Below, in pieces: positions 1 through 64,000 of a DNA stretch of 64,000 nt. Made by a program: the position numbers and the translations under genes. Below the pieces are notes generated by a model. That model was not told the DNA's origin. It worked only from the letters and a program-made list of their open reading frames with translations, and did no database searches. The stretch's first letter is position 1, and each line of letters opens with the position of its first letter. The stretch comes from a virus, in IMG/VR virus record IMGVR_UViG_3300027917_000021, positions 32,001-96,000 of that record. The stretch is one strand, 5' to 3'.

Positions 1-161
1 ATACCAAAGCGAGTTTCCAATCGACGTACGTCGATTTCATCATACAAACGCTCTACAAAATCTTCATCTTCCGGCATGATCCAGCGAATTGGGAGCTCAC
101 AACGACGACTGGTGTCATCTGGGAAGTGAAATTCGAAAACAAATAAGGCTTTTGATGCCAT
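1..161 (-). CDS. hypothetical protein (3' truncated by window edge)
   Basis: ATG at 161 with AAGGAGG RBS; reads MASKALFVFEFHFPDD...RRLETRFG with no stop before the edge. Confidence 0.65.
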   Translation of the reverse strand, partial: MASKALFVFEFHFPDDTSRRCELPIRWIMPEDEDFVERLYDEIDVRRLETRFG

Positions 162-698
162 CACCGTTAACCTCCTTTTGTTGTTTGTATATTGCATAAA
201 TACTGCATAAATATGCAATATTCTGTATATTTATGCATACCCAATTCTATAACAACTCAATATTAGTTTGTGAATTATATCCCAAGGCTTATTATTATGT
301 GGTTATAGAATAGCTTTTTTCATTATATTGACTCTTTTTTATAAAGCCTTATTTTTATTGTAATTAGGCCTGTATTTGCGTAAAACGTTGTTTTTATTTG
401 ACGTACGTCAAAAAAGTGTTAAAAAAGAGTGATTTTCCCGAGACAGGAACTAAGAAACATATAATTATAAAGTATTATATTTAAATTATATATATATCTA
501 TATCTATACTAAATTGTATTGTATATTTTTTTGTATAAAGGGTAAATCAGAGATTCACCCTTGGTTAAAGTCATTTAACCTTTGGTATGACTGATATCAG
601 CCATATATTCTCATCTAGTCGATGTATGTCAAATATGACGTATATCGTATCTATCTGCGGCCAATTGTATTTAGTTATTATCATAGGAACAGTCGTTA

Positions 699-866
699 TT
701 AATACGTGCGTTTTTTGCCCCATAAATCCCTGATTATTATAGTAGCATTCATGTTTGATGTATTATAGTCTATATTATATGCCCGGGTTGCAAATGCTAA
801 GCCTTTGACAAGTCCAAGGTCATATAACTTTATCAAATAAGGTTGTGTAAAAAATCTTACTTTCAT
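699..866 (-). CDS. small protein, RFFxxPY N-terminal family (55 aa)
   Basis: Below ORF-track cutoff; translated by hand as MKVRFFTQPYLIKLYDLG...KKRTY*; same N-terminus as neighbours. Confidence 0.55.
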   Translation of the reverse strand: MKVRFFTQPYLIKLYDLGLVKGLAFATRAYNIDYNTSNMNATIIIRDLWGKKRTY

Positions 867-893
867 AGATATAAATACAACAAATAGGGTTGA

Positions 894-1079
894 TTAAAGA
901 ATCTTATTTTCAATATAAACTCCATAGATGTATTTATTATTAGTATTATCTGCGATAACACTAATGCCAATTTGCTTACGCCACTTATCTTCCCAGTATG
1001 TAAGACATCCCAGAGGACGGCCAACACGACCATAACACAACAAAATAGGGTTATTGAAAAAAACAATTTTCTGTTTCAT
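894..1079 (-). CDS. small protein, FFNxP N-terminal family
   Basis: TAAGGAG RBS before ATG at 1079; MKQKIVFFNNPILL. Confidence 0.6.
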   Translation of the reverse strand: MKQKIVFFNNPILLCYGRVGRPLGCLTYWEDKWRKQIGISVIADNTNNKYIYGVYIENKIL

Positions 1080-1107
1080 TGTACTCCTTAAAACAACAAA
1101 AATAAGG

Positions 1108-1338
1108 TTAAGGTTCAGCATCAACACGTACATTACGAGGCCATTGTGCTATTGATGTACCATTTACACGTGATGCCATTATTATTTTTTCATGTACATT
1201 ACGGATTACTTTGAATTGTTGGCGCTTTTGTAAATTTGTATAAATTTGCTTTTTTAAGTCTGCAAGTGGAAAGACATATAGTTTGTTAATAAATTTAAAT
1301 TTTCTTTGGTATTTTTTATTTAAAGTCATGTTTCCCAA
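1108..1338 (-). CDS. hypothetical small protein
   Basis: ORF in tightly packed minus-strand run, overlapping neighbour. Confidence 0.55.
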   Translation of the reverse strand: MGNMTLNKKYQRKFKFINKLYVFPLADLKKQIYTNLQKRQQFKVIRNVHEKIIMASRVNGTSIAQWPRNVRVDAEP

Positions 1339-1532
1339 GCATAAAGGACATTAGCTAAATACGCAGGACTAGTCCTCCAAATTTTCATTTTTCTCGACTC
1401 ACACACATGTACCTGTGTAAACACTTGTCCAATTGGACCCCAGGTCATACGTGCTACCGGATCTTCTTGTGTGGGTATGTTGGTATATTTCTCTAAAAGC
1501 AAATATGGCACGTTAAAGAATCTTATTCGCAT
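1326..1532 (-). CDS. small protein, RFFNxPY family
   Basis: MRIRFFNVPYLL; AAGGA RBS. Confidence 0.65.
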   Translation of the reverse strand: MRIRFFNVPYLLLEKYTNIPTQEDPVARMTWGPIGQVFTQVHVCESRKMKIWRTSPAYLANVLYAWET

Positions 1533-1562
1533 AATGTGTCCTTATCATATCTGATCCTTTTC

Positions 1563-1778
1563 TCAGCTAAACATCGCATAAACTAGAAAAAGTCGAGTGT
1601 ATACTAAAATAGGATTCTTTATACTTCCATAATCGTGTTTTGCACAAGAACGCCCAATAGGAGCAAAAGTTATATAAACAATAGAATCTTTTCTTATATC
1701 AATAAAATTTTTTGTAAAGAGATTATTTTTTCCAATCTCATCAACTAAAAGTGGAACGTTAAAAAAGCGTATCTTCAT
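1563..1778 (-). CDS. small protein, RFFNxP family
   Basis: MKIRFFNVPLL; AGGA RBS. Confidence 0.65.
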   Translation of the reverse strand: MKIRFFNVPLLVDEIGKNNLFTKNFIDIRKDSIVYITFAPIGRSCAKHDYGSIKNPILVYTRLFLVYAMFS

Positions 1779-1971
1779 AATGTGGTCCTATGATATCAAA
1801 TATTAATATTTCTTCGAATACATATTGTCCCGCAAGGGTACCGGGAATTAAAGATAACAGGGATCGTTGAACTCCGATAGTGCGATTATTGATATTGAGA
1901 AGATAATATTTTGGATCATCATAAATTTTGTTTATTATGTGAGGATTTGTAAACAAGTTTACTGATCTCAT
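1759..1971 (-). CDS. small protein, FTNP variant of the family
   Basis: GGAG RBS before ATG at 1971; MRSVNLFTNPHII. Confidence 0.55.
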   Translation of the reverse strand: MRSVNLFTNPHIINKIYDDPKYYLLNINNRTIGVQRSLLSLIPGTLAGQYVFEEILIFDIIGPHYEDTLF

Positions 1972-2155
1972 AATTCTCCAGAGTATATAATTTATCTGTA
2001 TAAGGCGCATCGCTCAGATCTATCGGCTCAACAGATACCAAATTATTACCTAATAGATTTCTTTTGCTGAGCTCCGTTATAGTTTTTATTAGGGCAAATC
2101 TCCATGCCTCACTGCGAGCCATGATAAATCTGCCATGAATTATTTTAGTTTTCAT
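1919..2155 (-). CDS. hypothetical protein
   Basis: ORF with ATGA start/stop overlap with upstream gene. Confidence 0.55.
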   Translation of the reverse strand: MKTKIIHGRFIMARSEAWRFALIKTITELSKRNLLGNNLVSVEPIDLSDAPYTDKLYTLENYEISKLVYKSSHNKQNL

Positions 2156-2394
2156 ATAATTACCTTATATTTGTATTTTTGTCCAACCTTATCATATGAT
2201 ACAATACGTTGTACAGTAGTAGTAAATGCACCATTTCTGTATTTAATCTTGGCAGGTTTTTGTAATTCTTTTGACATGTATCTCCAAATGCTATCATATT
2301 CCATGAGTATTGTATGTGTTACTATTTTAAATTTCATCTTTGTATTTAATATTGCCTTTTTTATCTTTGTATTTAATATTACCTTTTTTATCAT
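2152..2394 (-). CDS. hypothetical protein (start may be 2337)
   Basis: Part of packed operon; N-terminus lies in a 27-bp tandem duplication. Confidence 0.5.
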   Translation of the reverse strand: MIKKVILNTKIKKAILNTKMKFKIVTHTILMEYDSIWRYMSKELQKPAKIKYRNGAFTTTVQRIVSYDKVGQKYKYKVII

Positions 2395-2599
2395 ATATCA
2401 TGCGTATTTTACCGGTATTTGTTTCAACTGCTACATATTCAGTAGCTAAAACAGCAAAAATGTCAAAAGCAGTTTCGTCTTCTTTATATGCATGATGTGG
2501 TTGGTATTGTAATTGTCCCACAATCATATTAATAACATCATCATCATGTACTTCTTTTGATTCAAAAAAGAAAATATATGGATCTATATTAACTTTCAT
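2327..2599 (-). CDS. hypothetical protein
   Basis: ORF track; ATGA overlap with 2596-2805. Confidence 0.6.
   Translation of the reverse strand: MKVNIDPYIFFFESKEVHDDDVINMIVGQLQYQPHHAYKEDETAFDIFAVLATEYVAVETNTGKIRMIYDKKGNIKYKDKKGNIKYKDEI
2336..2392. repeat. 27-bp tandem duplication
   Basis: ATCTTTGTATTTAATATT(G/A)CCTTTTTT x2; encodes DKKGNIKYK twice in ORF 2327-2599. Confidence 0.8.
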
Positions 2600-2805
2600 T
2601 CTAGTACCTGGTACATTTGACGTACGTCAGAATTGTGAGTAGCCATCATATGAGGCTTTAATTTTGTAGTTAATACTATATCCAGATATCTTTGAATCCC
2701 ATCATTTTCACCTATAGTATAACAACTAATATAATCATAACCACTGCCAGCAAATATTTCTGCACGATATAACATAAAAAAGCCTCTTACGAATTTAACT
2801 TCCAT
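2596..2805 (-). CDS. hypothetical protein
   Basis: ORF track; packed operon. Confidence 0.55.
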   Translation of the reverse strand: MEVKFVRGFFMLYRAEIFAGSGYDYISCYTIGENDGIQRYLDIVLTTKLKPHMMATHNSDVRQMYQVLE

Positions 2806-3134
2806 AATTGTTCTCTGATATGGTTGATATAGTTTTCTGTTTTACGTATACTGCCACGTGCTGCAGGACGTACGATAGGAATAAAAGAAATGCCCTCATT
2901 GCTAAGGGCATTCTGCACTTTGTTGCCCATGACTACTATTGGCATAGTAGAGCTACGGATTGTTTCGCGCTGTGCCTCATCCTCAAACCAATTGGCAAAT
3001 TTACAATGATCAGGATTTATTCCAACTGCACGCAGAGCACGAAACAGAGTTTTCGCACAAAGAATACCATCTTTCCACGTCCCTTCCATTTCAATGGCTC
3101 TGTTGCTTCTTTTTTCTCCAACAAATAATATCAT
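2787..3134 (-). CDS. hypothetical phage protein
   Basis: 115 aa, GGAG RBS, ATGA overlap. Confidence 0.65.
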   Translation of the reverse strand: MILFVGEKRSNRAIEMEGTWKDGILCAKTLFRALRAVGINPDHCKFANWFEDEAQRETIRSSTMPIVVMGNKVQNALSNEGISFIPIVRPAARGSIRKTENYINHIREQLWKLNS

Positions 3135-3427
3135 GTGATTCTTTGCTCCTCTATCGCTGAAAAATCTTCATTGAATACATAATGCACAGTCAAATGGTCA
3201 GTACATACACATGCATATTGCTCTGCCCGGGAAATCAGATATTGTTCATTATCCGAATAAGAAAGAATAATATCTTCGTTACCATCTTCTTCCAAAAATT
3301 TTTGAATCCGAGTGAGATGACGCATACTTGTACCCTCAGCGCCGGCCGGATCTTCACCACGATTTTCTGCAGCTTGCTTTTTCAATTGGTTTAATATTTC
3401 ATCAAACTTATCGTTTTCCATATTCAT
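3131..3427 (-). CDS. hypothetical acidic protein
   Basis: 98 aa ORF in operon. Confidence 0.65.
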   Translation of the reverse strand: MNMENDKFDEILNQLKKQAAENRGEDPAGAEGTSMRHLTRIQKFLEEDGNEDIILSYSDNEQYLISRAEQYACVCTDHLTVHYVFNEDFSAIEEQRIT

Positions 3428-3704
3428 CCTTTCCGAAAGAATCCTTCATATCTTTTATAAGCTGTTCCATATCTTTTTCTGAGTCGATTGAATATTTACT
3501 TTTTTTATAAATTTGTTTTTTGTGATAGAGGAATTCTGATTGGCAATGATTGCAAATGAGTTTGCCACCGGTCTTTTTTATTTTTTGTAAAGAATTTATT
3601 AAAATTAAATGGGCTATAAACCCACCAAAAATTCCTTTTGTATGAATGATCAATTCACGATGACAATTAGGGCAAATGATCCCTGATTCAGTAGTTAATT
3701 TCAT
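3408..3704 (-). CDS. zinc-ribbon protein
   Basis: CPNC and CNHC pairs; AAGGAG RBS before ATG at 3704; downstream of GGNATAAGA motif. Confidence 0.65.
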   Translation of the reverse strand: MKLTTESGIICPNCHRELIIHTKGIFGGFIAHLILINSLQKIKKTGGKLICNHCQSEFLYHKKQIYKKSKYSIDSEKDMEQLIKDMKDSFGKDEYGKR

Positions 3705-3723
3705 AGTAAACTCCTTTATAATC

Positions 3724-3737
3724 ATTTATCTTATACC
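3724..3737 (-). promoter_or_regulatory. phage promoter motif GGNATAAGAnnnnT
   Basis: GGTATAAGATAAAT upstream of 3704. Confidence 0.7.
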
Positions 3738-3757
3738 ATAAAGAAAAAGGCCCATTT

Positions 3758-4126
3758 TCATGGACCTTCGAGTACTGCTGCGCGGTTGTACAGTTTTTGG
3801 ACAAGTTGTCGGCAGATATTTTCATAGGCATCCCTAAAGGGTATAACATTGTCCCATGATGCATTGAGAACCGTGAATAATTTCATGTATTTCCACCAGA
3901 TTGTCCACAAACCGCTAAATATATTGGATTGTGGATCTGTCCCAAATACATTGTCAGCTACCGAGTATGCTTCTCCAAATTGATGGCGTGAATATTGTGT
4001 GAAATCCTTTATTTGACGGTCAGGAATAAACTCGATATAATCATCTGTATGCAGATAAAATTCTATGAGTTCTTTTTTACCTTTTTCTATCAAATAATTG
4101 ATTGCCGTTATATCTTTCATAGACAT
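3758..4126 (-). CDS. hypothetical protein
   Basis: 122 aa ORF. Confidence 0.65.
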   Translation of the reverse strand: MSMKDITAINYLIEKGKKELIEFYLHTDDYIEFIPDRQIKDFTQYSRHQFGEAYSVADNVFGTDPQSNIFSGLWTIWWKYMKLFTVLNASWDNVIPFRDAYENICRQLVQKLYNRAAVLEGP

Positions 4127-4398
4127 CGCTCGGTTTCCTTTCTTAGTTGTTGAATGGTTTTACCTGTTCTTAAACTTGTTCTGACATACCATTTTTCATG
4201 TTCCTGATCTAATTTGTATTGAATATGATTTATCCAACGATTTGCAAGGAGAAATACTTTAGAAGGATCTTTGTATTTGTCAGAGAGTTTTCCAATTACA
4301 ACTAAATGGAGATAACGATACTTTAGATATATACAGATACCCCACACCCAAAAATAGAAATTCATTATGGATTTTATTAAAATTTTAAGTAATTGCAT
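4117..4398 (-). CDS. hypothetical protein, hydrophobic N-terminus
   Basis: AGGAGG RBS and GGNATAAGA motif upstream. Confidence 0.65.
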   Translation of the reverse strand: MQLLKILIKSIMNFYFWVWGICIYLKYRYLHLVVIGKLSDKYKDPSKVFLLANRWINHIQYKLDQEHEKWYVRTSLRTGKTIQQLRKETERCL

Positions 4399-4419
4399 AT
4401 TACCTCCTAAGTAATGTAT

Positions 4420-4433
4420 ATTGTTCTTATGCC
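4420..4433 (-). promoter_or_regulatory. phage promoter motif GGNATAAGAnnnnT
   Basis: GGCATAAGAACAAT upstream of 4398. Confidence 0.7.
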
Positions 4434-4651
4434 AAATTAATGACTTTTATTGGACGCTTTGAATATTTTAAATCTGTACGTTTCAATCTTCGTGTCATAA
4501 AGACGAGTTGTGGTGGTTTTGTTTCGTCACCTTTAAAGTCCTTAACAATACGATACCGTTTACTCATTTTAATATCATTGATGGAATAAACGCTGTGCCG
4601 TGGTGCATGATCAAGAAATTGCATTCTTATTATATTAACTTTCATTTGCAT
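4427..4651 (-). CDS. small basic protein
   Basis: AGGAG RBS and GGNATAAGA motif upstream. Confidence 0.6.
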   Translation of the reverse strand: MQMKVNIIRMQFLDHAPRHSVYSINDIKMSKRYRIVKDFKGDETKPPQLVFMTRRLKRTDLKYSKRPIKVINLA

Positions 4652-4674
4652 AAAATCTCCTATTTTGATATTAT

Positions 4675-4688
4675 ATTTGTCTTATCCC
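4675..4688 (-). promoter_or_regulatory. phage promoter motif GGNATAAGAnnnnT
   Basis: GGGATAAGACAAAT upstream of 4651. Confidence 0.7.
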
Positions 4689-4705
4689 AAATAATTTTGT
4701 ATATT
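4677..4705 (+). promoter_or_regulatory. sigma70-type promoter, leaderless GT2
   Basis: TTGTCT-N17-TATATT, ATG 6 nt downstream. Confidence 0.65.
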
Positions 4706-4711
4706 TGTGCT

Positions 4712-5386
4712 ATGAAAGCTACAGTAATTATAACCAGCTACAATAGACCACATTTATTACCACAGGCAGTTGATTCAGCACTAAATCAGAAATATGACAA
4801 TATACAAATAATCATAGCAGACGACGGATCCAATGAAGAGACTCGTAAGGTATGTGAGGATTATAATGCCAAGTATGACAATATAACATATTATCAATCA
4901 GATCGTAAAGATGAGGACAGATTAAAGAGTACAGAGTTTGCGGAAAATATAAATGCTTGTATACCATTGATAGAAGGAGAAATAGTATTTTATCTTACTG
5001 ATGATGATTATTATTATCCTAATCATGTATCAGAGATTATGTCTGCATTTAAAGAACATCCGGATTGGATGATGGCGTATGGTCCACAGAAACAGAATAA
5101 ATATGATGATGACACAGGCGAAGAATGGACTGCGTTCATACGTGCACCTGGTTATAAAGTTTCACAAGCATCATGTCAATTAGATCATAATCAAGTAGCA
5201 CATAGAAAATCAGTATTCGATATAGTTGGTGGTTGGCCAACCGAACCTGAGCATCGAGGAGCAGGAGATGCAGCGATGTGGGTAAAAATAAATGCTCACT
5301 GGCCAGCATATAGAGCAACTGATCAGATTACTAATGTGCACAGGCATCACAGGGATTCAATTCAAGGACCTGTAGTATGGCCGTAG
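4712..5386 (+). CDS. glycosyltransferase family 2
   Basis: MKATVIITSYNR...IIIADDGS...YLTDDD GT-A motifs; true start 4712 (leaderless), not 4508. Confidence 0.9.
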   Translation: MKATVIITSYNRPHLLPQAVDSALNQKYDNIQIIIADDGSNEETRKVCEDYNAKYDNITYYQSDRKDEDRLKSTEFAENINACIPLIEGEIVFYLTDDDYYYPNHVSEIMSAFKEHPDWMMAYGPQKQNKYDDDTGEEWTAFIRAPGYKVSQASCQLDHNQVAHRKSVFDIVGGWPTEPEHRGAGDAAMWVKINAHWPAYRATDQITNVHRHHRDSIQGPVVWP

Positions 5387-5387
5387 G

Positions 5388-5416
5388 TTGTATTAGTTTT
5401 AATAATTTATTATATT
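5388..5416 (+). promoter_or_regulatory. sigma70-type promoter, leaderless gmd
   Basis: TTGTAT-N17-TATATT, ATG 6 nt downstream. Confidence 0.65.
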
Positions 5417-5422
5417 TTATTT

Positions 5423-6421
5423 ATGAATGAACAGGTAAGAAAACAAAAGAAAGCACTGATAACAGGAATTAATGGCATGGATGGATCTCACATGGCAGAC
5501 CTATTGTTATCTAAAGGCTATAAAGTTTATGGTTTGGAGCGCCATAGAACAGGCGTTGATAGAGCTAATATAGCTCATATATTTGACCAAATAGAAATAG
5601 TAAAAGGAGATTTGTCTGATATAGGATCCATACACCGTGTGATGCATGTAGCTCAACCAGATGAAGTATATAATTTTGCAGCACAATCATTTGTTGGTGA
5701 TAGCTGGTCATTACCAGAGCATACAGGAAATATTACCGGACTTGGGGTATTGCGTGTATTGGAGGCTATGCGTAGTTATCCGGATACTAAAATGGTACAA
5801 GCATCTACTTCTGAAATGTTTGGTAAATTGAATGTAGATATAGCGAATGAGTCCTCTAGATTTTTTCCACAGAATCCTTATGGAGTAGCTAAATTATTTG
5901 CACACCATATAGTTGAAAATTATCGTGATTCATATGGTATGTTTGCCTGTGCATCTATTTCATTTAACCATGAATCAGAACGCAGAGGAATGCAGTTTGT
6001 TACTCGTAAAATTACACATCATGTGGCAAAGATACATCTTGGATGGTCCAAAGAAATAAGGCTTGGTAATTTGGAGCCTAGACGAGACTGGGGCTATGCA
6101 CCTGACTATGTTGAAGGCATATGGAAGATGCTGCAGCAAGATAAGCCTGATGATTATGTATTGGCAACTGGAATATCACATTCGGTAGAAGATTTTGTTC
6201 GCGAGGCTTTTGCAGTTGTAGGAATAAAAGATTGGCAGAAGTATATAGTGAAAGATCCACGCTTTATTCGTCCTGTGGAGGTAGATTATTTACGTGGTGA
6301 TTATTCTAAAGCAAAGGAGATTTTAGAATGGGAACCAAAAGTACATTTCAAAGAAATAATTAGAAGAATGGTTTTAAATGATATTAGACTATTAACCGGT
6401 GATAGAAATTATGAGTTATAA
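5423..6421 (+). CDS. gmd: GDP-mannose 4,6-dehydratase
   Basis: ALITGINGMDGS, YNFAAQSFV, ASTSEMFG, PYGVAK, FNHESERRG, FVTRKIT, LGNL..RRDWG. Confidence 0.95.
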   Translation: MNEQVRKQKKALITGINGMDGSHMADLLLSKGYKVYGLERHRTGVDRANIAHIFDQIEIVKGDLSDIGSIHRVMHVAQPDEVYNFAAQSFVGDSWSLPEHTGNITGLGVLRVLEAMRSYPDTKMVQASTSEMFGKLNVDIANESSRFFPQNPYGVAKLFAHHIVENYRDSYGMFACASISFNHESERRGMQFVTRKITHHVAKIHLGWSKEIRLGNLEPRRDWGYAPDYVEGIWKMLQQDKPDDYVLATGISHSVEDFVREAFAVVGIKDWQKYIVKDPRFIRPVEVDYLRGDYSKAKEILEWEPKVHFKEIIRRMVLNDIRLLTGDRNYEL

Positions 6422-7667
6422 TGAACATTACAAAGAAAGATTGACTTGCAGATTATGTGGGTTAGAATTAGAAACAGTTTTAGATTTAGGTGACATATAT
6501 CTAAATAATTTCGTTGATGATGGACAGCAAATATTGTCTGCACCTCTTACACTTGTCAAATGTAGGAAGTGTGAATTAGTACAATTAAAACATACAGCAA
6601 ACTTAGATTTATTATATAGACAATATTGGTATAAATCAGCACTTAATAAATCTATGATTGCAGCATTGCAAGATGTGGTTGATAATGTAGAAGCACGTGT
6701 AACATTAGAAGCAGGCGATGTTGTAATAGATATAGGATGTAACGATGGTACAATGCTGGGTCAATATAAAGAACCAGGATTATATAAAATAGGATTTGAT
6801 CCTGCACTTAACTTGGCAGATGAAGCTAAAAAATATTGTACGGTGTTTCATAATACATATTTTGGAGACACATCAATTGAAACTCCAAAAGCTAAAGCTA
6901 TAACTTCCATAGCCATGTTTTATGATTTGGAAGACCCACACACATTTGTAGAATTGGTTAAAAGGTCACTACATGAAGATGGTATATGGGTTGTGCAATT
7001 TACAGATTTACTTTCCATGTTTAGAATAAATGCATTTGATAATATATGCCATGAACATCTAGAATATTATTCATTTAAAGTACTTCGTAATTTATTTGAA
7101 CAACATGATTTAGAAGTATTTGATGTAGAAACTAATGATGTAAATGGAGGTAGTATAAGAATGTATATATGCTGGAAAGACAAACGTCGCATTGATGTAT
7201 CGGTAGAAAAATTATCTAAAGAAGAACAAGAATATATGGATAGCTTTGATGATCCATTTAAAGCATTTGCCGAAAGAGTAGAAAAGATAAGAGAGAAACT
7301 AATGAAGTTTCTACACGAAGAGAAAGAAAAAGGTCGCACATTTTTTGGAATGGGTGCATCTACAAAAGGCAATACACTGCTGCAATATTTTGGAATTTCA
7401 ACTGGATTGATAAGTTACATTGCAGAAGTTAATAAAGACAAATTTGGTAAAAAAACAGTGGCCACTAATATTCCGATAATTAGTGAAACTTCAGCATTAT
7501 CATTAAAACCTGATTACTTTATAGTGTTACCATGGCATTTCATTGATATACTAATTAAAATTCATGAACAATATTTACGAAATGGTGGTAAATTGATGGT
7601 GCCAATGCCACAACCAACTATATATGAATATAATGAGAATAGAATAATTGAACGTCCTATTTTTTAA
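6411..7667 (+). CDS. NDP-sugar C3-methyltransferase (zinc-binding + SAM + C-methyltransferase C-terminal domains)
   Basis: CRLC/CRKC Zn motif, DIGCNDG SAM motif, HEHLEYY, GASTKGNTLL, LPWHF. Confidence 0.9.
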   Translation: MSYNEHYKERLTCRLCGLELETVLDLGDIYLNNFVDDGQQILSAPLTLVKCRKCELVQLKHTANLDLLYRQYWYKSALNKSMIAALQDVVDNVEARVTLEAGDVVIDIGCNDGTMLGQYKEPGLYKIGFDPALNLADEAKKYCTVFHNTYFGDTSIETPKAKAITSIAMFYDLEDPHTFVELVKRSLHEDGIWVVQFTDLLSMFRINAFDNICHEHLEYYSFKVLRNLFEQHDLEVFDVETNDVNGGSIRMYICWKDKRRIDVSVEKLSKEEQEYMDSFDDPFKAFAERVEKIREKLMKFLHEEKEKGRTFFGMGASTKGNTLLQYFGISTGLISYIAEVNKDKFGKKTVATNIPIISETSALSLKPDYFIVLPWHFIDILIKIHEQYLRNGGKLMVPMPQPTIYEYNENRIIERPIF

Positions 7668-8547
7668 TACACAAAAGGCAAATTGTAGCATTTATGAAAG
7701 TGGACGTATGGTATATGATGCCCTGAAATACGGGCATCAGTCGTACCATATAGATTATATGGAACATCCAGATCCGGTATATGAATATTTTGATAAATAT
7801 GATGTTATAATTGTTAATTATCATCATCAAACTACACCATATATAAATCCTCGTGTTTTTGGTGATATCAAAGTTCCTGTATATACTATAGTGACGGAAT
7901 GTTTACCAAATGATCCCTTACCATTAACTCCTAAGTGGTTTGATGGTTATTTGATATTGGATCCAACAGTAAAAGACCATGATAATATTTATGGAATGCC
8001 AAGACCATTGGAACCGTATGTGCCAAAAAAACGGTCTAGTAGAGAAATACCTGTAATTGGATCATTTGGATTTGCTACTGCTGGCAAAAGATTTGATTTG
8101 GTAGTTGAAGAAGTAAATAAAAATTTCGAACAGGCAAAAATAAGATTTAACTTTCCAACTGCTACATATGTACCAGGAAATGCAGAAATAAGTTTAGCCA
8201 ATAGTTTAAAAAATAAAGCTAAATCAGGGATTGATTTAGAAATTACACATGAGTACTTTTCTAAGCGTGAATTAATTGAATGGTGTGATGATAATGATCT
8301 TAATGTATTCTTTTATTATCGTAACATGACAGGATTAGCAGCTGTTACAGACCAAGCGATAAGTGCGCGGAGACCTATATTAGTAACAGATGATTATACA
8401 TTTCGACATATACATGCGTATATGAAACCTTATCCTGAGATATCAATTAAAGAAGCATTACATATGATAGAGCCAGTTAAACAAATGTACAACGATTGGC
8501 ATCCTATGAATTTTGCAGAAAAATTTGAATCCATTATTAAAAAATGA
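7648..8547 (+). CDS. putative glycosyltransferase (GT-B-like)
   Basis: IGSFGF motif, paralog of 8544-9497, context in glycan operon. Confidence 0.55.
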   Translation: MNVLFFNTQKANCSIYESGRMVYDALKYGHQSYHIDYMEHPDPVYEYFDKYDVIIVNYHHQTTPYINPRVFGDIKVPVYTIVTECLPNDPLPLTPKWFDGYLILDPTVKDHDNIYGMPRPLEPYVPKKRSSREIPVIGSFGFATAGKRFDLVVEEVNKNFEQAKIRFNFPTATYVPGNAEISLANSLKNKAKSGIDLEITHEYFSKRELIEWCDDNDLNVFFYYRNMTGLAAVTDQAISARRPILVTDDYTFRHIHAYMKPYPEISIKEALHMIEPVKQMYNDWHPMNFAEKFESIIKK

Positions 8548-9497
8548 ATAAAGTATTATTTGTAAACAGTAAAATTACAGCATGTGGTGTACATCAATAT
8601 GGTTATAATATTGCAAATACTATTTCAAAGCATTCCAAAAAGTTTGAATATATTTATGTGGAATGTGTTAATGAGCAGGAATTTGTACGTAAATTTAACG
8701 CTGATCAATACTTGGCTGTTATTTATAATTATCATCCTTCTACTATTGGATGGGCGAAGCAAAGACTAGAAACTCATGTATTTCCGCATGTTCCCCATAT
8801 AGCAATAGTGCATGAACCAGAACAACATGGTGCACCTTTTACTTATAAGGTGAGCCAGGATCCTAGTTTTGAGGAAAAACCTCCATACTTCAAACAGTAT
8901 AGCAGGAACATATTTACATATGAGAATACACACCCATCACCTGAAATACCAACTATTGGATCATTTGGTTTTGCGTGGACCGATAAAGGATATGAAAAAT
9001 TAGTTGAACAGGTTAAAAAAGAATTTGATGTAGCCAAAATAAGACTTCATCTTCCTAAATCTCATTTTGGAGATCCACACGGTGCTCTTGCTAATCAGAT
9101 GGTACAGAGATGTAGTATGTTATTACATGATACAAACATTGAATTAGAAATATCCAGAGAATGGATGGAGCTGTATGATTTAATAGATTGGTTGGCACAA
9201 AATACTATAAATGCTTTCTTTTATGATTATAAACAGGGCAGAGGCATTTCAGGACCACCTGACTTTGCTATGGCCGCACGTAGGCCAATGATACTAACTA
9301 AATCATACATGTTTAAACATTTGTGGAAAGCACGACCTTCTATATTCATAGAAGATGTATCTATAAAACAAGTAATTGAAACAGGAATGCAATCATTACA
9401 GCCGTTTTATGACAAATGGTCAGAAGAAAATTTGACCAAAGATTATGACAGAATAGTTAAGGCAGCCATAATAGATAGAGAAAGAAATGATAGATAA
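8544..9497 (+). CDS. putative glycosyltransferase (GT-B/GT4-like)
   Basis: CGVHQYG N-terminus, IVHE, IGSFGF..KGYE, GISG...AMAARRP. Confidence 0.6.
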   Translation: MNKVLFVNSKITACGVHQYGYNIANTISKHSKKFEYIYVECVNEQEFVRKFNADQYLAVIYNYHPSTIGWAKQRLETHVFPHVPHIAIVHEPEQHGAPFTYKVSQDPSFEEKPPYFKQYSRNIFTYENTHPSPEIPTIGSFGFAWTDKGYEKLVEQVKKEFDVAKIRLHLPKSHFGDPHGALANQMVQRCSMLLHDTNIELEISREWMELYDLIDWLAQNTINAFFYDYKQGRGISGPPDFAMAARRPMILTKSYMFKHLWKARPSIFIEDVSIKQVIETGMQSLQPFYDKWSEENLTKDYDRIVKAAIIDRERNDR

Positions 9498-10833
9498 ATA
9501 TTTAGATAAAAAATATAATCAGTATAAAAATAGATCATTAACTTTCGTTAATCCATCAATAGGATTTTGTCCCGGTCTTATGCCGTTAGGAATAGCATCA
9601 CTGTCTTCTTATCTGAAACAGCATGGATTTCATAATATTGATTTTTTAGACGCGAACTGTGAACATATTGAAAATAATTATGAGTATTCTGACATAGTTG
9701 GCATAACAGCAGTTACACAAAATATGGGAGCTGCTATCAGGTACGCACAATGGTTAAAGAGGAAACAACCCAATGTTGTAATTATTTTAGGTGGAGTCCA
9801 TATTACTACATCTAAACAACTGCCAGAGCCTTTTGATATTGGTGTGATAGGGGAAGGAGAAATAACATTATTAGAGCTTATGGTGACTCCTGAATTTATA
9901 CCAGAGCATTTAAAAAATGTATCAGGTATTTGTTATAGAGAGAATAGTGAACTGAAGTTTACCCCTCCTAGACCATTGGTTCCTCAATTGGACGAGTTTC
10001 CAATACCAGACCGTGAAATCATGAATGTAAATTACTATGTTTCTCCAAAGATGCTCATACCATATAATCACGGCAGGACATTATCGTTGCTTACTTCGCG
10101 TGGATGCCCCTTTTCATGTAGCTTTTGTAGTACAAAAGTGCATTGGAATAGATTTAGAGCACATTCTGCAGAACGTGTGGTAGAGGAAATGGAATTGGTA
10201 GTTAATAAATATAATGTAGAGATTCTCCATTTGTTTGATGATTTGTTTACTGCAAACAAGAAAAGATTATTTAAGATAAGAGATCTCATGGTTGAAAAAG
10301 GATTAAATAAACGTGTACGAATGATGTGTTTAGTTCGAAGTGATACTACAGATGATGAGATAATGCAAGCACTTAAAGAAATGAATATAGTAGTTATTGG
10401 AGCAGGCTTTGAAAGCATGTCAAAGAAAATGTTAAAATATATTAAAAAAGACACAACAACTGTAGAACAACACAAACGTCTAGCGGATCTGGCAATAAAA
10501 TATCAAATACCATTAATGGCCAGTTTCTTGATTGGGAATCCAGGAGAAACTATGGAAGATCTACAGGAAACGCTCGAGTTTATAAGATCATATCGACATA
10601 CTAGGATGTTTCAACCACTGTCATATGTTGCTGCAGTGTTTCCTGGAACTGAGTATTATGATATAGCCAAACAGCGTAATTTGCCAGTTGATGATTATGA
10701 ACGCATACTGATGGATATTGTACCAGATATTAATGCATTTAAAAATGCTCCATTGCTAACTGATTTGCCGTTAGAAGATTTTTACAAGATAGCACAAGAA
10801 TTCCAATATGAAACTGTGCTCAAAATAACATAA
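9487..10833 (+). CDS. cobalamin-dependent radical SAM enzyme (class B methyltransferase-like)
   Basis: PLGIASL...LGGVH...GEGE B12-binding domain; TSRGCPFSCSFC; GFES; IGNPGET. Confidence 0.92.
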   Translation: MIDKYLDKKYNQYKNRSLTFVNPSIGFCPGLMPLGIASLSSYLKQHGFHNIDFLDANCEHIENNYEYSDIVGITAVTQNMGAAIRYAQWLKRKQPNVVIILGGVHITTSKQLPEPFDIGVIGEGEITLLELMVTPEFIPEHLKNVSGICYRENSELKFTPPRPLVPQLDEFPIPDREIMNVNYYVSPKMLIPYNHGRTLSLLTSRGCPFSCSFCSTKVHWNRFRAHSAERVVEEMELVVNKYNVEILHLFDDLFTANKKRLFKIRDLMVEKGLNKRVRMMCLVRSDTTDDEIMQALKEMNIVVIGAGFESMSKKMLKYIKKDTTTVEQHKRLADLAIKYQIPLMASFLIGNPGETMEDLQETLEFIRSYRHTRMFQPLSYVAAVFPGTEYYDIAKQRNLPVDDYERILMDIVPDINAFKNAPLLTDLPLEDFYKIAQEFQYETVLKIT

Positions 10834-10843
10834 GTTAAAGAAT

Positions 10844-11680
10844 ATGAATGTAAGTGTTGTACTCTGTAGTAGAAATGACAATTATGGTGGTAGTAGAACA
10901 ATAGAAATGGGGACGGCGTGTTTGCAAACCATGTCCAGGACATTTGAGGAAATTATAGTTGTTGATTTTGGTTCAAAAGCCCAATTATATCCTGTATTTA
11001 AAAATACCATACCGGAAAATTTAGGAAATCTTCGATTCATACATGTACCACAACAATGGGTGTTGGACATCACCAAAGACCCTAAAGTGATGGCAGATGT
11101 TATCGGACGAAATATAGGAATTAGGAGAACTTCTCATGATATCATATTATCTTCAAATATAGACATTATTCCAGCTGAGAGAAGTAAATTTAATTTTAGC
11201 AGTTTTGATAAAGAAGTAATGTATACTTCAGGAAAATATATGGTTGACATTTTATTACTTGCGAAACTTAGGGCACAGGGAAATACATGGGAAGCCATAC
11301 AAAATCATCTGTTTGATACCAGAGGAAATTATTATAGGCAAGGCCCCGTAAATGCAGAGCCATGGTCTATAATGAGTGCTTGTGGTGATTTTCAGCTGGG
11401 ACATCGTGATTTATGGTTTCATCCTGAAGTTAGAGGATTTGAAGAATCTTTAATATACAAAGATTATACGGACACTAATTTGAATAAAAAAATAATAGAG
11501 AATGCTAAAAAAAAGGTAAGAATAGCACCAGATTGGCATATATTTCATCAATCCCATGAAAATAATAGAGGAAAAGTCAAAAGAAATGATATAAATACGG
11601 CGGCCTGGAATTTTAAAAAAACAACTAATACAGAAAATTGGGGATATCCTGATATAAAATTTGAGGAAAATTTAATATGA
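10844..11680 (+). CDS. putative glycosyltransferase (GT-A/GT2-like)
   Basis: SRNDNYGG, VVDFGS, RNIGIRR, SNIDII, GDFQL, GFEE. Confidence 0.7.
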   Translation: MNVSVVLCSRNDNYGGSRTIEMGTACLQTMSRTFEEIIVVDFGSKAQLYPVFKNTIPENLGNLRFIHVPQQWVLDITKDPKVMADVIGRNIGIRRTSHDIILSSNIDIIPAERSKFNFSSFDKEVMYTSGKYMVDILLLAKLRAQGNTWEAIQNHLFDTRGNYYRQGPVNAEPWSIMSACGDFQLGHRDLWFHPEVRGFEESLIYKDYTDTNLNKKIIENAKKKVRIAPDWHIFHQSHENNRGKVKRNDINTAAWNFKKTTNTENWGYPDIKFEENLI

Positions 11681-12678
11681 AAAAGATTGTGGTAGCGGGT
11701 GCGGGTGGTTTCATAGGTGGGCATCTAGTAAATTACTTGAGAAAATTATATCCAAACAGTTTAATTCGTGCAGTGGATATTAAACCATTGAATCAATGGT
11801 ATCAAATTTCTGATCACAGTTTGACAGAAAATTTGGTATTAGATTTAAAAGAATTGGATAATTGTTATAAAGCAGTTAATGGATTTAATGAAGTATATAA
11901 TTTAGCAGCTGATATGGGAGGTATGGGATTTATAGAAAATAACAAAGCTTTATGTATGATAAGTGTACTAATAAATACTCATTTATTAATAGCATCGAGA
12001 GATGTAGGAATTTCTAGATATTTTTACTCATCCTCTGCGTGTGTATATAATGCAGCCAAGCAATTAGATGTAAACAATCCTGGTTTAAAAGAAGAAGATG
12101 CTTATCCAGCAATGCCTGAAGATGGATATGGTTGGGAAAAATTATTTAGTGAAAGAATGTGTAGACACTTCAGTGAAGATTATGGAATGACTGTAAGAGT
12201 TGCTCGTTTTCATAATGTATATGGACCGTATGGAACATATGATGGAGGACGAGAGAAAGCACCCGCAGCTATATGTAGAAAAGTAATTCTCGCAAAAAGA
12301 AATAATGAAGAAACTATATCTATTTGGGGAGATGGTCAACAGACGCGTAGTTTTATGTATATTGATGATTGTCTACAAGGTATTACAAGAATAATGCATA
12401 GCGATATAGAAGAACCTATAAATTTAGGCAGTAGAGAAATGGTGTCTATCAATCAATTGGTGGACATAGTACAGGATATTGCAGAAATAACTTTAACGAA
12501 GAAATATGAGCTGTCTGCCCCAAAAGGAGTAAGAGGTAGAAATAGTGATAATACCTTGTTACGCAAATATTTTGGGTGGGAACCTTCCATTAGTCTAAAA
12601 GAGGGCTTAAAATGGACTTATATTTGGATAGAAAACATGTTAGCAAAAGCTGATAGTAAAAATAAATTTAATTTATGA
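11677..12678 (+). CDS. GDP-mannose 3',5'-epimerase-like NAD-dependent epimerase
   Basis: GAGGFIG, LAADMGGMGFI, SSSACVY, YGWEK, GGREKAPAAICRK, GVRGRNSDN: GME signature motifs. Confidence 0.9.
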   Translation: MKKIVVAGAGGFIGGHLVNYLRKLYPNSLIRAVDIKPLNQWYQISDHSLTENLVLDLKELDNCYKAVNGFNEVYNLAADMGGMGFIENNKALCMISVLINTHLLIASRDVGISRYFYSSSACVYNAAKQLDVNNPGLKEEDAYPAMPEDGYGWEKLFSERMCRHFSEDYGMTVRVARFHNVYGPYGTYDGGREKAPAAICRKVILAKRNNEETISIWGDGQQTRSFMYIDDCLQGITRIMHSDIEEPINLGSREMVSINQLVDIVQDIAEITLTKKYELSAPKGVRGRNSDNTLLRKYFGWEPSISLKEGLKWTYIWIENMLAKADSKNKFNL

Positions 12679-13979
12679 AATCTGTATTATTTATAGAAAA
12701 AAAATTGAGAATAGATAAAATAGGATTTTTGTATTTATCAGCCATCATGAAAAATGCTGGACATAAAGTCGATATGATACAAGATGACGTAGAAAATGCA
12801 GAGAAATATTTAGAAAACAATTCTGTTGATTTTATAATGTATTCTGTGATGACTGGGGAACATTTGTGGTTTATTCAGAAAAATCAAGAATTAAAAAAGA
12901 AGCATAATTTCATATCAGTAATGGGAGGCCCACATTTTACATTTTTTCCTGAACAAGGAATAAGTGATCCAAATATAGATTATGTGGTGAGAGGACCTGG
13001 AGAAAATATTATATTAGATATTATAGATGGTAAAATTAATAATAAATTTATTGTAGGTTCTATGCCTGACGTAGAATCCTTACCACATCCTGATAGGGAA
13101 CCATTGTATAAATATGAAGAGTTTGGCAATTCTAGCATGAAAAGGTTTATTGCATGTCGTTATTGCTTATATAGTTGTAAATATTGTTTTAATCATGCAT
13201 ATAAAAAATTATATAAAAATGATAAAAGCAAAATGTCACAACGTGTGTCCCCACATAAAATGGTGGATGAGATATTACAAGTTAAATTAAAATATGGATT
13301 AGAAACAGTATATTTTAATGATGATGATTTGGCGGGAGACCATGATTGGTTAGAAGTATTTTGTGACTTATATAAAAAGAAAATAAATTTACCATTCTGT
13401 GGATCTATGAGAGCTAATAGTGCTACTAGAGAAATAATAGCTATGTTAGCAGACGCAGGCGCTACATTTATGAATCTTGCTTTAGAGTCAGCTAATCCAA
13501 AAACACAGAAAATATTAGGACGTGGATTTATTACCAATGAGCAAGTCAAACAAGCTTGCGAAGATTGTGCAAATTTTGGAATAAAAGTTCGATTACAAAA
13601 TATGATTGGATTACCTGTAGAAAATCCATTGCAGGATGCATTAGATACTTTAGAGTTTAATATGGAAATAAATCCAACAGATTCTTGGGCTTCAATTTTT
13701 CAACCATTCCCTGGAACCGAATTATGGCAATATTGTGTAGATAAGGAACTGATTAGTATAGATACACAGAGTGTAAATTTTTATGAAGGAACACAATTAA
13801 AGATAAATGATTCAGAAAAAATCAATAGATTGCATAAATGGTGGTTTTTTATAGTTAAATATCAAATACCAGTACAGTTAGTAAACATACTATTAGATTT
13901 GCCTTTAACGGACGATCAAAAAATGGAAATGCAAAATTTCAGATGGGATATAGCAAAGGAATTATTATATGGAATGTAA
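12675..13979 (+). CDS. cobalamin-dependent radical SAM enzyme
   Basis: GGPH..RGPGE B12 domain; CLYSCKYC; LES; IGLP. Confidence 0.88.
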   Translation: MKSVLFIEKKLRIDKIGFLYLSAIMKNAGHKVDMIQDDVENAEKYLENNSVDFIMYSVMTGEHLWFIQKNQELKKKHNFISVMGGPHFTFFPEQGISDPNIDYVVRGPGENIILDIIDGKINNKFIVGSMPDVESLPHPDREPLYKYEEFGNSSMKRFIACRYCLYSCKYCFNHAYKKLYKNDKSKMSQRVSPHKMVDEILQVKLKYGLETVYFNDDDLAGDHDWLEVFCDLYKKKINLPFCGSMRANSATREIIAMLADAGATFMNLALESANPKTQKILGRGFITNEQVKQACEDCANFGIKVRLQNMIGLPVENPLQDALDTLEFNMEINPTDSWASIFQPFPGTELWQYCVDKELISIDTQSVNFYEGTQLKINDSEKINRLHKWWFFIVKYQIPVQLVNILLDLPLTDDQKMEMQNFRWDIAKELLYGM

Positions 13980-14889
13980 GTACATAGTAACAACTACTAT
14001 TAATTCTCCTACTGAGGCAACTATGAAGTTTCTTCAAAAGAAAAATTGGAAAATGACCATTGTGGGTGATAAAAAAACTCCACATATGGCTTATCGTGAA
14101 TTAGAAAAAATTTATCCACAATTGCATTATATGGATCCGGATGAACAAGATGCATTATATCCAGAGTTAAGTAAAGCTATAGGATGGAATAAAATAATGA
14201 GGCGTAATTTAGGTTTTGTGTATTCTTATCAGCAAGGCGCCGATGTAATAGCAAGCATAGATGATGATAATATTCCATATGAAGAATGGGGAAATGATGT
14301 ATATATTGGCGAGGAAATAGTACTCGATTGTTGGAGTGCAGATAATGGTGTTTTTGATCCTTTAAGTGTGACTAATGCCAATTATATGTGGCACCGAGGA
14401 TATCCATCTGAACTAATACCAACCAGAAATAATATTAAGTATGTGGGAAGAATAAAAAGGAAAGTATTAGTACAGGCTGATTTATGGGATGGCGTTCCGG
14501 ATGTTGATGCTATGAATAGGATTATTCATAATCCTCGTATAAAATTACATGTTGATGGTCCATTTTGTAGTGATAACATTGCGCCGTTTAACAGTCAAAA
14601 TACATTTTTACATAGGGACGTAATACCATATTATATGGTGTTACCTTATGCTGGTAGAATGGATGATATTTGGGCTTCTTATATATTGCAAAAAGAATTT
14701 CCAAATTCTGTTATATTTAATAAACCAACCGTGTATCAAGAGAGGCATGAACCACATTATAGAAATATGAAGGATTTAAAGGATGAGACAATGGGATATG
14801 AATATACATTGAAATTTATCCACGACCAATATCAATTGCCGAAGGAATCTGCAAAAGCGTATCAAATATATAGAGATTCTTTTAAATAA
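13969..14889 (+). CDS. STELLO/DUF288-like putative glycosyltransferase
   Basis: IVTTTIN, VGDKKTP, RRNLG, DDDN, WHRGYP, PDVDA, PFNSQNT, RMDDIW. Confidence 0.8.
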   Translation: MECKYIVTTTINSPTEATMKFLQKKNWKMTIVGDKKTPHMAYRELEKIYPQLHYMDPDEQDALYPELSKAIGWNKIMRRNLGFVYSYQQGADVIASIDDDNIPYEEWGNDVYIGEEIVLDCWSADNGVFDPLSVTNANYMWHRGYPSELIPTRNNIKYVGRIKRKVLVQADLWDGVPDVDAMNRIIHNPRIKLHVDGPFCSDNIAPFNSQNTFLHRDVIPYYMVLPYAGRMDDIWASYILQKEFPNSVIFNKPTVYQERHEPHYRNMKDLKDETMGYEYTLKFIHDQYQLPKESAKAYQIYRDSFK

Positions 14890-14904
14890 ATTTTATAATA
14901 AACT

Positions 14905-15141
14905 ATGGAAGATGATATAACAAAAAAATCAACAGCCACATTAATAGATGAATTAATAACTACATCTATGAAATGCTGGTTTGCACAAGAAGCTGTCATG
15001 AATGGCGGAGATGATGCCAAAGTGGCAGAAGCTGCCAAAATGGCACAAATTACTAATGCTAGAAGAAATAAACTGATTCGAGCTATAGATGATAGACTTG
15101 GAGAATCAGACAATACCCAATTGAGTAAAACTTATGCTTAA
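14905..15141 (+). CDS. DUF4254-like protein
   Basis: LIDEL...KCWFAQE...NARRNKLIRAID helical pattern; family usually adjacent to GT9 genes. Confidence 0.6.
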   Translation: MEDDITKKSTATLIDELITTSMKCWFAQEAVMNGGDDAKVAEAAKMAQITNARRNKLIRAIDDRLGESDNTQLSKTYA

Positions 15142-15922
15142 ATATGCTTTTTCACATCCAGGAAAAATAGGAGACTTTCTTTATATACTTCCTACTGCAC
15201 GATATATTTGTGAACGCGATGGAGCAATAGCAGATATTTATACTAGTGAAATGTGTGCTTCAACAAAAAAATTAGTAGAATTTCAAAGTTATGTAAATGA
15301 ATTTATAATACCAAAAGACTATAAGATTCAGCATTTTAATATGGGAGTACAGCCATGGAAAATGCCAATAGATGAAAGTAAATATGATAAAGTGTTTCAA
15401 TTAGGGTTTCAGGGGCCTCCACATGGTCCTTTACATGCATGGATAGCTAAAACTGCGGGCTTGGATATAATTCCTCCTGTAACATATGATTATCCAGATT
15501 TAGTTAATCCTGATAAACCTTATATTGTTTTAGCACATTGTGGATATCATACTTTGCCAAATTTAAAAAAGGCTTACGAATATTTTTTACTTAATAGTCC
15601 AATTACTTGTGCTGTAGTAGGCATTGAGGGTGATCGAATTCATGCCCAGGGTGGATATTATGATTTAATTGGGTTGGATTTTCTATATTTGGCAGGATTA
15701 ATAAGTGATGCCGTAGCGTATGTTGGATTTTATTCTGGACAGTTAGCAATAGCTAATGGATTTCCAGGATTATTGAAAGTTTTAACAAGTTCTCGTAGTG
15801 GTGGAGAAACAGAAGGATTAAATATTCCAATAACTATAAATTTGCCTTCTACTACACAAGGACCACAGTTGTTGGATACCGTTATGAGAAATGTAGATAG
15901 AAAATACGGAGGAAGTAAATAA
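15134..15922 (+). CDS. GT9 (heptosyltransferase)-like glycosyltransferase
   Basis: GKIGDFL...P N-terminus; YIVLAH; LISDAVAYVGFYSG resembles GT9 DSG motif. Confidence 0.65.
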   Translation: MLKYAFSHPGKIGDFLYILPTARYICERDGAIADIYTSEMCASTKKLVEFQSYVNEFIIPKDYKIQHFNMGVQPWKMPIDESKYDKVFQLGFQGPPHGPLHAWIAKTAGLDIIPPVTYDYPDLVNPDKPYIVLAHCGYHTLPNLKKAYEYFLLNSPITCAVVGIEGDRIHAQGGYYDLIGLDFLYLAGLISDAVAYVGFYSGQLAIANGFPGLLKVLTSSRSGGETEGLNIPITINLPSTTQGPQLLDTVMRNVDRKYGGSK

Positions 15923-16360
15923 ATGCCTACAACAACTAAAAAACCCGTTGCAGAAAGACGCACAAATAATAAAAAAAGAAAACATAGAACATGGATTTGG
16001 TGGATTTTGGTTATATCCCCGATTTTGGTTAGTATGTGGCTTTTTATCTTGCCTGAGTTAGGCGTAGACGCGATTTCTCTTAAAACTGTTTCTGTAGAAG
16101 AAGCTACAAAAGTGCCTTCTTCTGAGAAAAAAGCAATTCGTAGATCACCGGCCGCAGGTGCAGATAGGGAAGCCTATGCTAGACCTAATACTACACAACC
16201 TACAAAACCAGAAAATGGTGATAATGACTCCGACGGAATAAGTGAAGATACCAAAGATGATATAGATTGGGCACTTGGCCATTTATATAAATTGTTGCCT
16301 TTAATTATTTCTTTGGTTGCTATATTCAAAAAAGGTTCTATTATGGGACGAGCTTCTTAA
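15923..16360 (+). CDS. membrane protein (2 hydrophobic segments)
   Basis: Basic N-terminus, WIWWILVISPILVSMWLFIL and LLPLIISLVAIF; GGAGG RBS. Confidence 0.6.
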   Translation: MPTTTKKPVAERRTNNKKRKHRTWIWWILVISPILVSMWLFILPELGVDAISLKTVSVEEATKVPSSEKKAIRRSPAAGADREAYARPNTTQPTKPENGDNDSDGISEDTKDDIDWALGHLYKLLPLIISLVAIFKKGSIMGRAS

Positions 16361-16555
16361 ATGGATGGCTGTTTACCCTGTATTTGTGGTAGTATTAGAT
16401 TAATTCCTAATGTTTATATAGGTAATCCCACGTGTATATCCGTATACTGTATTGATTGTGAACGAGAGGGTGGCCGTGGTGAAGATGATAAAAAGGCTAT
16501 TTTAGCATGGAATTCTATGATTGTAGAGCTTATCAAGCCAAAAATCACGCCATAA
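16361..16555 (+). CDS. Lar-family restriction alleviation zinc-finger protein
   Basis: LPCICG...VYCIDC...KAILAWN matches the Lar pattern. Confidence 0.65.
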   Translation: MDGCLPCICGSIRLIPNVYIGNPTCISVYCIDCEREGGRGEDDKKAILAWNSMIVELIKPKITP

Positions 16556-16586
16556 TGGCGGAATAGCTGCTTTTTTGCCCGTGTAA

Positions 16587-16796
16587 ATGGTTCGCCGAAG
16601 AAACGTTACTTTTTGGGAGTGTGATAACTTTATGATTATTTGTATTGATGTAAGTGTTGATGAAAATGGAACTGAAAAAGAAACATTGGAAGAGATTAGA
16701 AAAAAGATTAAAGATGCATTGAAAGATTGTAAAAGTGCAAAACTTATAAAACGGTTTGGTAATGTAGGAATAACTTTTTGGGAAATGTATTATTGA
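16587..16796 (+). CDS. hypothetical protein
   Basis: 69 aa ORF. Confidence 0.5.
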   Translation: MVRRRNVTFWECDNFMIICIDVSVDENGTEKETLEEIRKKIKDALKDCKSAKLIKRFGNVGITFWEMYY

Positions 16797-16907
16797 TATT
16801 TTTATTTTGCGCGATGGTATAGTGGTAACATCGAAAACGCGTTTATGCAACTTTTTTACCCGCGTACAGAGCTAACCCTACTTTTTTTATTTTGCATATG
16901 TAAGACA

Positions 16908-17159
16908 ATGGGACAGAACATACGACAAAGTGACATATCAAACCTTAATATTGTTGAGGTTAACGATAAAAAATATCATGTCAAACGTGTCATTCCTTCT
17001 GACAACATGACAGACGACAAGATCAATGCAATCAAGGAACTATGGGCATGCGACACAGTGTTGAAAAAGCAGGGAAATCACTACTTTTGTGTCGAAATAT
17101 CCGACACTACATGGGAGGATGTGTATGAAAATGTGCCACAAGTGCGGGAAAATGTATAA
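16908..17159 (+). CDS. hypothetical protein
   Basis: Likely start MGQNIRQ at 16908. Confidence 0.55.
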   Translation: MGQNIRQSDISNLNIVEVNDKKYHVKRVIPSDNMTDDKINAIKELWACDTVLKKQGNHYFCVEISDTTWEDVYENVPQVRENV

Positions 17160-17328
17160 AAATACGTGGGTTGCACCCAGTTTTTTGTTTAAGGTAGTAG
17201 ACCTAGATGAAAAATCAACACCAGGAACCCTATGTGTGTTGTGTTTCGAACGTGCTTGTGCTGAATTAGGCATTGATGTGTATGTTAGTGTTAGTATTCA
17301 TCCCTCATACAACCATAATGGGGATTAA
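17089..17328 (+). CDS. small zinc-finger protein (start probably downstream, MCHKC)
   Basis: CHKC...W...LCVLCFE pattern. Confidence 0.55.
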   Translation: MSKYPTLHGRMCMKMCHKCGKMYKNTWVAPSFLFKVVDLDEKSTPGTLCVLCFERACAELGIDVYVSVSIHPSYNHNGD

Positions 17329-17353
17329 TATTTATTCCTCATACAACCATAAT
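17303..17353. repeat. 17-bp direct repeat CCTCATACAACCATAAT x2
   Basis: Copies at 17303-17319 and 17337-17353 immediately upstream of a TTGACA. Confidence 0.8.
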
Positions 17354-17358
17354 AGGGG

Positions 17359-17387
17359 TTGACATTTATATAAAAATTGTGTAAGTT
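17359..17387 (+). promoter_or_regulatory. sigma70-type promoter for candidate sRNA
   Basis: TTGACA-N17-TAAGTT. Confidence 0.65.
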
Positions 17388-17393
17388 AGACTA

Positions 17394-17505
17394 GATCTTT
17401 TAAAAAAATTGCATAGAATCTCATCTATGTGCAACCTATCTAGAGCTTCCTTATCTTTAGATAGTATCGTTCAGTCAAGGGGCTACGCATGTGGCCCCTT
17501 TTTTT
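17394..17505 (+). ncRNA. candidate ~110-nt sRNA
   Basis: Promoter, hairpins TTGCATAGA..TCTATGTGCAA and CTATCTAGAG..CTTTAGATAG, terminator GGGGCTAC-GCAT-GTGGCCCC-T7; no ORF. Confidence 0.55.
17479..17505 (+). terminator. intrinsic terminator
   Basis: GGGGCTACGCATGTGGCCCC followed by T run. Confidence 0.8.
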
Positions 17506-17510
17506 AAGCT

Positions 17511-17656
17511 AAAAAAAGAAAGGCTATGTATTGATCTTATACCATAGCCTATCTGTCCAGACATCCCGGGCCAGTTTCTAAGCGTGGCGTATGGGATTCG
17601 CACGATTGATAGAACTTTCATAGCTCCTATTTCAATATAGGCAGCTTTAAAGCTTT
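17511..17656 (-). ncRNA. candidate ~145-nt structured RNA
   Basis: GGNATAAGA motif at 17661-17674, 5' rod hairpin, ends in AGGCTATG..CATAGCCT + U-rich tract. Confidence 0.4.
17530..17543 (-). promoter_or_regulatory. phage promoter motif GGNATAAGAnnnnT (inside hairpin)
   Basis: GGTATAAGATCAAT. Confidence 0.5.
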
Positions 17657-17660
17657 CTAC

Positions 17661-17674
17661 AATATTCTTATACC
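17661..17674 (-). promoter_or_regulatory. phage promoter motif GGNATAAGAnnnnT
   Basis: GGTATAAGAATATT. Confidence 0.65.
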
Positions 17675-17695
17675 AAAAATATACAAAAAAGACGG

Positions 17696-17911
17696 TTATA
17701 TACCTGGCCCTGTATCTTCTATTATTTGTACCTCATATCGTACTATAGTTTGGGTAAATATCTGTGTGCCCTCATCTATTGCCAGGGCAGCAGGCCCATA
17801 AAGTTCCCAACCATGTGATATACGCCATTTAACCAGGTTTTTTAGCTCTGTGATATCAAGAGCTGTTATAATGTCATAATCAACAATTTTACACATTTTT
17901 AATCCTTTCAA
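17696..17911 (-). CDS. DUF1737-family protein
   Basis: YDII...LV...ISHGWELYG......FTQTIVR pattern. Confidence 0.7.
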   Translation of the reverse strand: MKGLKMCKIVDYDIITALDITELKNLVKWRISHGWELYGPAALAIDEGTQIFTQTIVRYEVQIIEDTGPGI

Positions 17912-18098
17912 AAACCGAAGGGGGTCAAGTATATAGCAACGCTTTTTGTAACACTACTTAAAACACAAAACGGGTCTCTAGCTAGGGTAATATCTACATT
18001 CCTATATATAAATAGTACTATTTGGGTGAAAAAAAGGCCGGATATTATATATATTCTGGAAATTTTTACTGACCTTTTAAGAAAATCTCAAGTAATAC

Positions 18099-18326
18099 TT
18101 AATATTTTAAGTTATAAAAAACTTTCTGCCTTATTTTAAAACCAATCTTTTTTCTCTTTTTTGTTGCCATATTAGTAGAGATACCTAACTTCTCTCCTAT
18201 TTCTTTGTCAGTCAAATTTTCCACAGTTCGTAATTTAAAAATAAATTTTTCCTGTTGAGTAAGATAATCAGGAATTTTACCTTTTGTAAATTTTTCAGAC
18301 CCATCGAAAATTTCCTTATGTTTCAT
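18099..18326 (-). CDS. stand-alone sigma70 region-4-like HTH protein
   Basis: LTQQEKFIFKLR..ENLTDKEIGEKLGIS......RKK. Confidence 0.75.
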   Translation of the reverse strand: MKHKEIFDGSEKFTKGKIPDYLTQQEKFIFKLRTVENLTDKEIGEKLGISTNMATKKRKKIGFKIRQKVFYNLKY

Positions 18327-18448
18327 AATAATTCCCCTTTAAAAATCTACACACAGTTAGTTATCATTTAATTTAAATTTATTATATATTATATATTATA
18401 TTATATTTAAAAGGCTCCCAAACAATTATTCAGGAGCCACAAAACCAA

Positions 18449-18700
18449 TTAATTAAGAATTACTTCGTCTTCTGCAGCCTCCAGACCATCGTCCATCATA
18501 TCATTGGCCTCATCAATCATACCGGTAATATCGCCTTCGGGATATAGAAAATCATCAGAATTAACTTCCTTTTTGCATGAAGGGCATTTGTAAATGATAG
18601 CATCATCATCCCGACGAACGAAATCATCAGAGCGATCAATTTCATTTTTGCAATGCGGACACATTGCGCGGATATATCCGCTATAACCTAAATTACCCAT
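18449..18700 (-). CDS. zinc-ribbon protein, acidic tail
   Basis: CPHC and CPSC; AGGAGG RBS. Confidence 0.7.
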   Translation of the reverse strand: MGNLGYSGYIRAMCPHCKNEIDRSDDFVRRDDDAIIYKCPSCKKEVNSDDFLYPEGDITGMIDEANDMMDDGLEAAEDEVILN

Positions 18701-18881
18701 GATACCTCCTTAGTTTTTTAGACAACAAACCAATTATAGTACTAAATACAAACATACTTATCAAAACAGTACCAACATCATTGAGCGTCAAGTTGGTAGT
18801 TACAAAAAATAAAGCAATACCCACAATAGCAAACAGAATTACAAACATTCCACCAATACTTTCTTTTCTTGAACTCATCAT
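18693..18881 (-). CDS. small 2-TM membrane protein
   Basis: Two hydrophobic stretches; AAGGAGAG RBS; GGNATAAGA motif upstream. Confidence 0.7.
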   Translation of the reverse strand: MMSSRKESIGGMFVILFAIVGIALFFVTTNLTLNDVGTVLISMFVFSTIIGLLSKKLRRYHG

Positions 18882-18908
18882 ACTCTCCTTTATTTAGATG
18901 TTTATACT

Positions 18909-18922
18909 ATCATTCTTATTCC
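18909..18922 (-). promoter_or_regulatory. phage promoter motif GGNATAAGAnnnnT
   Basis: GGAATAAGAATGAT upstream of 18881. Confidence 0.7.
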
Positions 18923-18941
18923 ATTTTGTTTATATTAAACC

Positions 18942-19298
18942 ATGAAAAATTTTATATATCCTTTAGAACAGATCCCATATTTACGGGAAAAATTTAAAAA
19001 GTGGCGAAAAATCTACGATTATGCATTTGAATTTCACTTCTGGAAAGAAGTATGGAATACACTTGGCCATGTAATATTTGCCGCGTTATTTGCACACGTG
19101 TGTACGCCTTACCTATCGGTAGGATGGATCACAGGAATACTCTTATTTATTGGTACGGCCCGTGAGGTCTGGCAGAACATACGAGGAAAATACCAACCAT
19201 GGTTAATGTCAACAGTAGATTCTTTATCATTTGGAATAGGCGGATATCTATGGTGGTTGATTATAACTGCTTATAATATTAATGTAGATTTTTTATGA
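18942..19298 (+). CDS. membrane protein (VanZ/YfiM-like H..E..Q..D pattern)
   Basis: Three hydrophobic helices, GHVIFAALF, REVWQ, DSLS; apparently leaderless. Confidence 0.55.
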   Translation: MKNFIYPLEQIPYLREKFKKWRKIYDYAFEFHFWKEVWNTLGHVIFAALFAHVCTPYLSVGWITGILLFIGTAREVWQNIRGKYQPWLMSTVDSLSFGIGGYLWWLIITAYNINVDFL

Positions 19299-19322
19299 AA
19301 TTAATATTATTCCTTTTGAAGT

Positions 19323-19347
19323 AAAAAAGGGGGACGTACGTCCCCTA
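19323..19347 (-). terminator. intrinsic terminator with ACGTACGT core
   Basis: GGGGACGTACGTCCCC with A run on the left. Confidence 0.75.
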
Positions 19348-19353
19348 TAAACC

Positions 19354-20226
19354 TTACTTATGCGGGAGCCCTGCAACACACCCATTGAGAACATAAGCAA
19401 GCTTTATTATCCGCATTGCGATGTTCTCGGAAACTTTAGTAGCTCCGTCGTAAAGGTATTGAGAAGAAATTCTCAATTTTGGAACTTTGTGTGAAAATCG
19501 AAAGAGCGCCCAAGGAGTGACAACTTCTCCACCGTTAGTACGCTGGTGATGAAATATGTGCTGCAGTACCGGGGATACATCATAATAGGTTCTTTCATTT
19601 TCGTATTGCCCGCCTCTTCCGGTTTTGATTTTGTAATATTTGGCATTTAAAATAACCAAATTTTCCAGTTCTTTCACACGGACGTGACCGGCTTCACCGA
19701 AAGGAGCAAAAGATAATTTCTTTCGCATAATTTCTTCATAGCGTCCTCCCTCTGTGCCTGCCGGCTGGCATTCTTCTTCAATTATCTCTGCTTCCTGTAC
19801 TTCCGGTGCTTCCTGTTCATGTTCCAGCATTTCAACTCTTCTGATGACATTTCTCCAAATTTTAAAAACCCGGCCATACCAATCATCCTGAGAAATAATT
19901 CCTCGGGCAAGTTGCTGCTCAAGATTATGTACTTCTGCCTGCGCCGATCCAATTTCCATTTTCATTTCGCGGGAATATTTTCTTGGAGGCTGTGCTTCAT
20001 AACCAGTTCCGGAAAATATTTGATGTAGGATCATAACATCCTCTGCAGTCAATATTTTTGCTGCTTGCGGAGCCGCAGCATCGTCAAAACCTTTAATAAA
20101 AGCTTCGACGATATTTCCGTGGAGATGCTTGTGGTAATGTGCGTAGAAATGCATCATGAGCCCGGCCTTAAATCCAAAAGTTTCATGTAGTTCATTCATT
20201 GAATCACGCAATTTTTGTAAGTCCAT
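19354..20226 (-). CDS. hypothetical protein
   Basis: 290 aa; AGGAGAG RBS; GGNATAAGA motif upstream. Confidence 0.75.
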   Translation of the reverse strand: MDLQKLRDSMNELHETFGFKAGLMMHFYAHYHKHLHGNIVEAFIKGFDDAAAPQAAKILTAEDVMILHQIFSGTGYEAQPPRKYSREMKMEIGSAQAEVHNLEQQLARGIISQDDWYGRVFKIWRNVIRRVEMLEHEQEAPEVQEAEIIEEECQPAGTEGGRYEEIMRKKLSFAPFGEAGHVRVKELENLVILNAKYYKIKTGRGGQYENERTYYDVSPVLQHIFHHQRTNGGEVVTPWALFRFSHKVPKLRISSQYLYDGATKVSENIAMRIIKLAYVLNGCVAGLPHK

Positions 20227-20256
20227 AATACTCTCCTAAAAGTTAGATGGTTATAC

Positions 20257-20270
20257 AACTCTCTTATGCC
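20257..20270 (-). promoter_or_regulatory. phage promoter motif GGNATAAGAnnnnT
   Basis: GGCATAAGAGAGTT upstream of 20226. Confidence 0.7.
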
Positions 20271-20281
20271 AAATTAAAGGT

Positions 20282-20324
20282 AAAAAATAAAGGGCAGCTG
20301 ACAATCAATTGCCCTTTATTTTTT
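20282..20324. terminator. bidirectional intrinsic terminator
   Basis: AAAAAATAAAGGGCA...TGCCCTTTATTTTTT. Confidence 0.75.
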
Positions 20325-20332
20325 AAAGATAA

Positions 20333-21952
20333 TTATGGTTCGGGAACCCAAGTTCCTTCATTTTCGTAGTATTCCCAGTTACCACCATAATCTTGAGCGC
20401 CAATAAAGATTTCCAAACCATCGCGTTGCTGGAATTCATACCATGCACCACTATTCATATAGAACTGTTTATTATAATAAGTGGTAGAGGATGAATTTCC
20501 CTGTCCATTTTCATAATAGATACTGGCAAGAGTAATTTCTTCATCGTCTTCATAATAGAATAAACCATATCTGTAGCAGTACAATTCGGAATACGATACC
20601 CAATAGCAATGGATTTTTCGATACGAATCGTAATGCGGTGCCGGAGTTGTAAATCCGCCAAAATCCGCAGGCAACGAAATGTCTGATCCACCATAATAAA
20701 ATCGTAGATCATCCAAATATGCACTGTTTGGTGTTTGTCCGATTTGCTGGACACAGAAACGAACATACTTAGGATCATCATATAATATGCTAATGTCAAC
20801 TGTGTTAAGTTTGAATGATGTTGCTCCATTGGATTCCAATTGAGCACCGTAGGAAATAATAAAGTCGTCGTTTTCATCAAACAGTGCTAGATGTAGCATT
20901 AATGTCACGCCGGTCAATGTTCCAGCACACTGAATTGTTGCCGTATAGTCGCCTTCAATACAGGAGTCAGGCAACAGAAAATAGCCACTTGAAGTAACAC
21001 GATTAGAATTACGGGCAAATTTTAGTTGCATAGAATAGGTGCCTAATGTTTTATAACTTGAATTTGCCAATTCGTTCTGTGTAGTGTAATAATTGGAGGT
21101 TGGTGGATCAAAAAAGTCAGGTAAATTCCAACCACCGTCTGGTGAAATATTCCAAGCATAAGGAACACCGGAATTCCAGGTTTCAAAACTTGGATTCAGA
21201 TCGGGATAGTAAAATGCACCAGGAACATCCATTAATTTGTCTTTATTAGTATTTGGTTTGCTCAATCCATAAACCAATAAATTGTTTCCATATCCGGGTG
21301 CTGTGTGGCCGGTATTGTCTTCATCCATACCAGAATCATAAAGAGATGATATTGTCGAATTTGTTGCATACGTTACCAGGAATGCTCGGCATTCGACATA
21401 GTCTGCGCCGTAGTCATCAAAATAATAAGTATTAGCATCCCAAGCATAAGGCGATGGAGAATAATACCATACCATATTTCCCCATACGGAGTTAGCCATG
21501 TCAAAATCTTCATAATCACTAGAACTGTACGAAGTAACATTCCAGAAATAAGTAGCATTCGACACTGCCTGTATGCCAGTAACACTTCTTGGTTTGCCTA
21601 AAGCATCAGAGAACTGAGCAATTCGCAGGGCTTCCAACCCTTCTTTTGTATGTGTTCGATAAAATTCTTTCCGCTCAGATTCTTTGGCTTCTTCTTTTGC
21701 GAGAGTTTCAGCATCCCATTTCGACCGATGTATTCCGCTAATAAACTGACGCTTATAGTCGAGTGGATTCTCTGGATACTTGAAATTCTTAAAATAATCT
21801 TCCAAATCTCCAATTTCAACTTTCGACAATTTCTGTCCTGGAAATGAAAAATCAGTACTCTGTGCTTCAACACTCACTGGAGGCTCTTGTTCGCACTGAA
21901 TAAACACAAAGGGCAACAGAAAAATAACCAGAAATGCAAAAAAGATTTTCAT
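20333..21952 (-). CDS. putative lipoprotein with carbohydrate-binding-like domain
   Basis: Signal peptide MKIFFAFLVIFLLPFVFIQ-C; LNPSFETW...W and YLDDLRF typical of CBM4/9-like jelly rolls. Confidence 0.65.
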   Translation of the reverse strand: MKIFFAFLVIFLLPFVFIQCEQEPPVSVEAQSTDFSFPGQKLSKVEIGDLEDYFKNFKYPENPLDYKRQFISGIHRSKWDAETLAKEEAKESERKEFYRTHTKEGLEALRIAQFSDALGKPRSVTGIQAVSNATYFWNVTSYSSSDYEDFDMANSVWGNMVWYYSPSPYAWDANTYYFDDYGADYVECRAFLVTYATNSTISSLYDSGMDEDNTGHTAPGYGNNLLVYGLSKPNTNKDKLMDVPGAFYYPDLNPSFETWNSGVPYAWNISPDGGWNLPDFFDPPTSNYYTTQNELANSSYKTLGTYSMQLKFARNSNRVTSSGYFLLPDSCIEGDYTATIQCAGTLTGVTLMLHLALFDENDDFIISYGAQLESNGATSFKLNTVDISILYDDPKYVRFCVQQIGQTPNSAYLDDLRFYYGGSDISLPADFGGFTTPAPHYDSYRKIHCYWVSYSELYCYRYGLFYYEDDEEITLASIYYENGQGNSSSTTYYNKQFYMNSGAWYEFQQRDGLEIFIGAQDYGGNWEYYENEGTWVPEP

Positions 21953-21981
21953 AATAATTCCTTTCAGTTAAACGATTATAC

Positions 21982-21995
21982 ATATTTCTTATGCC
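21982..21995 (-). promoter_or_regulatory. phage promoter motif GGNATAAGAnnnnT
   Basis: GGCATAAGAAATAT upstream of 21952. Confidence 0.7.
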
Positions 21996-22049
21996 ATTTA
22001 TTAATAAAAAACTACGTACGCAATCCTTTTTCAAGAAAATTTAAAACCT

Positions 22050-22106
22050 ATTTGTTTTTTTAAGGTTTGATGAATCAAATTTGTTTTTTAAGGTTTGATA
22101 AATCAA
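22050..22106. repeat. ~29-bp imperfect tandem duplication
   Basis: ATTTGTTTTTT(T)AAGGTTTGAT(G/A)AATCAA x2. Confidence 0.7.
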
Positions 22107-22325
22107 TTAAAAAAATAGTAGTTTAACAATATCAATTACTACATTTAGAGTTACAATCAGGGCTATTAAAAACCAGGCGCCCCGGGCTTCGCCATAGCCA
22201 AACACACCATCCTTATTATAAGGAATACCGATACGTACCCGTTTTAGATGTTTATTACAATCGATTACCATAAGCCAGGAAAAGAAGCTGGCAACAATGC
22301 CAAGAATTATCCAGAAAATAAGCAT
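22107..22325 (-). CDS. small 2-TM membrane protein
   Basis: Two hydrophobic helices; AGGAGG RBS. Confidence 0.7.
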   Translation of the reverse strand: MLIFWIILGIVASFFSWLMVIDCNKHLKRVRIGIPYNKDGVFGYGEARGAWFLIALIVTLNVVIDIVKLLFF

Positions 22326-22415
22326 TTATTATTCCTCCTATATATCTGGGCGAACTTATCGCCCGACTGGTCGAATTATACATTCTACCCTATTGTTTTT
22401 ATTTAGTTTACAGGT

Positions 22416-22432
22416 TTGGCACGATATGTGCT
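22416..22432 (+). promoter_or_regulatory. sigma54-type -24/-12 promoter
   Basis: TTGGCACGATATGTGCT: GG-N10-GC with TGGCACG consensus. Confidence 0.6.
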
Positions 22433-22474
22433 CATACAACCATCAAACAACCTTAGTGGGAAAGGAAACAAACA

Positions 22475-22837
22475 ATGAAGAATTTATTATTAGTAACAAC
22501 CTTATTTTTGTTTTTTGCAGGTATAACTCTGGCACAGGACACAACTAAAGCCCAGGTACAAGAGAAAAAACAAACACAAACGCAAACACAAACACAAACG
22601 CAAACACAAAATAGATTCATAGACCTCGACGGCGATGGAATCAATGATGCAGTTATGGAACAGTGGCGTAAAATGATTCGCACTCAAGATGGACAGGGTG
22701 AAATGAATCAGGAACAAAATCGCGAACAAAACCGCATCCATACCGGCGAACCTCTAGGCCCCAAGGGCAATTCAGAAAAAGGTTCAACAAACGACCCAAC
22801 AAAAAGCAAATCCAAGGGCGACAAAGGTAAAAAATAA
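22475..22837 (+). CDS. secreted low-complexity protein with DxDGDG Ca-binding-like motif
   Basis: Sec signal MKNLLLVTTLFLFFAGITLA-Q, (QT)n repeat, FIDLDGDGIND; AAGGA RBS. Confidence 0.8.
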   Translation: MKNLLLVTTLFLFFAGITLAQDTTKAQVQEKKQTQTQTQTQTQTQNRFIDLDGDGINDAVMEQWRKMIRTQDGQGEMNQEQNREQNRIHTGEPLGPKGNSEKGSTNDPTKSKSKGDKGKK

Positions 22838-22864
22838 TTAAGGCTTACTCTGTTACAAATATAA

Positions 22865-22889
22865 AGAGGGGACGTGTGTCCCCTTTTTT
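22865..22889. terminator. intrinsic terminator between convergent genes
   Basis: AGGGGACGTGTGTCCCCT + T run. Confidence 0.75.
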
Positions 22890-22890
22890 A

Positions 22891-24288
22891 TTATTTCTTT
22901 TGAATACCGATTATGTCGTACACCACATAGGTTTCCATTGGTTGTGGATCCCCTCCGTAGTAATCTCTCAGGCGCTTGAATTCCTCCAATTCCGGAGTTT
23001 TCACTCCATAATTAATTTTTACCGGCCGGCCTTTTGGATAGCGTTGCATTGTAAAGCCTTTTGGAAAATCCTCCGGATAAACATAGATTTTGTGCTTTGA
23101 ATTGTCATCAGAAGTGAAAACAAATTGATGGCTTCCGGCTGGTACTAACATACCGCTTTCGGTAAATTCGGCAATAAAATCGATTGGCGGACAATGGTTG
23201 CTTATGGTCTCCGTCGCCAGCGACCATATTACCACGAGGAAATCACCGAACTTTTTTAGTATCCAGCAAATGCCACTAGCAACCCATTGTAGACCTTCAA
23301 ATATCCAGAGAATTATATGGGCAATCCATTTCAAAGGTTGTCCGGGAAATATAACCAAAACTTTCCAGATGCCACTAAAAAGGTTCCATACGTATACATC
23401 CAGTGGGCTTTCTTTTTCCTTTTTTCTTCCTTTTTTGGCCAGAAATTCCAGACGCAGCCGTTCAAGTTCACGCTTCGCGGCCGCCTTTTCAGCTTCTCGC
23501 ATCTTTTTCTGTTTTTGGCGCTCGAAAAGAACATCTTTAAATTTTTCCCGTCTTTTTTCCTGCCAATCGCGTACTTTGCATGATTGTGTAATTGTCCAGC
23601 GGGTCAAACGACAGCGGAAAAACCAGACGCCGATTTTATATAGAATGATCATAACCAAACCAAAAGCCACGATACATCCAAGTCCCAGGCCAATCGCAAA
23701 TAGAATGCTTAACCATGGCAAATCGATAAAGGCCCATATCAAATCACCTAAAGTGAATATTAGCCAACCGATGCCGTACAATACCAAAGGAATACCATCC
23801 AGTACGAGCCATACCAGGCCTGCCCATACCCCGGTTAATATCCACCATGGAATCGAATAGATCCAGAAAATGCCAAATCCGATCCAGGCCAGAAGATTTG
23901 AATAGAGAAACAAAGATACAATTCCAGAAACAACCATAAGAATTCCTGCGAAAACCCATGATGCCATTAATTTACTCTTCTCTATGAGGTCAAAGATGTC
24001 ATCAATAGCCTCCGGCCAAATCCAGGATAATGGTTTCAATACTAATATTTCCACCAGTTTTAATACCAGGAATGGTATTAAAGTGACCAATAATAGCAAA
24101 CTGCCCCAGAACATGAACTGGTAGAAAGGACACTTGTTGGTGGCTTCTTTTTTATTGAAACCATACCACATGCGGAGCCACTGATAATACCGATATCGGG
24201 CATCACTGGTACCCATTATGATATTATCTTCATGGCCCAGATATCGATCAGCAAACTCCGCACCAACGCGAGCTGCTTTATTTCTCAT
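22891..24288 (-). CDS. polytopic Trp-rich membrane protein
   Basis: Several TM segments, charged coiled coil, Trp-rich amphipathic repeats; GGAGG RBS before ATG at 24288. Confidence 0.75.
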   Translation of the reverse strand: MRNKAARVGAEFADRYLGHEDNIIMGTSDARYRYYQWLRMWYGFNKKEATNKCPFYQFMFWGSLLLLVTLIPFLVLKLVEILVLKPLSWIWPEAIDDIFDLIEKSKLMASWVFAGILMVVSGIVSLFLYSNLLAWIGFGIFWIYSIPWWILTGVWAGLVWLVLDGIPLVLYGIGWLIFTLGDLIWAFIDLPWLSILFAIGLGLGCIVAFGLVMIILYKIGVWFFRCRLTRWTITQSCKVRDWQEKRREKFKDVLFERQKQKKMREAEKAAAKRELERLRLEFLAKKGRKKEKESPLDVYVWNLFSGIWKVLVIFPGQPLKWIAHIILWIFEGLQWVASGICWILKKFGDFLVVIWSLATETISNHCPPIDFIAEFTESGMLVPAGSHQFVFTSDDNSKHKIYVYPEDFPKGFTMQRYPKGRPVKINYGVKTPELEEFKRLRDYYGGDPQPMETYVVYDIIGIQKK

Positions 24289-24517
24289 CAGTATCCTCCT
24301 CCTGCATGTCTTCAATTTGTTCTTTCAAAGCGGAATTCTGCTCTCTTAATTCCGAGATCTTTGTTTCCAGGCTGTCATTTGCCGCTTCCACCGCTTTGAC
24401 ATGTTCCGGCTCGTTAAGAAGATAAGAATCGTTAATTGCGTTATGTGCCCAGTACGCCAGAAGAAAAATCAGCACAAATGCTGCCAATACAAAAAAAGAA
24501 CGTGTTCTGTCGTTCAT
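24278..24517 (-). CDS. single-TM coiled-coil protein
   Basis: N-terminal TM then heptad region; AGGAG RBS. Confidence 0.7.
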   Translation of the reverse strand: MNDRTRSFFVLAAFVLIFLLAYWAHNAINDSYLLNEPEHVKAVEAANDSLETKISELREQNSALKEQIEDMQEEDTDEK

Positions 24518-24575
24518 GTTAAATACTCCTGTAATTAATTAAAGGTTTGGTTGATTAAAAAATAAACATCTATTC

Positions 24576-24589
24576 TAATTTCTTATGCC
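24576..24589 (-). promoter_or_regulatory. phage promoter motif GGNATAAGA
   Basis: GGCATAAGAAATTA upstream of 24517. Confidence 0.65.
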
Positions 24590-24610
24590 AAATTTGAGAT
24601 AAAAAAGCCA

Positions 24611-24712
24611 TCAAAAGTTGATGGCTATAAGATAATAAATACATAAACAGGTAATGGCAGCTGATACCAGGAATGGTATCAAAACTTCCCATCGAACGCG
24701 ATTTTTAAACAT
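24611..24712 (-). CDS. 33-aa single-TM peptide
   Basis: GGAGG RBS before MFKNRVRWEVLIPFLVSAAITCLCIYYLIAINF. Confidence 0.55.
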   Translation of the reverse strand: MFKNRVRWEVLIPFLVSAAITCLCIYYLIAINF

Positions 24713-24725
24713 AAGACCTCCCAGG

Positions 24726-24974
24726 TTAATCCGGATAAAAGTCCTGTGCCGATCCCGGCCCGCCAACTTTACGTGTATCAAAATAATAGCCAATTAATCG
24801 AGGGTGAGTATCTTTGTAATATTCCCATTTTATGTCATGCAGTGTCTGGGTCTTATTAAGATGTCGCTTCAAATGATCATTACAGCAAAATGGACCACCC
24901 ACGTAGTTTATGGTTTTCTGTGTAATAAATTTTCCACAAAATAAACAATATTGAGCATCAGGAATAGTTGTCAT
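24726..24974 (-). CDS. TRASH-like zinc-finger protein
   Basis: CLFCGK...FCCNDH; AAGGAGAG RBS. Confidence 0.6.
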   Translation of the reverse strand: MTTIPDAQYCLFCGKFITQKTINYVGGPFCCNDHLKRHLNKTQTLHDIKWEYYKDTHPRLIGYYFDTRKVGGPGSAQDFYPD

Positions 24975-25001
24975 AACACTCTCCTTAAATTAGATTGCTA
25001 T

Positions 25002-25015
25002 ACTATTCTTATACC
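25002..25015 (-). promoter_or_regulatory. phage promoter motif GGNATAAGAnnnnT
   Basis: GGTATAAGAATAGT upstream of 24974. Confidence 0.7.
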
Positions 25016-25022
25016 TTATTTT

Positions 25023-25265
25023 TTATTCTTCCCGCTCTTCCAAAAATACTATTTCCACAAACTCTCCGCTGTCATCACTGCTCCAGTTAATAATTTTTGC
25101 ATTTGTTGGAACATGGTTTATTATGTTTCTTGCATCACCGGCCAGCGTGTTTATTCGAAAACGTACTGTATGTGTAATTTCAACAATTTTGGATTTAACT
25201 TCTTTTTCATAACTTGCAAAATCTTTTCTACCCATTTTTATTTGCCCTTTTTCTGGCCTCTTCAC
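25023..25265 (-). CDS. hypothetical protein
   Basis: ORF track; start may be 25235. Confidence 0.55.
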   Translation of the reverse strand: MKRPEKGQIKMGRKDFASYEKEVKSKIVEITHTVRFRINTLAGDARNIINHVPTNAKIINWSSDDSGEFVEIVFLEEREE

Positions 25266-25431
25266 AGTTGTGATGCCACTTGTTTATGTGACTGATAAAT
25301 TCAAATCCGGCCTTATTCTTTACCCTGGGACAACCACAGTTAGGATATGGTGTAGTGTAACCACGCAATCCGCATTCCGGACACGTTTCTTTACTATCGG
25401 ATGGTAATTGATCAAACTCTTCTTTTGTCAT
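25228..25431 (-). CDS. small Cys-rich protein
   Basis: CPECG...CGCP; AAAGGA RBS. Confidence 0.6.
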   Translation of the reverse strand: MTKEEFDQLPSDSKETCPECGLRGYTTPYPNCGCPRVKNKAGFEFISHINKWHHNCEEARKRANKNG

Positions 25432-25451
25432 TTTATTTATATCCTTTCTAT

Positions 25452-25780
25452 ATAAAAAAATAGAGGGCTACGTACGTAACCCCCTATAGTTATGGCCCAC
25501 TTCGGGGCGCGCCCTACCGGTTCAGGCAACCATTCAGCTACACATATGTGAACGTCAGTTACACATATGTGAATGCAACGGGCGGGTAGTTTATTTGGCC
25601 TGATTTAAAGTTGCCATGTCAGGTGCCGTTAATAATCTTTGAGGGTTGTAGATTGGATGAACTACCGAATTTTGGCATTCACCTGGCGCGGGGCGGGCTT
25701 TAAGGTGGGAACCGGAGCCCGTCGTGACATGGCATCCACAGGTGCAGTTGGTCGCACGTCCACTGGATAACTGAGCTTCA
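25452..25780 (-). ncRNA. candidate structured ncRNA (~320 nt)
   Basis: GC-enriched island; long-range IR TGCCATGTCA/TGACATGGCA; direct repeat TACACATATGTGAA; ends in terminator at 25454-25487. Confidence 0.4.
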
Positions 25781-25783
25781 CAA

Positions 25784-25975
25784 TTACAAATTATTACAAA
25801 TTTTTTCAAGATCCATTGACCCCCTTGATAAATGTAATTCAGCTAAGAAATATTCCCAATTTATTTTATGTTCATTTGGGTCAAAGAATACAACGTGAAA
25901 ATTATGATATTTGTCATTCTCGAACAGATCATGGTCTGCAACAAGTACGTGGAAATTTTTTAGTTCTACTTTCAT
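25784..25975 (-). CDS. hypothetical protein
   Basis: MKVELKNFHVLV...; weak RBS. Confidence 0.45.
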   Translation of the reverse strand: MKVELKNFHVLVADHDLFENDKYHNFHVVFFDPNEHKINWEYFLAELHLSRGSMDLEKICNNL

Positions 25976-25981
25976 ATGAAT

Positions 25982-26303
25982 AAAAAAGAGACCGACCAAA
26001 TTGGGTGCGGTCTCTTAAAACAAATTAAGGAGAGTGAATATTATCCCCAGATCGAGCATTCCCTCCACCACATGCTCGAGCAGGCGGCTTACTTGATAAT
26101 GGGACTAGGTAGCTAACCTCCAGCGGATCTGCTTTGTCCGCAGCCCGACCGGCACCCTGACACAACCGGAGGACTGGGGCCGGAGTTATGATCGCGCCTC
26201 CCTTTTAAATGTATAAATTAGCGAAATTCATACATCGATCGTTACTGGCTGGGGATTCCAGTATATTACGACGCCCTCAAAGATGCTGTTAAAAGCTCGC
26301 ATC
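25982..26303 (-). ncRNA. candidate structured ncRNA (~320 nt)
   Basis: GGNATAAGA motif at 26305-26318, no ORF of 60 aa or more, multiple hairpins, terminator AAGAGACCG..CGGTCTC-T6. Confidence 0.5.
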
Positions 26304-26304
26304 C

Positions 26305-26318
26305 ATAATTCTTATGCC
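26305..26318 (-). promoter_or_regulatory. phage promoter motif GGNATAAGAnnnnT
   Basis: GGCATAAGAATTAT upstream of candidate ncRNA. Confidence 0.65.
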
Positions 26319-26449
26319 GGTTTTTTAACATCTTTTTGAGGCTTTCGCCCACCAGCGACAATCCTTTTAATGGGCTTGTCACAATTACCGAGTCCACGCC
26401 CGGCACGCGGCCCTTTACCTTCAGGACCTGTTCCATCTTTTCGTGGCAT
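26312..26449 (-). CDS. DUF5320-family small protein (45 aa)
   Basis: Hand translation MPRKDGTGPEGKGPRAGRGLGNC... matches the DUF5320 N-terminal signature; AGGAGG RBS; GGNATAAGA motif upstream. Confidence 0.8.
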   Translation of the reverse strand: MPRKDGTGPEGKGPRAGRGLGNCDKPIKRIVAGGRKPQKDVKKPA

Positions 26450-26472
26450 AATAACCTCCTATTATTTTTACC

Positions 26473-26486
26473 ACTATTCTTATGCC
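26473..26486 (-). promoter_or_regulatory. phage promoter motif GGNATAAGAnnnnT
   Basis: GGCATAAGAATAGT upstream of 26449. Confidence 0.7.
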
Positions 26487-26489
26487 ATT

Positions 26490-27473
26490 TTAGAATTCAT
26501 ACATGGTAGCAAGTACAACCACATCAGCGTAAAATCCCAACTGATTAATTATTGAACGTGCGGTACATGCAAACTTTGATATTGAATCATCCATCAAAAC
26601 AACCAGTGCCTTCTTTCCGGTTTGTTCGTAATGTTGTTTACATTTTAATATTAATTCATCTGGAACCTTGTGGATATAGAGAAGATCTAATCCCGGCACC
26701 CTTCTTATTTTTCCAAATTTATGGGCATACGCACCATAATGAGTTTCATCTTCATCGTGCCACTGCTTTTTGTATTCCTTTATATAGTATCTTAACCATT
26801 CTGCTGCAGTGTCCTTGTATTCAAAAGTAGTGATGAGGTCTTCCGTTACAATGCATAAATGTTTCCAGTAGTTAACGGAATGTCTTTTTGTGGTATGATA
26901 AATGTGATCACCAGACACAGAAAAAGAATTTTCCAGATATTTGGCGCATTCCTTATTGAAATCTCCACTTAGACAATCAGCAAACAGAAAAAAGTTTGCA
27001 TTTTCACTGAAATATTTTAACAGGGCACGATTAAATTCCATGTACAATTGTATAGATGCCGGATCCGTATCAATTTTAAAACCATTAACACCTACAGGAA
27101 ATAATCGGCTGATTATATCCTTTTCTAGTGCTGTTAGACATTTCTTGTCAATGTTATACTTATAATAATAAAAACTCGCAAATGGAGATAACACTAGACC
27201 AGTATATCCCAGAGTGGATTCAATGCTGCGAAAATAATAGGTGCATTTTTTTCCGTAGTGTTTTTTTAATTTTAAAAAATGATTTTCCGCCAAATGCATT
27301 TGGCTTACTGTTGTCTTTAATTCGTCAGAATATAAATTAGAGCCTTCGCTTTGAATTCCGGTTTGTAGGTCACGATTAGCCCACATTAGGGCATCTTGCA
27401 TTAACTCCTTTGTTAGTAATAAGTATGGCAAATGCCATTTTTTGAAGTTTTCCAACTGCTCGCTAAGTTGCAT
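26490..27473 (-). CDS. hypothetical protein, possible PRTase-like C-terminus
   Basis: 327 aa; C-terminal KKALVVLMDDSIS..CT resembles a PRPP-binding loop. Confidence 0.6.
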   Translation of the reverse strand: MQLSEQLENFKKWHLPYLLLTKELMQDALMWANRDLQTGIQSEGSNLYSDELKTTVSQMHLAENHFLKLKKHYGKKCTYYFRSIESTLGYTGLVLSPFASFYYYKYNIDKKCLTALEKDIISRLFPVGVNGFKIDTDPASIQLYMEFNRALLKYFSENANFFLFADCLSGDFNKECAKYLENSFSVSGDHIYHTTKRHSVNYWKHLCIVTEDLITTFEYKDTAAEWLRYYIKEYKKQWHDEDETHYGAYAHKFGKIRRVPGLDLLYIHKVPDELILKCKQHYEQTGKKALVVLMDDSISKFACTARSIINQLGFYADVVVLATMYEF

Positions 27474-27508
27474 ATTGGTTTCCTTAAAAAGTAGAATTTT
27501 AGTTAGTT

Positions 27509-27522
27509 ACTTTTCTTATCCC
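27509..27522 (-). promoter_or_regulatory. phage promoter motif GGNATAAGAnnnnT
   Basis: GGGATAAGAAAAGT upstream of 27473. Confidence 0.7.
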
Positions 27523-27529
27523 ATAAAAT

Positions 27530-27558
27530 TTGCATTTTCTAATTTTATGCCGTAAATT
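27530..27558 (+). promoter_or_regulatory. sigma70-type promoter, leaderless GT2
   Basis: TTGCAT-N17-TAAATT, ATG 5 nt downstream. Confidence 0.6.
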
Positions 27559-27563
27559 AAATC

Positions 27564-28322
27564 ATGGTGTTGAGTGTAGTCATACCTTTTTACAAGAAGT
27601 TAGACGAACTTAAGTTTTCGTTCGAAACATACAATCTCCAACAATTCAAAAAACATAATGCACAACTAGTCATAGTTGTAGATGATCCGGAACAATCCGA
27701 AGAACTAAAAAAATATTTATATTACGTTTCTAAAGAGCAAAATTTAAAAATTAAAATGCTGCTCAATCCAAACTCTCACGAGTGGAGAAATCCAGCCAAA
27801 CCATTAAACGTTGGTATTAAAAATGCGGATGGAAAAAAGATCCTTGTGATGTCTCCGGAATCTTGTTTTGCATCGTCAGATGCAATAAGCAAACTAGTCT
27901 CAAATTGCGACCACTATAAATTTTCGCATGGTGACATTAAGTTTTGTACATATAAAGAAAGAAAGGAAATATTAGCAAAAGGGCTTCCACTTTATGAGAA
28001 TATAAATAGCCAAATTATTCCTTATGGATCAATTTGCTTTTTAAAAGAACATGCATGGACTTTGGGTGCCTATGATGAATCCAGAGGCAGTTGGGGTGGA
28101 GAAGATGATAATTTTAGAAACCGCCTAATGAAAGCCGGCATACAAAAAGTATATGTTGAAGCACACCTAATTCATTTTCAGGAACTTCCAAGATCAGAAA
28201 CAGCTAAAAAAATAGATCAGGAATTTCCATCTGATTACTACGAATGGCGTAATAATCCATCAATTATAGCCAATACAGGTGGCTGGGGAAACGATTTTAA
28301 TACCATAGCATTGCTAACATGA
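27564..28322 (+). CDS. glycosyltransferase family 2 (GT7C-like C-terminus)
   Basis: LSVVIPFY, IVVDD, LNVGIKNA, GAYDE...WGGEDD. Confidence 0.85.
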   Translation: MVLSVVIPFYKKLDELKFSFETYNLQQFKKHNAQLVIVVDDPEQSEELKKYLYYVSKEQNLKIKMLLNPNSHEWRNPAKPLNVGIKNADGKKILVMSPESCFASSDAISKLVSNCDHYKFSHGDIKFCTYKERKEILAKGLPLYENINSQIIPYGSICFLKEHAWTLGAYDESRGSWGGEDDNFRNRLMKAGIQKVYVEAHLIHFQELPRSETAKKIDQEFPSDYYEWRNNPSIIANTGGWGNDFNTIALLT

Positions 28323-29056
28323 ATGAGAAAGATTTCATAGGAGAATTGAATAAATTCACTAATAAAATCGTAACTGGTGAACATTTTTCACTTGTGCGAT
28401 TCTTCGATGGGGAGTGGTATATATTGAGTGATCAGTATATAGACATTACTGAGAAGTGCAATGGTGAATGGAGATATGATCCAACAAATGAAGCAGATGT
28501 AATGCGAAGATCTGCGTTGATAGATTCACTTCGATATAAAGATCCTACATACTATGTAGGCGTCATGACCGATTGTGCATGTCTTCATAAAAAGAAACAT
28601 GGTGGTTTTCAACTTATGAAAGATATGGCCGGCCAAGATGATGATCATCTTACATTTGCAAGTTTATTCATGAATTATAATTATTATGCAATTGTATTAC
28701 CTCGTTTGATTCCAACTTTATACGAAAAAGAAAAAGTTCTTGTGATCAATCAGAAGGCTAACGCCAAGGGAATTCCTCGTACAGAGAAAATTATACGTGT
28801 AGGCACCAATGCCTGGATCCAAGATATAGATTTAGCAAAAGAAATTGCCGAGTATGCTGCTACTGTAAACGGAAAATATTTTCTTATGGCGGCCGGACCG
28901 TTAGCAAATATAATTATTCATAAATGTCACCAGGAAAATAAAAATAATACTTATATTAATATAGGATCAATGCTTGATCCGATGATGTTTGATGAACCAA
29001 CTCGTTGGTATCATCATGACCAACGTCTCAAAAACCATATATGTCAATGGGTTTGA
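28319..29056 (+). CDS. GT-D-fold (DUF1792-like) glycosyltransferase
   Basis: SLVRFFDGE and LMAAGPLA...INIGS match GT-D RFGDGE and LGPTA..DIG motifs. Confidence 0.6.
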   Translation: MNEKDFIGELNKFTNKIVTGEHFSLVRFFDGEWYILSDQYIDITEKCNGEWRYDPTNEADVMRRSALIDSLRYKDPTYYVGVMTDCACLHKKKHGGFQLMKDMAGQDDDHLTFASLFMNYNYYAIVLPRLIPTLYEKEKVLVINQKANAKGIPRTEKIIRVGTNAWIQDIDLAKEIAEYAATVNGKYFLMAAGPLANIIIHKCHQENKNNTYINIGSMLDPMMFDEPTRWYHHDQRLKNHICQWV

Positions 29057-29754
29057 TTAATATTCCTTCTACTATGCCACAAGATAACTACGAAAAATTT
29101 ATGGATGTTGATAGGCAAATTCCAATATTCGATAAGGCTGATGCTATAAATTTAGGATTGAAATGGTATAAATCTTCTAACAGATGTTTAATTAATCATA
29201 AAGATTTTGACATGGAACATCCTGAATATAGATGGTTATCCGGCGGGTGTATAGTATATTATTTGTTTAAAAGAACACCATGCCCAAGATGTCATGCCCC
29301 AAACAAAATATATAGGACTCATAGAAGTGATCCAGATTATATATGTGAAGATTGTCGAAAGGAATTAAGATGGGCATCACAAGATATTATTGAACAGGCA
29401 AGATCTTATTCGGCGTCTTATGTAAGAAATTATAAAAAACAGATAAATTATACTTGTGAATTTCTTGATATTAAATTAGATACTAGAGTATTAGAAGTTC
29501 ATCATAAATTTTCAGTAAATACACATCCAGAGTTAGCAGCAGAATATGATAATATGATTGGTTTGTATAAGCCAATTCACCAAGATTTTCATAACATATA
29601 TGGAAGAGGAAACAATACACCAGAACAATTAAATGAATACAGAATTAGAAACAAAAAAACACATACAACAAGTAAAAGAAAACCTGCTCAAGGTAATTCA
29701 CGAATTATCTCTACGGGCAGAGAATCACGACAAGAGCAAACTCGAGTCGCCTGA
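29041..29754 (+). CDS. HNH endonuclease with zinc ribbon
   Basis: CPRC..CEDC; LEVHH...N...HQDFHNIYG. Confidence 0.75.
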   Translation: MSMGLINIPSTMPQDNYEKFMDVDRQIPIFDKADAINLGLKWYKSSNRCLINHKDFDMEHPEYRWLSGGCIVYYLFKRTPCPRCHAPNKIYRTHRSDPDYICEDCRKELRWASQDIIEQARSYSASYVRNYKKQINYTCEFLDIKLDTRVLEVHHKFSVNTHPELAAEYDNMIGLYKPIHQDFHNIYGRGNNTPEQLNEYRIRNKKTHTTSKRKPAQGNSRIISTGRESRQEQTRVA

Positions 29755-30082
29755 AAAAGAAATATTTGAGGTGTACATTCCGAAGTTAAAAGGATCCACG
29801 TATGGATCCGAGGAGTATAATCAATTCTTAGAAGAGATGAAACCAGCATTGGATCATCATTATGCTAACAACAGGCATCATCCGGAACATTTCAAGGGAA
29901 AAGGTGGAACAAACGGAATGGACCTGGTGGATTTAATAGAATGTTTTTGTGACTGGGCAGCTGCTACAAAACGTCATGCAAATGGCAGTCTAAAAAAATC
30001 AATTGAATACAACCAAAAAAGATTTGGAATAGGTAATCAACTCACTAAAATTTTTCATAATACCCGGAAATATATGGAGTAG
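29633..30082 (+). CDS. DUF5662-family HD-like protein
   Basis: HI..V, HDKSKL, HHYANNRHHPEHF, MDLVDLIE..CDW. Confidence 0.8.
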   Translation: MNTELETKKHIQQVKENLLKVIHELSLRAENHDKSKLESPEKEIFEVYIPKLKGSTYGSEEYNQFLEEMKPALDHHYANNRHHPEHFKGKGGTNGMDLVDLIECFCDWAAATKRHANGSLKKSIEYNQKRFGIGNQLTKIFHNTRKYME

Positions 30083-30249
30083 GACATTTGCCCTACTCCA
30101 TAGCCCCTTCCTTGAAAAACGTAATTTCTATAGTATTTAAGTATATAGGTGACACGTCACCCAAAACATAAGACCACGGTTTAGGAAACATTCCTCTAAG
30201 ATCTTTAAAACTTGGATTTCTAAAATTTAAAAAATGCTCTGTGAATAGT

Positions 30250-30600
30250 CTAATTCTTAGAATTTTTTCTTTTTGACACACTGTAATATTGTCTTTCACT
30301 TTCCGGCAATGGCCCCCAATGGTCAAGTGGTGTGGTAATGCCAGTTGGCAATGCTACTACATCTCCGGAAGCGTCTATCAATATAAGATCGCCTTTTACA
30401 CCGCTTCCGGGCACTAGAAAAGCACGCCTGTTTTTGTTTTTCAAACGCCGTGGTATAGAGTTGTGGGTTTCTTTATATCCGTATTCTACAATGAAATGCC
30501 CGAGAACCCAGATATACCCTTTATCTACGAAACCTCTCTCTACTTGACGTTTTTTATAGTGTTGTGTTTTGTATTCCTTCATTGGTTTTAATTTTGACAT
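30250..30600 (-). CDS. hypothetical basic protein (DUF4258-like N-terminus)
   Basis: TQHYKKRQVERG; AAGGAG RBS. Confidence 0.55.
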   Translation of the reverse strand: MSKLKPMKEYKTQHYKKRQVERGFVDKGYIWVLGHFIVEYGYKETHNSIPRRLKNKNRRAFLVPGSGVKGDLILIDASGDVVALPTGITTPLDHWGPLPESERQYYSVSKRKNSKN

Positions 30601-30618
30601 TGGTATCTCCTTTTTGGT

Positions 30619-30822
30619 TTATAGTCCTCTTAAAAACTTTTTCATTGAAGTGGGAAGGGAATATATAGGAATTCCTGATTCTTCCTTTCCTGTATCCATT
30701 GTATAACCATGTCCCCTGCCAAGAGTTCTAAAAAATTTTAAACATTCATCACTGCCACAACAGTATTGCCACGATTTTTTTGATTTACCACATCTGCATA
30801 TACGAGCAGAATATTTTTTCAT
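30619..30822 (-). CDS. small Cys-rich protein
   Basis: CRCG...CC...C; AAGGAG RBS; GGNATAAGA motif upstream. Confidence 0.6.
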   Translation of the reverse strand: MKKYSARICRCGKSKKSWQYCCGSDECLKFFRTLGRGHGYTMDTGKEESGIPIYSLPTSMKKFLRGL

Positions 30823-30845
30823 TTTTACTCCTTTTTAAAGGCATC

Positions 30846-30859
30846 AATATTCTTATGCC
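30846..30859 (-). promoter_or_regulatory. phage promoter motif GGNATAAGAnnnnT
   Basis: GGCATAAGAATATT upstream of 30822. Confidence 0.7.
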
Positions 30860-30867
30860 TCAAAAAT

Positions 30868-30896
30868 TTGCGTTATGTTTATAATTTTTGTATATT
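30868..30896 (+). promoter_or_regulatory. sigma70-type promoter
   Basis: TTGCGT-N17-TATATT. Confidence 0.6.
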
Positions 30897-30923
30897 TGTT
30901 TTAGTAATTAACCAGGAAAAACT

Positions 30924-31625
30924 ATGATACCTATTTGTATGCCAACGTTGAATCGGGGCCACGATATGTTACAAAAGGCAATTGAAACAGCCTTAAGAGA
31001 TGGTAATGACATGATACCCTCCAAAATTGTTATAATGGATAATGGCAACCAATTTCCAGAAGCGATTGATATTGCAGATTATGAAGATGGAGAAGAACAG
31101 TTAATAAAAATACTGTCTGGTCCGGAAAAAGTTGTTTTGGTATCTGCCGGATTAAACATGGGAGTTGCATCTAGTTGGAATTGGTTTATGCGTAATGTTC
31201 CTATGGAACATGGTTTTATGATTATATCAAACGATGATGTAGAATTTTACAAAGACACACTTCGTCTTTTTTATGAAGAAATGCAAAAACCAGGAGTAGA
31301 TATGGTTATTGGTGAGTCTGGCGAATGGTCAATGTATACTTTAAGTAAAAAATTGTTTGATGAGATTGGTGGATTTGATGAAAATTTTTATCCGGCCTAT
31401 TTCGAAGATAATGACTTTTGTTATCGGATGAGACTTATTAACAAAGAATTTGTTCATGCTAAACATATACCATATGGACATCAAACTTCTTCTACACTGG
31501 CAGCTTTTAATGATCAGCAAACTGAACAACACCATATAAATTTTAGAAAAAACCGTGCCTATTATAATAATAAATGGGGCGGCCTTCCTTATCAAGAACG
31601 ATTCACCACACCCTTCGGAAAATAA
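30924..31625 (+). CDS. glycosyltransferase family 2
   Basis: MDNG, NMGVASSWN, SNDDV, GGFDENFYPAYFEDNDFCYR. Confidence 0.88.
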   Translation: MIPICMPTLNRGHDMLQKAIETALRDGNDMIPSKIVIMDNGNQFPEAIDIADYEDGEEQLIKILSGPEKVVLVSAGLNMGVASSWNWFMRNVPMEHGFMIISNDDVEFYKDTLRLFYEEMQKPGVDMVIGESGEWSMYTLSKKLFDEIGGFDENFYPAYFEDNDFCYRMRLINKEFVHAKHIPYGHQTSSTLAAFNDQQTEQHHINFRKNRAYYNNKWGGLPYQERFTTPFGK

Positions 31626-31650
31626 GGAGACTTGACAGTCTCCTATCCCA
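31625..31650 (+). terminator. hairpin after GT2 gene
   Basis: AGGAGACT-TGAC-AGTCTCCT. Confidence 0.45.
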
Positions 31651-31683
31651 CCTTTTCTTGCCGCCTTTTCTTTAAATTAACCC

Positions 31684-31712
31684 TTGACATTTTAATTTTC
31701 AATATCTATATT
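31684..31712 (+). promoter_or_regulatory. sigma70-type promoter of HNH/MKYFEK operon
   Basis: TTGACA-N17-TATATT. Confidence 0.75.
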
Positions 31713-31745
31713 TTCTTATACTGTATTAATTTTTAAGGATAAAAA

Positions 31746-32267
31746 ATGCCAGCAGAATTTAGACGCATAGAAAAATATTGTTTGGAATGCGGCAAAAAAC
31801 TTTTGTTGAAAAATACGAGAGACATAAAAAGAAAAAAATTTTGTTCTAGAAAATGTTTAGGTACATGGACTGTAAAAAGACAACCAGAAGACCATATGCA
31901 AAAAATGATCATATTGGCAAATACACCTGAATCAAATTTAAAAAAATCTTATAAGGGCTCAAGTCATCCTAGATGGATAAAAGACAGAACAAAACTAAAA
32001 AATAAAAGATTTTATTTTGAAGAAAAACAATTTATAATGGAGAGAATAAAAGAAGCTGATTATAAATGTTCTTTAACAAACGAAGGCGGTCAAATGTCTG
32101 TACATCATTTAGATTCAGTTCATTTATTTCCAAAAAAGAAATTTGACAAAAATAATACGATTGTTATAAAAAAAGATATACATTTAGATTTTCATAGGAA
32201 ATATGGATTTCAGTGGGCTACAAAAAAGAAGTGGGAACAATATTTAAGAGAAAATAATTATGTATAA
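31746..32267 (+). CDS. HNH homing endonuclease
   Basis: CLECGK..FCSRKC, HPRW, SVHH...N...HLDFHRKYG. Confidence 0.75.
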   Translation: MPAEFRRIEKYCLECGKKLLLKNTRDIKRKKFCSRKCLGTWTVKRQPEDHMQKMIILANTPESNLKKSYKGSSHPRWIKDRTKLKNKRFYFEEKQFIMERIKEADYKCSLTNEGGQMSVHHLDSVHLFPKKKFDKNNTIVIKKDIHLDFHRKYGFQWATKKKWEQYLRENNYV

Positions 32268-32688
32268 ACAAAGTAAAGCAGAAAGTAAAAAACAACAAAG
32301 ATTCATGGGCATGGTTCATGCTGTGCAAAAAGGAGAATTATCTCCTAAAGAAGTTGGACCAGCAGTTCGTAAAGCTGCCCGTGAAATGAAATATAAAGAT
32401 GCGAAAGACTTCGCAGAAACAAGCCACAAAGGATTACCAGAAAAAAAAGGGTCAGTACAAATGAAGTATTTTGAGAAAACAGCTTTCAAACCTATGGAGG
32501 CATTAAAAAACATATTTAGTAAAGGACCTGGTACAGCTATGGTAAAAGCAGCCCCAACAGCAGTTATGACACAAGCCCCAAAAGCCCAACAAAAAGTAAA
32601 ACGCTTGTTTGATGCAAGGGCTCTTGCCTCTGCAGGCATAGGCGGTGCTGCAGCAGGCTATGGTTTAGGATCAATTGGTAGCGAATAA
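32260..32688 (+). CDS. DUF3008-like domain fused to MKYFEKTA-tagged glycine-zipper module
   Basis: SKKQQRFMGMVHAVQKG...KDFAETSHKGLPEK (DUF3008-like); internal ATG 32461 MKYFEKTA. Confidence 0.75.
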   Translation: MYKQSKAESKKQQRFMGMVHAVQKGELSPKEVGPAVRKAAREMKYKDAKDFAETSHKGLPEKKGSVQMKYFEKTAFKPMEALKNIFSKGPGTAMVKAAPTAVMTQAPKAQQKVKRLFDARALASAGIGGAAAGYGLGSIGSE

Positions 32689-32808
32689 TAAAATATTTTA
32701 TAAAAAACACATCCTAAAAGATTTGTTAAAGGAATCTTGGGACTAGGCACTGGTTTAGCCATCGCAGGATATGGGCTCAGTGGAGGAAGTATTAAAAATA
32801 AAAATAAG
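32688..32808 (+). pseudogene. decayed MKYFEK-family gene
   Basis: ATA AAA TAT TTT ATA AAA (IKYFIK) then frameshifted ...GILGLGTGLAIAGYGLSGGSIKNKK*. Confidence 0.5.
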
Positions 32809-32822
32809 GAAAAATTATAAAA

Positions 32823-33239
32823 ATGAAATATTTTGAGAAATTAGCCAAAGAAGACCCGGGATATTTTGGAAAACAAATGGCTGCAACACGAGCATCGAGA
32901 ATTCATGATTCTGCGGCCGGGACATTAGTTGCAGATCCGAAATTGATTAAGAAAAGATTTGAAAAAGCAATTACATATGGTGTTCCAGCAGCTATAGGAG
33001 GTGCCGGAGTAGGAGCTTTAGTAGGAAAAATGAAGGGATATACAGGTTTCGGAGCAGCAGCTGGTGCTATATTAGCAGGTTATGGCGGTGAAGTAGCCGG
33101 CATACTGAAAGCAGACAAAGAATATTTAGCTAAAAAAGGAATTGAATTATCAGCATTTGGAAACGTCAAGAAAATGACTCCAGAGGCAAAAAAGAAATAT
33201 TTACACGAGAAATACCGCGGCGGCGGTTATAAAGGATAG
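32823..33239 (+). CDS. MKYFEKLA-tagged glycine-zipper protein (putative internal virion/ejection protein)
   Basis: Tag plus GVPAAIGGAGVGALVG and GFGAAAGAILAG. Confidence 0.8.
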   Translation: MKYFEKLAKEDPGYFGKQMAATRASRIHDSAAGTLVADPKLIKKRFEKAITYGVPAAIGGAGVGALVGKMKGYTGFGAAAGAILAGYGGEVAGILKADKEYLAKKGIELSAFGNVKKMTPEAKKKYLHEKYRGGGYKG

Positions 33240-33249
33240 GAAAATAAAA

Positions 33250-33660
33250 ATGAAGTATTTTGAAAAAATAGCTATATCAAAAGAAGAAGAACAAACTTAC
33301 AAAAGAGCCCCATATAGGCTAGTGCCTTATGTAGGGCCATATTTAGGGACTCCAAAAGGTATGAGAAAAGAACATCCTTGGGTTTCGGCTCTATGGGGAC
33401 CCCCGGGGTCATTTGGTGCAAAATCAAAAGATACTGGAAAATCTTATTTAGAAGAAGCAGTTAAAACTGAAGCAGCAGTTCAAACTGGTATTGGTGCCGT
33501 AGCAGGCACTGTAGCAGGCGCTATGGCAGGAGCTAGAGGAAAACAATTAGCCAAAGTTATTGCTGCAGCTACAGGAATTGGTGCGGCCAGTGGGGCGGCC
33601 GGCGGTGCAATTGCTTACGGCGGTGGAAAATTATTTGCTGGGCAAAAGAAAAAAAAATAA
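33250..33660 (+). CDS. MKYFEKIA-tagged glycine-zipper protein
   Basis: Tag plus long GxxxG/A-rich helices, basic C-terminus. Confidence 0.8.
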   Translation: MKYFEKIAISKEEEQTYKRAPYRLVPYVGPYLGTPKGMRKEHPWVSALWGPPGSFGAKSKDTGKSYLEEAVKTEAAVQTGIGAVAGTVAGAMAGARGKQLAKVIAAATGIGAASGAAGGAIAYGGGKLFAGQKKKK

Positions 33661-33699
33661 TGAAATATAATGAAATATAATGAAATATAATGAAATATT
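33660..33699 (+). repeat. 10-bp tandem repeat (ATGAAATATA)x3 + ATGAAATATT
   Basis: Reiterated start of the MKY tag upstream of 33690. Confidence 0.9.
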
Positions 33700-34394
33700 T
33701 TGAAAAAAATGCTGCATCTGGTTCCATAGGTCTTTGGCCAGTTCCTAAAAATCTTGCAGGGGCGGCAATAGGAGCTACTATTTTTGGCCTTTCTGGATAT
33801 TCAGATGCAGATAAGGATAATAAATGGACATCTACAGCCAGTTCTGCATTATTAGGAGGAGTATTAGGCGCCGGAGCACAAGGTGCAGCAAGAGCAATGA
33901 AAAAATCTTTTAAGACGTCATTAAAAATGACAAAAAACATGTCAAAAAAAGACAATCCATTGGGCCAATATTTGTCAGAAGGCGTTGATCCTGCTGTAGA
34001 AAAAAGCAAGCGAGTGATGGACAAATTAAAACGTCAGGAAGACAAAATTAGGTCTCATAAAGCTAGCAAAAGTGGTTTTATGTATGAAGATGCAGTAAAA
34101 TATGTTAGGGAAAAGAAGGCTGCTACATTTAGAGTTTCTGAAAAAGATTTAACAAACAAAGAACTTCAACATGAGTTGAGAAGACCATATTTTGAAGGAT
34201 CTTTGCAGAATATGGCTTTTGGTGGAACATTTGGTGCAACCGCTTCTTTGCTTAATAAAGGAAAATCATACGGAAAAAATCTTCTAACTGGTGTTGCGGC
34301 TGGACTCATAGCAACTCCTATAGTTAATGCGTTAGATAAAAAAGACATATTAAAAGAAGTAGATCGCAGAAAGAAACACAAAGGTTATAGATAG
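33690..34394 (+). CDS. MKYFEKNA-tagged protein with two glycine-zipper modules
   Basis: Tag; internal KYVREKKA separates two Gly/Ala-rich hydrophobic modules. Confidence 0.8.
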   Translation: MKYFEKNAASGSIGLWPVPKNLAGAAIGATIFGLSGYSDADKDNKWTSTASSALLGGVLGAGAQGAARAMKKSFKTSLKMTKNMSKKDNPLGQYLSEGVDPAVEKSKRVMDKLKRQEDKIRSHKASKSGFMYEDAVKYVREKKAATFRVSEKDLTNKELQHELRRPYFEGSLQNMAFGGTFGATASLLNKGKSYGKNLLTGVAAGLIATPIVNALDKKDILKEVDRRKKHKGYR

Positions 34395-34666
34395 TGAAAT
34401 ACTTTGAAAAAATATCAGAGTATAAAGAGTGGGATGATAGACACGCATTCACAGAAAATATACCGGGAGGTGCTGCTATCGGAGCTTTCGTTGGTCCAAT
34501 AGCTGCTAAATTACAAGCACAATTAATAAATCGTAAATTAAAAGCTATAGAAGAAATTAAACCATTTAAACCCGCCTTAATTAGAGCGAGCATTATTGGT
34601 GGTTTATTAGGGTCCATTGTTGGAGCTGGTAAATATGTCTATGAAAAAGAATACTACACAAAATAA
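34394..34666 (+). CDS. MKYFEKIS-tagged glycine-zipper protein (GTG start)
   Basis: Tag plus GGAAIGAFVG and GGLLGSIVGAG. Confidence 0.75.
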   Translation: MKYFEKISEYKEWDDRHAFTENIPGGAAIGAFVGPIAAKLQAQLINRKLKAIEEIKPFKPALIRASIIGGLLGSIVGAGKYVYEKEYYTK

Positions 34667-35075
34667 ACCTAAATATTACCACTATGGTTATCGTTATATT
34701 AAACCACAGGATGAGCCTGAAGACTGGGATTATGCCATTCAGATGCATAAAAATCAAAATGGCACCCACTTTGATTTTAGATTAGCGAAGCCAGGACATG
34801 ATTATGCTTATTCCTGGGCATCACGCAAGCCACCTCTTAATATTACATCTCCTATTTTAACCCGCCGAACACATGATCATACTATAGAGCATATGGATTT
34901 TGAAGGTCCTCTTGAAACAGCAAGAGGCACGGGCACTGTGCAATTGCTTAAAAGGGGCAAAACTAAATTGCATTCTATAGATGATAAAGGTATTAAGTTT
35001 AAACTTGATACTGGTGAATTTTTACTTTTAACAAATGTTAAAGGTAAAAAATATATTCTAACAACTCCAACCTAA
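34635..35075 (+). CDS. stand-alone LigD-type 3'-phosphoesterase domain protein
   Basis: IQMH...HFDFRL...SWA.RK...THDH...FEG...GTG.V matches the LigD PE motif set. Confidence 0.8.
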   Translation: MSMKKNTTQNKPKYYHYGYRYIKPQDEPEDWDYAIQMHKNQNGTHFDFRLAKPGHDYAYSWASRKPPLNITSPILTRRTHDHTIEHMDFEGPLETARGTGTVQLLKRGKTKLHSIDDKGIKFKLDTGEFLLLTNVKGKKYILTTPT

Positions 35076-35105
35076 AAAAGAAAGGCCACATATGTGACCT
35101 TTCTC
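35074..35105. terminator. bidirectional terminator with ACATATGT core
   Basis: AAAGGCCACATATGTGACCTTT between convergent genes. Confidence 0.7.
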
Positions 35106-35114
35106 TAGACAATC

Positions 35115-35642
35115 CTACTTCTCGGTATCGTCTTTTGGCTCGAGTTTTTCAAGCTTCGATTTGGCGGCCTTAAGCTCTTTTTCAAGCTTGGTTTTTTCCG
35201 CCGAGGCAGTTTTCAATTCACCGGATGTCTTTTTCAGTTCTTCATCTCTCTGCTCAAGAGTATTTTGGAAAGCACGGTTTTTTTCGATTTCCTGCTCGTA
35301 CTTTACCTGTATTTCCTTCTTGTCATTTTCGGAAATTTCCAGCAATTTAACGGACTCTGTGAAATCATCTTCCAATTTGGCATGTTTTTCACTTACATCC
35401 TGATAAAGAGCTTTATAATCCTTGTCATCTTTCGACTTGGATTTTTTCCAAAAAGCCAGCTTGGAAACCTTTCCAAGAACTGATTTTCCGGTAGACTTCA
35501 TACCGTTTGAAAACTTCTCAGCAGCCTGTTTCGGAACAGCCTTGACATCACTAATTGTGACGTTGGCAGTCTTTCGTCCAACGAAAGCACCACCAATAGC
35601 TGTTGCAATGCTTGAGCCAACAATGACTAATACGCGGTTCAT
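35115..35642 (-). CDS. N-anchored coiled-coil protein
   Basis: Hydrophobic N-terminus, long Lys/Glu coiled coil; AGGAGG RBS; GGNATAAGA motif upstream. Confidence 0.75.
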   Translation of the reverse strand: MNRVLVIVGSSIATAIGGAFVGRKTANVTISDVKAVPKQAAEKFSNGMKSTGKSVLGKVSKLAFWKKSKSKDDKDYKALYQDVSEKHAKLEDDFTESVKLLEISENDKKEIQVKYEQEIEKNRAFQNTLEQRDEELKKTSGELKTASAEKTKLEKELKAAKSKLEKLEPKDDTEK

Positions 35643-35674
35643 AATTACCTCCTAAAAGTTAGATTGTTTAATTC

Positions 35675-35688
35675 ATTTCTCTTATTCC
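35675..35688 (-). promoter_or_regulatory. phage promoter motif GGNATAAGAnnnnT
   Basis: GGAATAAGAGAAAT upstream of 35642. Confidence 0.7.
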
Positions 35689-35709
35689 ATATTTGTGCTA
35701 TAATTCTAC

Positions 35710-35738
35710 TTGACAAAGAACCCTAACATAAGTATATT
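35710..35738 (+). promoter_or_regulatory. sigma70-type promoter of terminase operon
   Basis: TTGACA-N17-TATATT, ATG 8 nt downstream. Confidence 0.75.
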
Positions 35739-35746
35739 AAAATATT

Positions 35747-36682
35747 ATGAAATGGCCACATAAAAAATTTATACAAGCACTGCTTTGTGAAAGATATGGT
35801 CCGGATCAGGTATTGGAAGAATTAAATAAGTATAATCTTCCTTTTCCAGTACAGGAACTTCAGGATATTTATATGGAGATAAAACCAAAGCAGGAAGCTT
35901 ATTTTAATCATAGAAGAAAAGAAATAGATCGTGATTTCCTTGATAATGAAGGTCTGCATAGAATGTGGGCTTACTACTTCAAGAAACCTACGGATTTAGA
36001 TACAAATCCTATAAAAGGTGCATTTTCTTTATTAGAAAATACGCAACTCCGTATTTTATTATTTGCTATGGCATTAGCAGGAGTATCTCCTGAAGATGCC
36101 GAATTAATAGTAAATGCTAAATTTGATATTAATGCATCTTCAGAAGATATTGATTCTTTTTTATTTTACTTTTTTAATTTAGAAAACTTTAATTATAGTG
36201 AAAAAACTGCATTAGAAGATATATTTGCAAAAGACGTTTCTACTAAACGAGCTTTTAAACTTGCTTTAACAGGCGATAAAAATTATATGCTTTGGAAATT
36301 AGGTGCAGCCCCAGACAAAAGTTTTGATCAAATGCTTCGTGATATGCTAGCTGATTCTTATTATATATTTAAAGAAAAAGCAAAATTGGACCCGGATACC
36401 GCAACTAAATTTGGTAGTTTGGCAGTAAAATTAGCTGATAGACTAGAGCGTGTAATGATCAATGAACAAAAAGCAGACGATTTATTTTCAGAGATAAAAT
36501 TTGATATAGAAAAAAATAATGAAGTGGTGAAAGTTCCGACAGCTGACGAAATTGGAGCAGAGGTTGGTGGAAAATTCGACGATTATGAAATAAAAAGCAA
36601 ATTACCAGATTTTAAACATATGGAACAATTAAATCCGGCCATGCCCGGTAAACCAAAGGATTTGGAAGATTTAGATGACTAA
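35747..36682 (+). CDS. hypothetical protein, terminase small subunit candidate
   Basis: Helical 311 aa, two genes upstream of TerL; positional inference only. Confidence 0.5.
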   Translation: MKWPHKKFIQALLCERYGPDQVLEELNKYNLPFPVQELQDIYMEIKPKQEAYFNHRRKEIDRDFLDNEGLHRMWAYYFKKPTDLDTNPIKGAFSLLENTQLRILLFAMALAGVSPEDAELIVNAKFDINASSEDIDSFLFYFFNLENFNYSEKTALEDIFAKDVSTKRAFKLALTGDKNYMLWKLGAAPDKSFDQMLRDMLADSYYIFKEKAKLDPDTATKFGSLAVKLADRLERVMINEQKADDLFSEIKFDIEKNNEVVKVPTADEIGAEVGGKFDDYEIKSKLPDFKHMEQLNPAMPGKPKDLEDLDD

Positions 36683-36878
36683 AATAAGATTAATTAATTC
36701 CAATGCTGTTCGAGAAGCAAAACCAGTGCCTGCTTTAGCAAACATACAAAATATGGTATCAAGAAAATTGGCTGAATTAAATATTTATACTACTAATTTA
36801 TCAATCACGATGACTGCAGGAAAATATCCTGATGTAAATATAGAAGGTGTTTTAAATACAGATTTATGGCCAAAATAG
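36675..36878 (+). CDS. hypothetical protein
   Basis: Overlaps both neighbours. Confidence 0.55.
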   Translation: MTKIRLINSNAVREAKPVPALANIQNMVSRKLAELNIYTTNLSITMTAGKYPDVNIEGVLNTDLWPK

Positions 36879-38419
36879 TTAAAATAGCCCCTAGCCAGTT
36901 TACAGAGCGATTTCTCTATCTAAATGGTAAACCGTTTTCATTTTCGAATTATGAATTCATGAAACCGATTTATGATTTAGATGCATCAGAAATTGTAATG
37001 AAATTTTCTCGTCAAACATCAAAGTCTACTACCATGGCGAATATTATGATGTCTAAAGCGGCCATGACACCGCATTTTAGACAATTGTATGTATCACCTT
37101 CAGTAGACCAAACAAAAATATTTTCTGGTGATCGTGTAGCACCGGTAATTGAATCAAGCCCTATTGTTAAAAAGCATTATGTGAATTCGAATGTATCACA
37201 GAATGTGTTTACAAAACGATTCCTTAACGGAAGTGTGCTATATCTCAGATATGCACAACAATCAGCTGACCGCCTCCGTGGTTTGTCAACCGATATAAAT
37301 TACTACGACGAAGCACAGGATTTGAATATGGAGATCATTCCTGTTGTTAATCAGTCTATGTCCAGGTCTTTATATAAAAAGACAGTTTATTCCGGAACTC
37401 CAAAAAGAACAAAAGGTACGTTAGCTGAACTTTGGTACCGCTCCACAATGTATGAATGGTTCTCTAAATGTGAGCATTGTGGTAAGTGGAATTACTTAGA
37501 TCAGAAAAACATCGGGTTGCATGGTGTCATATGCCGATACTGTGGGGAGCATCTTGACACTTCTAAAGGTCAATGGGTTAGTACTGGAGACAGAGATTCT
37601 AGAACCAAGGGTTTTAGGGTTAACCTATTGATGTTTGAGGCAGCACCCTGGGTTGATTGGCAAACTGACGTTATAGAGTACCGTAAGACTTGTCCAAGTG
37701 ATGCTATTTTTTATAATGAAGTTTTAGGTCTAGAATATGACGACGGTGTACAGCCAATCACCCTTGCTGATTTAAGAAGGTGTGCAACTGGCGGTCCGAT
37801 GCTGGAAGATCCAACCCAATTAGACTTATCAAGAGTACATACAACAATGGGGTTAGATTATGGGCCGGTAAACAGTAATAAATCTAAAACAGTTGCCTGT
37901 GTTATACAAAGAGATTCCGATAAAATAAAAGTTAAATATTTAAAAAGATATAAAGGCCATGAGGCTGATTATTCTTTTATTCATGGTGATATTCCACAGA
38001 TTTTTGCCAAATGGCATGCGGTGGTTATAGGGGCTGATGCTGGATTAGGAGATGGCCCTAATTCTGAAATACGGGCGCGTATTGGTATGCCTGAGCGATT
38101 GATTGCATTTAGGCATTCAGGATCACAAAGAGCAAAAGCAAAGTGGAATCCAAGTAGCAGTGAGTATACGCTTAATCGCAATATGGTCATGACAGACCTG
38201 TTCCGCAAGATTAAAAACAGACAAGTAGAGTTCCCTCGTTGGGAAGACTTTGAGCCTTTTGCCGACGATTTTATGAATATTGTAATCGAATATGATGATC
38301 GTTTAGGTACATATAAATATGTAAATACTGGCCCAGACGATGCACTACATTCAATTTTGTTTGGTGAGTTGGCACTTCAATTATTAACCGCGCGTGACGC
38401 AATGTTGATGGACTATTAA
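36866..38419 (+). CDS. terL: terminase large subunit (lambda gpA-like)
   Basis: KFSRQTSKST Walker A, RLRG..YYDEAQD Walker B, SGTP, CEHC/CRYC, GLDYG and DDALHS RNase H acidic residues. Confidence 0.9.
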   Translation: MAKIVKIAPSQFTERFLYLNGKPFSFSNYEFMKPIYDLDASEIVMKFSRQTSKSTTMANIMMSKAAMTPHFRQLYVSPSVDQTKIFSGDRVAPVIESSPIVKKHYVNSNVSQNVFTKRFLNGSVLYLRYAQQSADRLRGLSTDINYYDEAQDLNMEIIPVVNQSMSRSLYKKTVYSGTPKRTKGTLAELWYRSTMYEWFSKCEHCGKWNYLDQKNIGLHGVICRYCGEHLDTSKGQWVSTGDRDSRTKGFRVNLLMFEAAPWVDWQTDVIEYRKTCPSDAIFYNEVLGLEYDDGVQPITLADLRRCATGGPMLEDPTQLDLSRVHTTMGLDYGPVNSNKSKTVACVIQRDSDKIKVKYLKRYKGHEADYSFIHGDIPQIFAKWHAVVIGADAGLGDGPNSEIRARIGMPERLIAFRHSGSQRAKAKWNPSSSEYTLNRNMVMTDLFRKIKNRQVEFPRWEDFEPFADDFMNIVIEYDDRLGTYKYVNTGPDDALHSILFGELALQLLTARDAMLMDY

Positions 38420-38420
38420 T

Positions 38421-38834
38421 ATGAAATACTTTGAAAAATTGTCAGGTTTTGGTGATTTTACTAGAAAAATGTTTAGTTATCATGACCTAGATAAAATGTC
38501 GGAAGAAACAAAAATACCTAAAAAATATTTAGAATATCAGTATCATAATACCCGTGTTCCAAATTCTTTTTTGTATTCATATGACAATGCTAAAAAAGAT
38601 ATGACAAAACTTTATAATTTAAGAAAAACATATGAAACTACCAGAGCACCACTACTTAAACTTAAAGAAGGATCAAAAGAAGACAAAGCCTTTTTAAAAA
38701 AGAATAAAAAAACTTTAGATAGTCAATTATTGGCCTGGGCAACGTACGGTAAGGGATTGCAAGAAAAATATCATAAGATAAAAAATCAACCGTCAGGTAC
38801 AATAGATTACAAAAAAAATTTAAAGAATAAATGA
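38421..38834 (+). CDS. MKYFEKLS-tagged basic protein
   Basis: Tag; Lys-rich. Confidence 0.75.
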   Translation: MKYFEKLSGFGDFTRKMFSYHDLDKMSEETKIPKKYLEYQYHNTRVPNSFLYSYDNAKKDMTKLYNLRKTYETTRAPLLKLKEGSKEDKAFLKKNKKTLDSQLLAWATYGKGLQEKYHKIKNQPSGTIDYKKNLKNK

Positions 38835-39241
38835 AATATTTTAAAAAGTTAGCTGCCGGGCCACCTGTTATTTTTAAAGTCCACCCAAAGAATCCAGAGG
38901 TAAAAGGAGCTTATATAATGCCTCGAAGAGAATGGGAAGTTTATCGTATTACACAAGATGAGGCTTTAGCAAATAAAGTTAGGAAAAAGGGGGCAATTCT
39001 TATAAATCCGGCAATAAAAGATCCAGAGCATATAAAGAAAATTAAACGTCATGAGTTGGTCCATTATTTACGACATAAAAACCGTCAGTGGTCGTCTATG
39101 AATTATGGTGCACTTCCCGGGGCACGTTTTGTTGAAGAAACGGCAGCATACGGGAAAGTACATGGAAGCAAAATAAAAGGCATGTTACATGCTATGAAAT
39201 CATCAAAACCTATAAGAGCAGTAGGAAAATTATTACATTGA
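38831..39241 (+). CDS. MKYFKKLA-tagged HExxH zinc metallopeptidase-like protein
   Basis: KRHELVH...EETAA (HExxH plus downstream Glu ligand). Confidence 0.7.
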   Translation: MKYFKKLAAGPPVIFKVHPKNPEVKGAYIMPRREWEVYRITQDEALANKVRKKGAILINPAIKDPEHIKKIKRHELVHYLRHKNRQWSSMNYGALPGARFVEETAAYGKVHGSKIKGMLHAMKSSKPIRAVGKLLH

Positions 39242-40593
39242 GATACTTCGAAAAAAATGCCGATATTGTAAGAGAGTATAAAGATAGTCCAAAAGGATTG
39301 TTATATATTGCTCCAACTGGCTCTGGCAAAACTAAAAAAATATTAGAAGCTACTAGAAATGATCAGGCTGTTGCCATTACTCCAGCGTCAATAACAAAAA
39401 ATCTAGATAAAGAAGAACGTAAATTTTTTAATACACGTTCTTCAAGAAAATCTTTTACGTATGCTAAATTATCTCGTGGTGTTGATCTTCCGGAAAGAAA
39501 ACATTTGATATTGGACGAATCTCACAATATAAAAAATCCTAAGACAAAAACTTTTCAGAATATAGCATTACAAAGATGGAAGTTTGACAAAGCACTTTTA
39601 GCAACAGCAACGCCGATGTATAATGAACCATACGATATTGTATCCCAGGTGAATCTTGTTGCCAATCAAAAAGTTCTTCCAATGAATAAAAAAGATTTTT
39701 ACAAAAAATTTTATACGGAAGTTCAAAACGATCCTGGGCTAGTTGGACGTTTATTAGGAATTAAAGGTGCTAAAGAAAGAGTTTTAAAAGATCCAAAGCA
39801 TGTTCGCTCATTATTAGATAAGCATACTTATGTAGTCAGTGGTAATAAAGTAGAAAAACTTTTACCAAAGAAAGATGAAGAAATTGTTAAAGTTCCGATG
39901 TCAAAGAATCAGCAGGAACTTTATAAATACGTAAGTAAAAAATTGCCTTTTTATTTAAAATACAAAATACAAAGGAATCTTCCTCCAACTAAAACAGAAC
40001 AGAAAGACTTAAATAGATATTTGATGGGAGTAAGACAGGTTTCTAATACAACTCGTGGGTATAGTAGTACTCCTGAAAGTCCCAAATTTGAAAAAATGGT
40101 AGCTGACGCAAGAACAGAATTAAAGGCTGGAGGAAAAGTATTAATGTATTCAAACTTTAGAGAATCTGGAGTTGATGCATTATCAAAACGTTTAGAAAAC
40201 TTAAAAATTCCACATGGCAAGATCGTTGGAAGTATGACCAAAAAACAAAGGGCAGAAGAAGTATCAAAATATACAAGCAACAAAAATAAAGTATTACTAT
40301 ACAGTGGGGCCGGATCAGAAGGATTAAATTTACCAAAAACAACTTTGGTACAAATAGCAGAACCTTTTTGGAACAAATCAAGAATAGAACAAGCAGAAGC
40401 AAGAGGAATACGTAGAGGTGATGATCCCAAAAGAACTGTAAAAGTTAAAAAATACTTGTCAGTATTTCCGGAAGAGAAAAATATATTTGGTAAGAAGAAA
40501 CAAAAACGTGCTGTGGATGAGTATCTGGTAGAAATGTCAAATAGAAAAAACAAAGAAATAAAACAACTGCTTGAGGCAATAAAGGACGAGTAA
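39238..40593 (+). CDS. MRYFEKNA-tagged SF2/SNF2-like helicase/translocase (TTG start)
   Basis: APTGSGKT, LDESH, ATATP, GSEGLNL, FWN...QAEARGIRRG. Confidence 0.9.
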   Translation: MRYFEKNADIVREYKDSPKGLLYIAPTGSGKTKKILEATRNDQAVAITPASITKNLDKEERKFFNTRSSRKSFTYAKLSRGVDLPERKHLILDESHNIKNPKTKTFQNIALQRWKFDKALLATATPMYNEPYDIVSQVNLVANQKVLPMNKKDFYKKFYTEVQNDPGLVGRLLGIKGAKERVLKDPKHVRSLLDKHTYVVSGNKVEKLLPKKDEEIVKVPMSKNQQELYKYVSKKLPFYLKYKIQRNLPPTKTEQKDLNRYLMGVRQVSNTTRGYSSTPESPKFEKMVADARTELKAGGKVLMYSNFRESGVDALSKRLENLKIPHGKIVGSMTKKQRAEEVSKYTSNKNKVLLYSGAGSEGLNLPKTTLVQIAEPFWNKSRIEQAEARGIRRGDDPKRTVKVKKYLSVFPEEKNIFGKKKQKRAVDEYLVEMSNRKNKEIKQLLEAIKDE

Positions 40594-41081
40594 TGAAATA
40601 TTTTGAAAAACAGGCAGCAGGGCCACACGTAGTGTATGATACTATACCAAAAGAATTTGGGAATCTAAGAGGTGGATATTTATCAGACAAGTATATTAAG
40701 TATGTCCCAAAAAAATGGCAGGAAAGTACAAAAAAGAAAAAAGGACTTGTCATGATAAGTAAACCTATTCATGATCAGTTAATAAACAAATATGAATCAG
40801 ATCTTATAATACAAGGACTGCCAAAGCCAGTCATTGAAAAAGAAACGAAAAGATACGGAAATAAAATTATACAAAATACAAAAAGACATGAATTAGTGCA
40901 TCATTTACGTGCACAAAAAGGCAAATGGTCTAGTATAGAGACTGGCAAAAACCCAATTAAAAGAATAGTAGAAGAAACTGCGGCACATGGGAGAGTGGCA
41001 GGAAATAAATGGAAAGGGTTTAAAGAAGCCACAGAACTACATGCTCCAAAAATATACAAAATTATAAAAAAATTAATATGA
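40593..41081 (+). CDS. MKYFEKQA-tagged HExxH zinc metallopeptidase-like protein
   Basis: KRHELVH..WSS...EETAAHG; paralog of 38831. Confidence 0.7.
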   Translation: MKYFEKQAAGPHVVYDTIPKEFGNLRGGYLSDKYIKYVPKKWQESTKKKKGLVMISKPIHDQLINKYESDLIIQGLPKPVIEKETKRYGNKIIQNTKRHELVHHLRAQKGKWSSIETGKNPIKRIVEETAAHGRVAGNKWKGFKEATELHAPKIYKIIKKLI

Positions 41082-41491
41082 AATACTTTGAGAAGCAGGC
41101 AGACTTTTCCGAATGGTGGGATAACCGCAAAGAAGATTGGCAACAAGCAAAATACTTAGCTAAACATAAATATTATGTTTATAAAGGTGGCCGAGAACTT
41201 GGTGCAGATCCTATTACGTTGTTAAAACATGATTGGTCAAAATTAAAACCATCAATATGGGTGCCATATCGTGAATTTTTTTATGGTGGACATGGAAAAG
41301 ACCCTATGGTATTTCATGAGTTTCGAAGAGCTGTAGGAAAACATGTAGCCTCAGAAACACACCACGATTATAAATACAAAAACACAGGTAAACCCACAGC
41401 GGAAAATATAGCTGATTGGTGGAGCATTCAAAAAATACATCATCCGGAAACTCCGGATATTAAAACTTGGATTAGAAAAGGTGTAAAATAA
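41078..41491 (+). CDS. MKYFEKQA-tagged DUF5662-like HD protein
   Basis: HKYYV, KHDWSKL, H....HH, IADW. Confidence 0.7.
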   Translation: MKYFEKQADFSEWWDNRKEDWQQAKYLAKHKYYVYKGGRELGADPITLLKHDWSKLKPSIWVPYREFFYGGHGKDPMVFHEFRRAVGKHVASETHHDYKYKNTGKPTAENIADWWSIQKIHHPETPDIKTWIRKGVK

Positions 41492-41501
41492 CAATTAGGT
41501 A

Positions 41502-41530
41502 TTGACAAAATAATACGTACGTGTTATATT
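41502..41530 (+). promoter_or_regulatory. sigma70-type promoter of head operon
   Basis: TTGACA-N17-TATATT; ACGTACGT in spacer. Confidence 0.8.
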
Positions 41531-41557
41531 TTAGAAACTTCAAATGGATGGAAGACA

Positions 41558-42517
41558 ATGACAAACGAGCAAATCGAATACTTCGGAAAAGAAGCGGCTA
41601 AAACATACCTTGAAGAAGGCACTGAATTAAATGAAACAATTACAAAAATAGCAGAAGAACACGCTCTTAACCGATATGAAATCGAAAGAATAGTAGAAGC
41701 GGCAAACACTAATACTTATTTATCTATGTTTAGTAATTTAGATGATAAATATATAGAATTTCCAGTAGCAGATGTTGAAAAAATAGCAGAAGCTTTATCG
41801 CCTATTGTGGAAGATGATCCGTATTATGATTATGATGAGCCGCCTGAAAAAGAATTAGAAGAAGTACAAATTTTTCCAGTTGAGGGTGCTGAGAAGACAT
41901 CCTCCGTTGCAGAAGAAAACAAGTTTTCTTCTGAAAATCTTCAATTCCGTCAGCGTGCTAAGTATGCAGAACAACAATTGATAGAAAGAATATCTCTAGC
42001 TGAGAATGCTTTTTCGGAGGAAACAGAGAATCTTTATCAAATGGTAAAACAAGCGGTGCTATCTGGTACCCGCTTCGGGCATATCAAAGCCGCGATGGAA
42101 CAGTACTCTCCTGGAAAATTTGTAGAAAAATTTGCTGAGTATACAAAAGAAAGATTAAAAAAAGAAGATCTTAGACTTGATCTTTCTGATTGTGAAGAAA
42201 AACTTGGTACAGTAAATAAAAATAATGAAATTATGAAGCAGCTTGATAAGATTGCAAATATTTATGGTGAAGCTGCTGTGTATAATGAAAAACTTGCAGC
42301 TTTTGGTTTAGATGTTGTCCGCCGCCTAGGTTCCGGTGCAATGAATTTTGGAAGAGGTGCTTTACGGTTCGCGGATACACACTCACGTACGGCATTATTT
42401 GGAACTGCAGCCGCAGGAGCTGTTGGTAGTGGTATAGCATATAAAGCAGGAAAAACAAAAGCTGAATATGAATTGTCTGCCATCCGAAACATACCACAAA
42501 AATATCAGAAGAGGTAA
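41558..42517 (+). CDS. head core/scaffold-like protein with KxA sites and C-terminal Gly/Ala module
   Basis: Acidic helical; GKEA, TKIA, EKIA, EKFA, DKIA, EKLA followed by basic Gly/Ala-rich tail. Confidence 0.6.
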   Translation: MTNEQIEYFGKEAAKTYLEEGTELNETITKIAEEHALNRYEIERIVEAANTNTYLSMFSNLDDKYIEFPVADVEKIAEALSPIVEDDPYYDYDEPPEKELEEVQIFPVEGAEKTSSVAEENKFSSENLQFRQRAKYAEQQLIERISLAENAFSEETENLYQMVKQAVLSGTRFGHIKAAMEQYSPGKFVEKFAEYTKERLKKEDLRLDLSDCEEKLGTVNKNNEIMKQLDKIANIYGEAAVYNEKLAAFGLDVVRRLGSGAMNFGRGALRFADTHSRTALFGTAAAGAVGSGIAYKAGKTKAEYELSAIRNIPQKYQKR

Positions 42518-42520
42518 TGA

Positions 42521-43159
42521 ATGAAAAATGTGGAGCGAATAATCCGCCTTTATAAAGATGGAAAAATAGATGACACAACCATGGTTAAGATGGCAGTATT
42601 CAAAGAAAAGGTTGCAGAACTGATTAAAGAAAGTGGGCCCGGCGGTTTAACAAAAAATCAAGTATTGATGGCAGCTGCAATCTCTGCTGGTATTGGTTTG
42701 GGAAGTCAGGCTATTGAAAGTTTATCTAATTACTTTATAACAACGCGTGCAAAAAAACAATTAGATGAAACAACCGAGAAAATATTTGAAGATATTTATA
42801 ATTCACCGGAAGTAAAATCCTTTCCACGTGAAGTTGCGGAACAATATTTTAATACATTGAAACATTTTTCACCACATGTTGCCTCTGATCCATTAGCTGC
42901 AAAAACTTATTTATTGCAAATGCTCAAATGGTCAGATGAATATTCCGCTCCTATATCTACTATGACTGTAAGAGATTTAGCAGAAGTAGAAAATAAAGCT
43001 ATGGATGCTTTAAATAAAAGACCACTAGCAGGACCAGATATTGGTAAATTTACAGCACCAATTGTGGAGAGCATACAAAAAGCACCAAAAAACTTGTATA
43101 CGGAAATAAAAGAAACGCCACAGTCACTTCAAACAAGTATGTTTAACGAATATGATTAA
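42521..43159 (+). CDS. head-associated protein
   Basis: VKMA, EKVA, IKES then AAAISAGIGLG hydrophobic helix; position before protease. Confidence 0.55.
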   Translation: MKNVERIIRLYKDGKIDDTTMVKMAVFKEKVAELIKESGPGGLTKNQVLMAAAISAGIGLGSQAIESLSNYFITTRAKKQLDETTEKIFEDIYNSPEVKSFPREVAEQYFNTLKHFSPHVASDPLAAKTYLLQMLKWSDEYSAPISTMTVRDLAEVENKAMDALNKRPLAGPDIGKFTAPIVESIQKAPKNLYTEIKETPQSLQTSMFNEYD

Positions 43160-44891
43160 ATATTTAGATTATTATCCAGGCGATAAAGGCGTTGAAATTT
43201 CTCTGATACATCCTGGTGTAATGGAGAAAACAGCCGAATATCATCCGGAACTACAAGAATTTTTACAAGTTTTAAAACCAGACCCAAAAAGATACTTTCT
43301 TTTAGTCAATGCATTAGGTGCAGGCGAATATTATGGCAGTAATCGCAATGGTGATTATTTCCCTGAACCTGCTTTGGTTGAATATCATAAGACCTTTGAA
43401 ACACTTGGAAAAGTATTTAGACATCACAAAAATAAACCTCAATTAGGCCATCGTGTTTATGGTGAAATTCTTTATTCTCATTATAATCCTAAAATGCACA
43501 GAGTAGAATTGGTTATTGGGCTTGATGTTGGTGCAGCACCAGATCTAAAAGAAAGAATTGATCGTGGTGAATTTCCACCAATTTCTATGGGATCGAAAGT
43601 TCCTTATGATGAATGTTCTATTTGTGGTAATAAAGCACCAAGAATACAGGATTATTGTGAACACGCAAAAACAATGATGAATCATGTTATGCCTGATGGT
43701 CGTAAAGTTTATGTTATTAATCGCAAACCTAAGTTTTTTGATATCAGCTTCGTTCATGTGCCGGCCGATCGTACAGCATATACTTTACGAAAAGTTGCTG
43801 AATACGTAGAAGAGGAACCATCGGCTATTAAAACTGCAAAAGCATTAAAACAGGCTGGCATTAAAGAATCAACCATCGTAAAAATCATAGATGGTCAAGT
43901 TGACTATGCCGGGCCAGATCCAAGCCGTCTTATTGTAGAATCACAGCCTAATATGTCAAAAAGGCTGATTAATGATTTGGCACATTCAGCCCCATTAAAT
44001 GAAGTACTAAGTACTCTCGTAGCTACAAGAGTTATGCCTAAAAAAGCAGAATTTCAAAGATTAATATTAACTGCAAAAGGCCAAGAAAAATTAGCAGAAG
44101 AACTTGAGAGAGAAAAAGTTTGTTTTATTATACATGATGATATTGAACCGGTTATTCCGAATGATGTGAATATTCATCAGTTCAACCAAAAAACAGCAGA
44201 AGTATTACGTTCTTATCCAGAATATTTTGAAAGAGCGCCATTAACTAAACCGGTTGTCATGGCCCGGATACTTGAGAAATATGCATTTTTAGATACTGGC
44301 CATCAAAAAGGCAGTCCAATGGAACAAGCAGGAGTAATCCCTCCTTTAAAAGATATGCCTGACGACAAACAAAATACTCATGGAGAAGAACAGCCTATTA
44401 TATCCCCTATAAAAAACCCACTAATACCTCTTACAGCAATAGGCGGTTTATATTTAGGTGTTTCAAAACTTATGAATTCTTTTGGTGCTGCAGAAGGACT
44501 AAAAGCATTATTGGCAAATAATCCGTGGTTGCTTCCTATACTTATAGGAGGAGCAACTATTGGTAGCATGGAAATGCAAAAGCGATTATTTGAAAAAACT
44601 GCTTCCGGAGTTGGATTTTTAGGAAGTATGTTATTAAGTGTTCCGGCCACTTATCTTTATGCCGGTTTTCAGGAAAACAAAGTAAGGCAAGGCAGACCAA
44701 TAGGCTCTTATTCTAACTTTGTTAGAAAGAATCCTCTATTGGCAAGCATTGGCCATGGTTTTCTTGGCAGTAAGACAACAAAATTGTTGTCTAAAGTAGG
44801 AGAAGCAAAAGGCAAACTTTTTGATGCTTCTCTTCAATTAGATGAACAAAAATTTAATAATATTTATAATATTGTTATACATGGTAATTAG
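43152..44891 (+). CDS. prohead maturation protease (HK97/assemblin-type, Zn-ribbon insertion) with C-terminal extension
   Basis: NRNGDYF, FRHH (catalytic His), ISMG (catalytic Ser), CSICG..CEH, FFDISFV.VPAD. Confidence 0.8.
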   Translation: MIKYLDYYPGDKGVEISLIHPGVMEKTAEYHPELQEFLQVLKPDPKRYFLLVNALGAGEYYGSNRNGDYFPEPALVEYHKTFETLGKVFRHHKNKPQLGHRVYGEILYSHYNPKMHRVELVIGLDVGAAPDLKERIDRGEFPPISMGSKVPYDECSICGNKAPRIQDYCEHAKTMMNHVMPDGRKVYVINRKPKFFDISFVHVPADRTAYTLRKVAEYVEEEPSAIKTAKALKQAGIKESTIVKIIDGQVDYAGPDPSRLIVESQPNMSKRLINDLAHSAPLNEVLSTLVATRVMPKKAEFQRLILTAKGQEKLAEELEREKVCFIIHDDIEPVIPNDVNIHQFNQKTAEVLRSYPEYFERAPLTKPVVMARILEKYAFLDTGHQKGSPMEQAGVIPPLKDMPDDKQNTHGEEQPIISPIKNPLIPLTAIGGLYLGVSKLMNSFGAAEGLKALLANNPWLLPILIGGATIGSMEMQKRLFEKTASGVGFLGSMLLSVPATYLYAGFQENKVRQGRPIGSYSNFVRKNPLLASIGHGFLGSKTTKLLSKVGEAKGKLFDASLQLDEQKFNNIYNIVIHGN

Positions 44892-44894
44892 GTA

Positions 44895-44923
44895 TTGACA
44901 AGAATTGTACAATTCTTTATATT
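44895..44923 (+). promoter_or_regulatory. sigma70-type promoter with palindromic spacer
   Basis: TTGACA-N17-TATATT; perfect palindrome AAGAATTGTACAATTCTT at 44900-44917. Confidence 0.8.
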
Positions 44924-44964
44924 TAAACTGATTTCCATTTAATTTTAAACGGAGGAAAATATAA

Positions 44965-45546
44965 ATGGCTAAAGAAGGATTTAACCTTGAATCTTTTCTA
45001 AAAACTTTAGAAGATGACAAGGAAAAAACAGCTGAAGAAAAAGTAGAAGAACCAGTAGAAGAGCCTACTGAAGAACCTACTGAAGAACCTACTGAAGAAG
45101 AACCAGCAGAAGAAACAAAAACTGCTGAAAATCTCGAAAGAGAAAAAGTAGCTGAGCTGGTGGAAGAAGGCCAAATCATGGCTCGCGCTTTCCACGAAGA
45201 ATTAACAAAACTTGCTGTTGGTGATGGACCTTATACACCAAATCCAGCAGCTATAAAAGAGCCTAACGAAGTTAGCCACATGAGTGTTGGTGACATTAAA
45301 ATGGACCAAACAGCCAAAGTGGAAGCTCTTTTAAATCAAATTCAAGCTGCTGTACGTAGTGGTGGCGGAGACATGACATTTACGTTTAATCCTGGTGGGT
45401 CACAACCGGTAGTACCAGATGAAACCGTACTTCCTGCAGATGCTGCATCAGCACAAAAATCTCAAGCAGCCGCTGCAAGCATGAATAAAGCTGCAGCCGC
45501 AAAAATCATTGATAATCTTTACAAGAAAGTATTTGGAGAAGAATAA
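44965..45546 (+). CDS. scaffold-like acidic protein
   Basis: EEPT repeats; EKTA, TKTA, EKVA, TKLA; GGAGG RBS. Confidence 0.65.
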   Translation: MAKEGFNLESFLKTLEDDKEKTAEEKVEEPVEEPTEEPTEEPTEEEPAEETKTAENLEREKVAELVEEGQIMARAFHEELTKLAVGDGPYTPNPAAIKEPNEVSHMSVGDIKMDQTAKVEALLNQIQAAVRSGGGDMTFTFNPGGSQPVVPDETVLPADAASAQKSQAAAASMNKAAAAKIIDNLYKKVFGEE

Positions 45547-45839
45547 TGGGACTTTTAGAAACTTACGAAGCCATGCAAAAAGAGGCAGCGGTTGCGGAAG
45601 TTGAAGCCCAACGTCGCGAAATGTTGACGAAATATGCTTCTGCCGCTGAAGAACTTCTTGAGAATGAATATGGCGATGATTATAATGCTGATGATGTAGA
45701 ACTATTAGCTGAGAAATTAATTGAAGCTGATGTAGAGGCTATGGAACAGCAAGAAAAAGTTGCTGAATATGAAGAAGCCGGCAAAATAATGGCACAAGCT
45801 TTTATTAAAGAGCTTAAAGAAAAAAAATCCGAAAAATAA
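45546..45839 (+). CDS. scaffold-like acidic protein
   Basis: Shares EKVAE..E.G.IMA.AF..EL with 44965 and 45840. Confidence 0.65.
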   Translation: MGLLETYEAMQKEAAVAEVEAQRREMLTKYASAAEELLENEYGDDYNADDVELLAEKLIEADVEAMEQQEKVAEYEEAGKIMAQAFIKELKEKKSEK

Positions 45840-46292
45840 ATGAACATACAAAGAATACAGTTTCTGGAAAAATATGCTGCCCGAGCTGAAAATCTTTTGT
45901 CACAAAAATTCGGAAAAAATTATACGCCAGAAGATGTAGAGAAACTTGCTGAAGCATTGATACGCCTGGACGTTAAGCGGGCAGCGAATATCGATCGTGT
46001 TGAAGAATTAGTCAAACAGGCACAATATACAGCAAACGCTTTTGTAAAAGAAATAAACAAAGAATTGGGAGAAGATGCTTTTGCTAAATTAGCGAAAGCA
46101 CCTTTTCTTGATGCTTTAAAGCTATTAGTAAAAGGTAAAGGATCCGAGTTCAGCCAAAAACTTATAGGAGCCTTAAAAAATACCGGCCAAAGAACGATGA
46201 AATTTGTAAAAACAGATCCTTATTTGGCTGCCGGATTTGCCGGAGCTGGTGGTGCAACTGCTCTTACTGGCCATGCTTTATTATCGGATTAA
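45840..46292 (+). CDS. scaffold paralog with C-terminal Gly/Ala module
   Basis: Aligns with 45546 (KYA..AE.LL...G..Y...DVE.LAE.LI..DV); ends AAGFAGAGGATAL. Confidence 0.65.
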   Translation: MNIQRIQFLEKYAARAENLLSQKFGKNYTPEDVEKLAEALIRLDVKRAANIDRVEELVKQAQYTANAFVKEINKELGEDAFAKLAKAPFLDALKLLVKGKGSEFSQKLIGALKNTGQRTMKFVKTDPYLAAGFAGAGGATALTGHALLSD

Positions 46293-46298
46293 ACGCGA

Positions 46299-46778
46299 AT
46301 GATTAGTTTGAGAAACTTGTTAAAAGACATAGAAGCATCTGAACAAGAGAAGCATGCCGAACAAAGTCCGGAAATTACTATTGACGATTTACGTAATACA
46401 GCAAAATCTCTTGAAAAATTAGCTTCGCCTGATCGTGAGATTGATGTGATAGCTAAATTAGCAGTTCTTATGGATATGGGTCTTACCAAAGAAGCAGCCG
46501 ATATAGTTACAAAGGCTAAAAAATATCTTTGGAAAGTAAAAGATGCAAACAGGGCTGCAAAAATAATGGAAGAAGCGGGAAATATAGAGAAGGAAACAAA
46601 GAGAATCCAAGAAGGTAAAACTCTTGCTAAATATAAATGGCCTGCTATTGCAACCGCTGGTACAGTAGGTGGTTTGTATTTAGGTTCACAAATATCTGAA
46701 AAAAACAAAAAAGATGAACTTAAAAACGTTGCTCGTAAATACTTCTCTCTTGGCCGACAATCCGCAGGAGGAGCATAA
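46299..46778 (+). CDS. head-associated protein with KxA sites and TM-like segment
   Basis: EKHA, EKLA, AKLA, TKEA; AIATAGTVGGLYLG. Confidence 0.6.
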   Translation: MISLRNLLKDIEASEQEKHAEQSPEITIDDLRNTAKSLEKLASPDREIDVIAKLAVLMDMGLTKEAADIVTKAKKYLWKVKDANRAAKIMEEAGNIEKETKRIQEGKTLAKYKWPAIATAGTVGGLYLGSQISEKNKKDELKNVARKYFSLGRQSAGGA

Positions 46779-47122
46779 TGAGTTTTGAAAAAACAGCTCA
46801 AGAACACTATAATTTTTTACTAGAAGAATATGAAAAATCACACGGTGCAGAAGAACGTGAGAAGCTCGCAATGACCGTAGTTACCAAAATGGTAGAGCGC
46901 GCAGATCTCACAGAGCCCGGTGAGGTTTTAGAAAAGTTGGCAGAACTTCGCCAACAAACAACAGAGGACTTAAAAATTCTCGAAAAAGCGGTCGAGTTGG
47001 GTAGAATTCCTGGGGGTGAGGGACCCACAAAAACAGCGTCAGCTTCGCTGGGTTCCCTAGCGGAGATCCCAAGCGGAGATGACCAGGATAATCTAACAAA
47101 ATTTCTACTCGAAGATTATTAA
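46778..47122 (+). CDS. scaffold-like protein (MSFEKTA start)
   Basis: FEKTA, EKLA x2, TKTA; AGGAGG RBS; just upstream of decoration/MCP genes. Confidence 0.6.
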   Translation: MSFEKTAQEHYNFLLEEYEKSHGAEEREKLAMTVVTKMVERADLTEPGEVLEKLAELRQQTTEDLKILEKAVELGRIPGGEGPTKTASASLGSLAEIPSGDDQDNLTKFLLEDY

Positions 47123-47145
47123 AAATAACGTAAGGAGATGCCCGA

Positions 47146-47607
47146 ATGTTAAGAGTTATTTCCGATTTAACACTGTGCGATCGTTTCGATAAAGAATATG
47201 AAGCTGGTGTAGCTACGAGCGGTGTTGCTGGAATGTGGGTCACTTTGAACTCAAGTGGAAAATTTGACCTTACAGCCACATCTACTGCAACTGGCTTAAG
47301 CTATCAGATCTGGAACGAAAGTAATCGCGATGGCACAGCCGGATTTAGCCCTGATGTTGGCGCAACTACTAAAGTTTCCGTTCTTAAAGGCAGTTATCGT
47401 GCACAAACTGACCAAATAGAAAGTTCTGCATATACTGCAGCTTCTGTTGGTGATGCACTAATGGCTGGAGACGACGGTTTACTTGTAGCTGCATCTGATG
47501 ATGCGGACGGCGCAAAAGCAACAGTGGCTTGGGTAACAGCCAAATTAGGATCTGTTACATATCTTGGCACTACTTACACTAACGTTGTTGAAATACACGT
47601 GAAATAA
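47146..47607 (+). CDS. capsid decoration/cement protein
   Basis: 153 aa beta-rich, VGDAL...DGLL pattern, immediately upstream of MCP; AAGGAG RBS. Confidence 0.6.
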   Translation: MLRVISDLTLCDRFDKEYEAGVATSGVAGMWVTLNSSGKFDLTATSTATGLSYQIWNESNRDGTAGFSPDVGATTKVSVLKGSYRAQTDQIESSAYTAASVGDALMAGDDGLLVAASDDADGAKATVAWVTAKLGSVTYLGTTYTNVVEIHVK

Positions 47608-47621
47608 AGGAGAATAGACTA

Positions 47622-48542
47622 ATGGCTGATGTTCCTGCTAATGTAATTAACGAATTGTTCGTTTCTAAGCTGGATCAACCTGAAGGTCGCGAAAAGCTGG
47701 CTGCTGAAGGCTCTGCCTTCATTCGTACAAAGCTGCGTGAAGTATCCTTTGCACGTAAAATCATCAACCCAGTGTATGTGACCAAAGCTGATCTACAAAG
47801 ATCCGTACAACATGACGGTTTGGTAAAAATCGTCGATATTGAGCCTGATTCTGCAGCAATGGCTATCAACTTCCGTGGTGGAGCTGATACCCGTTACGTA
47901 GAAGGCGAACGCTACGAGATTCCTTTCTTCATGATTACTTCTGAAGATTTTCAGAAAACTGAAGAGGAACTGTTAGCGTATGAAATGCCGATTACAGACG
48001 TTATCGAAAGAAACTCTGTAAAAGACATCCAAGAAATTGAAGATAGTGCATTCATTACTCGTGTCAACGCAGCAATTGCAGTGTCTGGAAAATCAAATGT
48101 TGCTGTAACTACTTCTGGTGGTTATATTGACAAAACAGTTTTTGCGACATTGTTTAACCTGCTTGAAGCCGGTGGTGGCACAGTAGATCGTCTAAAAACA
48201 GAAGTTGTTCTTATGAACAACCAAGATTATAATGATCTATTACTATGGGAAGCCAACAGTGTAGGCGACCAAGTTGGTGCAGAAATCACTGTCAATGGTT
48301 ATACGTATGCAACTCTTTTTGGTAAGAGACTTATTGTAACCAATAAAGCAGATTTAGTTCCTGCAAAAACTATTTATGCCTTTGCAGCACAAGAGTTCTT
48401 AGGAAACTTTTTTATCCTGAACGATACACGGTTCTGGATTGACAAGAAAAAGAACCTGGTAACATGGAGTGCATATGAAAGCATTGGTATGGGTATCGGA
48501 AATATCCGTGCAGTTGCATCTGTTACTTGGACAAGCGCGTAA
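47622..48542 (+). CDS. major capsid protein (HK97 fold)
   Basis: Strong RBS and terminator; LREVSFARKI, IQEIEDSAF, LMN..DY.DL, YESIGMGIGN. Confidence 0.85.
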   Translation: MADVPANVINELFVSKLDQPEGREKLAAEGSAFIRTKLREVSFARKIINPVYVTKADLQRSVQHDGLVKIVDIEPDSAAMAINFRGGADTRYVEGERYEIPFFMITSEDFQKTEEELLAYEMPITDVIERNSVKDIQEIEDSAFITRVNAAIAVSGKSNVAVTTSGGYIDKTVFATLFNLLEAGGGTVDRLKTEVVLMNNQDYNDLLLWEANSVGDQVGAEITVNGYTYATLFGKRLIVTNKADLVPAKTIYAFAAQEFLGNFFILNDTRFWIDKKKNLVTWSAYESIGMGIGNIRAVASVTWTSA

Positions 48543-48567
48543 TAGCGACTTAAAACATTAATAAATT

Positions 48568-48600
48568 AAGGGAGTTTATTCATTTAAACTCCCTTTTTTT
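48568..48600 (+). terminator. intrinsic terminator after MCP
   Basis: AAGGGAGTTTA-TTCATT-TAAACTCCCTT + T run. Confidence 0.85.
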
Positions 48601-48661
48601 ATTTGATTTTGGGCTTATTTTTTCATAAATTTAATTAGAAATAATTTAACCAAATAAACTT

Positions 48662-48865
48662 ATGGAACCACAAACAATTCAAATTAAAGATATTATCTTC
48701 AATATAGTTAAAACCAAAAAGAAAATTGAGGCTTTAAAAAGGGATTTGGCTATGCTAGAATCTCAGGTTGATCAACAACAAAAATTTTTAGAAGAGTCTG
48801 TAGTAGATGAAATTCTACAAAGGGCCTCAGTTCCTGCCGAGAAACCACAAAAAGACAAAACCTAA
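48662..48865 (+). CDS. small coiled-coil protein
   Basis: Own TTGATT-N17-TAAATT promoter at 48603-48631. Confidence 0.55.
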   Translation: MEPQTIQIKDIIFNIVKTKKKIEALKRDLAMLESQVDQQQKFLEESVVDEILQRASVPAEKPQKDKT

Positions 48866-48877
48866 TAGTTTTTGTTA

Positions 48878-48906
48878 TTGACATATTGCCTTAAATGTAA
48901 TATATT
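48878..48906 (+). promoter_or_regulatory. sigma70-type promoter of tail/appendage operon
   Basis: TTGACA-N17-TATATT; leader hairpin ACTGCAAAA..TTTTGCAGT. Confidence 0.8.
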
Positions 48907-48987
48907 TTTGTATATGTCGACTGCAAAAAATATAAGCTTTTGCAGTGACATCTGTAAAAGCTTATAAAATAACAAGGAGAAAATTTA

Positions 48988-50751
48988 ATGGCTATAGTTG
49001 ATACTGACTGGAGAGTCACAAGAGCTACGGGTGCCATAGAATATATCGGAGATGATCATGATGGTGTTGCTCCATCTTATGCTACCGTTATTGAATTTCA
49101 CAGATGGTTACAAGATTTAGCGGATGACGCAGTCGCTACCGGTGATGATCAACTTGATATTACTAATTTTGACCCATCTAGACGTTCAACGGATAACATT
49201 ATTACATTAATTAATGGTTATGCTATTACTGATACCGAAGCAGAACATTTGTATGATGGATCTATTATACAAGACGGTGGGGATACAATTTATGATGGTA
49301 TTGTGAATTTTGGTAATACTGACGTACAAATTCAGATTATCCAGAGTGGTGTTGTATTATCGGATGACTGGTGGAATTATGGTGATGGAGTATATGGTGC
49401 AGGTGGATTAAATTATAATGCAACTGCTGGTATTTCCCATAGATTTATGTTGAAAACTCGTATTAATGGCAATGATATAGATAATAGAAAAATTATCGGT
49501 ACGGCTCGTAGATTCGGATATACTTACTCAGAATTTAAAATTAATGCTACTGCACGTGGTAATAACGTTTTGGCGCTTACCGACACGGAAGATTTAAACA
49601 ACGTTACTGCTTCCGGAGTTGTTTCAGGGTGGTCATCAATATCTAATAACAACGAAGGATATGTTGGAATAGATGTAGACAATAATGGAACGCCAGAATA
49701 TTACTATTCAGAATGGGACAGAGATACTTATTCTATAAACCAATTTTATGAAAGATTAAAATTCCTTACAAGAGATACTTCACAGGATGGATTAGGATCA
49801 TCGACACTTTATGGTTTAGATGGTGAGCTATTTAGAGGAATAACACATCAAGTAGCAATTAGTTCCCCAACGGGAACATTTGTAGAACCAGAATATGTAT
49901 GGTGGGGAGCAGACGCTACTTTCGGAGCTGGCCAATTAATGGCAATAGATAGTGTTACTGCTGGAACAAAAATGTGGATTCAACTTTTATTAGGAGTTGT
50001 TCCGAACGCTAATACTATTTATGGTACTGGTGGTGGACAAGCTACCGCAGGTACTGTAACTGAAAGAACTATTTCAACACCGTTTGTTGGAGCTTCTACC
50101 GGATCAGCACTTATTGGGTCTTATGGACTAGGTGTAGAATATACAGATTTAACAGCTGCTGATAAAGTTACTGATCTAAATGGTAATGTAATAACTCCTC
50201 CTAACTATGTAACTAATACTATTGGTACTGTTATAACAGGTGATAGAATATTAGTTGCACCGTGGGATGGAGTATCACTCGATACCAATAATGATCCCGA
50301 GATACAAAAAGGTCAAATGACTCTTGGCATAAATTTAACAACTGACGATATAACAGAAATAGCTGTAACAGATGGATTTGATACTGCGATTCCACCCGAT
50401 ACACCATCTACTGGATTTATTCGTGTAACAGATGATGACGGATTTGAAAGACGTTTGCATTATACTTCATACGTTGGACAAACATTTTTTATTGATACAG
50501 ATGATGGAAATGAAGATTTTGCGGGAGTTAATGCGACTTCTGGAAATGATGTATATATTGCTTATTTAGATTTGCAAGTATCTGGAACCTCTGCACAATA
50601 CACAGCTGTTTATGACCAGGTTGGTGGAGATAGAGATTTAGTAGCATTAGTAAGAAATGGTGGAGGATCGCCAATTAAACAATTTATTTCAGGTTGGTCA
50701 TTTACGTCTTCCGCACAAACTTTGAATGCTATTAGAACTACTGACTTATAA
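48988..50751 (+). CDS. virion structural protein (acidic, beta-rich)
   Basis: 587 aa Gly/Thr/Asp-rich; AAGGAG RBS; first gene of structural operon. Confidence 0.65.
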   Translation: MAIVDTDWRVTRATGAIEYIGDDHDGVAPSYATVIEFHRWLQDLADDAVATGDDQLDITNFDPSRRSTDNIITLINGYAITDTEAEHLYDGSIIQDGGDTIYDGIVNFGNTDVQIQIIQSGVVLSDDWWNYGDGVYGAGGLNYNATAGISHRFMLKTRINGNDIDNRKIIGTARRFGYTYSEFKINATARGNNVLALTDTEDLNNVTASGVVSGWSSISNNNEGYVGIDVDNNGTPEYYYSEWDRDTYSINQFYERLKFLTRDTSQDGLGSSTLYGLDGELFRGITHQVAISSPTGTFVEPEYVWWGADATFGAGQLMAIDSVTAGTKMWIQLLLGVVPNANTIYGTGGGQATAGTVTERTISTPFVGASTGSALIGSYGLGVEYTDLTAADKVTDLNGNVITPPNYVTNTIGTVITGDRILVAPWDGVSLDTNNDPEIQKGQMTLGINLTTDDITEIAVTDGFDTAIPPDTPSTGFIRVTDDDGFERRLHYTSYVGQTFFIDTDDGNEDFAGVNATSGNDVYIAYLDLQVSGTSAQYTAVYDQVGGDRDLVALVRNGGGSPIKQFISGWSFTSSAQTLNAIRTTDL

Positions 50752-50765
50752 CAAATAATAGCCTT

Positions 50766-51098
50766 ATGAATGATCGCAAGATCAAGGATAAAGTTGAGTG
50801 CATAATGTGTGGCTACTGTTGTGGCTACAGGCGGAATTATGAATTTGGTGGTGCGTCTTATATGCCAGATGAGGAAGTGCCAGAAAATATAGAAGTAGTA
50901 AAGTCTGAAGAAGGTTTTACTATTCCCGTAGATGAAGATGATGTTTGTATATATCTTGAAAAATTGGATAATGGATTTACAAGATGTACTATCCAAGATA
51001 AAAAACCACGAATGTGCAAGTTATACTATTGTTTGACTGAAAATAAAGTTAAACGATTGAAAGTTATAGTAGACGAACTTAAAGAGAAGTGTGAGTAA
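50766..51098 (+). CDS. YkgJ-like CxxCxxCC Zn/Fe-chelating protein
   Basis: CIMCGYCC...CIYL...CTIQDKKPRMCKLYYC. Confidence 0.8.
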   Translation: MNDRKIKDKVECIMCGYCCGYRRNYEFGGASYMPDEEVPENIEVVKSEEGFTIPVDEDDVCIYLEKLDNGFTRCTIQDKKPRMCKLYYCLTENKVKRLKVIVDELKEKCE

Positions 51099-52897
51099 TG
51101 GCAACAGCAACATTAGGATTAATAAATTATACAGAAATCAATGATGCTGATTCTGCTACAGATTGGACAGAATTTACTACACCAGACGCTGACGTAAAAA
51201 AAGAAGGACTTAATGCACTGTCTGGAGTTCTTCGTGCGGATGGTGAGCATGGTTGGTATTTAGCCGGTTCTCCTATATCTTGTGCTGGGCAACATCTTCG
51301 TATGTGGGTAAATACTACTAACCTTCCTTATATGGAAGATACTGCCGGTGGCGGTTATCAAATGTCTGTATATGATAGTACAAATACCGATTATTATACG
51401 ATATTTAGTTCTGATGATTATGGTGGGGGGTGGTTTAATGCTGTTGTTGATTGTGCTCTCTTTACAACAGTAACACCTGCGAATGTTATTCGTTGGGGTA
51501 TATATGCCAATCATACAACAAATGCTAAGAATGTTATTAATACCTGGGTAGATTACTTTCGTTATATGGACGGATATTATATCACTGGTGGAACATCTGG
51601 TGATAAGGTTCGTCTTAGTGATGTTGCTATAGCTGATAAAGGCACTACTACCCTTTATGGATACGGCATAGTTGAAGAATACGAAGACACTTATTTTTCA
51701 TCCGGCGAGATTCAGATTGGTAACGGAGCCACAACTACTTATTTTGAGATGGATGGTGACGTTCTCGTATTCACAGATAAACCTGTTGCTGACGGATTAT
51801 ACAAATTAACAGCCGACGGCGCTGGCTGTAATTTAACAATTAAAGACTCTACTATTAAAGCTTCTGGATCCGGAGATGACAATAGGCCGGATATAGACAT
51901 GGTTACTGGAAGTCCAAATTCTGTTTCTATAACTGGTAGTGTTGTTAACCGTGCTGGAACATGTAGCTTTATGTCTGGTCAGACAATTACGAACAATATT
52001 TTTAATAACTGTGAACAGATAATTCCCAGTGGTGCTGCAATGGTTGGTAGTACAGTTAAAGGATATGAAGGTACAACAGGGACGGGGGCTCTTTTTTATG
52101 GTATCAATGCAGACCCTGATGGAGAATTGGATGCTATGTCTTTTAGCATGGGAACTGCTTTAACGCATGCAATTGAGTTTGGCATATCCGCTCCTCCTGA
52201 AATGACATTACGAGATATTGATTTTTCTGGATATCATGTAAGTGGTGCTCAAAATGATTCAACTCTATATTTTCCAGATAAAGGTACAGATACAACCTGG
52301 ACTGTTAATTTAGTAGGATGTACAGGAAATATAAGTTATACCCAAGCAAGAGGAGGCGATACAGTTGACCTTGTCATTGATCCAGTTACTACAGAAATAA
52401 CAGTAAGAGACATTACTACTGCTTCTGGTATTCAGGGTGCCAGGGTTTTAGCATGGGTAACCGATAATGCTAATTGGTTTTATAATGCATCAGTGGGTAT
52501 AACAGGGACAGGAACTACTGCAACAGTAGCACATAATTCACATGGACTTAGTACAGGAGATAATATAATTATAGAAGGTGCTAATGAGGATGTTTATAAT
52601 GGAGCATATACAATAACTGTAACCGGTGTAGATGAATATGAATATACAACTAATGAAACTATTGGAACATCTCCAGCAACTGGCACAATCACATCCACTT
52701 TTGCGATATTAAATGGAACTACGGATGCTGCTGGAGAAATAAGCGATACTAGATCTTTTTCATTTAATCAGCCTATTTTAGGAAGAGTTAGAAAGGCAAC
52801 AGCACCACCACCATATTATCAAGCAGGCCCTATAACAGGAGAAATTGATAAAGAGAGTGGATTTTCTTTAATAGTACAATTAATTCAAGACGAATAA
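51098..52897 (+). CDS. virion structural/appendage protein with FCCH-like domain
   Basis: TATVAHNSHGLSTGDNIIIEGA....YNG.YTIT module common in phage tail proteins. Confidence 0.65.
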   Translation: MATATLGLINYTEINDADSATDWTEFTTPDADVKKEGLNALSGVLRADGEHGWYLAGSPISCAGQHLRMWVNTTNLPYMEDTAGGGYQMSVYDSTNTDYYTIFSSDDYGGGWFNAVVDCALFTTVTPANVIRWGIYANHTTNAKNVINTWVDYFRYMDGYYITGGTSGDKVRLSDVAIADKGTTTLYGYGIVEEYEDTYFSSGEIQIGNGATTTYFEMDGDVLVFTDKPVADGLYKLTADGAGCNLTIKDSTIKASGSGDDNRPDIDMVTGSPNSVSITGSVVNRAGTCSFMSGQTITNNIFNNCEQIIPSGAAMVGSTVKGYEGTTGTGALFYGINADPDGELDAMSFSMGTALTHAIEFGISAPPEMTLRDIDFSGYHVSGAQNDSTLYFPDKGTDTTWTVNLVGCTGNISYTQARGGDTVDLVIDPVTTEITVRDITTASGIQGARVLAWVTDNANWFYNASVGITGTGTTATVAHNSHGLSTGDNIIIEGANEDVYNGAYTITVTGVDEYEYTTNETIGTSPATGTITSTFAILNGTTDAAGEISDTRSFSFNQPILGRVRKATAPPPYYQAGPITGEIDKESGFSLIVQLIQDE

Positions 52898-52911
52898 ACC
52901 AAAATAAAACA

Positions 52912-53196
52912 ATGGCAAACGAAGAAGTAAAAAAGATGGAAGCAGGAGAGATGGAACTCCGTAAAACATTTGAGGATGTTACTAAACAAAATGTACAAGC
53001 AAGTATAGATTTTTCTAATGAAACCAGAAAACTATTTAGAGAATTAGAAGATAAATTTAAACATCTAGAAAATACGGTATTAAGTCAAATTCAGTTAATA
53101 GAAGGACTTAAACAACAATTGTCTTTTGTGCAACGTACTCTATATGCAGGAGGAACGGAGCAACCAATAAATCCGACTGTAAAAAGCGATGGATAA
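52912..53196 (+). CDS. coiled-coil protein
   Basis: 94 aa heptad pattern. Confidence 0.6.
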   Translation: MANEEVKKMEAGEMELRKTFEDVTKQNVQASIDFSNETRKLFRELEDKFKHLENTVLSQIQLIEGLKQQLSFVQRTLYAGGTEQPINPTVKSDG

Positions 53197-53202
53197 TTTT
53201 AA

Positions 53203-54657
53203 ATGGCAATATCAATTGATTGGGCAACAAAAACCATAAATGTACCTCAGGCAGATTTAACACATATCACAGGAACATTGTATGAATTAGATACGGATAC
53301 TTTTAGATTAACTTTAAAAGCACTGGAAGCTTCCGAGTATGGTATGCCAAATCTTGTTACACATAGACATAATACACAAGTTACTGTTGCCGGTGTAACT
53401 TATGCTCGAACAGTTGAAATTATAAGTGGATATTCTGTTACTTTTGAAGATGGACAATATAGTGTTAGACTTGTAGGATCAAATAATAATATTTTTGATA
53501 TTCAAAATGGTATTTTAACACAAAATCAAGTACAGGTTATTCCTACAAACTCTGCAGGGCTTATCGCGGTTAATACTGGTTCAGGAGTCACGGAACAGGA
53601 TAAACTTGATATTGCCGATAGAGTGTGGGATGAAAGTAAAGATGACCATACTACAATAGACACATTTGGTGCAAAAAATCAGAACCTTGTTCCATCAGAA
53701 AATATAGACGACTATAAAGGTGGCACGGTAGATGTAAATTACTCAGGGATAACTGCTGCTGTATGGGATGCACAGCTTTCTGAATATACACTTTCTGGAT
53801 CAGCAGGATATGCACTTGGCAATGTTTCGGCCGGATCAGATCCTGGACAAATTGCTGATGCTGTATGGGATGAATTGAGGGCAGAGCATACTTCCGTTGG
53901 CAGTTTTGGTGAAAAGAATCAACTTGGTGTGCCTTCTGAGAACTTGGATGACTATAAAGCCACTGATGTAAGTGTTAGTGCCTCAGGTATAGCAGATGCT
54001 GTATGGGATGAAGTACTAACTGATCATAATATTGCTGGTACTTTTGGCTCAAAGAATCAGAATTTGGTTCCTTCAGAGAATATAGAAGATTATAAAGGTG
54101 GAACGGTAGATATTAATTATTCTGGAATTTCAGACGCAGTATGGGATGTACAATTATCTGGTTATCAAATTCCAGGATCAGCAGGATATACATTAGATAA
54201 TGTTTCAGCCGGCTCAGATCCTGCAACAATTGCGGATGCAGTGTGGGATGAGCAAACAGCTGAACATCAAATTGCAGGAACAACAGGAGAACAAATAGAT
54301 AAATTAACTTTTGATGCGTCTAATAACATACAAACAAGAGTTAATGATGCAGGAATACTAAACAACATATCAACTGGCGATGTGGCAATTGCTATATGGA
54401 ACGCTATTACAACGGATCATGTTACGCCAGGCACGTTTGGTGATGCGATAAGACGAACATTAGGATTATCAAAACAAAATATTAGAATAATAAATCAGGT
54501 TTTTGATAATGCTGGCCGTTTAGTCTCATCAACAATAAGAATATTTGAAAATGCCACAGATCTAGAAAATAATGCGAATTATATAGCGGAATATAAAATG
54601 ACCGCAACATATGACGCACAAGGTAAAAATACAAATTACCAAGTAAAAGAAAGTTAA
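53203..54657 (+). CDS. structural protein with IADAVWDE repeats
   Basis: About 7 (I/A)xxxVWD repeats with a long internal duplication (KNQNLVPSENI.DYKGGTVD.NYSGI). Confidence 0.7.
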   Translation: MAISIDWATKTINVPQADLTHITGTLYELDTDTFRLTLKALEASEYGMPNLVTHRHNTQVTVAGVTYARTVEIISGYSVTFEDGQYSVRLVGSNNNIFDIQNGILTQNQVQVIPTNSAGLIAVNTGSGVTEQDKLDIADRVWDESKDDHTTIDTFGAKNQNLVPSENIDDYKGGTVDVNYSGITAAVWDAQLSEYTLSGSAGYALGNVSAGSDPGQIADAVWDELRAEHTSVGSFGEKNQLGVPSENLDDYKATDVSVSASGIADAVWDEVLTDHNIAGTFGSKNQNLVPSENIEDYKGGTVDINYSGISDAVWDVQLSGYQIPGSAGYTLDNVSAGSDPATIADAVWDEQTAEHQIAGTTGEQIDKLTFDASNNIQTRVNDAGILNNISTGDVAIAIWNAITTDHVTPGTFGDAIRRTLGLSKQNIRIINQVFDNAGRLVSSTIRIFENATDLENNANYIAEYKMTATYDAQGKNTNYQVKES

Positions 54658-54669
54658 CGGAGGAAATAA

Positions 54670-55140
54670 ATGGCCGGTTTTACTAATAGAGGGAAACTAA
54701 GAGTTTTGGAAATGGTATTTAGACAAGAATACGCTGGTGGTTCTTTACCAACCAACTTATACATTGCTCTATGTACTGTTGACAATGTACCAGATGCTGA
54801 TACAAACACGCTTGCTGATCTTACTCAAATAGCTACTGGAAATGGTTATACTGATGGAGGATATCAACTAAGCTTTGGAGCAACAGACTTTGACGTACAA
54901 AATGAGGTAGATGCTTCAGATTATTCATATATTCAAATTAAAGATGTTGTATGGACAGCTTCTGGCGGCGAACTTCCAAGTTCAGGCAACGGAGCAAGAT
55001 ACGCTGTTTTAACAGACGACAATGGCACAGTTGCAAACAGAGAAGTATTGACATACTGGGATCTAACAAGTGCCCGTAGTGTGTCTGATGGACAATCTCT
55101 TACCCTACAAAACTGTGAATTAAGATTAACTGAAACTTAA
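54670..55140 (+). CDS. tail/fibre-associated structural protein
   Basis: LYIAL, GNGYTDGG, DVVWTASGG, ARYAVL pattern; GGAGG RBS. Confidence 0.65.
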   Translation: MAGFTNRGKLRVLEMVFRQEYAGGSLPTNLYIALCTVDNVPDADTNTLADLTQIATGNGYTDGGYQLSFGATDFDVQNEVDASDYSYIQIKDVVWTASGGELPSSGNGARYAVLTDDNGTVANREVLTYWDLTSARSVSDGQSLTLQNCELRLTET

Positions 55141-55176
55141 TAGTTAGTTAATTAATTTAGTTTATCACGATCAGTG

Positions 55177-55210
55177 GAAGGGGGGAGGAACATATCTTCC
55201 CCCTTTTTTG
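55177..55210 (+). terminator. intrinsic terminator
   Basis: AAGGGGGAGGA..TCTTCCCCCTT + T run. Confidence 0.7.
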
Positions 55211-55345
55211 TAATAACAATTCTAATAACTGTAAAATTAACAGGAGATTTATGACACAACTTATAGTTAATAAAGATATTGGACTGAATAAGAGAATGGA
55301 ACAAAAAATAAGGAAAAATAAACACTTGATTAATAAGGAAATAAT

Positions 55346-56131
55346 ATGGCACAATTTATTGCTTTAAGAGAGGCAAAATATCGTGATGCTGAACCTATCG
55401 CCTTAAAAGGCGCAATAGTTCAAGTTAGAGCATCTGGTGAGCCTTGGGGCGGAGATGAACCTTTTTATTTTATAATGATTGATGTTCCGGCGTTTTCAAT
55501 AGATGCGGTTGTAAATTATTCTCGTCCATATCGTTTGGATTTATCGTGGAACGTTGAGTCTTTTGATGAGAATACAGATACTTATCAGTTACGCATTGAG
55601 GGCAATGCGAACACATCGCAAACCTACGGTCTTTCCCTTGCTCAGATAGAGCATTTTATTACCATGTGGAGCGGAACTGTTTTGAGTAATGGAACAAATT
55701 ATGTTGTTATAGAAGCCAATATTTTAACTGTTCTGACGAGCCGTGGTTTTTGGGATATGGAAACAAACCCTTTATATGATTCTGTTGTGTTTTCTGAATT
55801 GGCTTATGATGTGCCGAGCAGAACACATACAATAGAGATTGATTATTCTGCCATACAGATCAGCCCGACACACATGGAGAGGCTAATGCATCGAAAAGGT
55901 GCAGAGATAGTCAGTCATGCCGATCGTGTTCTTACCGTGAATATGACGAGTGCTGATGCTCGTGCTGCGTTTCAGGACGAAATAAAACGAAGAACGTCTT
56001 CTCTTACTTTATTAAAGACACGTTATTATGTTGATCCGATAGTAGTTGATGAAATAATTGCCGAGGGCGGAACTAGAACCACTACTCCGGCAACCGCTTT
56101 AACATACGTTCGAGATGTGATGAATGACTAA
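55346..56131 (+). CDS. hypothetical structural protein
   Basis: 261 aa; AAGGA RBS; coupled to 56131. Confidence 0.65.
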   Translation: MAQFIALREAKYRDAEPIALKGAIVQVRASGEPWGGDEPFYFIMIDVPAFSIDAVVNYSRPYRLDLSWNVESFDENTDTYQLRIEGNANTSQTYGLSLAQIEHFITMWSGTVLSNGTNYVVIEANILTVLTSRGFWDMETNPLYDSVVFSELAYDVPSRTHTIEIDYSAIQISPTHMERLMHRKGAEIVSHADRVLTVNMTSADARAAFQDEIKRRTSSLTLLKTRYYVDPIVVDEIIAEGGTRTTTPATALTYVRDVMND

Positions 56132-59100
56132 TGGCAAATATCGTAAAGATTATAGACCCCGATGGGGGAACAGGATACAATTATTTAAATCTCGCTACTT
56201 GGTGTGCGGCTGAAGGCACCGATCTTACCTCTGATTTAGACACTCATACCGCAAAATGCCGCAGTACTTCCGGCGGCGCTGATACATACGATGTTGTTGA
56301 CGGAGACGTTTGGGGATCAAACGCCACATATTGGTTGAAGATTTGGTGCGATCCTGCTGAAAGTTACCGTCATGCTGGAGTATGGAATACTTCCAAATAT
56401 AGACTTGATTGTACTGCCGGTGCCTCGGAAACAGTGCGTTGCATTTTATGGGAAACGAGTTTTCAAGATAATCATTTGATTGTTGATGGTCTCCAAATGC
56501 GAATAACGCTGACCGGAAATGCTTATTCTGTGGGATGTTTTGAGTATAACGAGCCTTATGGCACAAATTATTGGGAACTAAAAAATTGTATTATAGTTGG
56601 TGTTAGGGCGGGATATGATCCTGACTATTTTATCGGAGCTGAACCGTATGTTGCTGGTGGCGGTTCCATAGATGGTGGGATTGTCAATAATATTATATAT
56701 GGCTTTACAATTAACACTGGTGAGTATGGCGATGGACTGTGGATAGATGCTACGCCCGCTGACACCGCTTTTGTTATTTACAATAATACCGTAGACGATT
56801 GCGACATAGGGATACATAACGAGTCGGTCAGCGGAGATAGCTGTTATTTTTATAATAATCTTGTTCAGAATTGTGAAACTTGGTGTTATTTTTGGGGCGC
56901 AGCTCCAGCCGGTAATGTCGCCAATCTAAGTGATGATACTACTGGAACAACAGGCTTTCAAGAAAAAACAATTAATTTTGCGGGTGCTGGAGACTATCAT
57001 CTTGATTCGTCTGATACGGATGCCATAGGAACAGCCACTAATTTATATAATGATTCCAGATACCCGTTTCAAACCGATATTGATGGGGATGATAGAGGGG
57101 GTAGCGGTGCTTCTTGGGATATTGGCGCCGATGAATATGTTGTGGGATCAGGTTTAGAACCGATAATAGTTATACCATCTGGAATAAGTGCTATTGCTGC
57201 AAATCAAAATCCAACTGTAAATCTTGGTAGCATTCTATATGAAACCGGTTATATTAATGCAGTAATTAATTCACAAGGCCCTACTACAATACTTGGCAGT
57301 ATTTATTTTTCTCCAAGCCAAATAAATGCTATTACTTCTTCTGTTGACCCTACAACTATTCGCGGAAGTATTTCTACAACTCCATCTGAATTAAATGCTA
57401 TTGCAACCTCTCAGGATCCGAGTACAATATTAGGCTCTACATCTGTAGAACCATCCGATATAAACGCAATAGCAAGTTCTACTGATCCCACAACCATACG
57501 CGGCAGTATATCAACAACTCCTTCTGAATTAAGTTCTATTGTTGCTTCTCAGGCACCAAACACAGTGCTAGGATCTACATCTATAGAACCGGATGGAATA
57601 TACGCAGTAAGTTCATCTAGTGGTCCCGTATTAGTATTTGGTTCTACAATAGCTGATCCAGCAGCAATTTATGCAATAACAGGCACAGTTAATCCTACAA
57701 TTCTTTATGGTTCTATAAACATACAACCAGATGGAATATATGCGGTAAGTTCAACAAGTGGACCAATATTAATTTATGGTTCTACAATAGCTGAACCAGG
57801 TGCTGTTCATACGATAGCAAATACACAGGCACCTTCAGTATTATATGGATCAGTAACTTTTTCTCCTAATTTTATATCTGCGATAGCTACCGGAGCTGAT
57901 CCTACAATTCCTTCAACATCTATCATTGTAACTCCCGACGGTGCATTCGCGCTGGCATCTACTCAAGATCCAACAGTAATATATGGTAGTATTGAATTTG
58001 ATCCTGGATTTGTTAGTACCATCGCTTCAAAAATTGATCCTGGAGTAGTTTTAGGATCCGTATCTGTCGATCCGGCAGTAATTTCTGCAATCGCCGGCGG
58101 TCAAGACCCTACTACAATAAAAGGCTCTATTATTTCTTCACCGGCGACAAGTTCTGCAATAGCAGAAACTCAAGCTCCAACTACAATAAAAGGATCTATA
58201 ATTGCTACTCCGGATGGCAGTTTTACAATAGCAAGTACGTTAAATCCAAGTATTATTTTAGGATCATTGTCATTTGAACCTACAGCCACGTCTGCTATTA
58301 CAAATTCTCTTGGACCATCAATTATTTATGGATCAACCTTTGTACAACCAGATGGCAGTTATGCAATTACATCTACAATAGATCCTATAACTATTCGTGG
58401 GTCCTTAGAATTAACTCCTGCCGGGGCAGATGTAATAAGTTCTACTATTGGTCCAGAAATATTTTTAAATTCTACTATAGCTATTGTAATACCTGTATCC
58501 GCCCAAGTTCTTACACTTGACCCATCAGTTGAAGCTGGCGGATCAATATTAATTATTCCTGATCCTAGTTTTGCATATGCTGATACTAATATTGGTGCAA
58601 TAGAATTAGGGTCAATGATTGTACAGCCAGACGGTACTTATGCGATAACATCCAAAATAGATCCAACTATTATTCTTGGCTCGTTAATTCTGGATTCTGG
58701 AGTTGGTGCTGCAATTACAAGTTCTTATGGCCCAACTACCATTTTAGGATCTACTGAAGTTCAACCAGATGGCACATATGCGATTACTGCAAGCGTTAGT
58801 CCTACAATTACATTAGGTTCTATTGATCTTACTCCTGCTGGCGTTGAGGCAATAAGTTCCACAATAGGTCCGGAAGTATTTCTTAGTTCTAGTATAGCCA
58901 TAGTAAGTCCGGCGACGGCAATAGCGACTGGTATTGACCCATCTGTAGAGGCAGGAGGATCTTTATTGATTCTTCCAAGTCCAGGAACTGTTTTAGCAAA
59001 CACTGCTTTAGGTGCAGTTGTGCTTGGTTCTACGATTGCACAACCAGATGGAAGTTATGCAATTGCTTCAAAATCTGACCCTTCTATTATTTTAGGTTCT

Positions 59101-60012
59101 TTGACATTAACAGACTATGCATTTGCACGAACAGTTTCGCTTGACCCTCAAACAATATTAGGTTCTATAAATGTACAACCTATTACTGCAACTACAATCA
59201 GTTTAGCATCTATAGAAGGTGTCGAACTTAGTTCAGTAACTGTTTCTCCGGATTATTCCAATGCGGTAGTGCTTACTGTTGATCCGTTTATTTCAGAAGG
59301 TACGCTTACTGTTATGCCGGTCCCTGGAAGTGTTATTGCAAGTGCGGCAGATCCAAGTTCAATATTAGGCTCTATAGTTTTTAGCCCAGAAGAGACCAGT
59401 GCAATTGCTGACATAATTGATCCTTCAATTGAATTAGGATCAACACAATTTAGTCCAGCAGCTGTAAATGCTATATCTAAAGTATTGGGCCCGACAGTTA
59501 TACTTGGCTCATTAAATTTAAGTCCATCTGCTGCACAAGCAATTACAGATGTGATTAATCCTGAAGTTCATGGATATTACGGAATAATAATTGTTCCAGC
59601 AGCAATTAACGCAATAACAGAAGCACAAGGTCCTACTACAATACTTGGATCTATAATCATAACTCCTGATGGATCCTATACTGTAGCACAAACATTAGGC
59701 GCCACTATACTTTATAGTGGTATTGAAGAAACCATTTGCATTCGAGGCGGAGATGGCTTATCTTTAGTTACTGAAGGTTTCTTAATACCTTGCCGTGGCA
59801 GAACAGAAATAGTTCCGGTAATGGTTAGAGTAACATCTATTGAGGGTAAAGTAAATGCTGAAACAAATGTTAAGGCATTATTAAAATCTTCTGCAGAAAT
59901 TAGTGGCGAAGTTGGAAGATATAAAATTATTTTAGGAAAAAAGAAAGTTCCAAGCAGAGTGAAAGTAAAAATTACTGAATCTGAAACTATAAAAGGTAAG
60001 GTAACTAAATGA
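56131..60012 (+). CDS. large fibre/appendage: beta-helix head plus Ser/Thr/Pro-rich 23-aa repeat stalk
   Basis: NCII/NNII/YNNT/YNNL beta-helix, DYHL..DIDG.DR..WDIGADE cap; >30 repeats LGS...P....AI.....P.II. Confidence 0.75.
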   Translation: MANIVKIIDPDGGTGYNYLNLATWCAAEGTDLTSDLDTHTAKCRSTSGGADTYDVVDGDVWGSNATYWLKIWCDPAESYRHAGVWNTSKYRLDCTAGASETVRCILWETSFQDNHLIVDGLQMRITLTGNAYSVGCFEYNEPYGTNYWELKNCIIVGVRAGYDPDYFIGAEPYVAGGGSIDGGIVNNIIYGFTINTGEYGDGLWIDATPADTAFVIYNNTVDDCDIGIHNESVSGDSCYFYNNLVQNCETWCYFWGAAPAGNVANLSDDTTGTTGFQEKTINFAGAGDYHLDSSDTDAIGTATNLYNDSRYPFQTDIDGDDRGGSGASWDIGADEYVVGSGLEPIIVIPSGISAIAANQNPTVNLGSILYETGYINAVINSQGPTTILGSIYFSPSQINAITSSVDPTTIRGSISTTPSELNAIATSQDPSTILGSTSVEPSDINAIASSTDPTTIRGSISTTPSELSSIVASQAPNTVLGSTSIEPDGIYAVSSSSGPVLVFGSTIADPAAIYAITGTVNPTILYGSINIQPDGIYAVSSTSGPILIYGSTIAEPGAVHTIANTQAPSVLYGSVTFSPNFISAIATGADPTIPSTSIIVTPDGAFALASTQDPTVIYGSIEFDPGFVSTIASKIDPGVVLGSVSVDPAVISAIAGGQDPTTIKGSIISSPATSSAIAETQAPTTIKGSIIATPDGSFTIASTLNPSIILGSLSFEPTATSAITNSLGPSIIYGSTFVQPDGSYAITSTIDPITIRGSLELTPAGADVISSTIGPEIFLNSTIAIVIPVSAQVLTLDPSVEAGGSILIIPDPSFAYADTNIGAIELGSMIVQPDGTYAITSKIDPTIILGSLILDSGVGAAITSSYGPTTILGSTEVQPDGTYAITASVSPTITLGSIDLTPAGVEAISSTIGPEVFLSSSIAIVSPATAIATGIDPSVEAGGSLLILPSPGTVLANTALGAVVLGSTIAQPDGSYAIASKSDPSIILGSLTLTDYAFARTVSLDPQTILGSINVQPITATTISLASIEGVELSSVTVSPDYSNAVVLTVDPFISEGTLTVMPVPGSVIASAADPSSILGSIVFSPEETSAIADIIDPSIELGSTQFSPAAVNAISKVLGPTVILGSLNLSPSAAQAITDVINPEVHGYYGIIIVPAAINAITEAQGPTTILGSIIITPDGSYTVAQTLGATILYSGIEETICIRGGDGLSLVTEGFLIPCRGRTEIVPVMVRVTSIEGKVNAETNVKALLKSSAEISGEVGRYKIILGKKKVPSRVKVKITESETIKGKVTK

Positions 60013-60776
60013 ATTTAAGCATATACAAAGGCAATGATAAAACCTTTGAAATAGAAGTAACAGACCAGGACGATGAAATTATTAATTTGAGTGGTGGACA
60101 ATTATTTGTAAATGTTACCGATTGGCAGGAAAACTCAAAAATTACAAAATCTAGCACCGACCCGACTCAAATAGAAATAACAGATCCGGAAGCTGGATTA
60201 GCACAAATACATTTTGTTCCTACTGACACGTCGTCTCTTGCTTCTGACATTTATGTTGTTTATATTAATTATATTAACTACGAGGGAAAGACTTATACTA
60301 TTTCTCAAGGTGAGTTTCAAATCTTAGATTTGGGAACTATCTCTTATATAAGAAACAGAATAAGAAATTTCAATGGAGACAAAGAAGAATTAAACGTACT
60401 TATTAGAGCATTAGAAACAACAGATGAAGAAATGAATGATTACATACAAAAGGCGGTTGATTTGTTTAACAGCCTTGGGTATACAACCTCATATACTTTA
60501 TCTGATTATCCTAATAAGGGAAATTTAATAGAGGGCACAGTAATCCAAATTTTGATGGGCAAAGGTATATTATCAGCAAGAAATATGCTTACTTATCGGG
60601 ATGAAGGAGGTATAACTGTACAAGATTTTGACACATATGGTCGGTATATTAATTTGTTTAATGTTTATATTAATCGATATATGCAGCAAGCAATGGATAT
60701 TAAAAGAAGTCTTAATGTAGATGGTGCATATGGAAGCATTGAAAGCCCAATGAATTATGTAGATATCTGGTATTAA
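60009..60776 (+). CDS. BppU-like domain plus putative head-tail adaptor
   Basis: IYKGNDKTFEIEV...G.....PTDT..L...Y; helical C-terminal adaptor-like domain with GGITV. Confidence 0.6.
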   Translation: MNLSIYKGNDKTFEIEVTDQDDEIINLSGGQLFVNVTDWQENSKITKSSTDPTQIEITDPEAGLAQIHFVPTDTSSLASDIYVVYINYINYEGKTYTISQGEFQILDLGTISYIRNRIRNFNGDKEELNVLIRALETTDEEMNDYIQKAVDLFNSLGYTTSYTLSDYPNKGNLIEGTVIQILMGKGILSARNMLTYRDEGGITVQDFDTYGRYINLFNVYINRYMQQAMDIKRSLNVDGAYGSIESPMNYVDIWY

Positions 60777-60779
60777 TAA

Positions 60780-63269
60780 ATGATTACATTAGAAAATGTT
60801 ACAGTAGATACTTTAGGACTGGGCAACAGAAGAATACAATGGGAAGTAGTTCCGACACACGAAGATCTTAACCTATTTTTGTTGGATGTATATCGTGCGG
60901 AAGCTCCCGGGGCATTGTCAGAATTTGACCTGGTTGTATCAGGTTTATCTGTTCTCGATGGTACGTATATTGATAGTGGACTGCAAAGAATGGATTATTC
61001 TACAAACCGACAGATATACTATTACCTAAATGTATTAGACACAGGTACCGCGGAAACATCACTCGAAGGTCCATATGTGATGGAATCTGAGCCGGATTAT
61101 GCTTCTAATGAAATACTTCGTCGCTATGGCATTTTCTTTGACAATCCACGCTATCAGGTTCGTACATTTTATGTATTAAAGAAACGTACCTGGGGAAATC
61201 AATGCTCATGCATCGATGATGTAACACAGGAACCTAGAAACGAAAATTGTACTATATGCTATGGTACAGGTATAGTAGGCGGTTATTTTAATCCAATTGC
61301 TGTTCGAGGAATGCGTTCAGACAAGCCAAGTCGCCAAATGATAAACCTGTTTGGAGCATGGCAGGACACTAATGTATTTTTCAAACTGGAAAATACCGTT
61401 AAGGTAATTCCCGGTGATTATATTGTCGACGAACATAATGAAAGATATCTGATCGAAGGGCCTGTAAATCACCTACAAAAGGGTATTTATACCTTGATGA
61501 GTAATGTTCGTGCCAAAACTGTGTCAAAATCAGATCCGATATATCGGTATGGTATGATTGAAGAACTTGGTGGAACCGAGGAAGAGATTATTATAAGCGG
61601 TAATGAAATAGCGGTATTTAATGGGACATCCTCCTATATGGAAATTATAGACAATGATTTATTGTCTTTTTTAAATGGGTCGTTTAGTATTACTGGATGG
61701 TTTGAATTAAATAATGCTCCTCCCGGACCATCAATTTCAGAAACAATAAGTCAAACGGTTTGCGATGATGAAGGTTTATATGAAGCAGAATCCATTACTT
61801 TATCAAATGGCAATGTTTTTATGGCATATTCAGATTACACAAATATTTATGCTTCCTACAACATTATTACACAAAGTGGAACTGAAGTAACTGGTCCAAT
61901 AGTATTGGAAAACACTATGGGCAGTGTATTTAGTGTTACCCAATTAACCAATAATAATATATTTATATGTTATGCATCAGGACCAGACAGTTCAAAACCT
62001 GCCAAGTATGCCTTAGTAGATGAATCTGGAACTTTGCTGGCTGGTCCCATAGCAGTCCCAGGAATTACATATTCCAATTATTTTGGTTGCACTAAAACAA
62101 ATAATGGAAATATTTTTGTAGTATATTCAGACCCCGATGATGGAAATAAAGGGAAATTTATAATTTTAGATAATTCAATTAATTTAATTTTTGGCCCAAC
62201 TACCTTCCATTCCAATGTAACATATTATCAGAGAGTATCTTTATTACAAAATGGTAATATATTTTTAAGTTATTCTAACCAATCGGATAATCGTGGAGAA
62301 TTTGTAATTTATTCTCAAGCCGGAGCACTTATTAAATCTGCTACTATTTTTGAAACAAATCCTGTTTATGATTTATGGAGTTCAATATTAGTAGGAGGAA
62401 ATATAATTATAGTATATGGAACTACATCAGATTCATCTGGTAAATTTACCATATATGATGAAAACGGAAATATAATAAAAACCCCAACTACCTTTGAATC
62501 AGGAGGAGCATCTTATTATAATTCTGTAGCGCCTACATTAGATGATCGAGCTGTTATAGTATATCAAAATCCTTCTAGTTATTATACATCATGTGTAATA
62601 GTTGATAGTGAAGGAACCATAACACAAAGTTCTTTTAATATTAATACTAATGAAACTTATGATTCACATATAACTCTGCTTGGAAATGGAAATGTAATGA
62701 TACTTTATGATGTGTATGATGGAGTAGATACGGCAATTTTACAAGTTTATGATGTAATAGGACAATATCAACCACTATTAGTGAAAGACGATAAATCATT
62801 GAATCATGAATGGATATTAGTATATGATAATTCAGGCAACATACATATTCGCATAATTGGTTCAAACAATAATTTTATAGGTAAATATTATAATTATCCA
62901 ATAAATGGAGAACTTCATCATTATGCAATTACATATAATGGTAATAATTCCTCAGACGGAATTAATTTATATATAGATAATAATTTAGTTCAGTCAATAC
63001 CAAATAATTTAGGAATATATACACCACCAATTAATACAAGTTTAAATGTGTTTATTGGAAAATGGGCAAATTCTTTTTTTGCTGGAAAAGCACGAGATAT
63101 TAAAATATTTAATAAGGCATTATCAAGTGCAGATATAAATCAAGAATATGCCCTGGGAAATTATAGAGTTGGAATAGTTGCAAATTACAAATTACACGAA
63201 GACACAAATGATTATGGAAGATATAGTTTACACGGTATAAACACAGATATAATATTTACACAGGAATAA
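60780..63269 (+). CDS. neck/head-closure-like protein fused to LamG-like domain with propeller-like repeat insertion
   Basis: CSC..CTICYGTG..GGY; FNGTSSY..FSITGW and HHYAITY..LYID..IGK..F.G.....IFNKALS (LamG); LxNGN.F..Y repeats. Confidence 0.6.
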   Translation: MITLENVTVDTLGLGNRRIQWEVVPTHEDLNLFLLDVYRAEAPGALSEFDLVVSGLSVLDGTYIDSGLQRMDYSTNRQIYYYLNVLDTGTAETSLEGPYVMESEPDYASNEILRRYGIFFDNPRYQVRTFYVLKKRTWGNQCSCIDDVTQEPRNENCTICYGTGIVGGYFNPIAVRGMRSDKPSRQMINLFGAWQDTNVFFKLENTVKVIPGDYIVDEHNERYLIEGPVNHLQKGIYTLMSNVRAKTVSKSDPIYRYGMIEELGGTEEEIIISGNEIAVFNGTSSYMEIIDNDLLSFLNGSFSITGWFELNNAPPGPSISETISQTVCDDEGLYEAESITLSNGNVFMAYSDYTNIYASYNIITQSGTEVTGPIVLENTMGSVFSVTQLTNNNIFICYASGPDSSKPAKYALVDESGTLLAGPIAVPGITYSNYFGCTKTNNGNIFVVYSDPDDGNKGKFIILDNSINLIFGPTTFHSNVTYYQRVSLLQNGNIFLSYSNQSDNRGEFVIYSQAGALIKSATIFETNPVYDLWSSILVGGNIIIVYGTTSDSSGKFTIYDENGNIIKTPTTFESGGASYYNSVAPTLDDRAVIVYQNPSSYYTSCVIVDSEGTITQSSFNINTNETYDSHITLLGNGNVMILYDVYDGVDTAILQVYDVIGQYQPLLVKDDKSLNHEWILVYDNSGNIHIRIIGSNNNFIGKYYNYPINGELHHYAITYNGNNSSDGINLYIDNNLVQSIPNNLGIYTPPINTSLNVFIGKWANSFFAGKARDIKIFNKALSSADINQEYALGNYRVGIVANYKLHEDTNDYGRYSLHGINTDIIFTQE

Positions 63270-63273
63270 ATCA

Positions 63274-63672
63274 ATGAAATATTTTGAAAAAAATGCAGAT
63301 ATACAATATGCCTTGAAAGGAATGGTCAAGGGATTTAAAGCTGGAACAATGGATTTAGCTACCGCAGCAGATAGAATTAAGAGGTTAGCTGAAAGAAAAA
63401 AGAATTTAATGCAATATATAGACTTAAATCCAAATGTATTTGATCAAAATCCTGCCATGGTAGATAAAGTACATCGTTATTCTAAAATGCTTGTTGGAAG
63501 TAATATGTTATATAATAAAAGGCAGGTTGACCTACTTAAGTTAGGTGCAGCACCAGTGCATCCTATGCAAGGCACACTGCTGAATGTGCAAACAAGAGAA
63601 TCACAAACAAAATACAACTCTAAAGTTTTAGGTAAAAAAAGAGCTGACATTTTAGTACCACTATGGCGTTAA
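63274..63672 (+). CDS. MKYFEKNA-tagged protein
   Basis: Same tag, about 22 kb from the nearest other member. Confidence 0.75.
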   Translation: MKYFEKNADIQYALKGMVKGFKAGTMDLATAADRIKRLAERKKNLMQYIDLNPNVFDQNPAMVDKVHRYSKMLVGSNMLYNKRQVDLLKLGAAPVHPMQGTLLNVQTRESQTKYNSKVLGKKRADILVPLWR

Positions 63673-64000
63673 AAGAATACATTCTGAATAATTTTCAATA
63701 TCTTATAGAAAATAATCCGGATGGTATTGTAATACATTCAGATGGTATCATAAGATATGCAAATAAAAGTATTCTTACTATATTTGGTGCTTCATCGGCT
63801 GATGAAATTATAGGTAGAAATATTTTTGATTTCATACAACCGGATTATCATGAAGCTGCAAAAATACGTATTGCCAAAGCACTAAACAATATGGAACCCG
63901 CTCCACTAGCAGAATATGAAGCAATAAAATTAGATGGAGCAAAAATATATATAGAAATACTTTCAATACCTTTTATGAGAGGAGAAGCTAAGGCATTACA
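63663..64000 (+). CDS. PAS (S-box) domain protein, 3' truncated
   Basis: Hand translation FQYLIENNPDGIVIHSDGIIRYAN...FG....EIIGRNIFDFIQPDY...KLDG..IYIE. Confidence 0.85.
   Translation, partial: MALKEYILNNFQYLIENNPDGIVIHSDGIIRYANKSILTIFGASSADEIIGRNIFDFIQPDYHEAAKIRIAKALNNMEPAPLAEYEAIKLDGAKIYIEILSIPFMRGEAKAL

Follow-up and report, generated by a model that had tools for sequence, protein, structure and literature searches.

The short, strictly oriented motif GGnATAAGA in the contig of a large uncultured phage analyzed here is most plausibly, with a probability of about 0.6, the element by which a phage-specific class of promoters (class B), of the extended -10 type, is recognized; it would be read by a divergent phage-encoded sigma factor, Sigma 2, probably in association with the β-β′ RNA polymerase of this phage lineage. 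The window comprised 64,000 nt, corresponding to positions 32,001 to 96,000 of the record IMGVR_UViG_3300027917_000021, and the analysis was extended to the whole contig of 156 kb (G000) and to related genomes.

In the window 14 exact matches to GGNATAAGANNNNT were found, all on the minus strand (shuffle mean 0.79, maximum 3; none of 100 shuffles reached 14). A fifteenth copy, at 24576-24589, contains the 9-nt core and ends with A, so that all 15 sites listed in the original prediction were recovered and the terminal T was indeed conserved in 14 of them. On the minus strand of the 156-kb contig there are 28 copies of the core GGNATAAGA and on the plus strand none, which extends to the entire contig the earlier remark that no plus-strand copy had been noticed. 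Frequent occurrence within coding sequences on both strands, named beforehand as an argument against a promoter, was not observed: 21 of the 28 cores are wholly intergenic in a contig of which intergenic DNA makes up 11.5% (binomial p ~1e-14). The proposed division of the window copies into 12 preceding a Shine-Dalgarno sequence (SD) with ATG and three preceding non-coding DNA proved correct, the distances being 24-63 nt. The lack of a -35 element was also borne out, as the information content of the 28 sites does not exceed 0.25 bit per position between -40 and -10 relative to the motif. The downstream leader noticed in several copies is present as AT(C/T)TAA in 9/28 sites, 17-33 nt from the motif start. 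Class B copies are often located directly 3′ of terminators, one precedes the tmRNA gene and some adjoin tRNA genes. The core is preceded by T in 20/28 sites, and followed by T at position 13 in 20/28 and by a purine at position 14 in 27/28. Our literature search found no paper reporting the GGnATAAGA motif.

Table 1. Predicted promoters and other motif copies in the window (window coordinates)
Feature	Sequence	Position	Strand	Context
Class B promoter (predicted)	GGTATAAGAtaaaT	3724..3737	-	after terminator-like hairpin; SD+ATG of ORF 3408-3704 24 nt past core
Class B promoter (predicted)	GGCATAAGAacaaT	4420..4433	-	26 nt to ATG of ORF 4117-4398 (93 aa)
Class B promoter (predicted)	GGGATAAGAcaaaT	4675..4688	-	28 nt to ATG of ORF 4427-4651 (74 aa); back-to-back with plus-strand glycan gene block
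Core copy, probably a chance match	GGCATAAGA	9576..9584	-	within plus-strand ORF 9487-10833; chance match suggested by lack of T/R at positions 13-14 and of a downstream minus-strand gene
Copy of uncertain function	GGTATAAGAtcaaT	17530..17543	-	non-coding DNA; function uncertain because in loop of hairpin followed by T-run
Class B promoter (predicted)	GGTATAAGAatatT	17661..17674	-	heads short non-coding stretch (candidate small RNA) up to hairpin near 17530
Class B promoter (predicted)	GGAATAAGAatgaT	18909..18922	-	32 nt to ATG of ORF 18693-18881 (62 aa); CATCTAA leader
Class B promoter (predicted)	GGCATAAGAgagtT	20257..20270	-	after terminator-like hairpin; 35 nt to ATG of ORF 19354-20226 (290 aa); CATCTAA leader
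Class B promoter (predicted)	GGCATAAGAaataT	21982..21995	-	34 nt to ATG of ORF 20333-21952 (539 aa)
Class B promoter (predicted), last base A	GGCATAAGAaattA	24576..24589	-	directly after terminator 24626-24606; 63 nt to ATG of ORF 24278-24517
Class B promoter (predicted)	GGTATAAGAatagT	25002..25015	-	32 nt to ATG of ORF 24726-24974 (82 aa); ATCTAA leader
Copy	GGCATAAGAattaT	26305..26318	-	at end of 45-aa ORF; then ~300 nt without convincing ORF (candidate RNA)
Class B promoter (predicted)	GGCATAAGAatagT	26473..26486	-	28 nt to ATG of 45-aa ORF 26312-26449 (start MPRKDGTGP)
Class B promoter (predicted)	GGGATAAGAaaagT	27509..27522	-	40 nt to ATG of ORF 26490-27473 (327 aa); divergent from plus-strand gene 27564
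Class B promoter (predicted)	GGCATAAGAatatT	30846..30859	-	28 nt to ATG of ORF 30619-30822 (67 aa); orthologous copy kept in relative G001
Class B promoter (predicted)	GGAATAAGAgaaaT	35675..35688	-	37 nt to ATG of ORF 35115-35642 (175 aa); back-to-back with class A 35710-35738, 21 bp apart
Class A promoter (predicted)	TTGACA-N17-TATATT	35710..35738	+	heads terminase and virion gene block
Further class A copies	TTGACA-N17-TATATT	starts 31684, 41502, 44895, 48878		

Aligned with an extended -10 element (TGnTATAAT), the motif would read T(-15) G(-14) G(-13) n(-12) A(-11) T A A G(-7) A(-6). Both classes lack a -35 box and share G-14, A-11, T-10, A-9 and A-8, invariant in class B, and often T-15 (20/28 here; TGG is the consensus in the related Salmonella phage Arash). 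Class B differs in the additional fixed bases G-13 and A-6, in the divergent phage sigma proposed as its reader and, above all, at -7, where only G occurs. Promoters of primary sigma factors have at -7 a T that ranks among their two most conserved bases; since these factors need T at a position where class B has invariant G, the class would be specific for a phage factor. The original reading can be refined to a putative extended -10 with G for T at -7, in which the 'terminal T' would be the -1 base ahead of a purine start. The start would lie 6 nt beyond the final A of the motif, 7 nt after the hexamer, usually with T just before it, and the candidate reader possesses the sigma regions 2 and 3. 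In Arash the SD of gp119c begins 6 nt after the 8-mer, at motif position 14, which places the start of this transcript at or before that position.

Two other promoter types share part of this architecture. T4 late promoters (TATAAATA, served by gp55, gp33 and the sliding clamp) are likewise phage-specific, restricted to a -10 with a TATAA core and read by a sigma-like phage protein, as inferred for class B; the class B word is, however, TATAAG with a GG prefix and heads non-virion instead of late genes, Sigma 2 has three domains whereas gp55 corresponds to region 2 only, and this lineage brings its own polymerase. Sigma-28 (FliA) promoters, TAAA-N15-GCCGATAA, contain G/C-G-n-ATAA in the -10 and depend on a sigma of ~240 aa without region 1.1, but none of the 28 class B sites has an upstream TAAA box, and their -10 word is not GCCGATAA. 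No FliA-family match was found among the NCBIfam hits of Sigma 2.

The GGnATAAGA word is identical in relatives of 35 to 62% GC with different hosts. Among the genomes compared, all of which were recovered through Sigma 2, the 9-mer counts on the two strands were 13:0 in G001, 20:1 in G002, 39:1 in G004, 25:0 in G006, 2:28 in G009, 2:27 in G015, 27:2 in G022, 0:20 in G023, 10:0 in G036, 14:1 in G046, 22:4 in G048 and 12:2 in Arash; about one quarter of the Sigma 2-bearing genomes showed no clear enrichment of the word. A k-mer search without a prior motif returned GGTATAAG as the top or near-top over-represented 8-mer in the genomes of 53-62% GC, and T-purine occupies the start positions in 13/13 copies of G001. 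In 14/14 strongly strand-biased genomes checked, the motif strand is opposite to that of the Sigma 2 gene. The promoter reading is thus supported by position, orientation, placement just after terminators and deep conservation.

The lineage has a cultured member in phage Arash (OQ632216; PMC10585845), whose TerL is 30% and Sigma 2 33% identical. The word GGNATAAG occurs in this genome 36 times on one strand, the non-virion one, and 7 times on the other, while its TATAAT version GGNATAAT is found on the same strand only 4 times. Comparison of 13 sites with the annotation placed 12 of them 12-53 nt upstream of an annotated CDS or tRNA; the words 'promoter' and 'motif' are absent from the Arash paper (PMC10585845). 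Unlike the contig, Arash has no TTGACA-N17-TATATT class, and the RpoD-like Sigma 1 finds just one match there, which is weak, partial (residues 29-169 at 35%, E 2e-18) and encoded on the opposite strand.

The original prediction ascribed recognition of the motif to a phage sigma factor or RNA polymerase, or to an alternative sigma of the host, and suggested a search for the corresponding genes. Two sigma-70-family genes are present on the contig. A host alternative sigma is disfavoured since the same word is kept in relatives of such different GC content, including a Salmonella phage, and to our knowledge GGnATAAGA matches no host alternative-sigma consensus. Sigma 2 (239 aa, contig positions 142481-143200) is a divergent member of the sigma-70 family, recognized by a Pfam region 3 match and by alignment to SigA over residues 5-160; its predicted fold agrees with sigma-S, SigA and SigB over their whole chains (E 1e-8). 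The melting motif YATWWIRQ is replaced in it by THVTNH-KHLQRYV. By elimination and shared conservation Sigma 2 is most likely the reader of class B, although it has a region 4-like helix-turn-helix, which counts against this assignment in view of the missing -35 element.

The RpoD-like Sigma 1 (contig positions 111434-112216) belongs to the group 1/2 type of sigma factors and is complete, with regions 1.2, 2 and 4; it keeps the TRERIRQ -35-reading helix. The second promoter class, TTGACA-N17-TATATT (class A), heads virion genes and was found in 12/12 genomes with a Sigma 1 ortholog versus 1/26 without it, a co-occurrence that may represent a single evolutionary event because it is confined to one subclade, and that could be confounded by base composition. 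Class B, by contrast, heads ORFans, the tmRNA gene and the replication block. That Sigma 1 could itself read GGnATAAGA, with another role left for Sigma 2, is suggested by its completeness and by its presence in every genome where the 9-mer is most abundant. We regard this as quite improbable, as class B persists in G036, G046, G048 and Arash, which have neither class A nor a close Sigma 1 ortholog, as the -35-reading residues of Sigma 1 are those of a primary sigma and its co-occurrence is with class A, and as its own gene lies on the class B strand. A stronger competitor, still unlikely, is the host RNA polymerase with its primary sigma, for which the motif would be an ordinary extended -10 (TGnTATAAt-like) and class B a host-dependent early class. 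The bases shared with the extended -10 consensus agree with it, the cultured relatives infect Gammaproteobacteria with a standard sigma-70, and the downstream genes look early, being ORFans without a Pfam or PHROG match; the invariant G where primary sigmas prefer T, the lack of enrichment of the TATAAT version (4 versus 36 copies in Arash, 1 versus 13 in G032) and the constancy of the word across GC contents and hosts speak against it.

Two further explanations remove the motif from the -10 position. It could be the site of a phage activator, similar to the MotA box of T4 and centred near -24, the actual -10 being a downstream TG-TATAAY, since several window copies, like those of G001, have TGTATAA(C/T) 4 nt past the motif. 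The start would then fall ~27 nt past the first base of the motif, within the SD or downstream of it in seven copies of the contig with 24-29 nt to the ATG, and the geometry is impossible for Arash gp119c; moreover, no base separates the TG from the hexamer, where one is usual, and the arrangement of MotA-type promoters, with a box near -30 and a start ~30 nt downstream, is not seen in class B. This makes such an activator site very improbable. Hardly any weight is given to a role of the word in RNA, as a processing or stability signal 5′ of cistrons: it would fit the strict co-orientation with genes, the vicinity of tRNAs and tmRNA and the conserved AT(C/T)TAA leader, but many copies directly follow intrinsic terminators or sit at divergent junctions, positions that no transcript from upstream would reach, and the word corresponds, base by base, to a -10 element with a T/purine start.

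As to the polymerase, no such gene was found on the 156-kb contig, which misses ~45 kb, yet the relatives do encode a bacterial-type enzyme. The RNA polymerase β domain is present in 20/20 relatives that are at least 90% complete, and the 2015-aa ORF of G002, a β-β′ fusion, lies in the 44.7 kb between the two ends of this contig; its absence here is thus explained by the missing segment. No T7-like polymerase (PF00940) was found on this incomplete contig in a search in which the control genomes also gave nothing. Known phage sigma factors redirect the host enzyme, and the phage multisubunit polymerases known to us (phiKZ, AR9) are highly divergent and without a sequence-recognisable sigma. In the virion proteome of Arash, a phage whose polymerase is divided between gp206 and gp216, this enzyme is the top-count protein and sigma gp10 has 100% coverage, in a list of 116 'virion' proteins that includes obvious metabolic enzymes and for which the authors allow contamination by abundant infected-cell proteins (PMC10585845). 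The lineage may resemble phiKZ-like phages and AR9 in having a multisubunit-type polymerase detected in virions (here in Arash preparations) and encoded among late genes, and in an inferred host-independent early transcription (PMC7598289, PMC7824862). In phiKZ-like phages and AR9 the enzyme consists of 4-5 separate and very divergent subunits, and Iyer et al. found no sigma factor in these group 1 phages, whereas here a single bacterial-like chain comprises β and β′ (Pfam E 1e-66), and the lineage has true sigma-70-family proteins together with promoters of the sigma type.

These elements can be arranged into a putative transcription programme in which class B would serve early and middle genes. 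Sigma 2 would read class B, probably with the single-chain β-β′ RNA polymerase; since Arash virion preparations contained the two proteins, the holoenzyme may be delivered along with the DNA and activate class B before other promoters. This would drive the minus-strand set of small ORFan genes, tmRNA, the replication block and Sigma 1, and Sigma 1 would then read TTGACA-N17-TATATT, the class ahead of the virion genes and of the genes for the polymerase and Sigma 2. In its full form, with a packaged sigma-70-family factor and single-chain polymerase that are injected to start infection at TATAAG promoters unusable by host sigma, and a class B-made RpoD-like sigma that switches the same enzyme to late promoters, the scenario is tentative and has in our estimation somewhat less than an even chance of being correct.

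If true, the virus would carry a bacterial transcription system that is complete and portable and works with two sigmas. Phages of 160-215 kb, forming a broad lineage that has hardly been studied, unite a polymerase in one bacterial-like chain, true sigma factors and a promoter word that is simple and conserved; the main departure of this word from the bacterial -10 is a single critical base. Since a cultured Salmonella phage keeps the same word, the reading is testable at the bench. If confirmed, it would provide a sigma/promoter pair that is both defined and orthogonal, a natural experiment on promoter specificity as set by the -7 pocket, and a key for annotating transcription units in many metagenomic phages.

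The class B word, GGnATAAGA, which includes the forms GGTATAAG and GGCATAAG, is a real and conserved motif. In the window GGNATAAGANNNNT has 14 matches, 14/14 on the minus strand, compared with a mean of 0.79 and a maximum of 3 in the shuffled window; the copy at 24576-24589 retains the 9-nt core and ends in A, and together they make up the 15 minus-strand copies of the original prediction. Over the whole contig G000 of an uncultured phage (155,895 bp, 35.5% GC, the window being its bases 32001-96000) all 28 occurrences of the core GGNATAAGA fall on the minus strand and the plus strand has none; no plus-strand copy had been noticed in the window either, and scans allowing one mismatch gave no convincing one. 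According to gene calls made in this analysis, 21 of the 28 core copies are fully intergenic versus 11.5% of the contig (p ~1e-14). The core copy at 9576, within a plus-strand ORF, looks like a chance occurrence.

The same gene calls reproduce the division of the window copies into twelve preceding genes, located 24-63 nt 5′ of SD-preceded start codons of minus-strand ORFs, and three (17530, 17661 and 26305) with non-coding DNA downstream. Outside the window a class B copy lies ~25 nt upstream of the tmRNA gene. Terminator hairpins directly precede several copies (e.g. the motif at 24589, after terminator 24626-24606), and the downstream leader said to be shared by several copies was counted, as AT(C/T)TAA, in 9/28 sites. 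No usable function emerged from PHROG and Pfam scans for the genes that the motif precedes, and an Rfam scan of the window gave no RNA family. Copy 17530 is placed in the loop of a hairpin that a T-run follows; here the short predicted transcript from the 17661 copy would end, converging on the plus-strand terminator 17477-17500. Another copy precedes a 45-aa ORF, and in the related genome G004 a similar ORF (MPRGDGTGP) stands behind its own motif copy. At the 3′ part of the tmRNA gene, adjoining or overlapping it, is a match to a group I intron (94 bits).

Coordinates of features in G000 (L-numbers are contig pieces)
Feature	Position	Strand	Description
Sigma 1	genome 111434-112216	minus	260 aa; regions 1.2, 2 and 4
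Sigma 2	genome 142481-143200	plus	239 aa, divergent; Pfam region 3 match
TTGATA-N17-TATATT at Sigma 2 gene	L004:6640-6683 (genome 142440-142483)		8 nt 5′ of ATG, without SD
TTGACT-N17-TAAATT	L002:16787-16815 (genome 112787-112815)	minus	~600 nt upstream of Sigma 1, inside minus-strand operon
tmRNA gene	L006:3543-4101 (genome 19543-20101)	minus	Rfam 57 bits
Hairpin + T-run	window 17477-17543		copy 17530 in loop
45-aa ORF	window 26312-26449	minus	N-terminus MPRKDGTGPEGKGP
451-aa ORF	window 39238-40593	plus	29% identity (E 5e-57) to Arash helicase gp217
Palindrome ACGTACGT	window 24-31, 401-408, 2620-2627, 19334-19341, 25470-25477, 41515-41522		apex of terminator hairpins in at least two copies (19334-19341, 25470-25477), e.g. 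GGGGACGTACGTCCCC

Both the motif and its strand exclusivity are kept in the closest relatives: G001 (TerL 84% identical) has all of its 13 copies on a single strand, each with T/purine at positions 13-14, and G002 (Sigma 2 77% identical) shows a 20:1 ratio. Two pieces of the window had no megablast match among GenBank phages. A profile search with homologs of Sigma 2, a divergent sigma-70-family protein of G000, collected 80 IMG/VR loci, mostly from phages of 130-215 kb. Many of these relatives are strongly enriched in the 9-mer with a bias to one strand, the strand ratios being 39:1 (G004), 25:0 (G006), 2:28 (G009), 2:27 (G015), 27:2 (G022), 0:20 (G023), 14:1 (G046) and 22:4 (G048), and the 8-mer adds G029 (16:4), G031 (9:19), G043 (0:12) and others; about one quarter of the Sigma 2-bearing genomes have no clear 8-mer enrichment. 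In all 14 strongly biased genomes checked the motif is on the strand opposite to the Sigma 2 gene. An unbiased 8-mer enrichment scan ranked GGTATAAG first in G046 (54% GC) and in the cultured Salmonella phage Arash (53% GC), whose TerL and Sigma 2 are 30% and 33% identical to the G000 proteins, and second in G032 (62% GC), narrowly after the overlapping TATAAGAT. Constancy of the word across this range of composition and hosts favours a phage-encoded reader.

Alignment of the 28 sites gave the extended word aaWnT-GGnATAAGA-AnAn-T-R and no information in the -35 region, consistent with the lack of a -35 element noted originally. T directly precedes GG in 20/28 sites, position 13 is T in 20/28 and position 14 a purine in 27/28, and the variable core base is almost always T in the relatives, the core being GGTATAAG and, in Arash, TGGTATAAG. 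In this form class B shares T-15, G-14, T-12, A-11, T-10, A-9 and A-8 with the extended -10 consensus TGnTATAAT but has G instead of T at -7, and in this alignment its T/purine pair falls at -1/+1. The G at -7 is specific; the motif strand of Arash carries 36 copies of GGNATAAG versus 4 of GGNATAAT, and G032 13 versus 1. GGnATAAG[C/G/T] adds 11 copies in G000, mostly within genes, which indicates that the final A is part of the motif in G000. A TGTATAAY box 4 nt downstream of the motif in G001 prompted the alternative reading of class B as an upstream activator site, and this was rejected because of the SD geometry. Only 24-29 nt separate the motif from ATG in 7 G000 copies, and the annotated gp119c of Arash reads GGTATAAG-tacctt-GGAGG-tactt-ATG, so a start ~27 nt from the motif would delete the ribosome-binding site. 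We estimate the probability that class B is a promoter at about 0.9.

The plus-strand blocks (terminase, head and tail genes, glycan cluster) are headed by near-perfect TTGACA-N17-TATATT promoters (class A), often back-to-back with class B (e.g. 35710 versus 35688). The promoter 8 nt from ATG and the missing SD imply a leaderless or near-leaderless Sigma 2 mRNA. The TTGACT-N17-TAAATT site could be a host-type or self-activated promoter for Sigma 1, the RpoD-like sigma of G000. The palindrome ACGTACGT (6 window copies versus 0.16 expected) is one of the most over-represented 8-mers in the whole genome, and one copy lies within the spacer of class A promoter 41502.

Of the two kinds of phage-encoded reader envisaged by the original prediction, sigma factors were found on the rest of the contig, namely two sigma-70-family proteins, and a polymerase was not. 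Sigma 1 aligns with SigA (E 1e-52), and its TRERIRQ helix, which reads the -35 element, is retained. Sigma 2 aligns with SigA regions 1.2-3 (E 6e-6), has THVTNH-KHLQRYV in place of the YATWWIRQ melting motif, and its AlphaFold model (pLDDT 80) gives whole-chain matches to sigma-S, SigA and SigB (E 1e-8). TTGAC-N17/18-TATATT is present in 12/12 genomes with a close Sigma 1 ortholog versus 1/26 others, all genomes compared having been retrieved through Sigma 2 and therefore bearing it; it is absent from Arash and from Vibrio phage D181. Class B is enriched in G036, G046, G048 and Arash, which have neither Sigma 1 nor class A. This co-occurrence, class B without Sigma 1 and the primary-sigma-like DNA-reading residues tie Sigma 1 to class A, although the subclade with Sigma 1 may stand for just one evolutionary event, and its base composition could be different. 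With Sigma 1 so assigned, Sigma 2, the lineage-wide sigma, remains for class B and is its probable reader; class B is best called a phage sigma-dependent promoter.

Searches with Pfam beta and beta′ domains and with the Arash polymerase proteins gp206 and gp216 found nothing on the G000 contig; no member of the T7-like polymerase family turned up on this incomplete contig, nor in the control genomes. An RNA polymerase beta domain is present in 20/20 Sigma 2-bearing relatives at least 90% complete, usually in an ORF of ~2000 aa. Sequences matching the two ends of G000 lie 44.7 kb apart in G002 (58919-103651; L095-L098), and this segment contains a 2559-aa ORF and the gene of a 2015-aa full beta-beta′ fusion preceded by TTGATT-N17-TATATT. 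The synteny places the polymerase in the missing ~45 kb; the 155.9-kb contig (completeness rating 94%) is therefore incomplete, and the G000 phage very probably encodes a polymerase. In Arash, gp206 comprises beta and the N-terminal part of beta′, and gp216 the C-terminal part of beta′ (Pfam). The virion proteome of this phage has been reported to include gp206, gp216 and the sigma gp10, with the polymerase as the top-count protein and 100% coverage of gp10 (PMC10585845). The Arash helicase gene gp217, directly 3′ of the beta′ C-terminal gene, has its counterpart in the 451-aa ORF. That a virion-delivered phage polymerase uses class B has an almost even chance.

A full-text literature search with the word and its variants returned unrelated primers only, searches on jumbo-phage polymerases and sigma gave no account of promoters or transcription in the G000/Arash lineage, and "promoter" and "motif" have zero occurrences in the Arash paper (PMC10585845). 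According to reviews, the polymerase-encoding jumbo phages known so far have no sigma (PMC7824862; PMC13282480), whereas G000 encodes two sigma-70-family proteins. In the proposed cascade the polymerase and Sigma 2, both of which may arrive in the virion, would fire class B promoters to express ORFan early genes, tmRNA, the replication block and Sigma 1, and Sigma 1 would then direct class A transcription, which would cover the genes of the virion, the polymerase and Sigma 2. This cascade agrees with the annotation of Arash, in which 12 of the 13 sites checked are followed at 12-53 nt by an annotated CDS or tRNA of the minus strand.

Follow-up and report, generated by a model that had tools for sequence, protein, structure and literature searches.

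The DNA analysed here comes from an uncultured phage with a genome of 155,895 bp, and the window (the whole stretch that was analysed, 64,000 nucleotides long) holds, besides terminase and head genes, 11 mostly unrelated proteins that have the eight-residue leader MKYFEKxA in common (Table 1). An earlier note on this DNA had reported near-identical leaders at 11 positions, and every one of them was found in its place. When all six frames of the 155,895-bp genome were searched from end to end with the pattern [MVL][KR]YF[EK]K, exactly these 11 sites were recovered, all on the + strand and all within the window, and none beyond them on either strand. Ten of the leaders begin at the first ATG, GTG or TTG after the preceding in-frame stop, and one is internal. 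The back-translated pattern, AARTAYTTYGARAAR, matched nine times in the window, where 0.04 ± 0.20 matches were expected from 100 dinucleotide-preserving shuffles. All 11 copies in the genome lie inside the structural block and the remaining ~230 genes carry none, so that the tag is not equally common on replication or other non-virion genes, the outcome that the earlier note had named as damaging to its proposal. A promoter-like motif, TTGACA-N17-TATATT, precedes the blocks containing 10 of the 11 tagged genes, as it does the head operons.

Table 1 Tagged proteins and neighbouring head genes in the window.
Feature	Position	Strand	Leader	Details
DUF3008 protein, 142 aa	32260..32688	+	MKYFEKTA (internal)	Pfam DUF3008 at residues 7-63, E 4.8e-6
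Tagged ORF, 138 aa	32823..33239	+	MKYFEKLA	Basic, Gly-zipper-like
Tagged ORF, 136 aa	33250..33660	+	MKYFEKIA	Basic, Gly-zipper-like
Tagged ORF, 234 aa	33690..34394	+	MKYFEKNA	Basic
Tagged ORF, 90 aa	34394..34666	+	(M)KYFEKIS	GTG start, Gly-zipper-like
Large terminase subunit (TerL)	36866..38419	+		phrog_675, E 1.6e-68
Tagged ORF, 137 aa	38421..38834	+	MKYFEKLS	No known family matched
Tagged HExxH protein, 136 aa	38831..39241	+	MKYFKKLA	Putative small gluzincin, paralog of 40593
Tagged SNF2-type helicase, 451 aa	39238..40593	+	(M)RYFEKNA	TTG start
Tagged HExxH protein, 162 aa	40593..41081	+	MKYFEKQA	
Tagged DUF5662 protein, 137 aa	41078..41491	+	MKYFEKQA	Pfam DUF5662, E 4.5e-10
EKxA-rich head-assembly gene block	41558..47122	+		Starts at 41558, 42521, 43152, 44965, 45546, 45840, 46299, 46778
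Prohead protease (residues ~41-217)	43152..44891	+		Fused to a ~350-aa helical C-terminal region
Major capsid protein, 306 aa	47622..48542	+		phrog_2522 major head protein, E 9.4e-18
Tagged ORF, 132 aa	63274..63672	+	MKYFEKNA	Directly 3′ of the large tail genes

When the tag was masked, the HExxH proteins 38831 and 40593 were the sole clear paralogs (E 2e-17), which bears out the claim that the tagged proteins are mostly unrelated. Among the five ORFs between 32461 and 34394 there was only a weak similarity of the Gly-zipper type (E ~1e-3), and 38421, the SNF2 helicase, the DUF5662 protein and 63274 were mutually unrelated by the tag-masked comparison and by Pfam, making the leader modular over at least six unrelated families. 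The helicase matched Pfam SNF2-rel_dom and Helicase_C (E 1.1e-15 each) and phrog_62 (E 1.4e-39). The two HExxH proteins had been called metallopeptidases; an invariant HExxH and a Glu 25 residues downstream in the alignment are in keeping with that name, but neither a Pfam match nor a significant fold match was obtained. Just 15 relatives make up their family, and these are small proteins restricted to the clade, leaving aside a two-domain (606-aa) helicase fusion and a spurious zinc-finger match. The label "HD-like" for 41078 had to be dropped, as its match is to DUF5662 only. In the AF2 model of 40593 (pLDDT 88), the first 10 residues average 56 and the tag is a flexible extension, with the predicted fold beginning at about residue 12. 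Tagged orthologs of 34394 and of 63274 (the latter at 37% identity) occur in a relative, here called R. The tagged proteins are also more basic than the rest (net charge per residue of +0.094 versus +0.011, Mann-Whitney p 1.3e-5), unlike the head-assembly proteins, which are acidic as a set.

The second half of the leader recurs in the head-assembly proteins. In a test set of 10 + strand proteins (41558 to 47622, 2,282 aa), EK.A was found 19 times against 2.27 ± 1.44 in shuffles, none of 500 shuffles reaching 19, and it ranked first of all XY.Z patterns in head proteins relative to the rest (34-fold). Same-composition sibling patterns (KE.A, EE.A, AK.E and others) gave at most five matches each in the control. 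The head proteins of R likewise contain 23 EK.A against 1.98 expected, while the tail proteins contain none in 4,735 aa and the rest of the proteome only 10 against 11.9 expected. Outside the masked tag, the tagged proteins contain one EK.A against 1.2 expected, and therefore each has a single, N-terminal site. Gene 46778 begins with MSFEKTA. M-K-Y-F is not found at the head-protein sites, although the logo of these sites shows a preference for a hydrophobic residue at -1 and frequent Phe at -2.

Both the capsid protein and the protease carry the motif. The EKLA at residues 24-27 of the major capsid protein (47691-47702) is presumed to be the site of propeptide removal; among relatives with 39-52% protease identity it is kept as [DE]K[LVA]A, and in the cultured, distantly related phage Arash it reads VKEA. 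An EKTA is also present in the protease itself (phrog_18299 head maturation protease, E 4.2e-10), where residues 25-28 (43224-43235) mark the point at which a disordered N-terminus gives way to the folded domain in the AF2 model; across 39 homologs, neither K26 nor A28 varies. This model aligned in VIA-align with T4 gp21 (5jbl_A, Z 10.4, rmsd 2.8 Å over 128 residues) and with herpesvirus assemblins (Z 7-10). With a gp21/assemblin fold and a PHROG head maturation protease match, but no Pfam S78 match for this protein, the earlier description of an "HK97-protease phage" is loosely worded.

Among relatives the leader varies by clade (MKYFEK.A, MKYF[TIV]K.A, MKFF.., MTKAA..), and the most distant DUF5662 homologs lack it; one relative, P0168, has instead a different 13-aa leader ending in EKVA right before the conserved IGP domain start. 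LigD_N is tagged in the relative L041 and untagged in this phage. By these comparisons the leader is a clade-specific add-on. Where genes have fused, K-x-A is kept at the junction, Tyr-Phe has decayed and a fresh intact tag stands at the new N-terminus. The HExxH domain and the helicase form one polypeptide in R and in P0159, with LKKFIKRA and IKKHIKKTA, respectively, at the junction, compared with LRYFEKNA in this phage, and extended forms of DUF5662 carry SLEKTA, SLEKKA or NFEKKA in place of MKYFEKQA. Retention of the full tag at the new N-terminus implies a separate function that is needed once per polypeptide.

Since the motif that abounds in head proteins also forms its second half, the leader most likely acts as a removable head-loading tag, and we think it probable that MKYFEKxA is an independently evolved targeting and cleavage propeptide resembling the capsid targeting sequence (CTS) of T4. 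It would be bipartite, E-K-x-A (K-x-A clade-wide) serving as the recognition site of the gp21/assemblin-fold prohead protease and M-K-Y-F as a docking element that may draw every cargo protein into the prohead core as it assembles. Once the shell has formed, the eight residues would be cut off by the protease, most likely behind Ala, to leave an intact and strongly basic cargo inside the head alongside the DNA: the SNF2 helicase, the two HExxH proteins, the DUF5662 protein, the Gly-zipper proteins and others. This cargo would probably be ejected into the host at infection. Every computational test supported the underlying proposal of a protein-level, N-terminal and portable signal tied to head maturation. 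The abundance of an ortholog of helicase 39238 in purified Arash virions also speaks for it. Against it stands the complete internal tag of the DUF3008 protein (32461-32484, residue 68), which is followed by a basic Gly-rich tail; the same layout recurs in R, with a doubled tag, and in L044. A tag in this position in three genomes is at odds with a strictly N-terminal signal, except in the case of internal translation initiation.

The targeting role of MKYF is what we infer from its absence at head-protein sites, and given the hydrophobic preference at -1 in the head logo, Tyr-Phe could be mere extended protease subsites. All eight residues would then form a removable propeptide that either has no targeting role or keeps enzymes inert until maturation, the cargo reaching the prohead by another route or being cut outside the head. 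Such a leader would share its EKxA half with the head proteins, as is observed, and the hydrophobic -1 and frequent Phe at -2 of their sites do resemble Tyr-Phe. The Arash ortholog of helicase 39238, Gp217 (29% identity, E 3e-61), is also relevant: it lacks the tag, and purified virions yielded 38 unique peptides and 1,148 spectra of it at 100% coverage, compared with 1,333 spectra for the major capsid protein (PMC10585845). It is therefore packaged without this leader, and the same virion proteome, with 116 proteins listed (PMC10585845), is not very selective. We nevertheless consider this explanation unlikely. M-K-Y-F would seem unneeded for recognition, being unconserved at the head-protein sites, and the fusion junctions separate the two halves; moreover, inhibition of six or more unrelated folds is not to be expected of a flexible eight-residue extension. 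A further point against this explanation is that prohead proteases of the T4 gp21/assemblin fold act inside assembled proheads.

That the leader is a protein-level signal for sorting or stability, with no connection to the capsid, is a distinctly less probable alternative. It might be recognized by the tagged HExxH peptidases or by a host protease, act as an N-terminal degron or anti-degron, or direct Gly-zipper proteins to membranes, and it is true that several tagged proteins have Gly-zipper features suggestive of membrane activity, that two are putative peptidases themselves and that R has tagged small ORFs at loci outside its recognisable head module. Yet the tag has its motif in common with the capsid protein, the protease and scaffold-like proteins, which links it to head maturation; in this genome every copy falls within the structural block, and the helicase and the DUF5662 protein are not membrane proteins. 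K-x-A head sites also persist in relatives without an HExxH-family gene in the 21-kb head regions examined.

The tag is conserved at the protein level, as the earlier note had claimed from varying synonymous codons. Among 25 tags of this phage and R, the codons were AAA 18, AAG 5 and AGA 2 for K2, TAT 15 and TAC 10 for Y3, GAA 14 and GAG 9 for E5, and AAA 18 and AAG 7 for K6, while position 7 is free and position 8, fixed as Ala or Ser, uses all four GCN codons for Ala and both TCN and AGT for Ser. Synonymous-site variation was at or above genome codon usage, so that recombination would find no run of identical DNA to act on, and the 25 nt 5′ of the tags carry almost no information. A gene-start cassette without a peptide function, either a relic of ancestry or a short linker that promotes shuffling, is for this reason very improbable, even though the slot between TerL and gene 41558 gains and loses genes (0-5 cargo genes, depending on the relative, by synteny), the helicase and 63274 have ten residues in common (RYFEKNADI), and fusion and fission events fall exactly at tag positions. 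The amino acids are moreover maintained in relatives whose proteases are only 42-50% identical and whose adjacent sequence is unrelated, and internal copies decay selectively. The last alternative, a nucleotide-level translation-initiation enhancer in the form of an A/T-rich downstream box, which the earlier note had listed among the outcomes that would refute its proposal, is scarcely credible and was effectively refuted by the codon analysis of the 25 tags. ATGAAATATTTTGAAAAA is A/T-rich and unstructured, and an AAA at codon two favours initiation, but third positions of the tag vary freely, Ser8 comes from unrelated codon families, GTG and TTG serve as starts besides ATG, position 7 is free while position 8 is fixed, and ~230 other genes do without it.

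Among known systems, the cargo-loading peptides of encapsulins are likewise short and portable and send unrelated cargo into an HK97-fold shell. Unlike MKYFEKxA, they are usually C-terminal and uncleaved, and they bind the shell protein directly in a system without protease, portal or DNA. The polyvalent proteins of phages and conjugative elements, which include SWI2/SNF2 ATPase and zincin-like peptidase domains, have genes adjoining those for terminase and portal, and it has been proposed that they are packaged together with the DNA and delivered along with it (Iyer, Burroughs, Anand, de Souza and Aravind 2017, PMC5512222). The single HExxH-helicase polypeptide of R and P0159 resembles a processable polyprotein, with K-x-A at its junction; in this phage, by contrast, most of the domains have an ORF and a tag to themselves, the HExxH family is small and clade-restricted, and no Pfam match to MPTase-PolyVal or LPD families was found. 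In phiKZ, 201phi2-1 and SPN3US, a gp21-like protease likewise trims many head proteins at a short motif, gp175 or gp245 cutting head and ejection propeptides at S/A/G-x-E, and the identical conserved N-termini of the diverged paralogs gp53 and gp54 of SPN3US have been called CTS-like (PMC5694885). Most of these propeptides exceed 100 residues, and they are confined to paralogs, whereas the present leader has eight residues and spans at least six unrelated families.

The T4 CTS of IPI-III and Alt is a ~10-aa sequence, MKTYQEFIAE, that is removed by the prohead protease gp21, and it has long been used for programmable protein packaging (PMC3012670, PMC5694885), so that the application suggested in the earlier note is not a new concept. 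It has no sequence similarity to MKYFEKxA, whose function is a predicted one, and its cleavage site is (L/I)-x-Glu rather than the K-x-A proposed here, probably with Ala at P1 as in herpesvirus assemblins. The present protease also differs in its fused C-terminal region and the cargo in its large SNF2 helicase and HExxH proteins, and this uncultured phage clade is unrelated to Tevenvirinae, TerL having no more than 30% identity to that of any GenBank phage. In both cases, however, a short N-terminal leader stands on otherwise unrelated basic proteins, known in T4 and predicted here to be internal to the head; it ends in a protease cleavage motif, putative in this phage, that recurs in core proteins and in the capsid protein propeptide; the two proteases share a fold; and the cargo set is hypervariable among relatives while the leader is retained (PMC3012670, PMC5694885).

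The source DNA is a single contig of 155,895 bp (35.5% GC) from a large tailed phage without a close relative in GenBank, where its best TerL match is at most 30% identical. A six-frame scan of the whole genome with [MVL][KR]YF[EK]K returned exactly 11 sites, all on the + strand and within the structural block; these are the 11 positions at which an earlier note had placed the 8-residue leader MKYFEKxA, and there are no others. Ten of them are the first ATG, GTG or TTG past the preceding stop, and the 11th lies inside a 142-aa ORF, at residue 68, after an N-terminal DUF3008 domain. With 9 matches of the back-translated pattern vs 0.04 expected from shuffles, the tag is real and far beyond chance. 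A literature search for 'MKYFEK' found nothing relevant, its sole match being an unrelated Eph-receptor paper.

Conservation was claimed to act on the protein, and the codons bear this out. Across 25 tags, drawn from this phage and the relative closest to it, synonymous positions are as variable as genome codon usage or more so (TAC in 10/25 vs 20% genome-wide, GAG in 9/23 vs 19%, AAG in 5-7/25), position 7 is free, and position 8 uses all four Ala codons as well as Ser from both TCN and AGT. Because codons vary in this way, the tagged ORFs use three different start codons and the 25 nt upstream hold almost no information, a DNA-level translation enhancer or recombination linker is excluded. 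A DNA-level search of GenBank phages with the cargo block gave no matches.

The blocks holding the first ten tagged genes are preceded by the promoter-like motif TTGACA-N17-TATATT, as are the head operons. Exact copies number 12 genome-wide, all just upstream of same-strand genes (one, at the contig end, without a called downstream gene), and those in the window precede operons of tagged genes, head genes and the first large tail gene.

Features of the phage genome and its relatives (window positions unless a genome is named)
Feature	Position	Strand	Leader, motif or remark
Glycosyltransferase/sugar-modification gene run	4508-31625	as structural genes	long, upstream
Galactosyl transferase (PHROG match)	30924-31625		relatives: Glycos_transf_2 and Glyco_transf_9 at same place
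TTGACA-N17-TATATT, exact	31684, 35710, 41502, 44895, 48878	+	
Five tagged genes	upstream of TerL	+	
Tag inside DUF3008 ORF	32461	+	internal
LigD_N-type protein	34617-35075		untagged
TerL	36866-38419		phrog_675
Five tagged genes	between TerL and head-assembly genes	+	fill the slot
HExxH proteins	38831, 40593	+	tagged
SNF2 helicase	39238	+	tagged
DUF5662 protein	41078	+	tagged
Prohead protease, 579 aa	43152-44891	+	EKTA, residues 25-28
Head protein	46778	+	MSFEKTA at start
MCP	47622-48542	+	EKLA, residues 24-27
One tagged gene	after large tail genes	+	
635-aa protein	L039:4116-6023 (genome 22116-24023, outside window)		5 EK.[AS] sites
LigD_N-type protein, L041	L041:20732-21172		MKYFVKQA
S21 homolog (PF01165), L041	L041:6664-6849		ribosomal protein, immediately upstream of terminase
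Leaders, L040 (49% protease identity)			MKYFEKVA, MKYFEKVG, MKFFKKIA, MKFFKDWA, MKFFSNKP
Leaders, L048			MKYFEKIS, MKYFVKEA, MKYFEKVA, MKYFTKEA
Leaders, L041 (42% protease identity)			MKYF[TIV]K[TQ]A on four ORFs, incl. LigD_N protein
Leaders, L042 (39% protease identity)			MTKAETIIIKEA, MTKAESVMEKIA, MKNIFDKLA

With the tag masked, the 11 ORFs fall into at least six unrelated families, in line with their description as mostly unrelated. The two HExxH proteins are the only clear paralogs, the five ORFs upstream of TerL share a weak similarity of Gly-zipper type, and the remainder (an unknown 137-aa protein, the SNF2 helicase, the DUF5662 protein and an unknown 132-aa protein) are unrelated. 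A strongly basic composition is common to all 11: their net charge per residue is +0.094, vs +0.011 in the remaining proteome (p 1.3e-5). Proteins of head assembly are acidic.

The DUF3008 protein has a complete internal tag in three genomes, which does not fit well with a reading of the leader as similar to the capsid targeting sequence (CTS) of phage T4; the internal ATG is preceded at 10-14 nt by an SD-like AAGGG or AAGGA, which suggests initiation at the tag. A protein with a LigD_N-type 3'-phosphoesterase domain adjoins the head module across the clade (also in L040, L044 and L048), and its being tagged in L041 but untagged in this genome fits a CTS-like reading badly as well. A frameshift joining the tagged 90-aa ORF 34394 to the downstream LigD_N ORF was ruled out, because the latter starts from its own ATG, a stop lies in frame ahead of it, and none of three genomes has a slippery site.

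An IMG/VR scan with the back-translated tag found only two contigs with multiple copies, UViG_3300037247_001890 and _002101 (L028-L038). They are recorded as separate linear fragments, but their ends overlap at 100% identity (127 and 96 bp), so that together they make up a single circle of ~205 kb, R, the closest relative (TerL 84% identical). R has 14 tagged ORFs in a partly different gene set, among them small ORFs at loci with no assigned function, which again fit a CTS-like reading badly. More distant relatives, fetched through the protease, keep the core synteny with 0 to 5 genes in the slot after TerL, and their leaders drift with distance. Related phages, which the earlier note proposed to search, carry the tag (R, L040 and L048) and variant leaders (L040, L041, L042 and L048), and in R, L040, L041 and L048 a short N-terminal peptide is common to unrelated ORFs. 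An MTKAA-type DUF5662 gene was expected to lie among other MTKAA-tagged ORFs; this did not hold in the 20 kb of L047, with a single one, and L042 has two.

The last four residues of the leader recur in the head proteins. Ten + strand proteins from 41558 to 47622 (2,282 aa) contain 19 EK.A sites vs 2.27 ± 1.44 in within-protein shuffles, 0 of 500 of which reached 19, and EK.A is top (34-fold) when all XY.Z patterns are ranked for this set against the rest of the proteome. The tail proteins (4,735 aa) lack the pattern, and elsewhere in the proteome it occurs 10 times vs 11.9 expected. The excess does not come from generic Glu/Lys/Ala-rich helices, because patterns of the same composition (KE.A, EE.A, AK.E, EK.E, EK.L and others) occur at most 5 times each, and R reproduces it (23 vs 1.98 expected). 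The masked tagged proteins are not enriched (1 vs 1.2 expected), so each carries a single, N-terminal EK.A. The MCP site is kept near residue 25 as [DE]K[LVA]A in all fetched relatives (VKEA in phage Arash). Because Lys and Ala are fixed across the clade and Glu may be replaced by T, I, V, D, M or H, we infer from these alignments a K-x-A cleavage site with Ala at P1, not a T4-like cut after Glu. Herpesvirus assemblins cut V-x-A-S between Ala and Ser, likewise with Ala at P1.

Outside the window, a 635-aa protein with 3 EK.A vs 0.44 expected has no matches in PHROG, Pfam, GenBank phages or the Atlas; probably it is one more head-internal protein that undergoes processing, or else a portal of very divergent sequence. 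In R, its ortholog is flanked by three additional small tagged ORFs. BLASTP of the Arash portal, Gp204, against this genome gave no match.

Protein 43152 matches phrog_18299 (PHROG 'head maturation protease', E 4.2e-10) and has >1,700 full-length homologs on contigs of 150-215 kb. Its AlphaFold2 model, built on a 39-sequence alignment, is confident at residues 30-220 and is matched best by T4 gp21 (5jbl_A, Z 10.4, rmsd 2.8 Å, 128/165 residues) and next by herpesvirus assemblins (Z 7-10). On this model, the head module is predicted to encode a prohead serine protease of the gp21/assemblin fold. Of the earlier designation as an HK97-protease phage, the shared fold class is supported by these structural matches; the protein matches no Pfam family, S78 or S78_2 included, at E up to 0.01, and the ESM Atlas gave weak leads only, to S78 and S77 (0.80-0.81). 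A portal, suggested by the size, full-length conservation and inteins in homologs, was dropped in favor of a protease fusion because the fold matches gp21. K26 and A28 are invariant and T27 nearly so in 39 homologs, at the border between the disordered N-terminus and the fold in the model. Invariant in the same alignment are H91, H92 and S145, candidates for the active site. The ~350-aa helical C-terminal extension recalls, as an analogy only, herpesvirus UL26, a protease-scaffold fusion. When residues 29-579 (alignment A1) were modelled in complex with the N-terminal 40 residues of cargo 32823, the score was 0.00 ('no answer'), which speaks neither for nor against binding.

Residues ~155-171 of the protease form an insert in which Cys155, Cys158 and Cys169 are invariant and His171 nearly so (CxxC...CxH). 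It looks like a zinc-binding insertion; we know of no description of one in gp21 or assemblins. Many homologs (P0013, P0015, P0018, P0023-25, P0070 and others) are ~950 aa long, with intein and LAGLIDADG domains (PF14528, PF14890); inteins seem unusual in a prohead protease gene.

Homologs of the cargo proteins indicate that the leader is an add-on with two separable halves. Close DUF5662 relatives start MKYFEK[TQIN][AS], further ones MKYFTKEA, MKYFIKES or MKFFKDWA, and a sister group MTKAA[NST][IV]F[DEN]KL; in the most distant homologs the protein begins with the domain core, without any leader. M[KR]YF[ET]K[TI]A opens nearly all HExxH proteins and leads into a conserved [AV]GP, and one member has a different 13-residue leader, MSYLVNKLIEKVA, directly before IGP. 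The AlphaFold2 model of 40593 shows residues 1-10 as an extension of low confidence ahead of the fold. Fusions and fissions provide a natural experiment that parts a proposed targeting half from a proposed cleavage half, and the fusion junctions tell the most: where the HExxH protein is fused to the helicase (R and P0159), LRYFEKNA of this phage is replaced by LKKFIKRA or IKKHIKKTA, and DUF5662 proteins with an N-terminal extension (P0126, P0131, P0133) have SLEKTA, SLEKKA or NFEKKA at the old position and an intact MKYFEK.A at the new N-terminus. K-x-A is therefore retained at every domain boundary and M-K-Y-F occurs once per polypeptide, at its N-terminus, the pattern expected of a cleavage site combined with a distinct address at the N-terminus.

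The earlier note had called some of these proteins metallopeptidases. In 12 sequences the HExxH and a Glu located 25 residues after it never vary, but the zincin fold is matched weakly: with the model of 40593 (pLDDT 88), Foldseek against the PDB gave nothing at E 0.001 or better, and a wide VIA structure search gave YbeY-like 1oz9 as best (Z 5.9) and the zincins 3e11, 6mdx and 6sna at Z 4.4-4.8. Packaged SNF2 ATPases (P1 DarB) and zincin-like peptidases characterize the polyvalent proteins, for which injection along with phage DNA has been proposed (PMC5512222). The helicase aligns with the middle part of phrog_62, a profile of 1881 positions, which is only suggestive. Polyvalent proteins carry 2-15 effector domains per polypeptide (Iyer et al. 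2017), whereas here each domain is a separate ORF, and fusions, of two domains only, occur in R and P0159. With each ORF separate, and without a match to any signature Pfam family (MPTase-PolyVal, LPDs, PBECR and others) even at E up to 5, the tagged proteins fall outside the formal polyvalent class; a search of 1.84 billion representatives also found no giant polyvalent relatives of the HExxH protein.

Virion data come from Arash, a distantly related cultured myovirus whose virion proteome contains the helicase Gp217 (38 unique peptides) at 1,148 spectra, comparable to 1,333 for the MCP, though as one of 116 proteins, which calls for caution (PMC10585845). Arash proteins are 33% (MCP), 32% (protease) and 29% (helicase, full length, E 3e-61) identical to those of this phage, so the head-module SNF2 helicase is a virion component in this lineage; the Arash helicase has no MKYF leader. 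Among cultured phages, a detectable MCP homolog (25-34% identity) is confined to Arash (L045/L046; Salmonella phage, OQ632216), Vibrio phages D69, D148 and D181, and Bacillus phage G; all except phage G are also among the TerL matches listed. The Arash head module is interleaved with genes for virion-associated RNA polymerase subunits.

Capsid cargo addressing, as first suggested, is the best-supported explanation of the tag, strengthened by the link to a cleavage motif, the protease fold, the fusion junctions, the clade variants and the Arash virion data. We propose by analogy that the T4 CTS scheme (PMC3012670, PMC5694885) was reinvented with an unrelated sequence and a different inferred specificity. 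Cargo proteins would be made late, together with the head proteins, and docked by M-K-Y-F to a prohead core component. Once the shell has assembled, the protease would cut at K-x-A, degrading scaffold-like proteins at their many sites, trimming the MCP and itself near residue 27, and taking the 8-residue leader off each cargo; the mature basic proteins would remain with the DNA and probably be ejected into the host. That the leader is a two-module address, with M-K-Y-F docking to a specific prohead core receptor and K-x-A as release site, is a tentative reading to which we give somewhat less than an even chance.

If that two-module address is correct, a large uncultured clade of 150-215-kb phages (>1,700 protease homologs) would share a widespread, previously unrecognised cargo-loading system, in which the flavour of the leader evolves in step with the receptor, a gene need only acquire or lose eight codons for its product to become head-resident or cease to be so, and a helicase, peptidases and membrane-active proteins enter the host as a first-wave toolkit. 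The tag allows the packaged, probably injected, proteome to be predicted from sequence alone; the predicted set includes the SNF2 helicase, HExxH, DUF5662, DUF3008-linked and Gly-zipper proteins. The leader is also a second candidate tag for encapsidating proteins in an HK97-fold shell.

To our knowledge, a short and portable signal that brings proteins into the head has been defined in very few phages apart from T4. The present leader has only 8 residues, marks at least six unrelated families within a single genome and returns in clade-specific flavours throughout a large uncultured group. The concept of a capsid-targeting propeptide is already established from T4, and the leader extends this known principle without adding a new one. 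Like the T4 CTS, it is a short N-terminal peptide on otherwise unrelated proteins (11 ORFs), it ends in a putative protease motif shared with the MCP and head proteins (here by motif identity only), and a protease of the gp21/assemblin fold is predicted in the head module. The T4 CTS is MKTYQEFIAE, and T4 cuts after Glu in (L/I)-x-E; MKYFEKxA has no similarity to the former and lacks the latter. Because the sequence differs, the Glu position varies and Lys and Ala are fixed, MKYFEKxA is, as judged from these motifs, an analogue and not a homologue of the T4 CTS.
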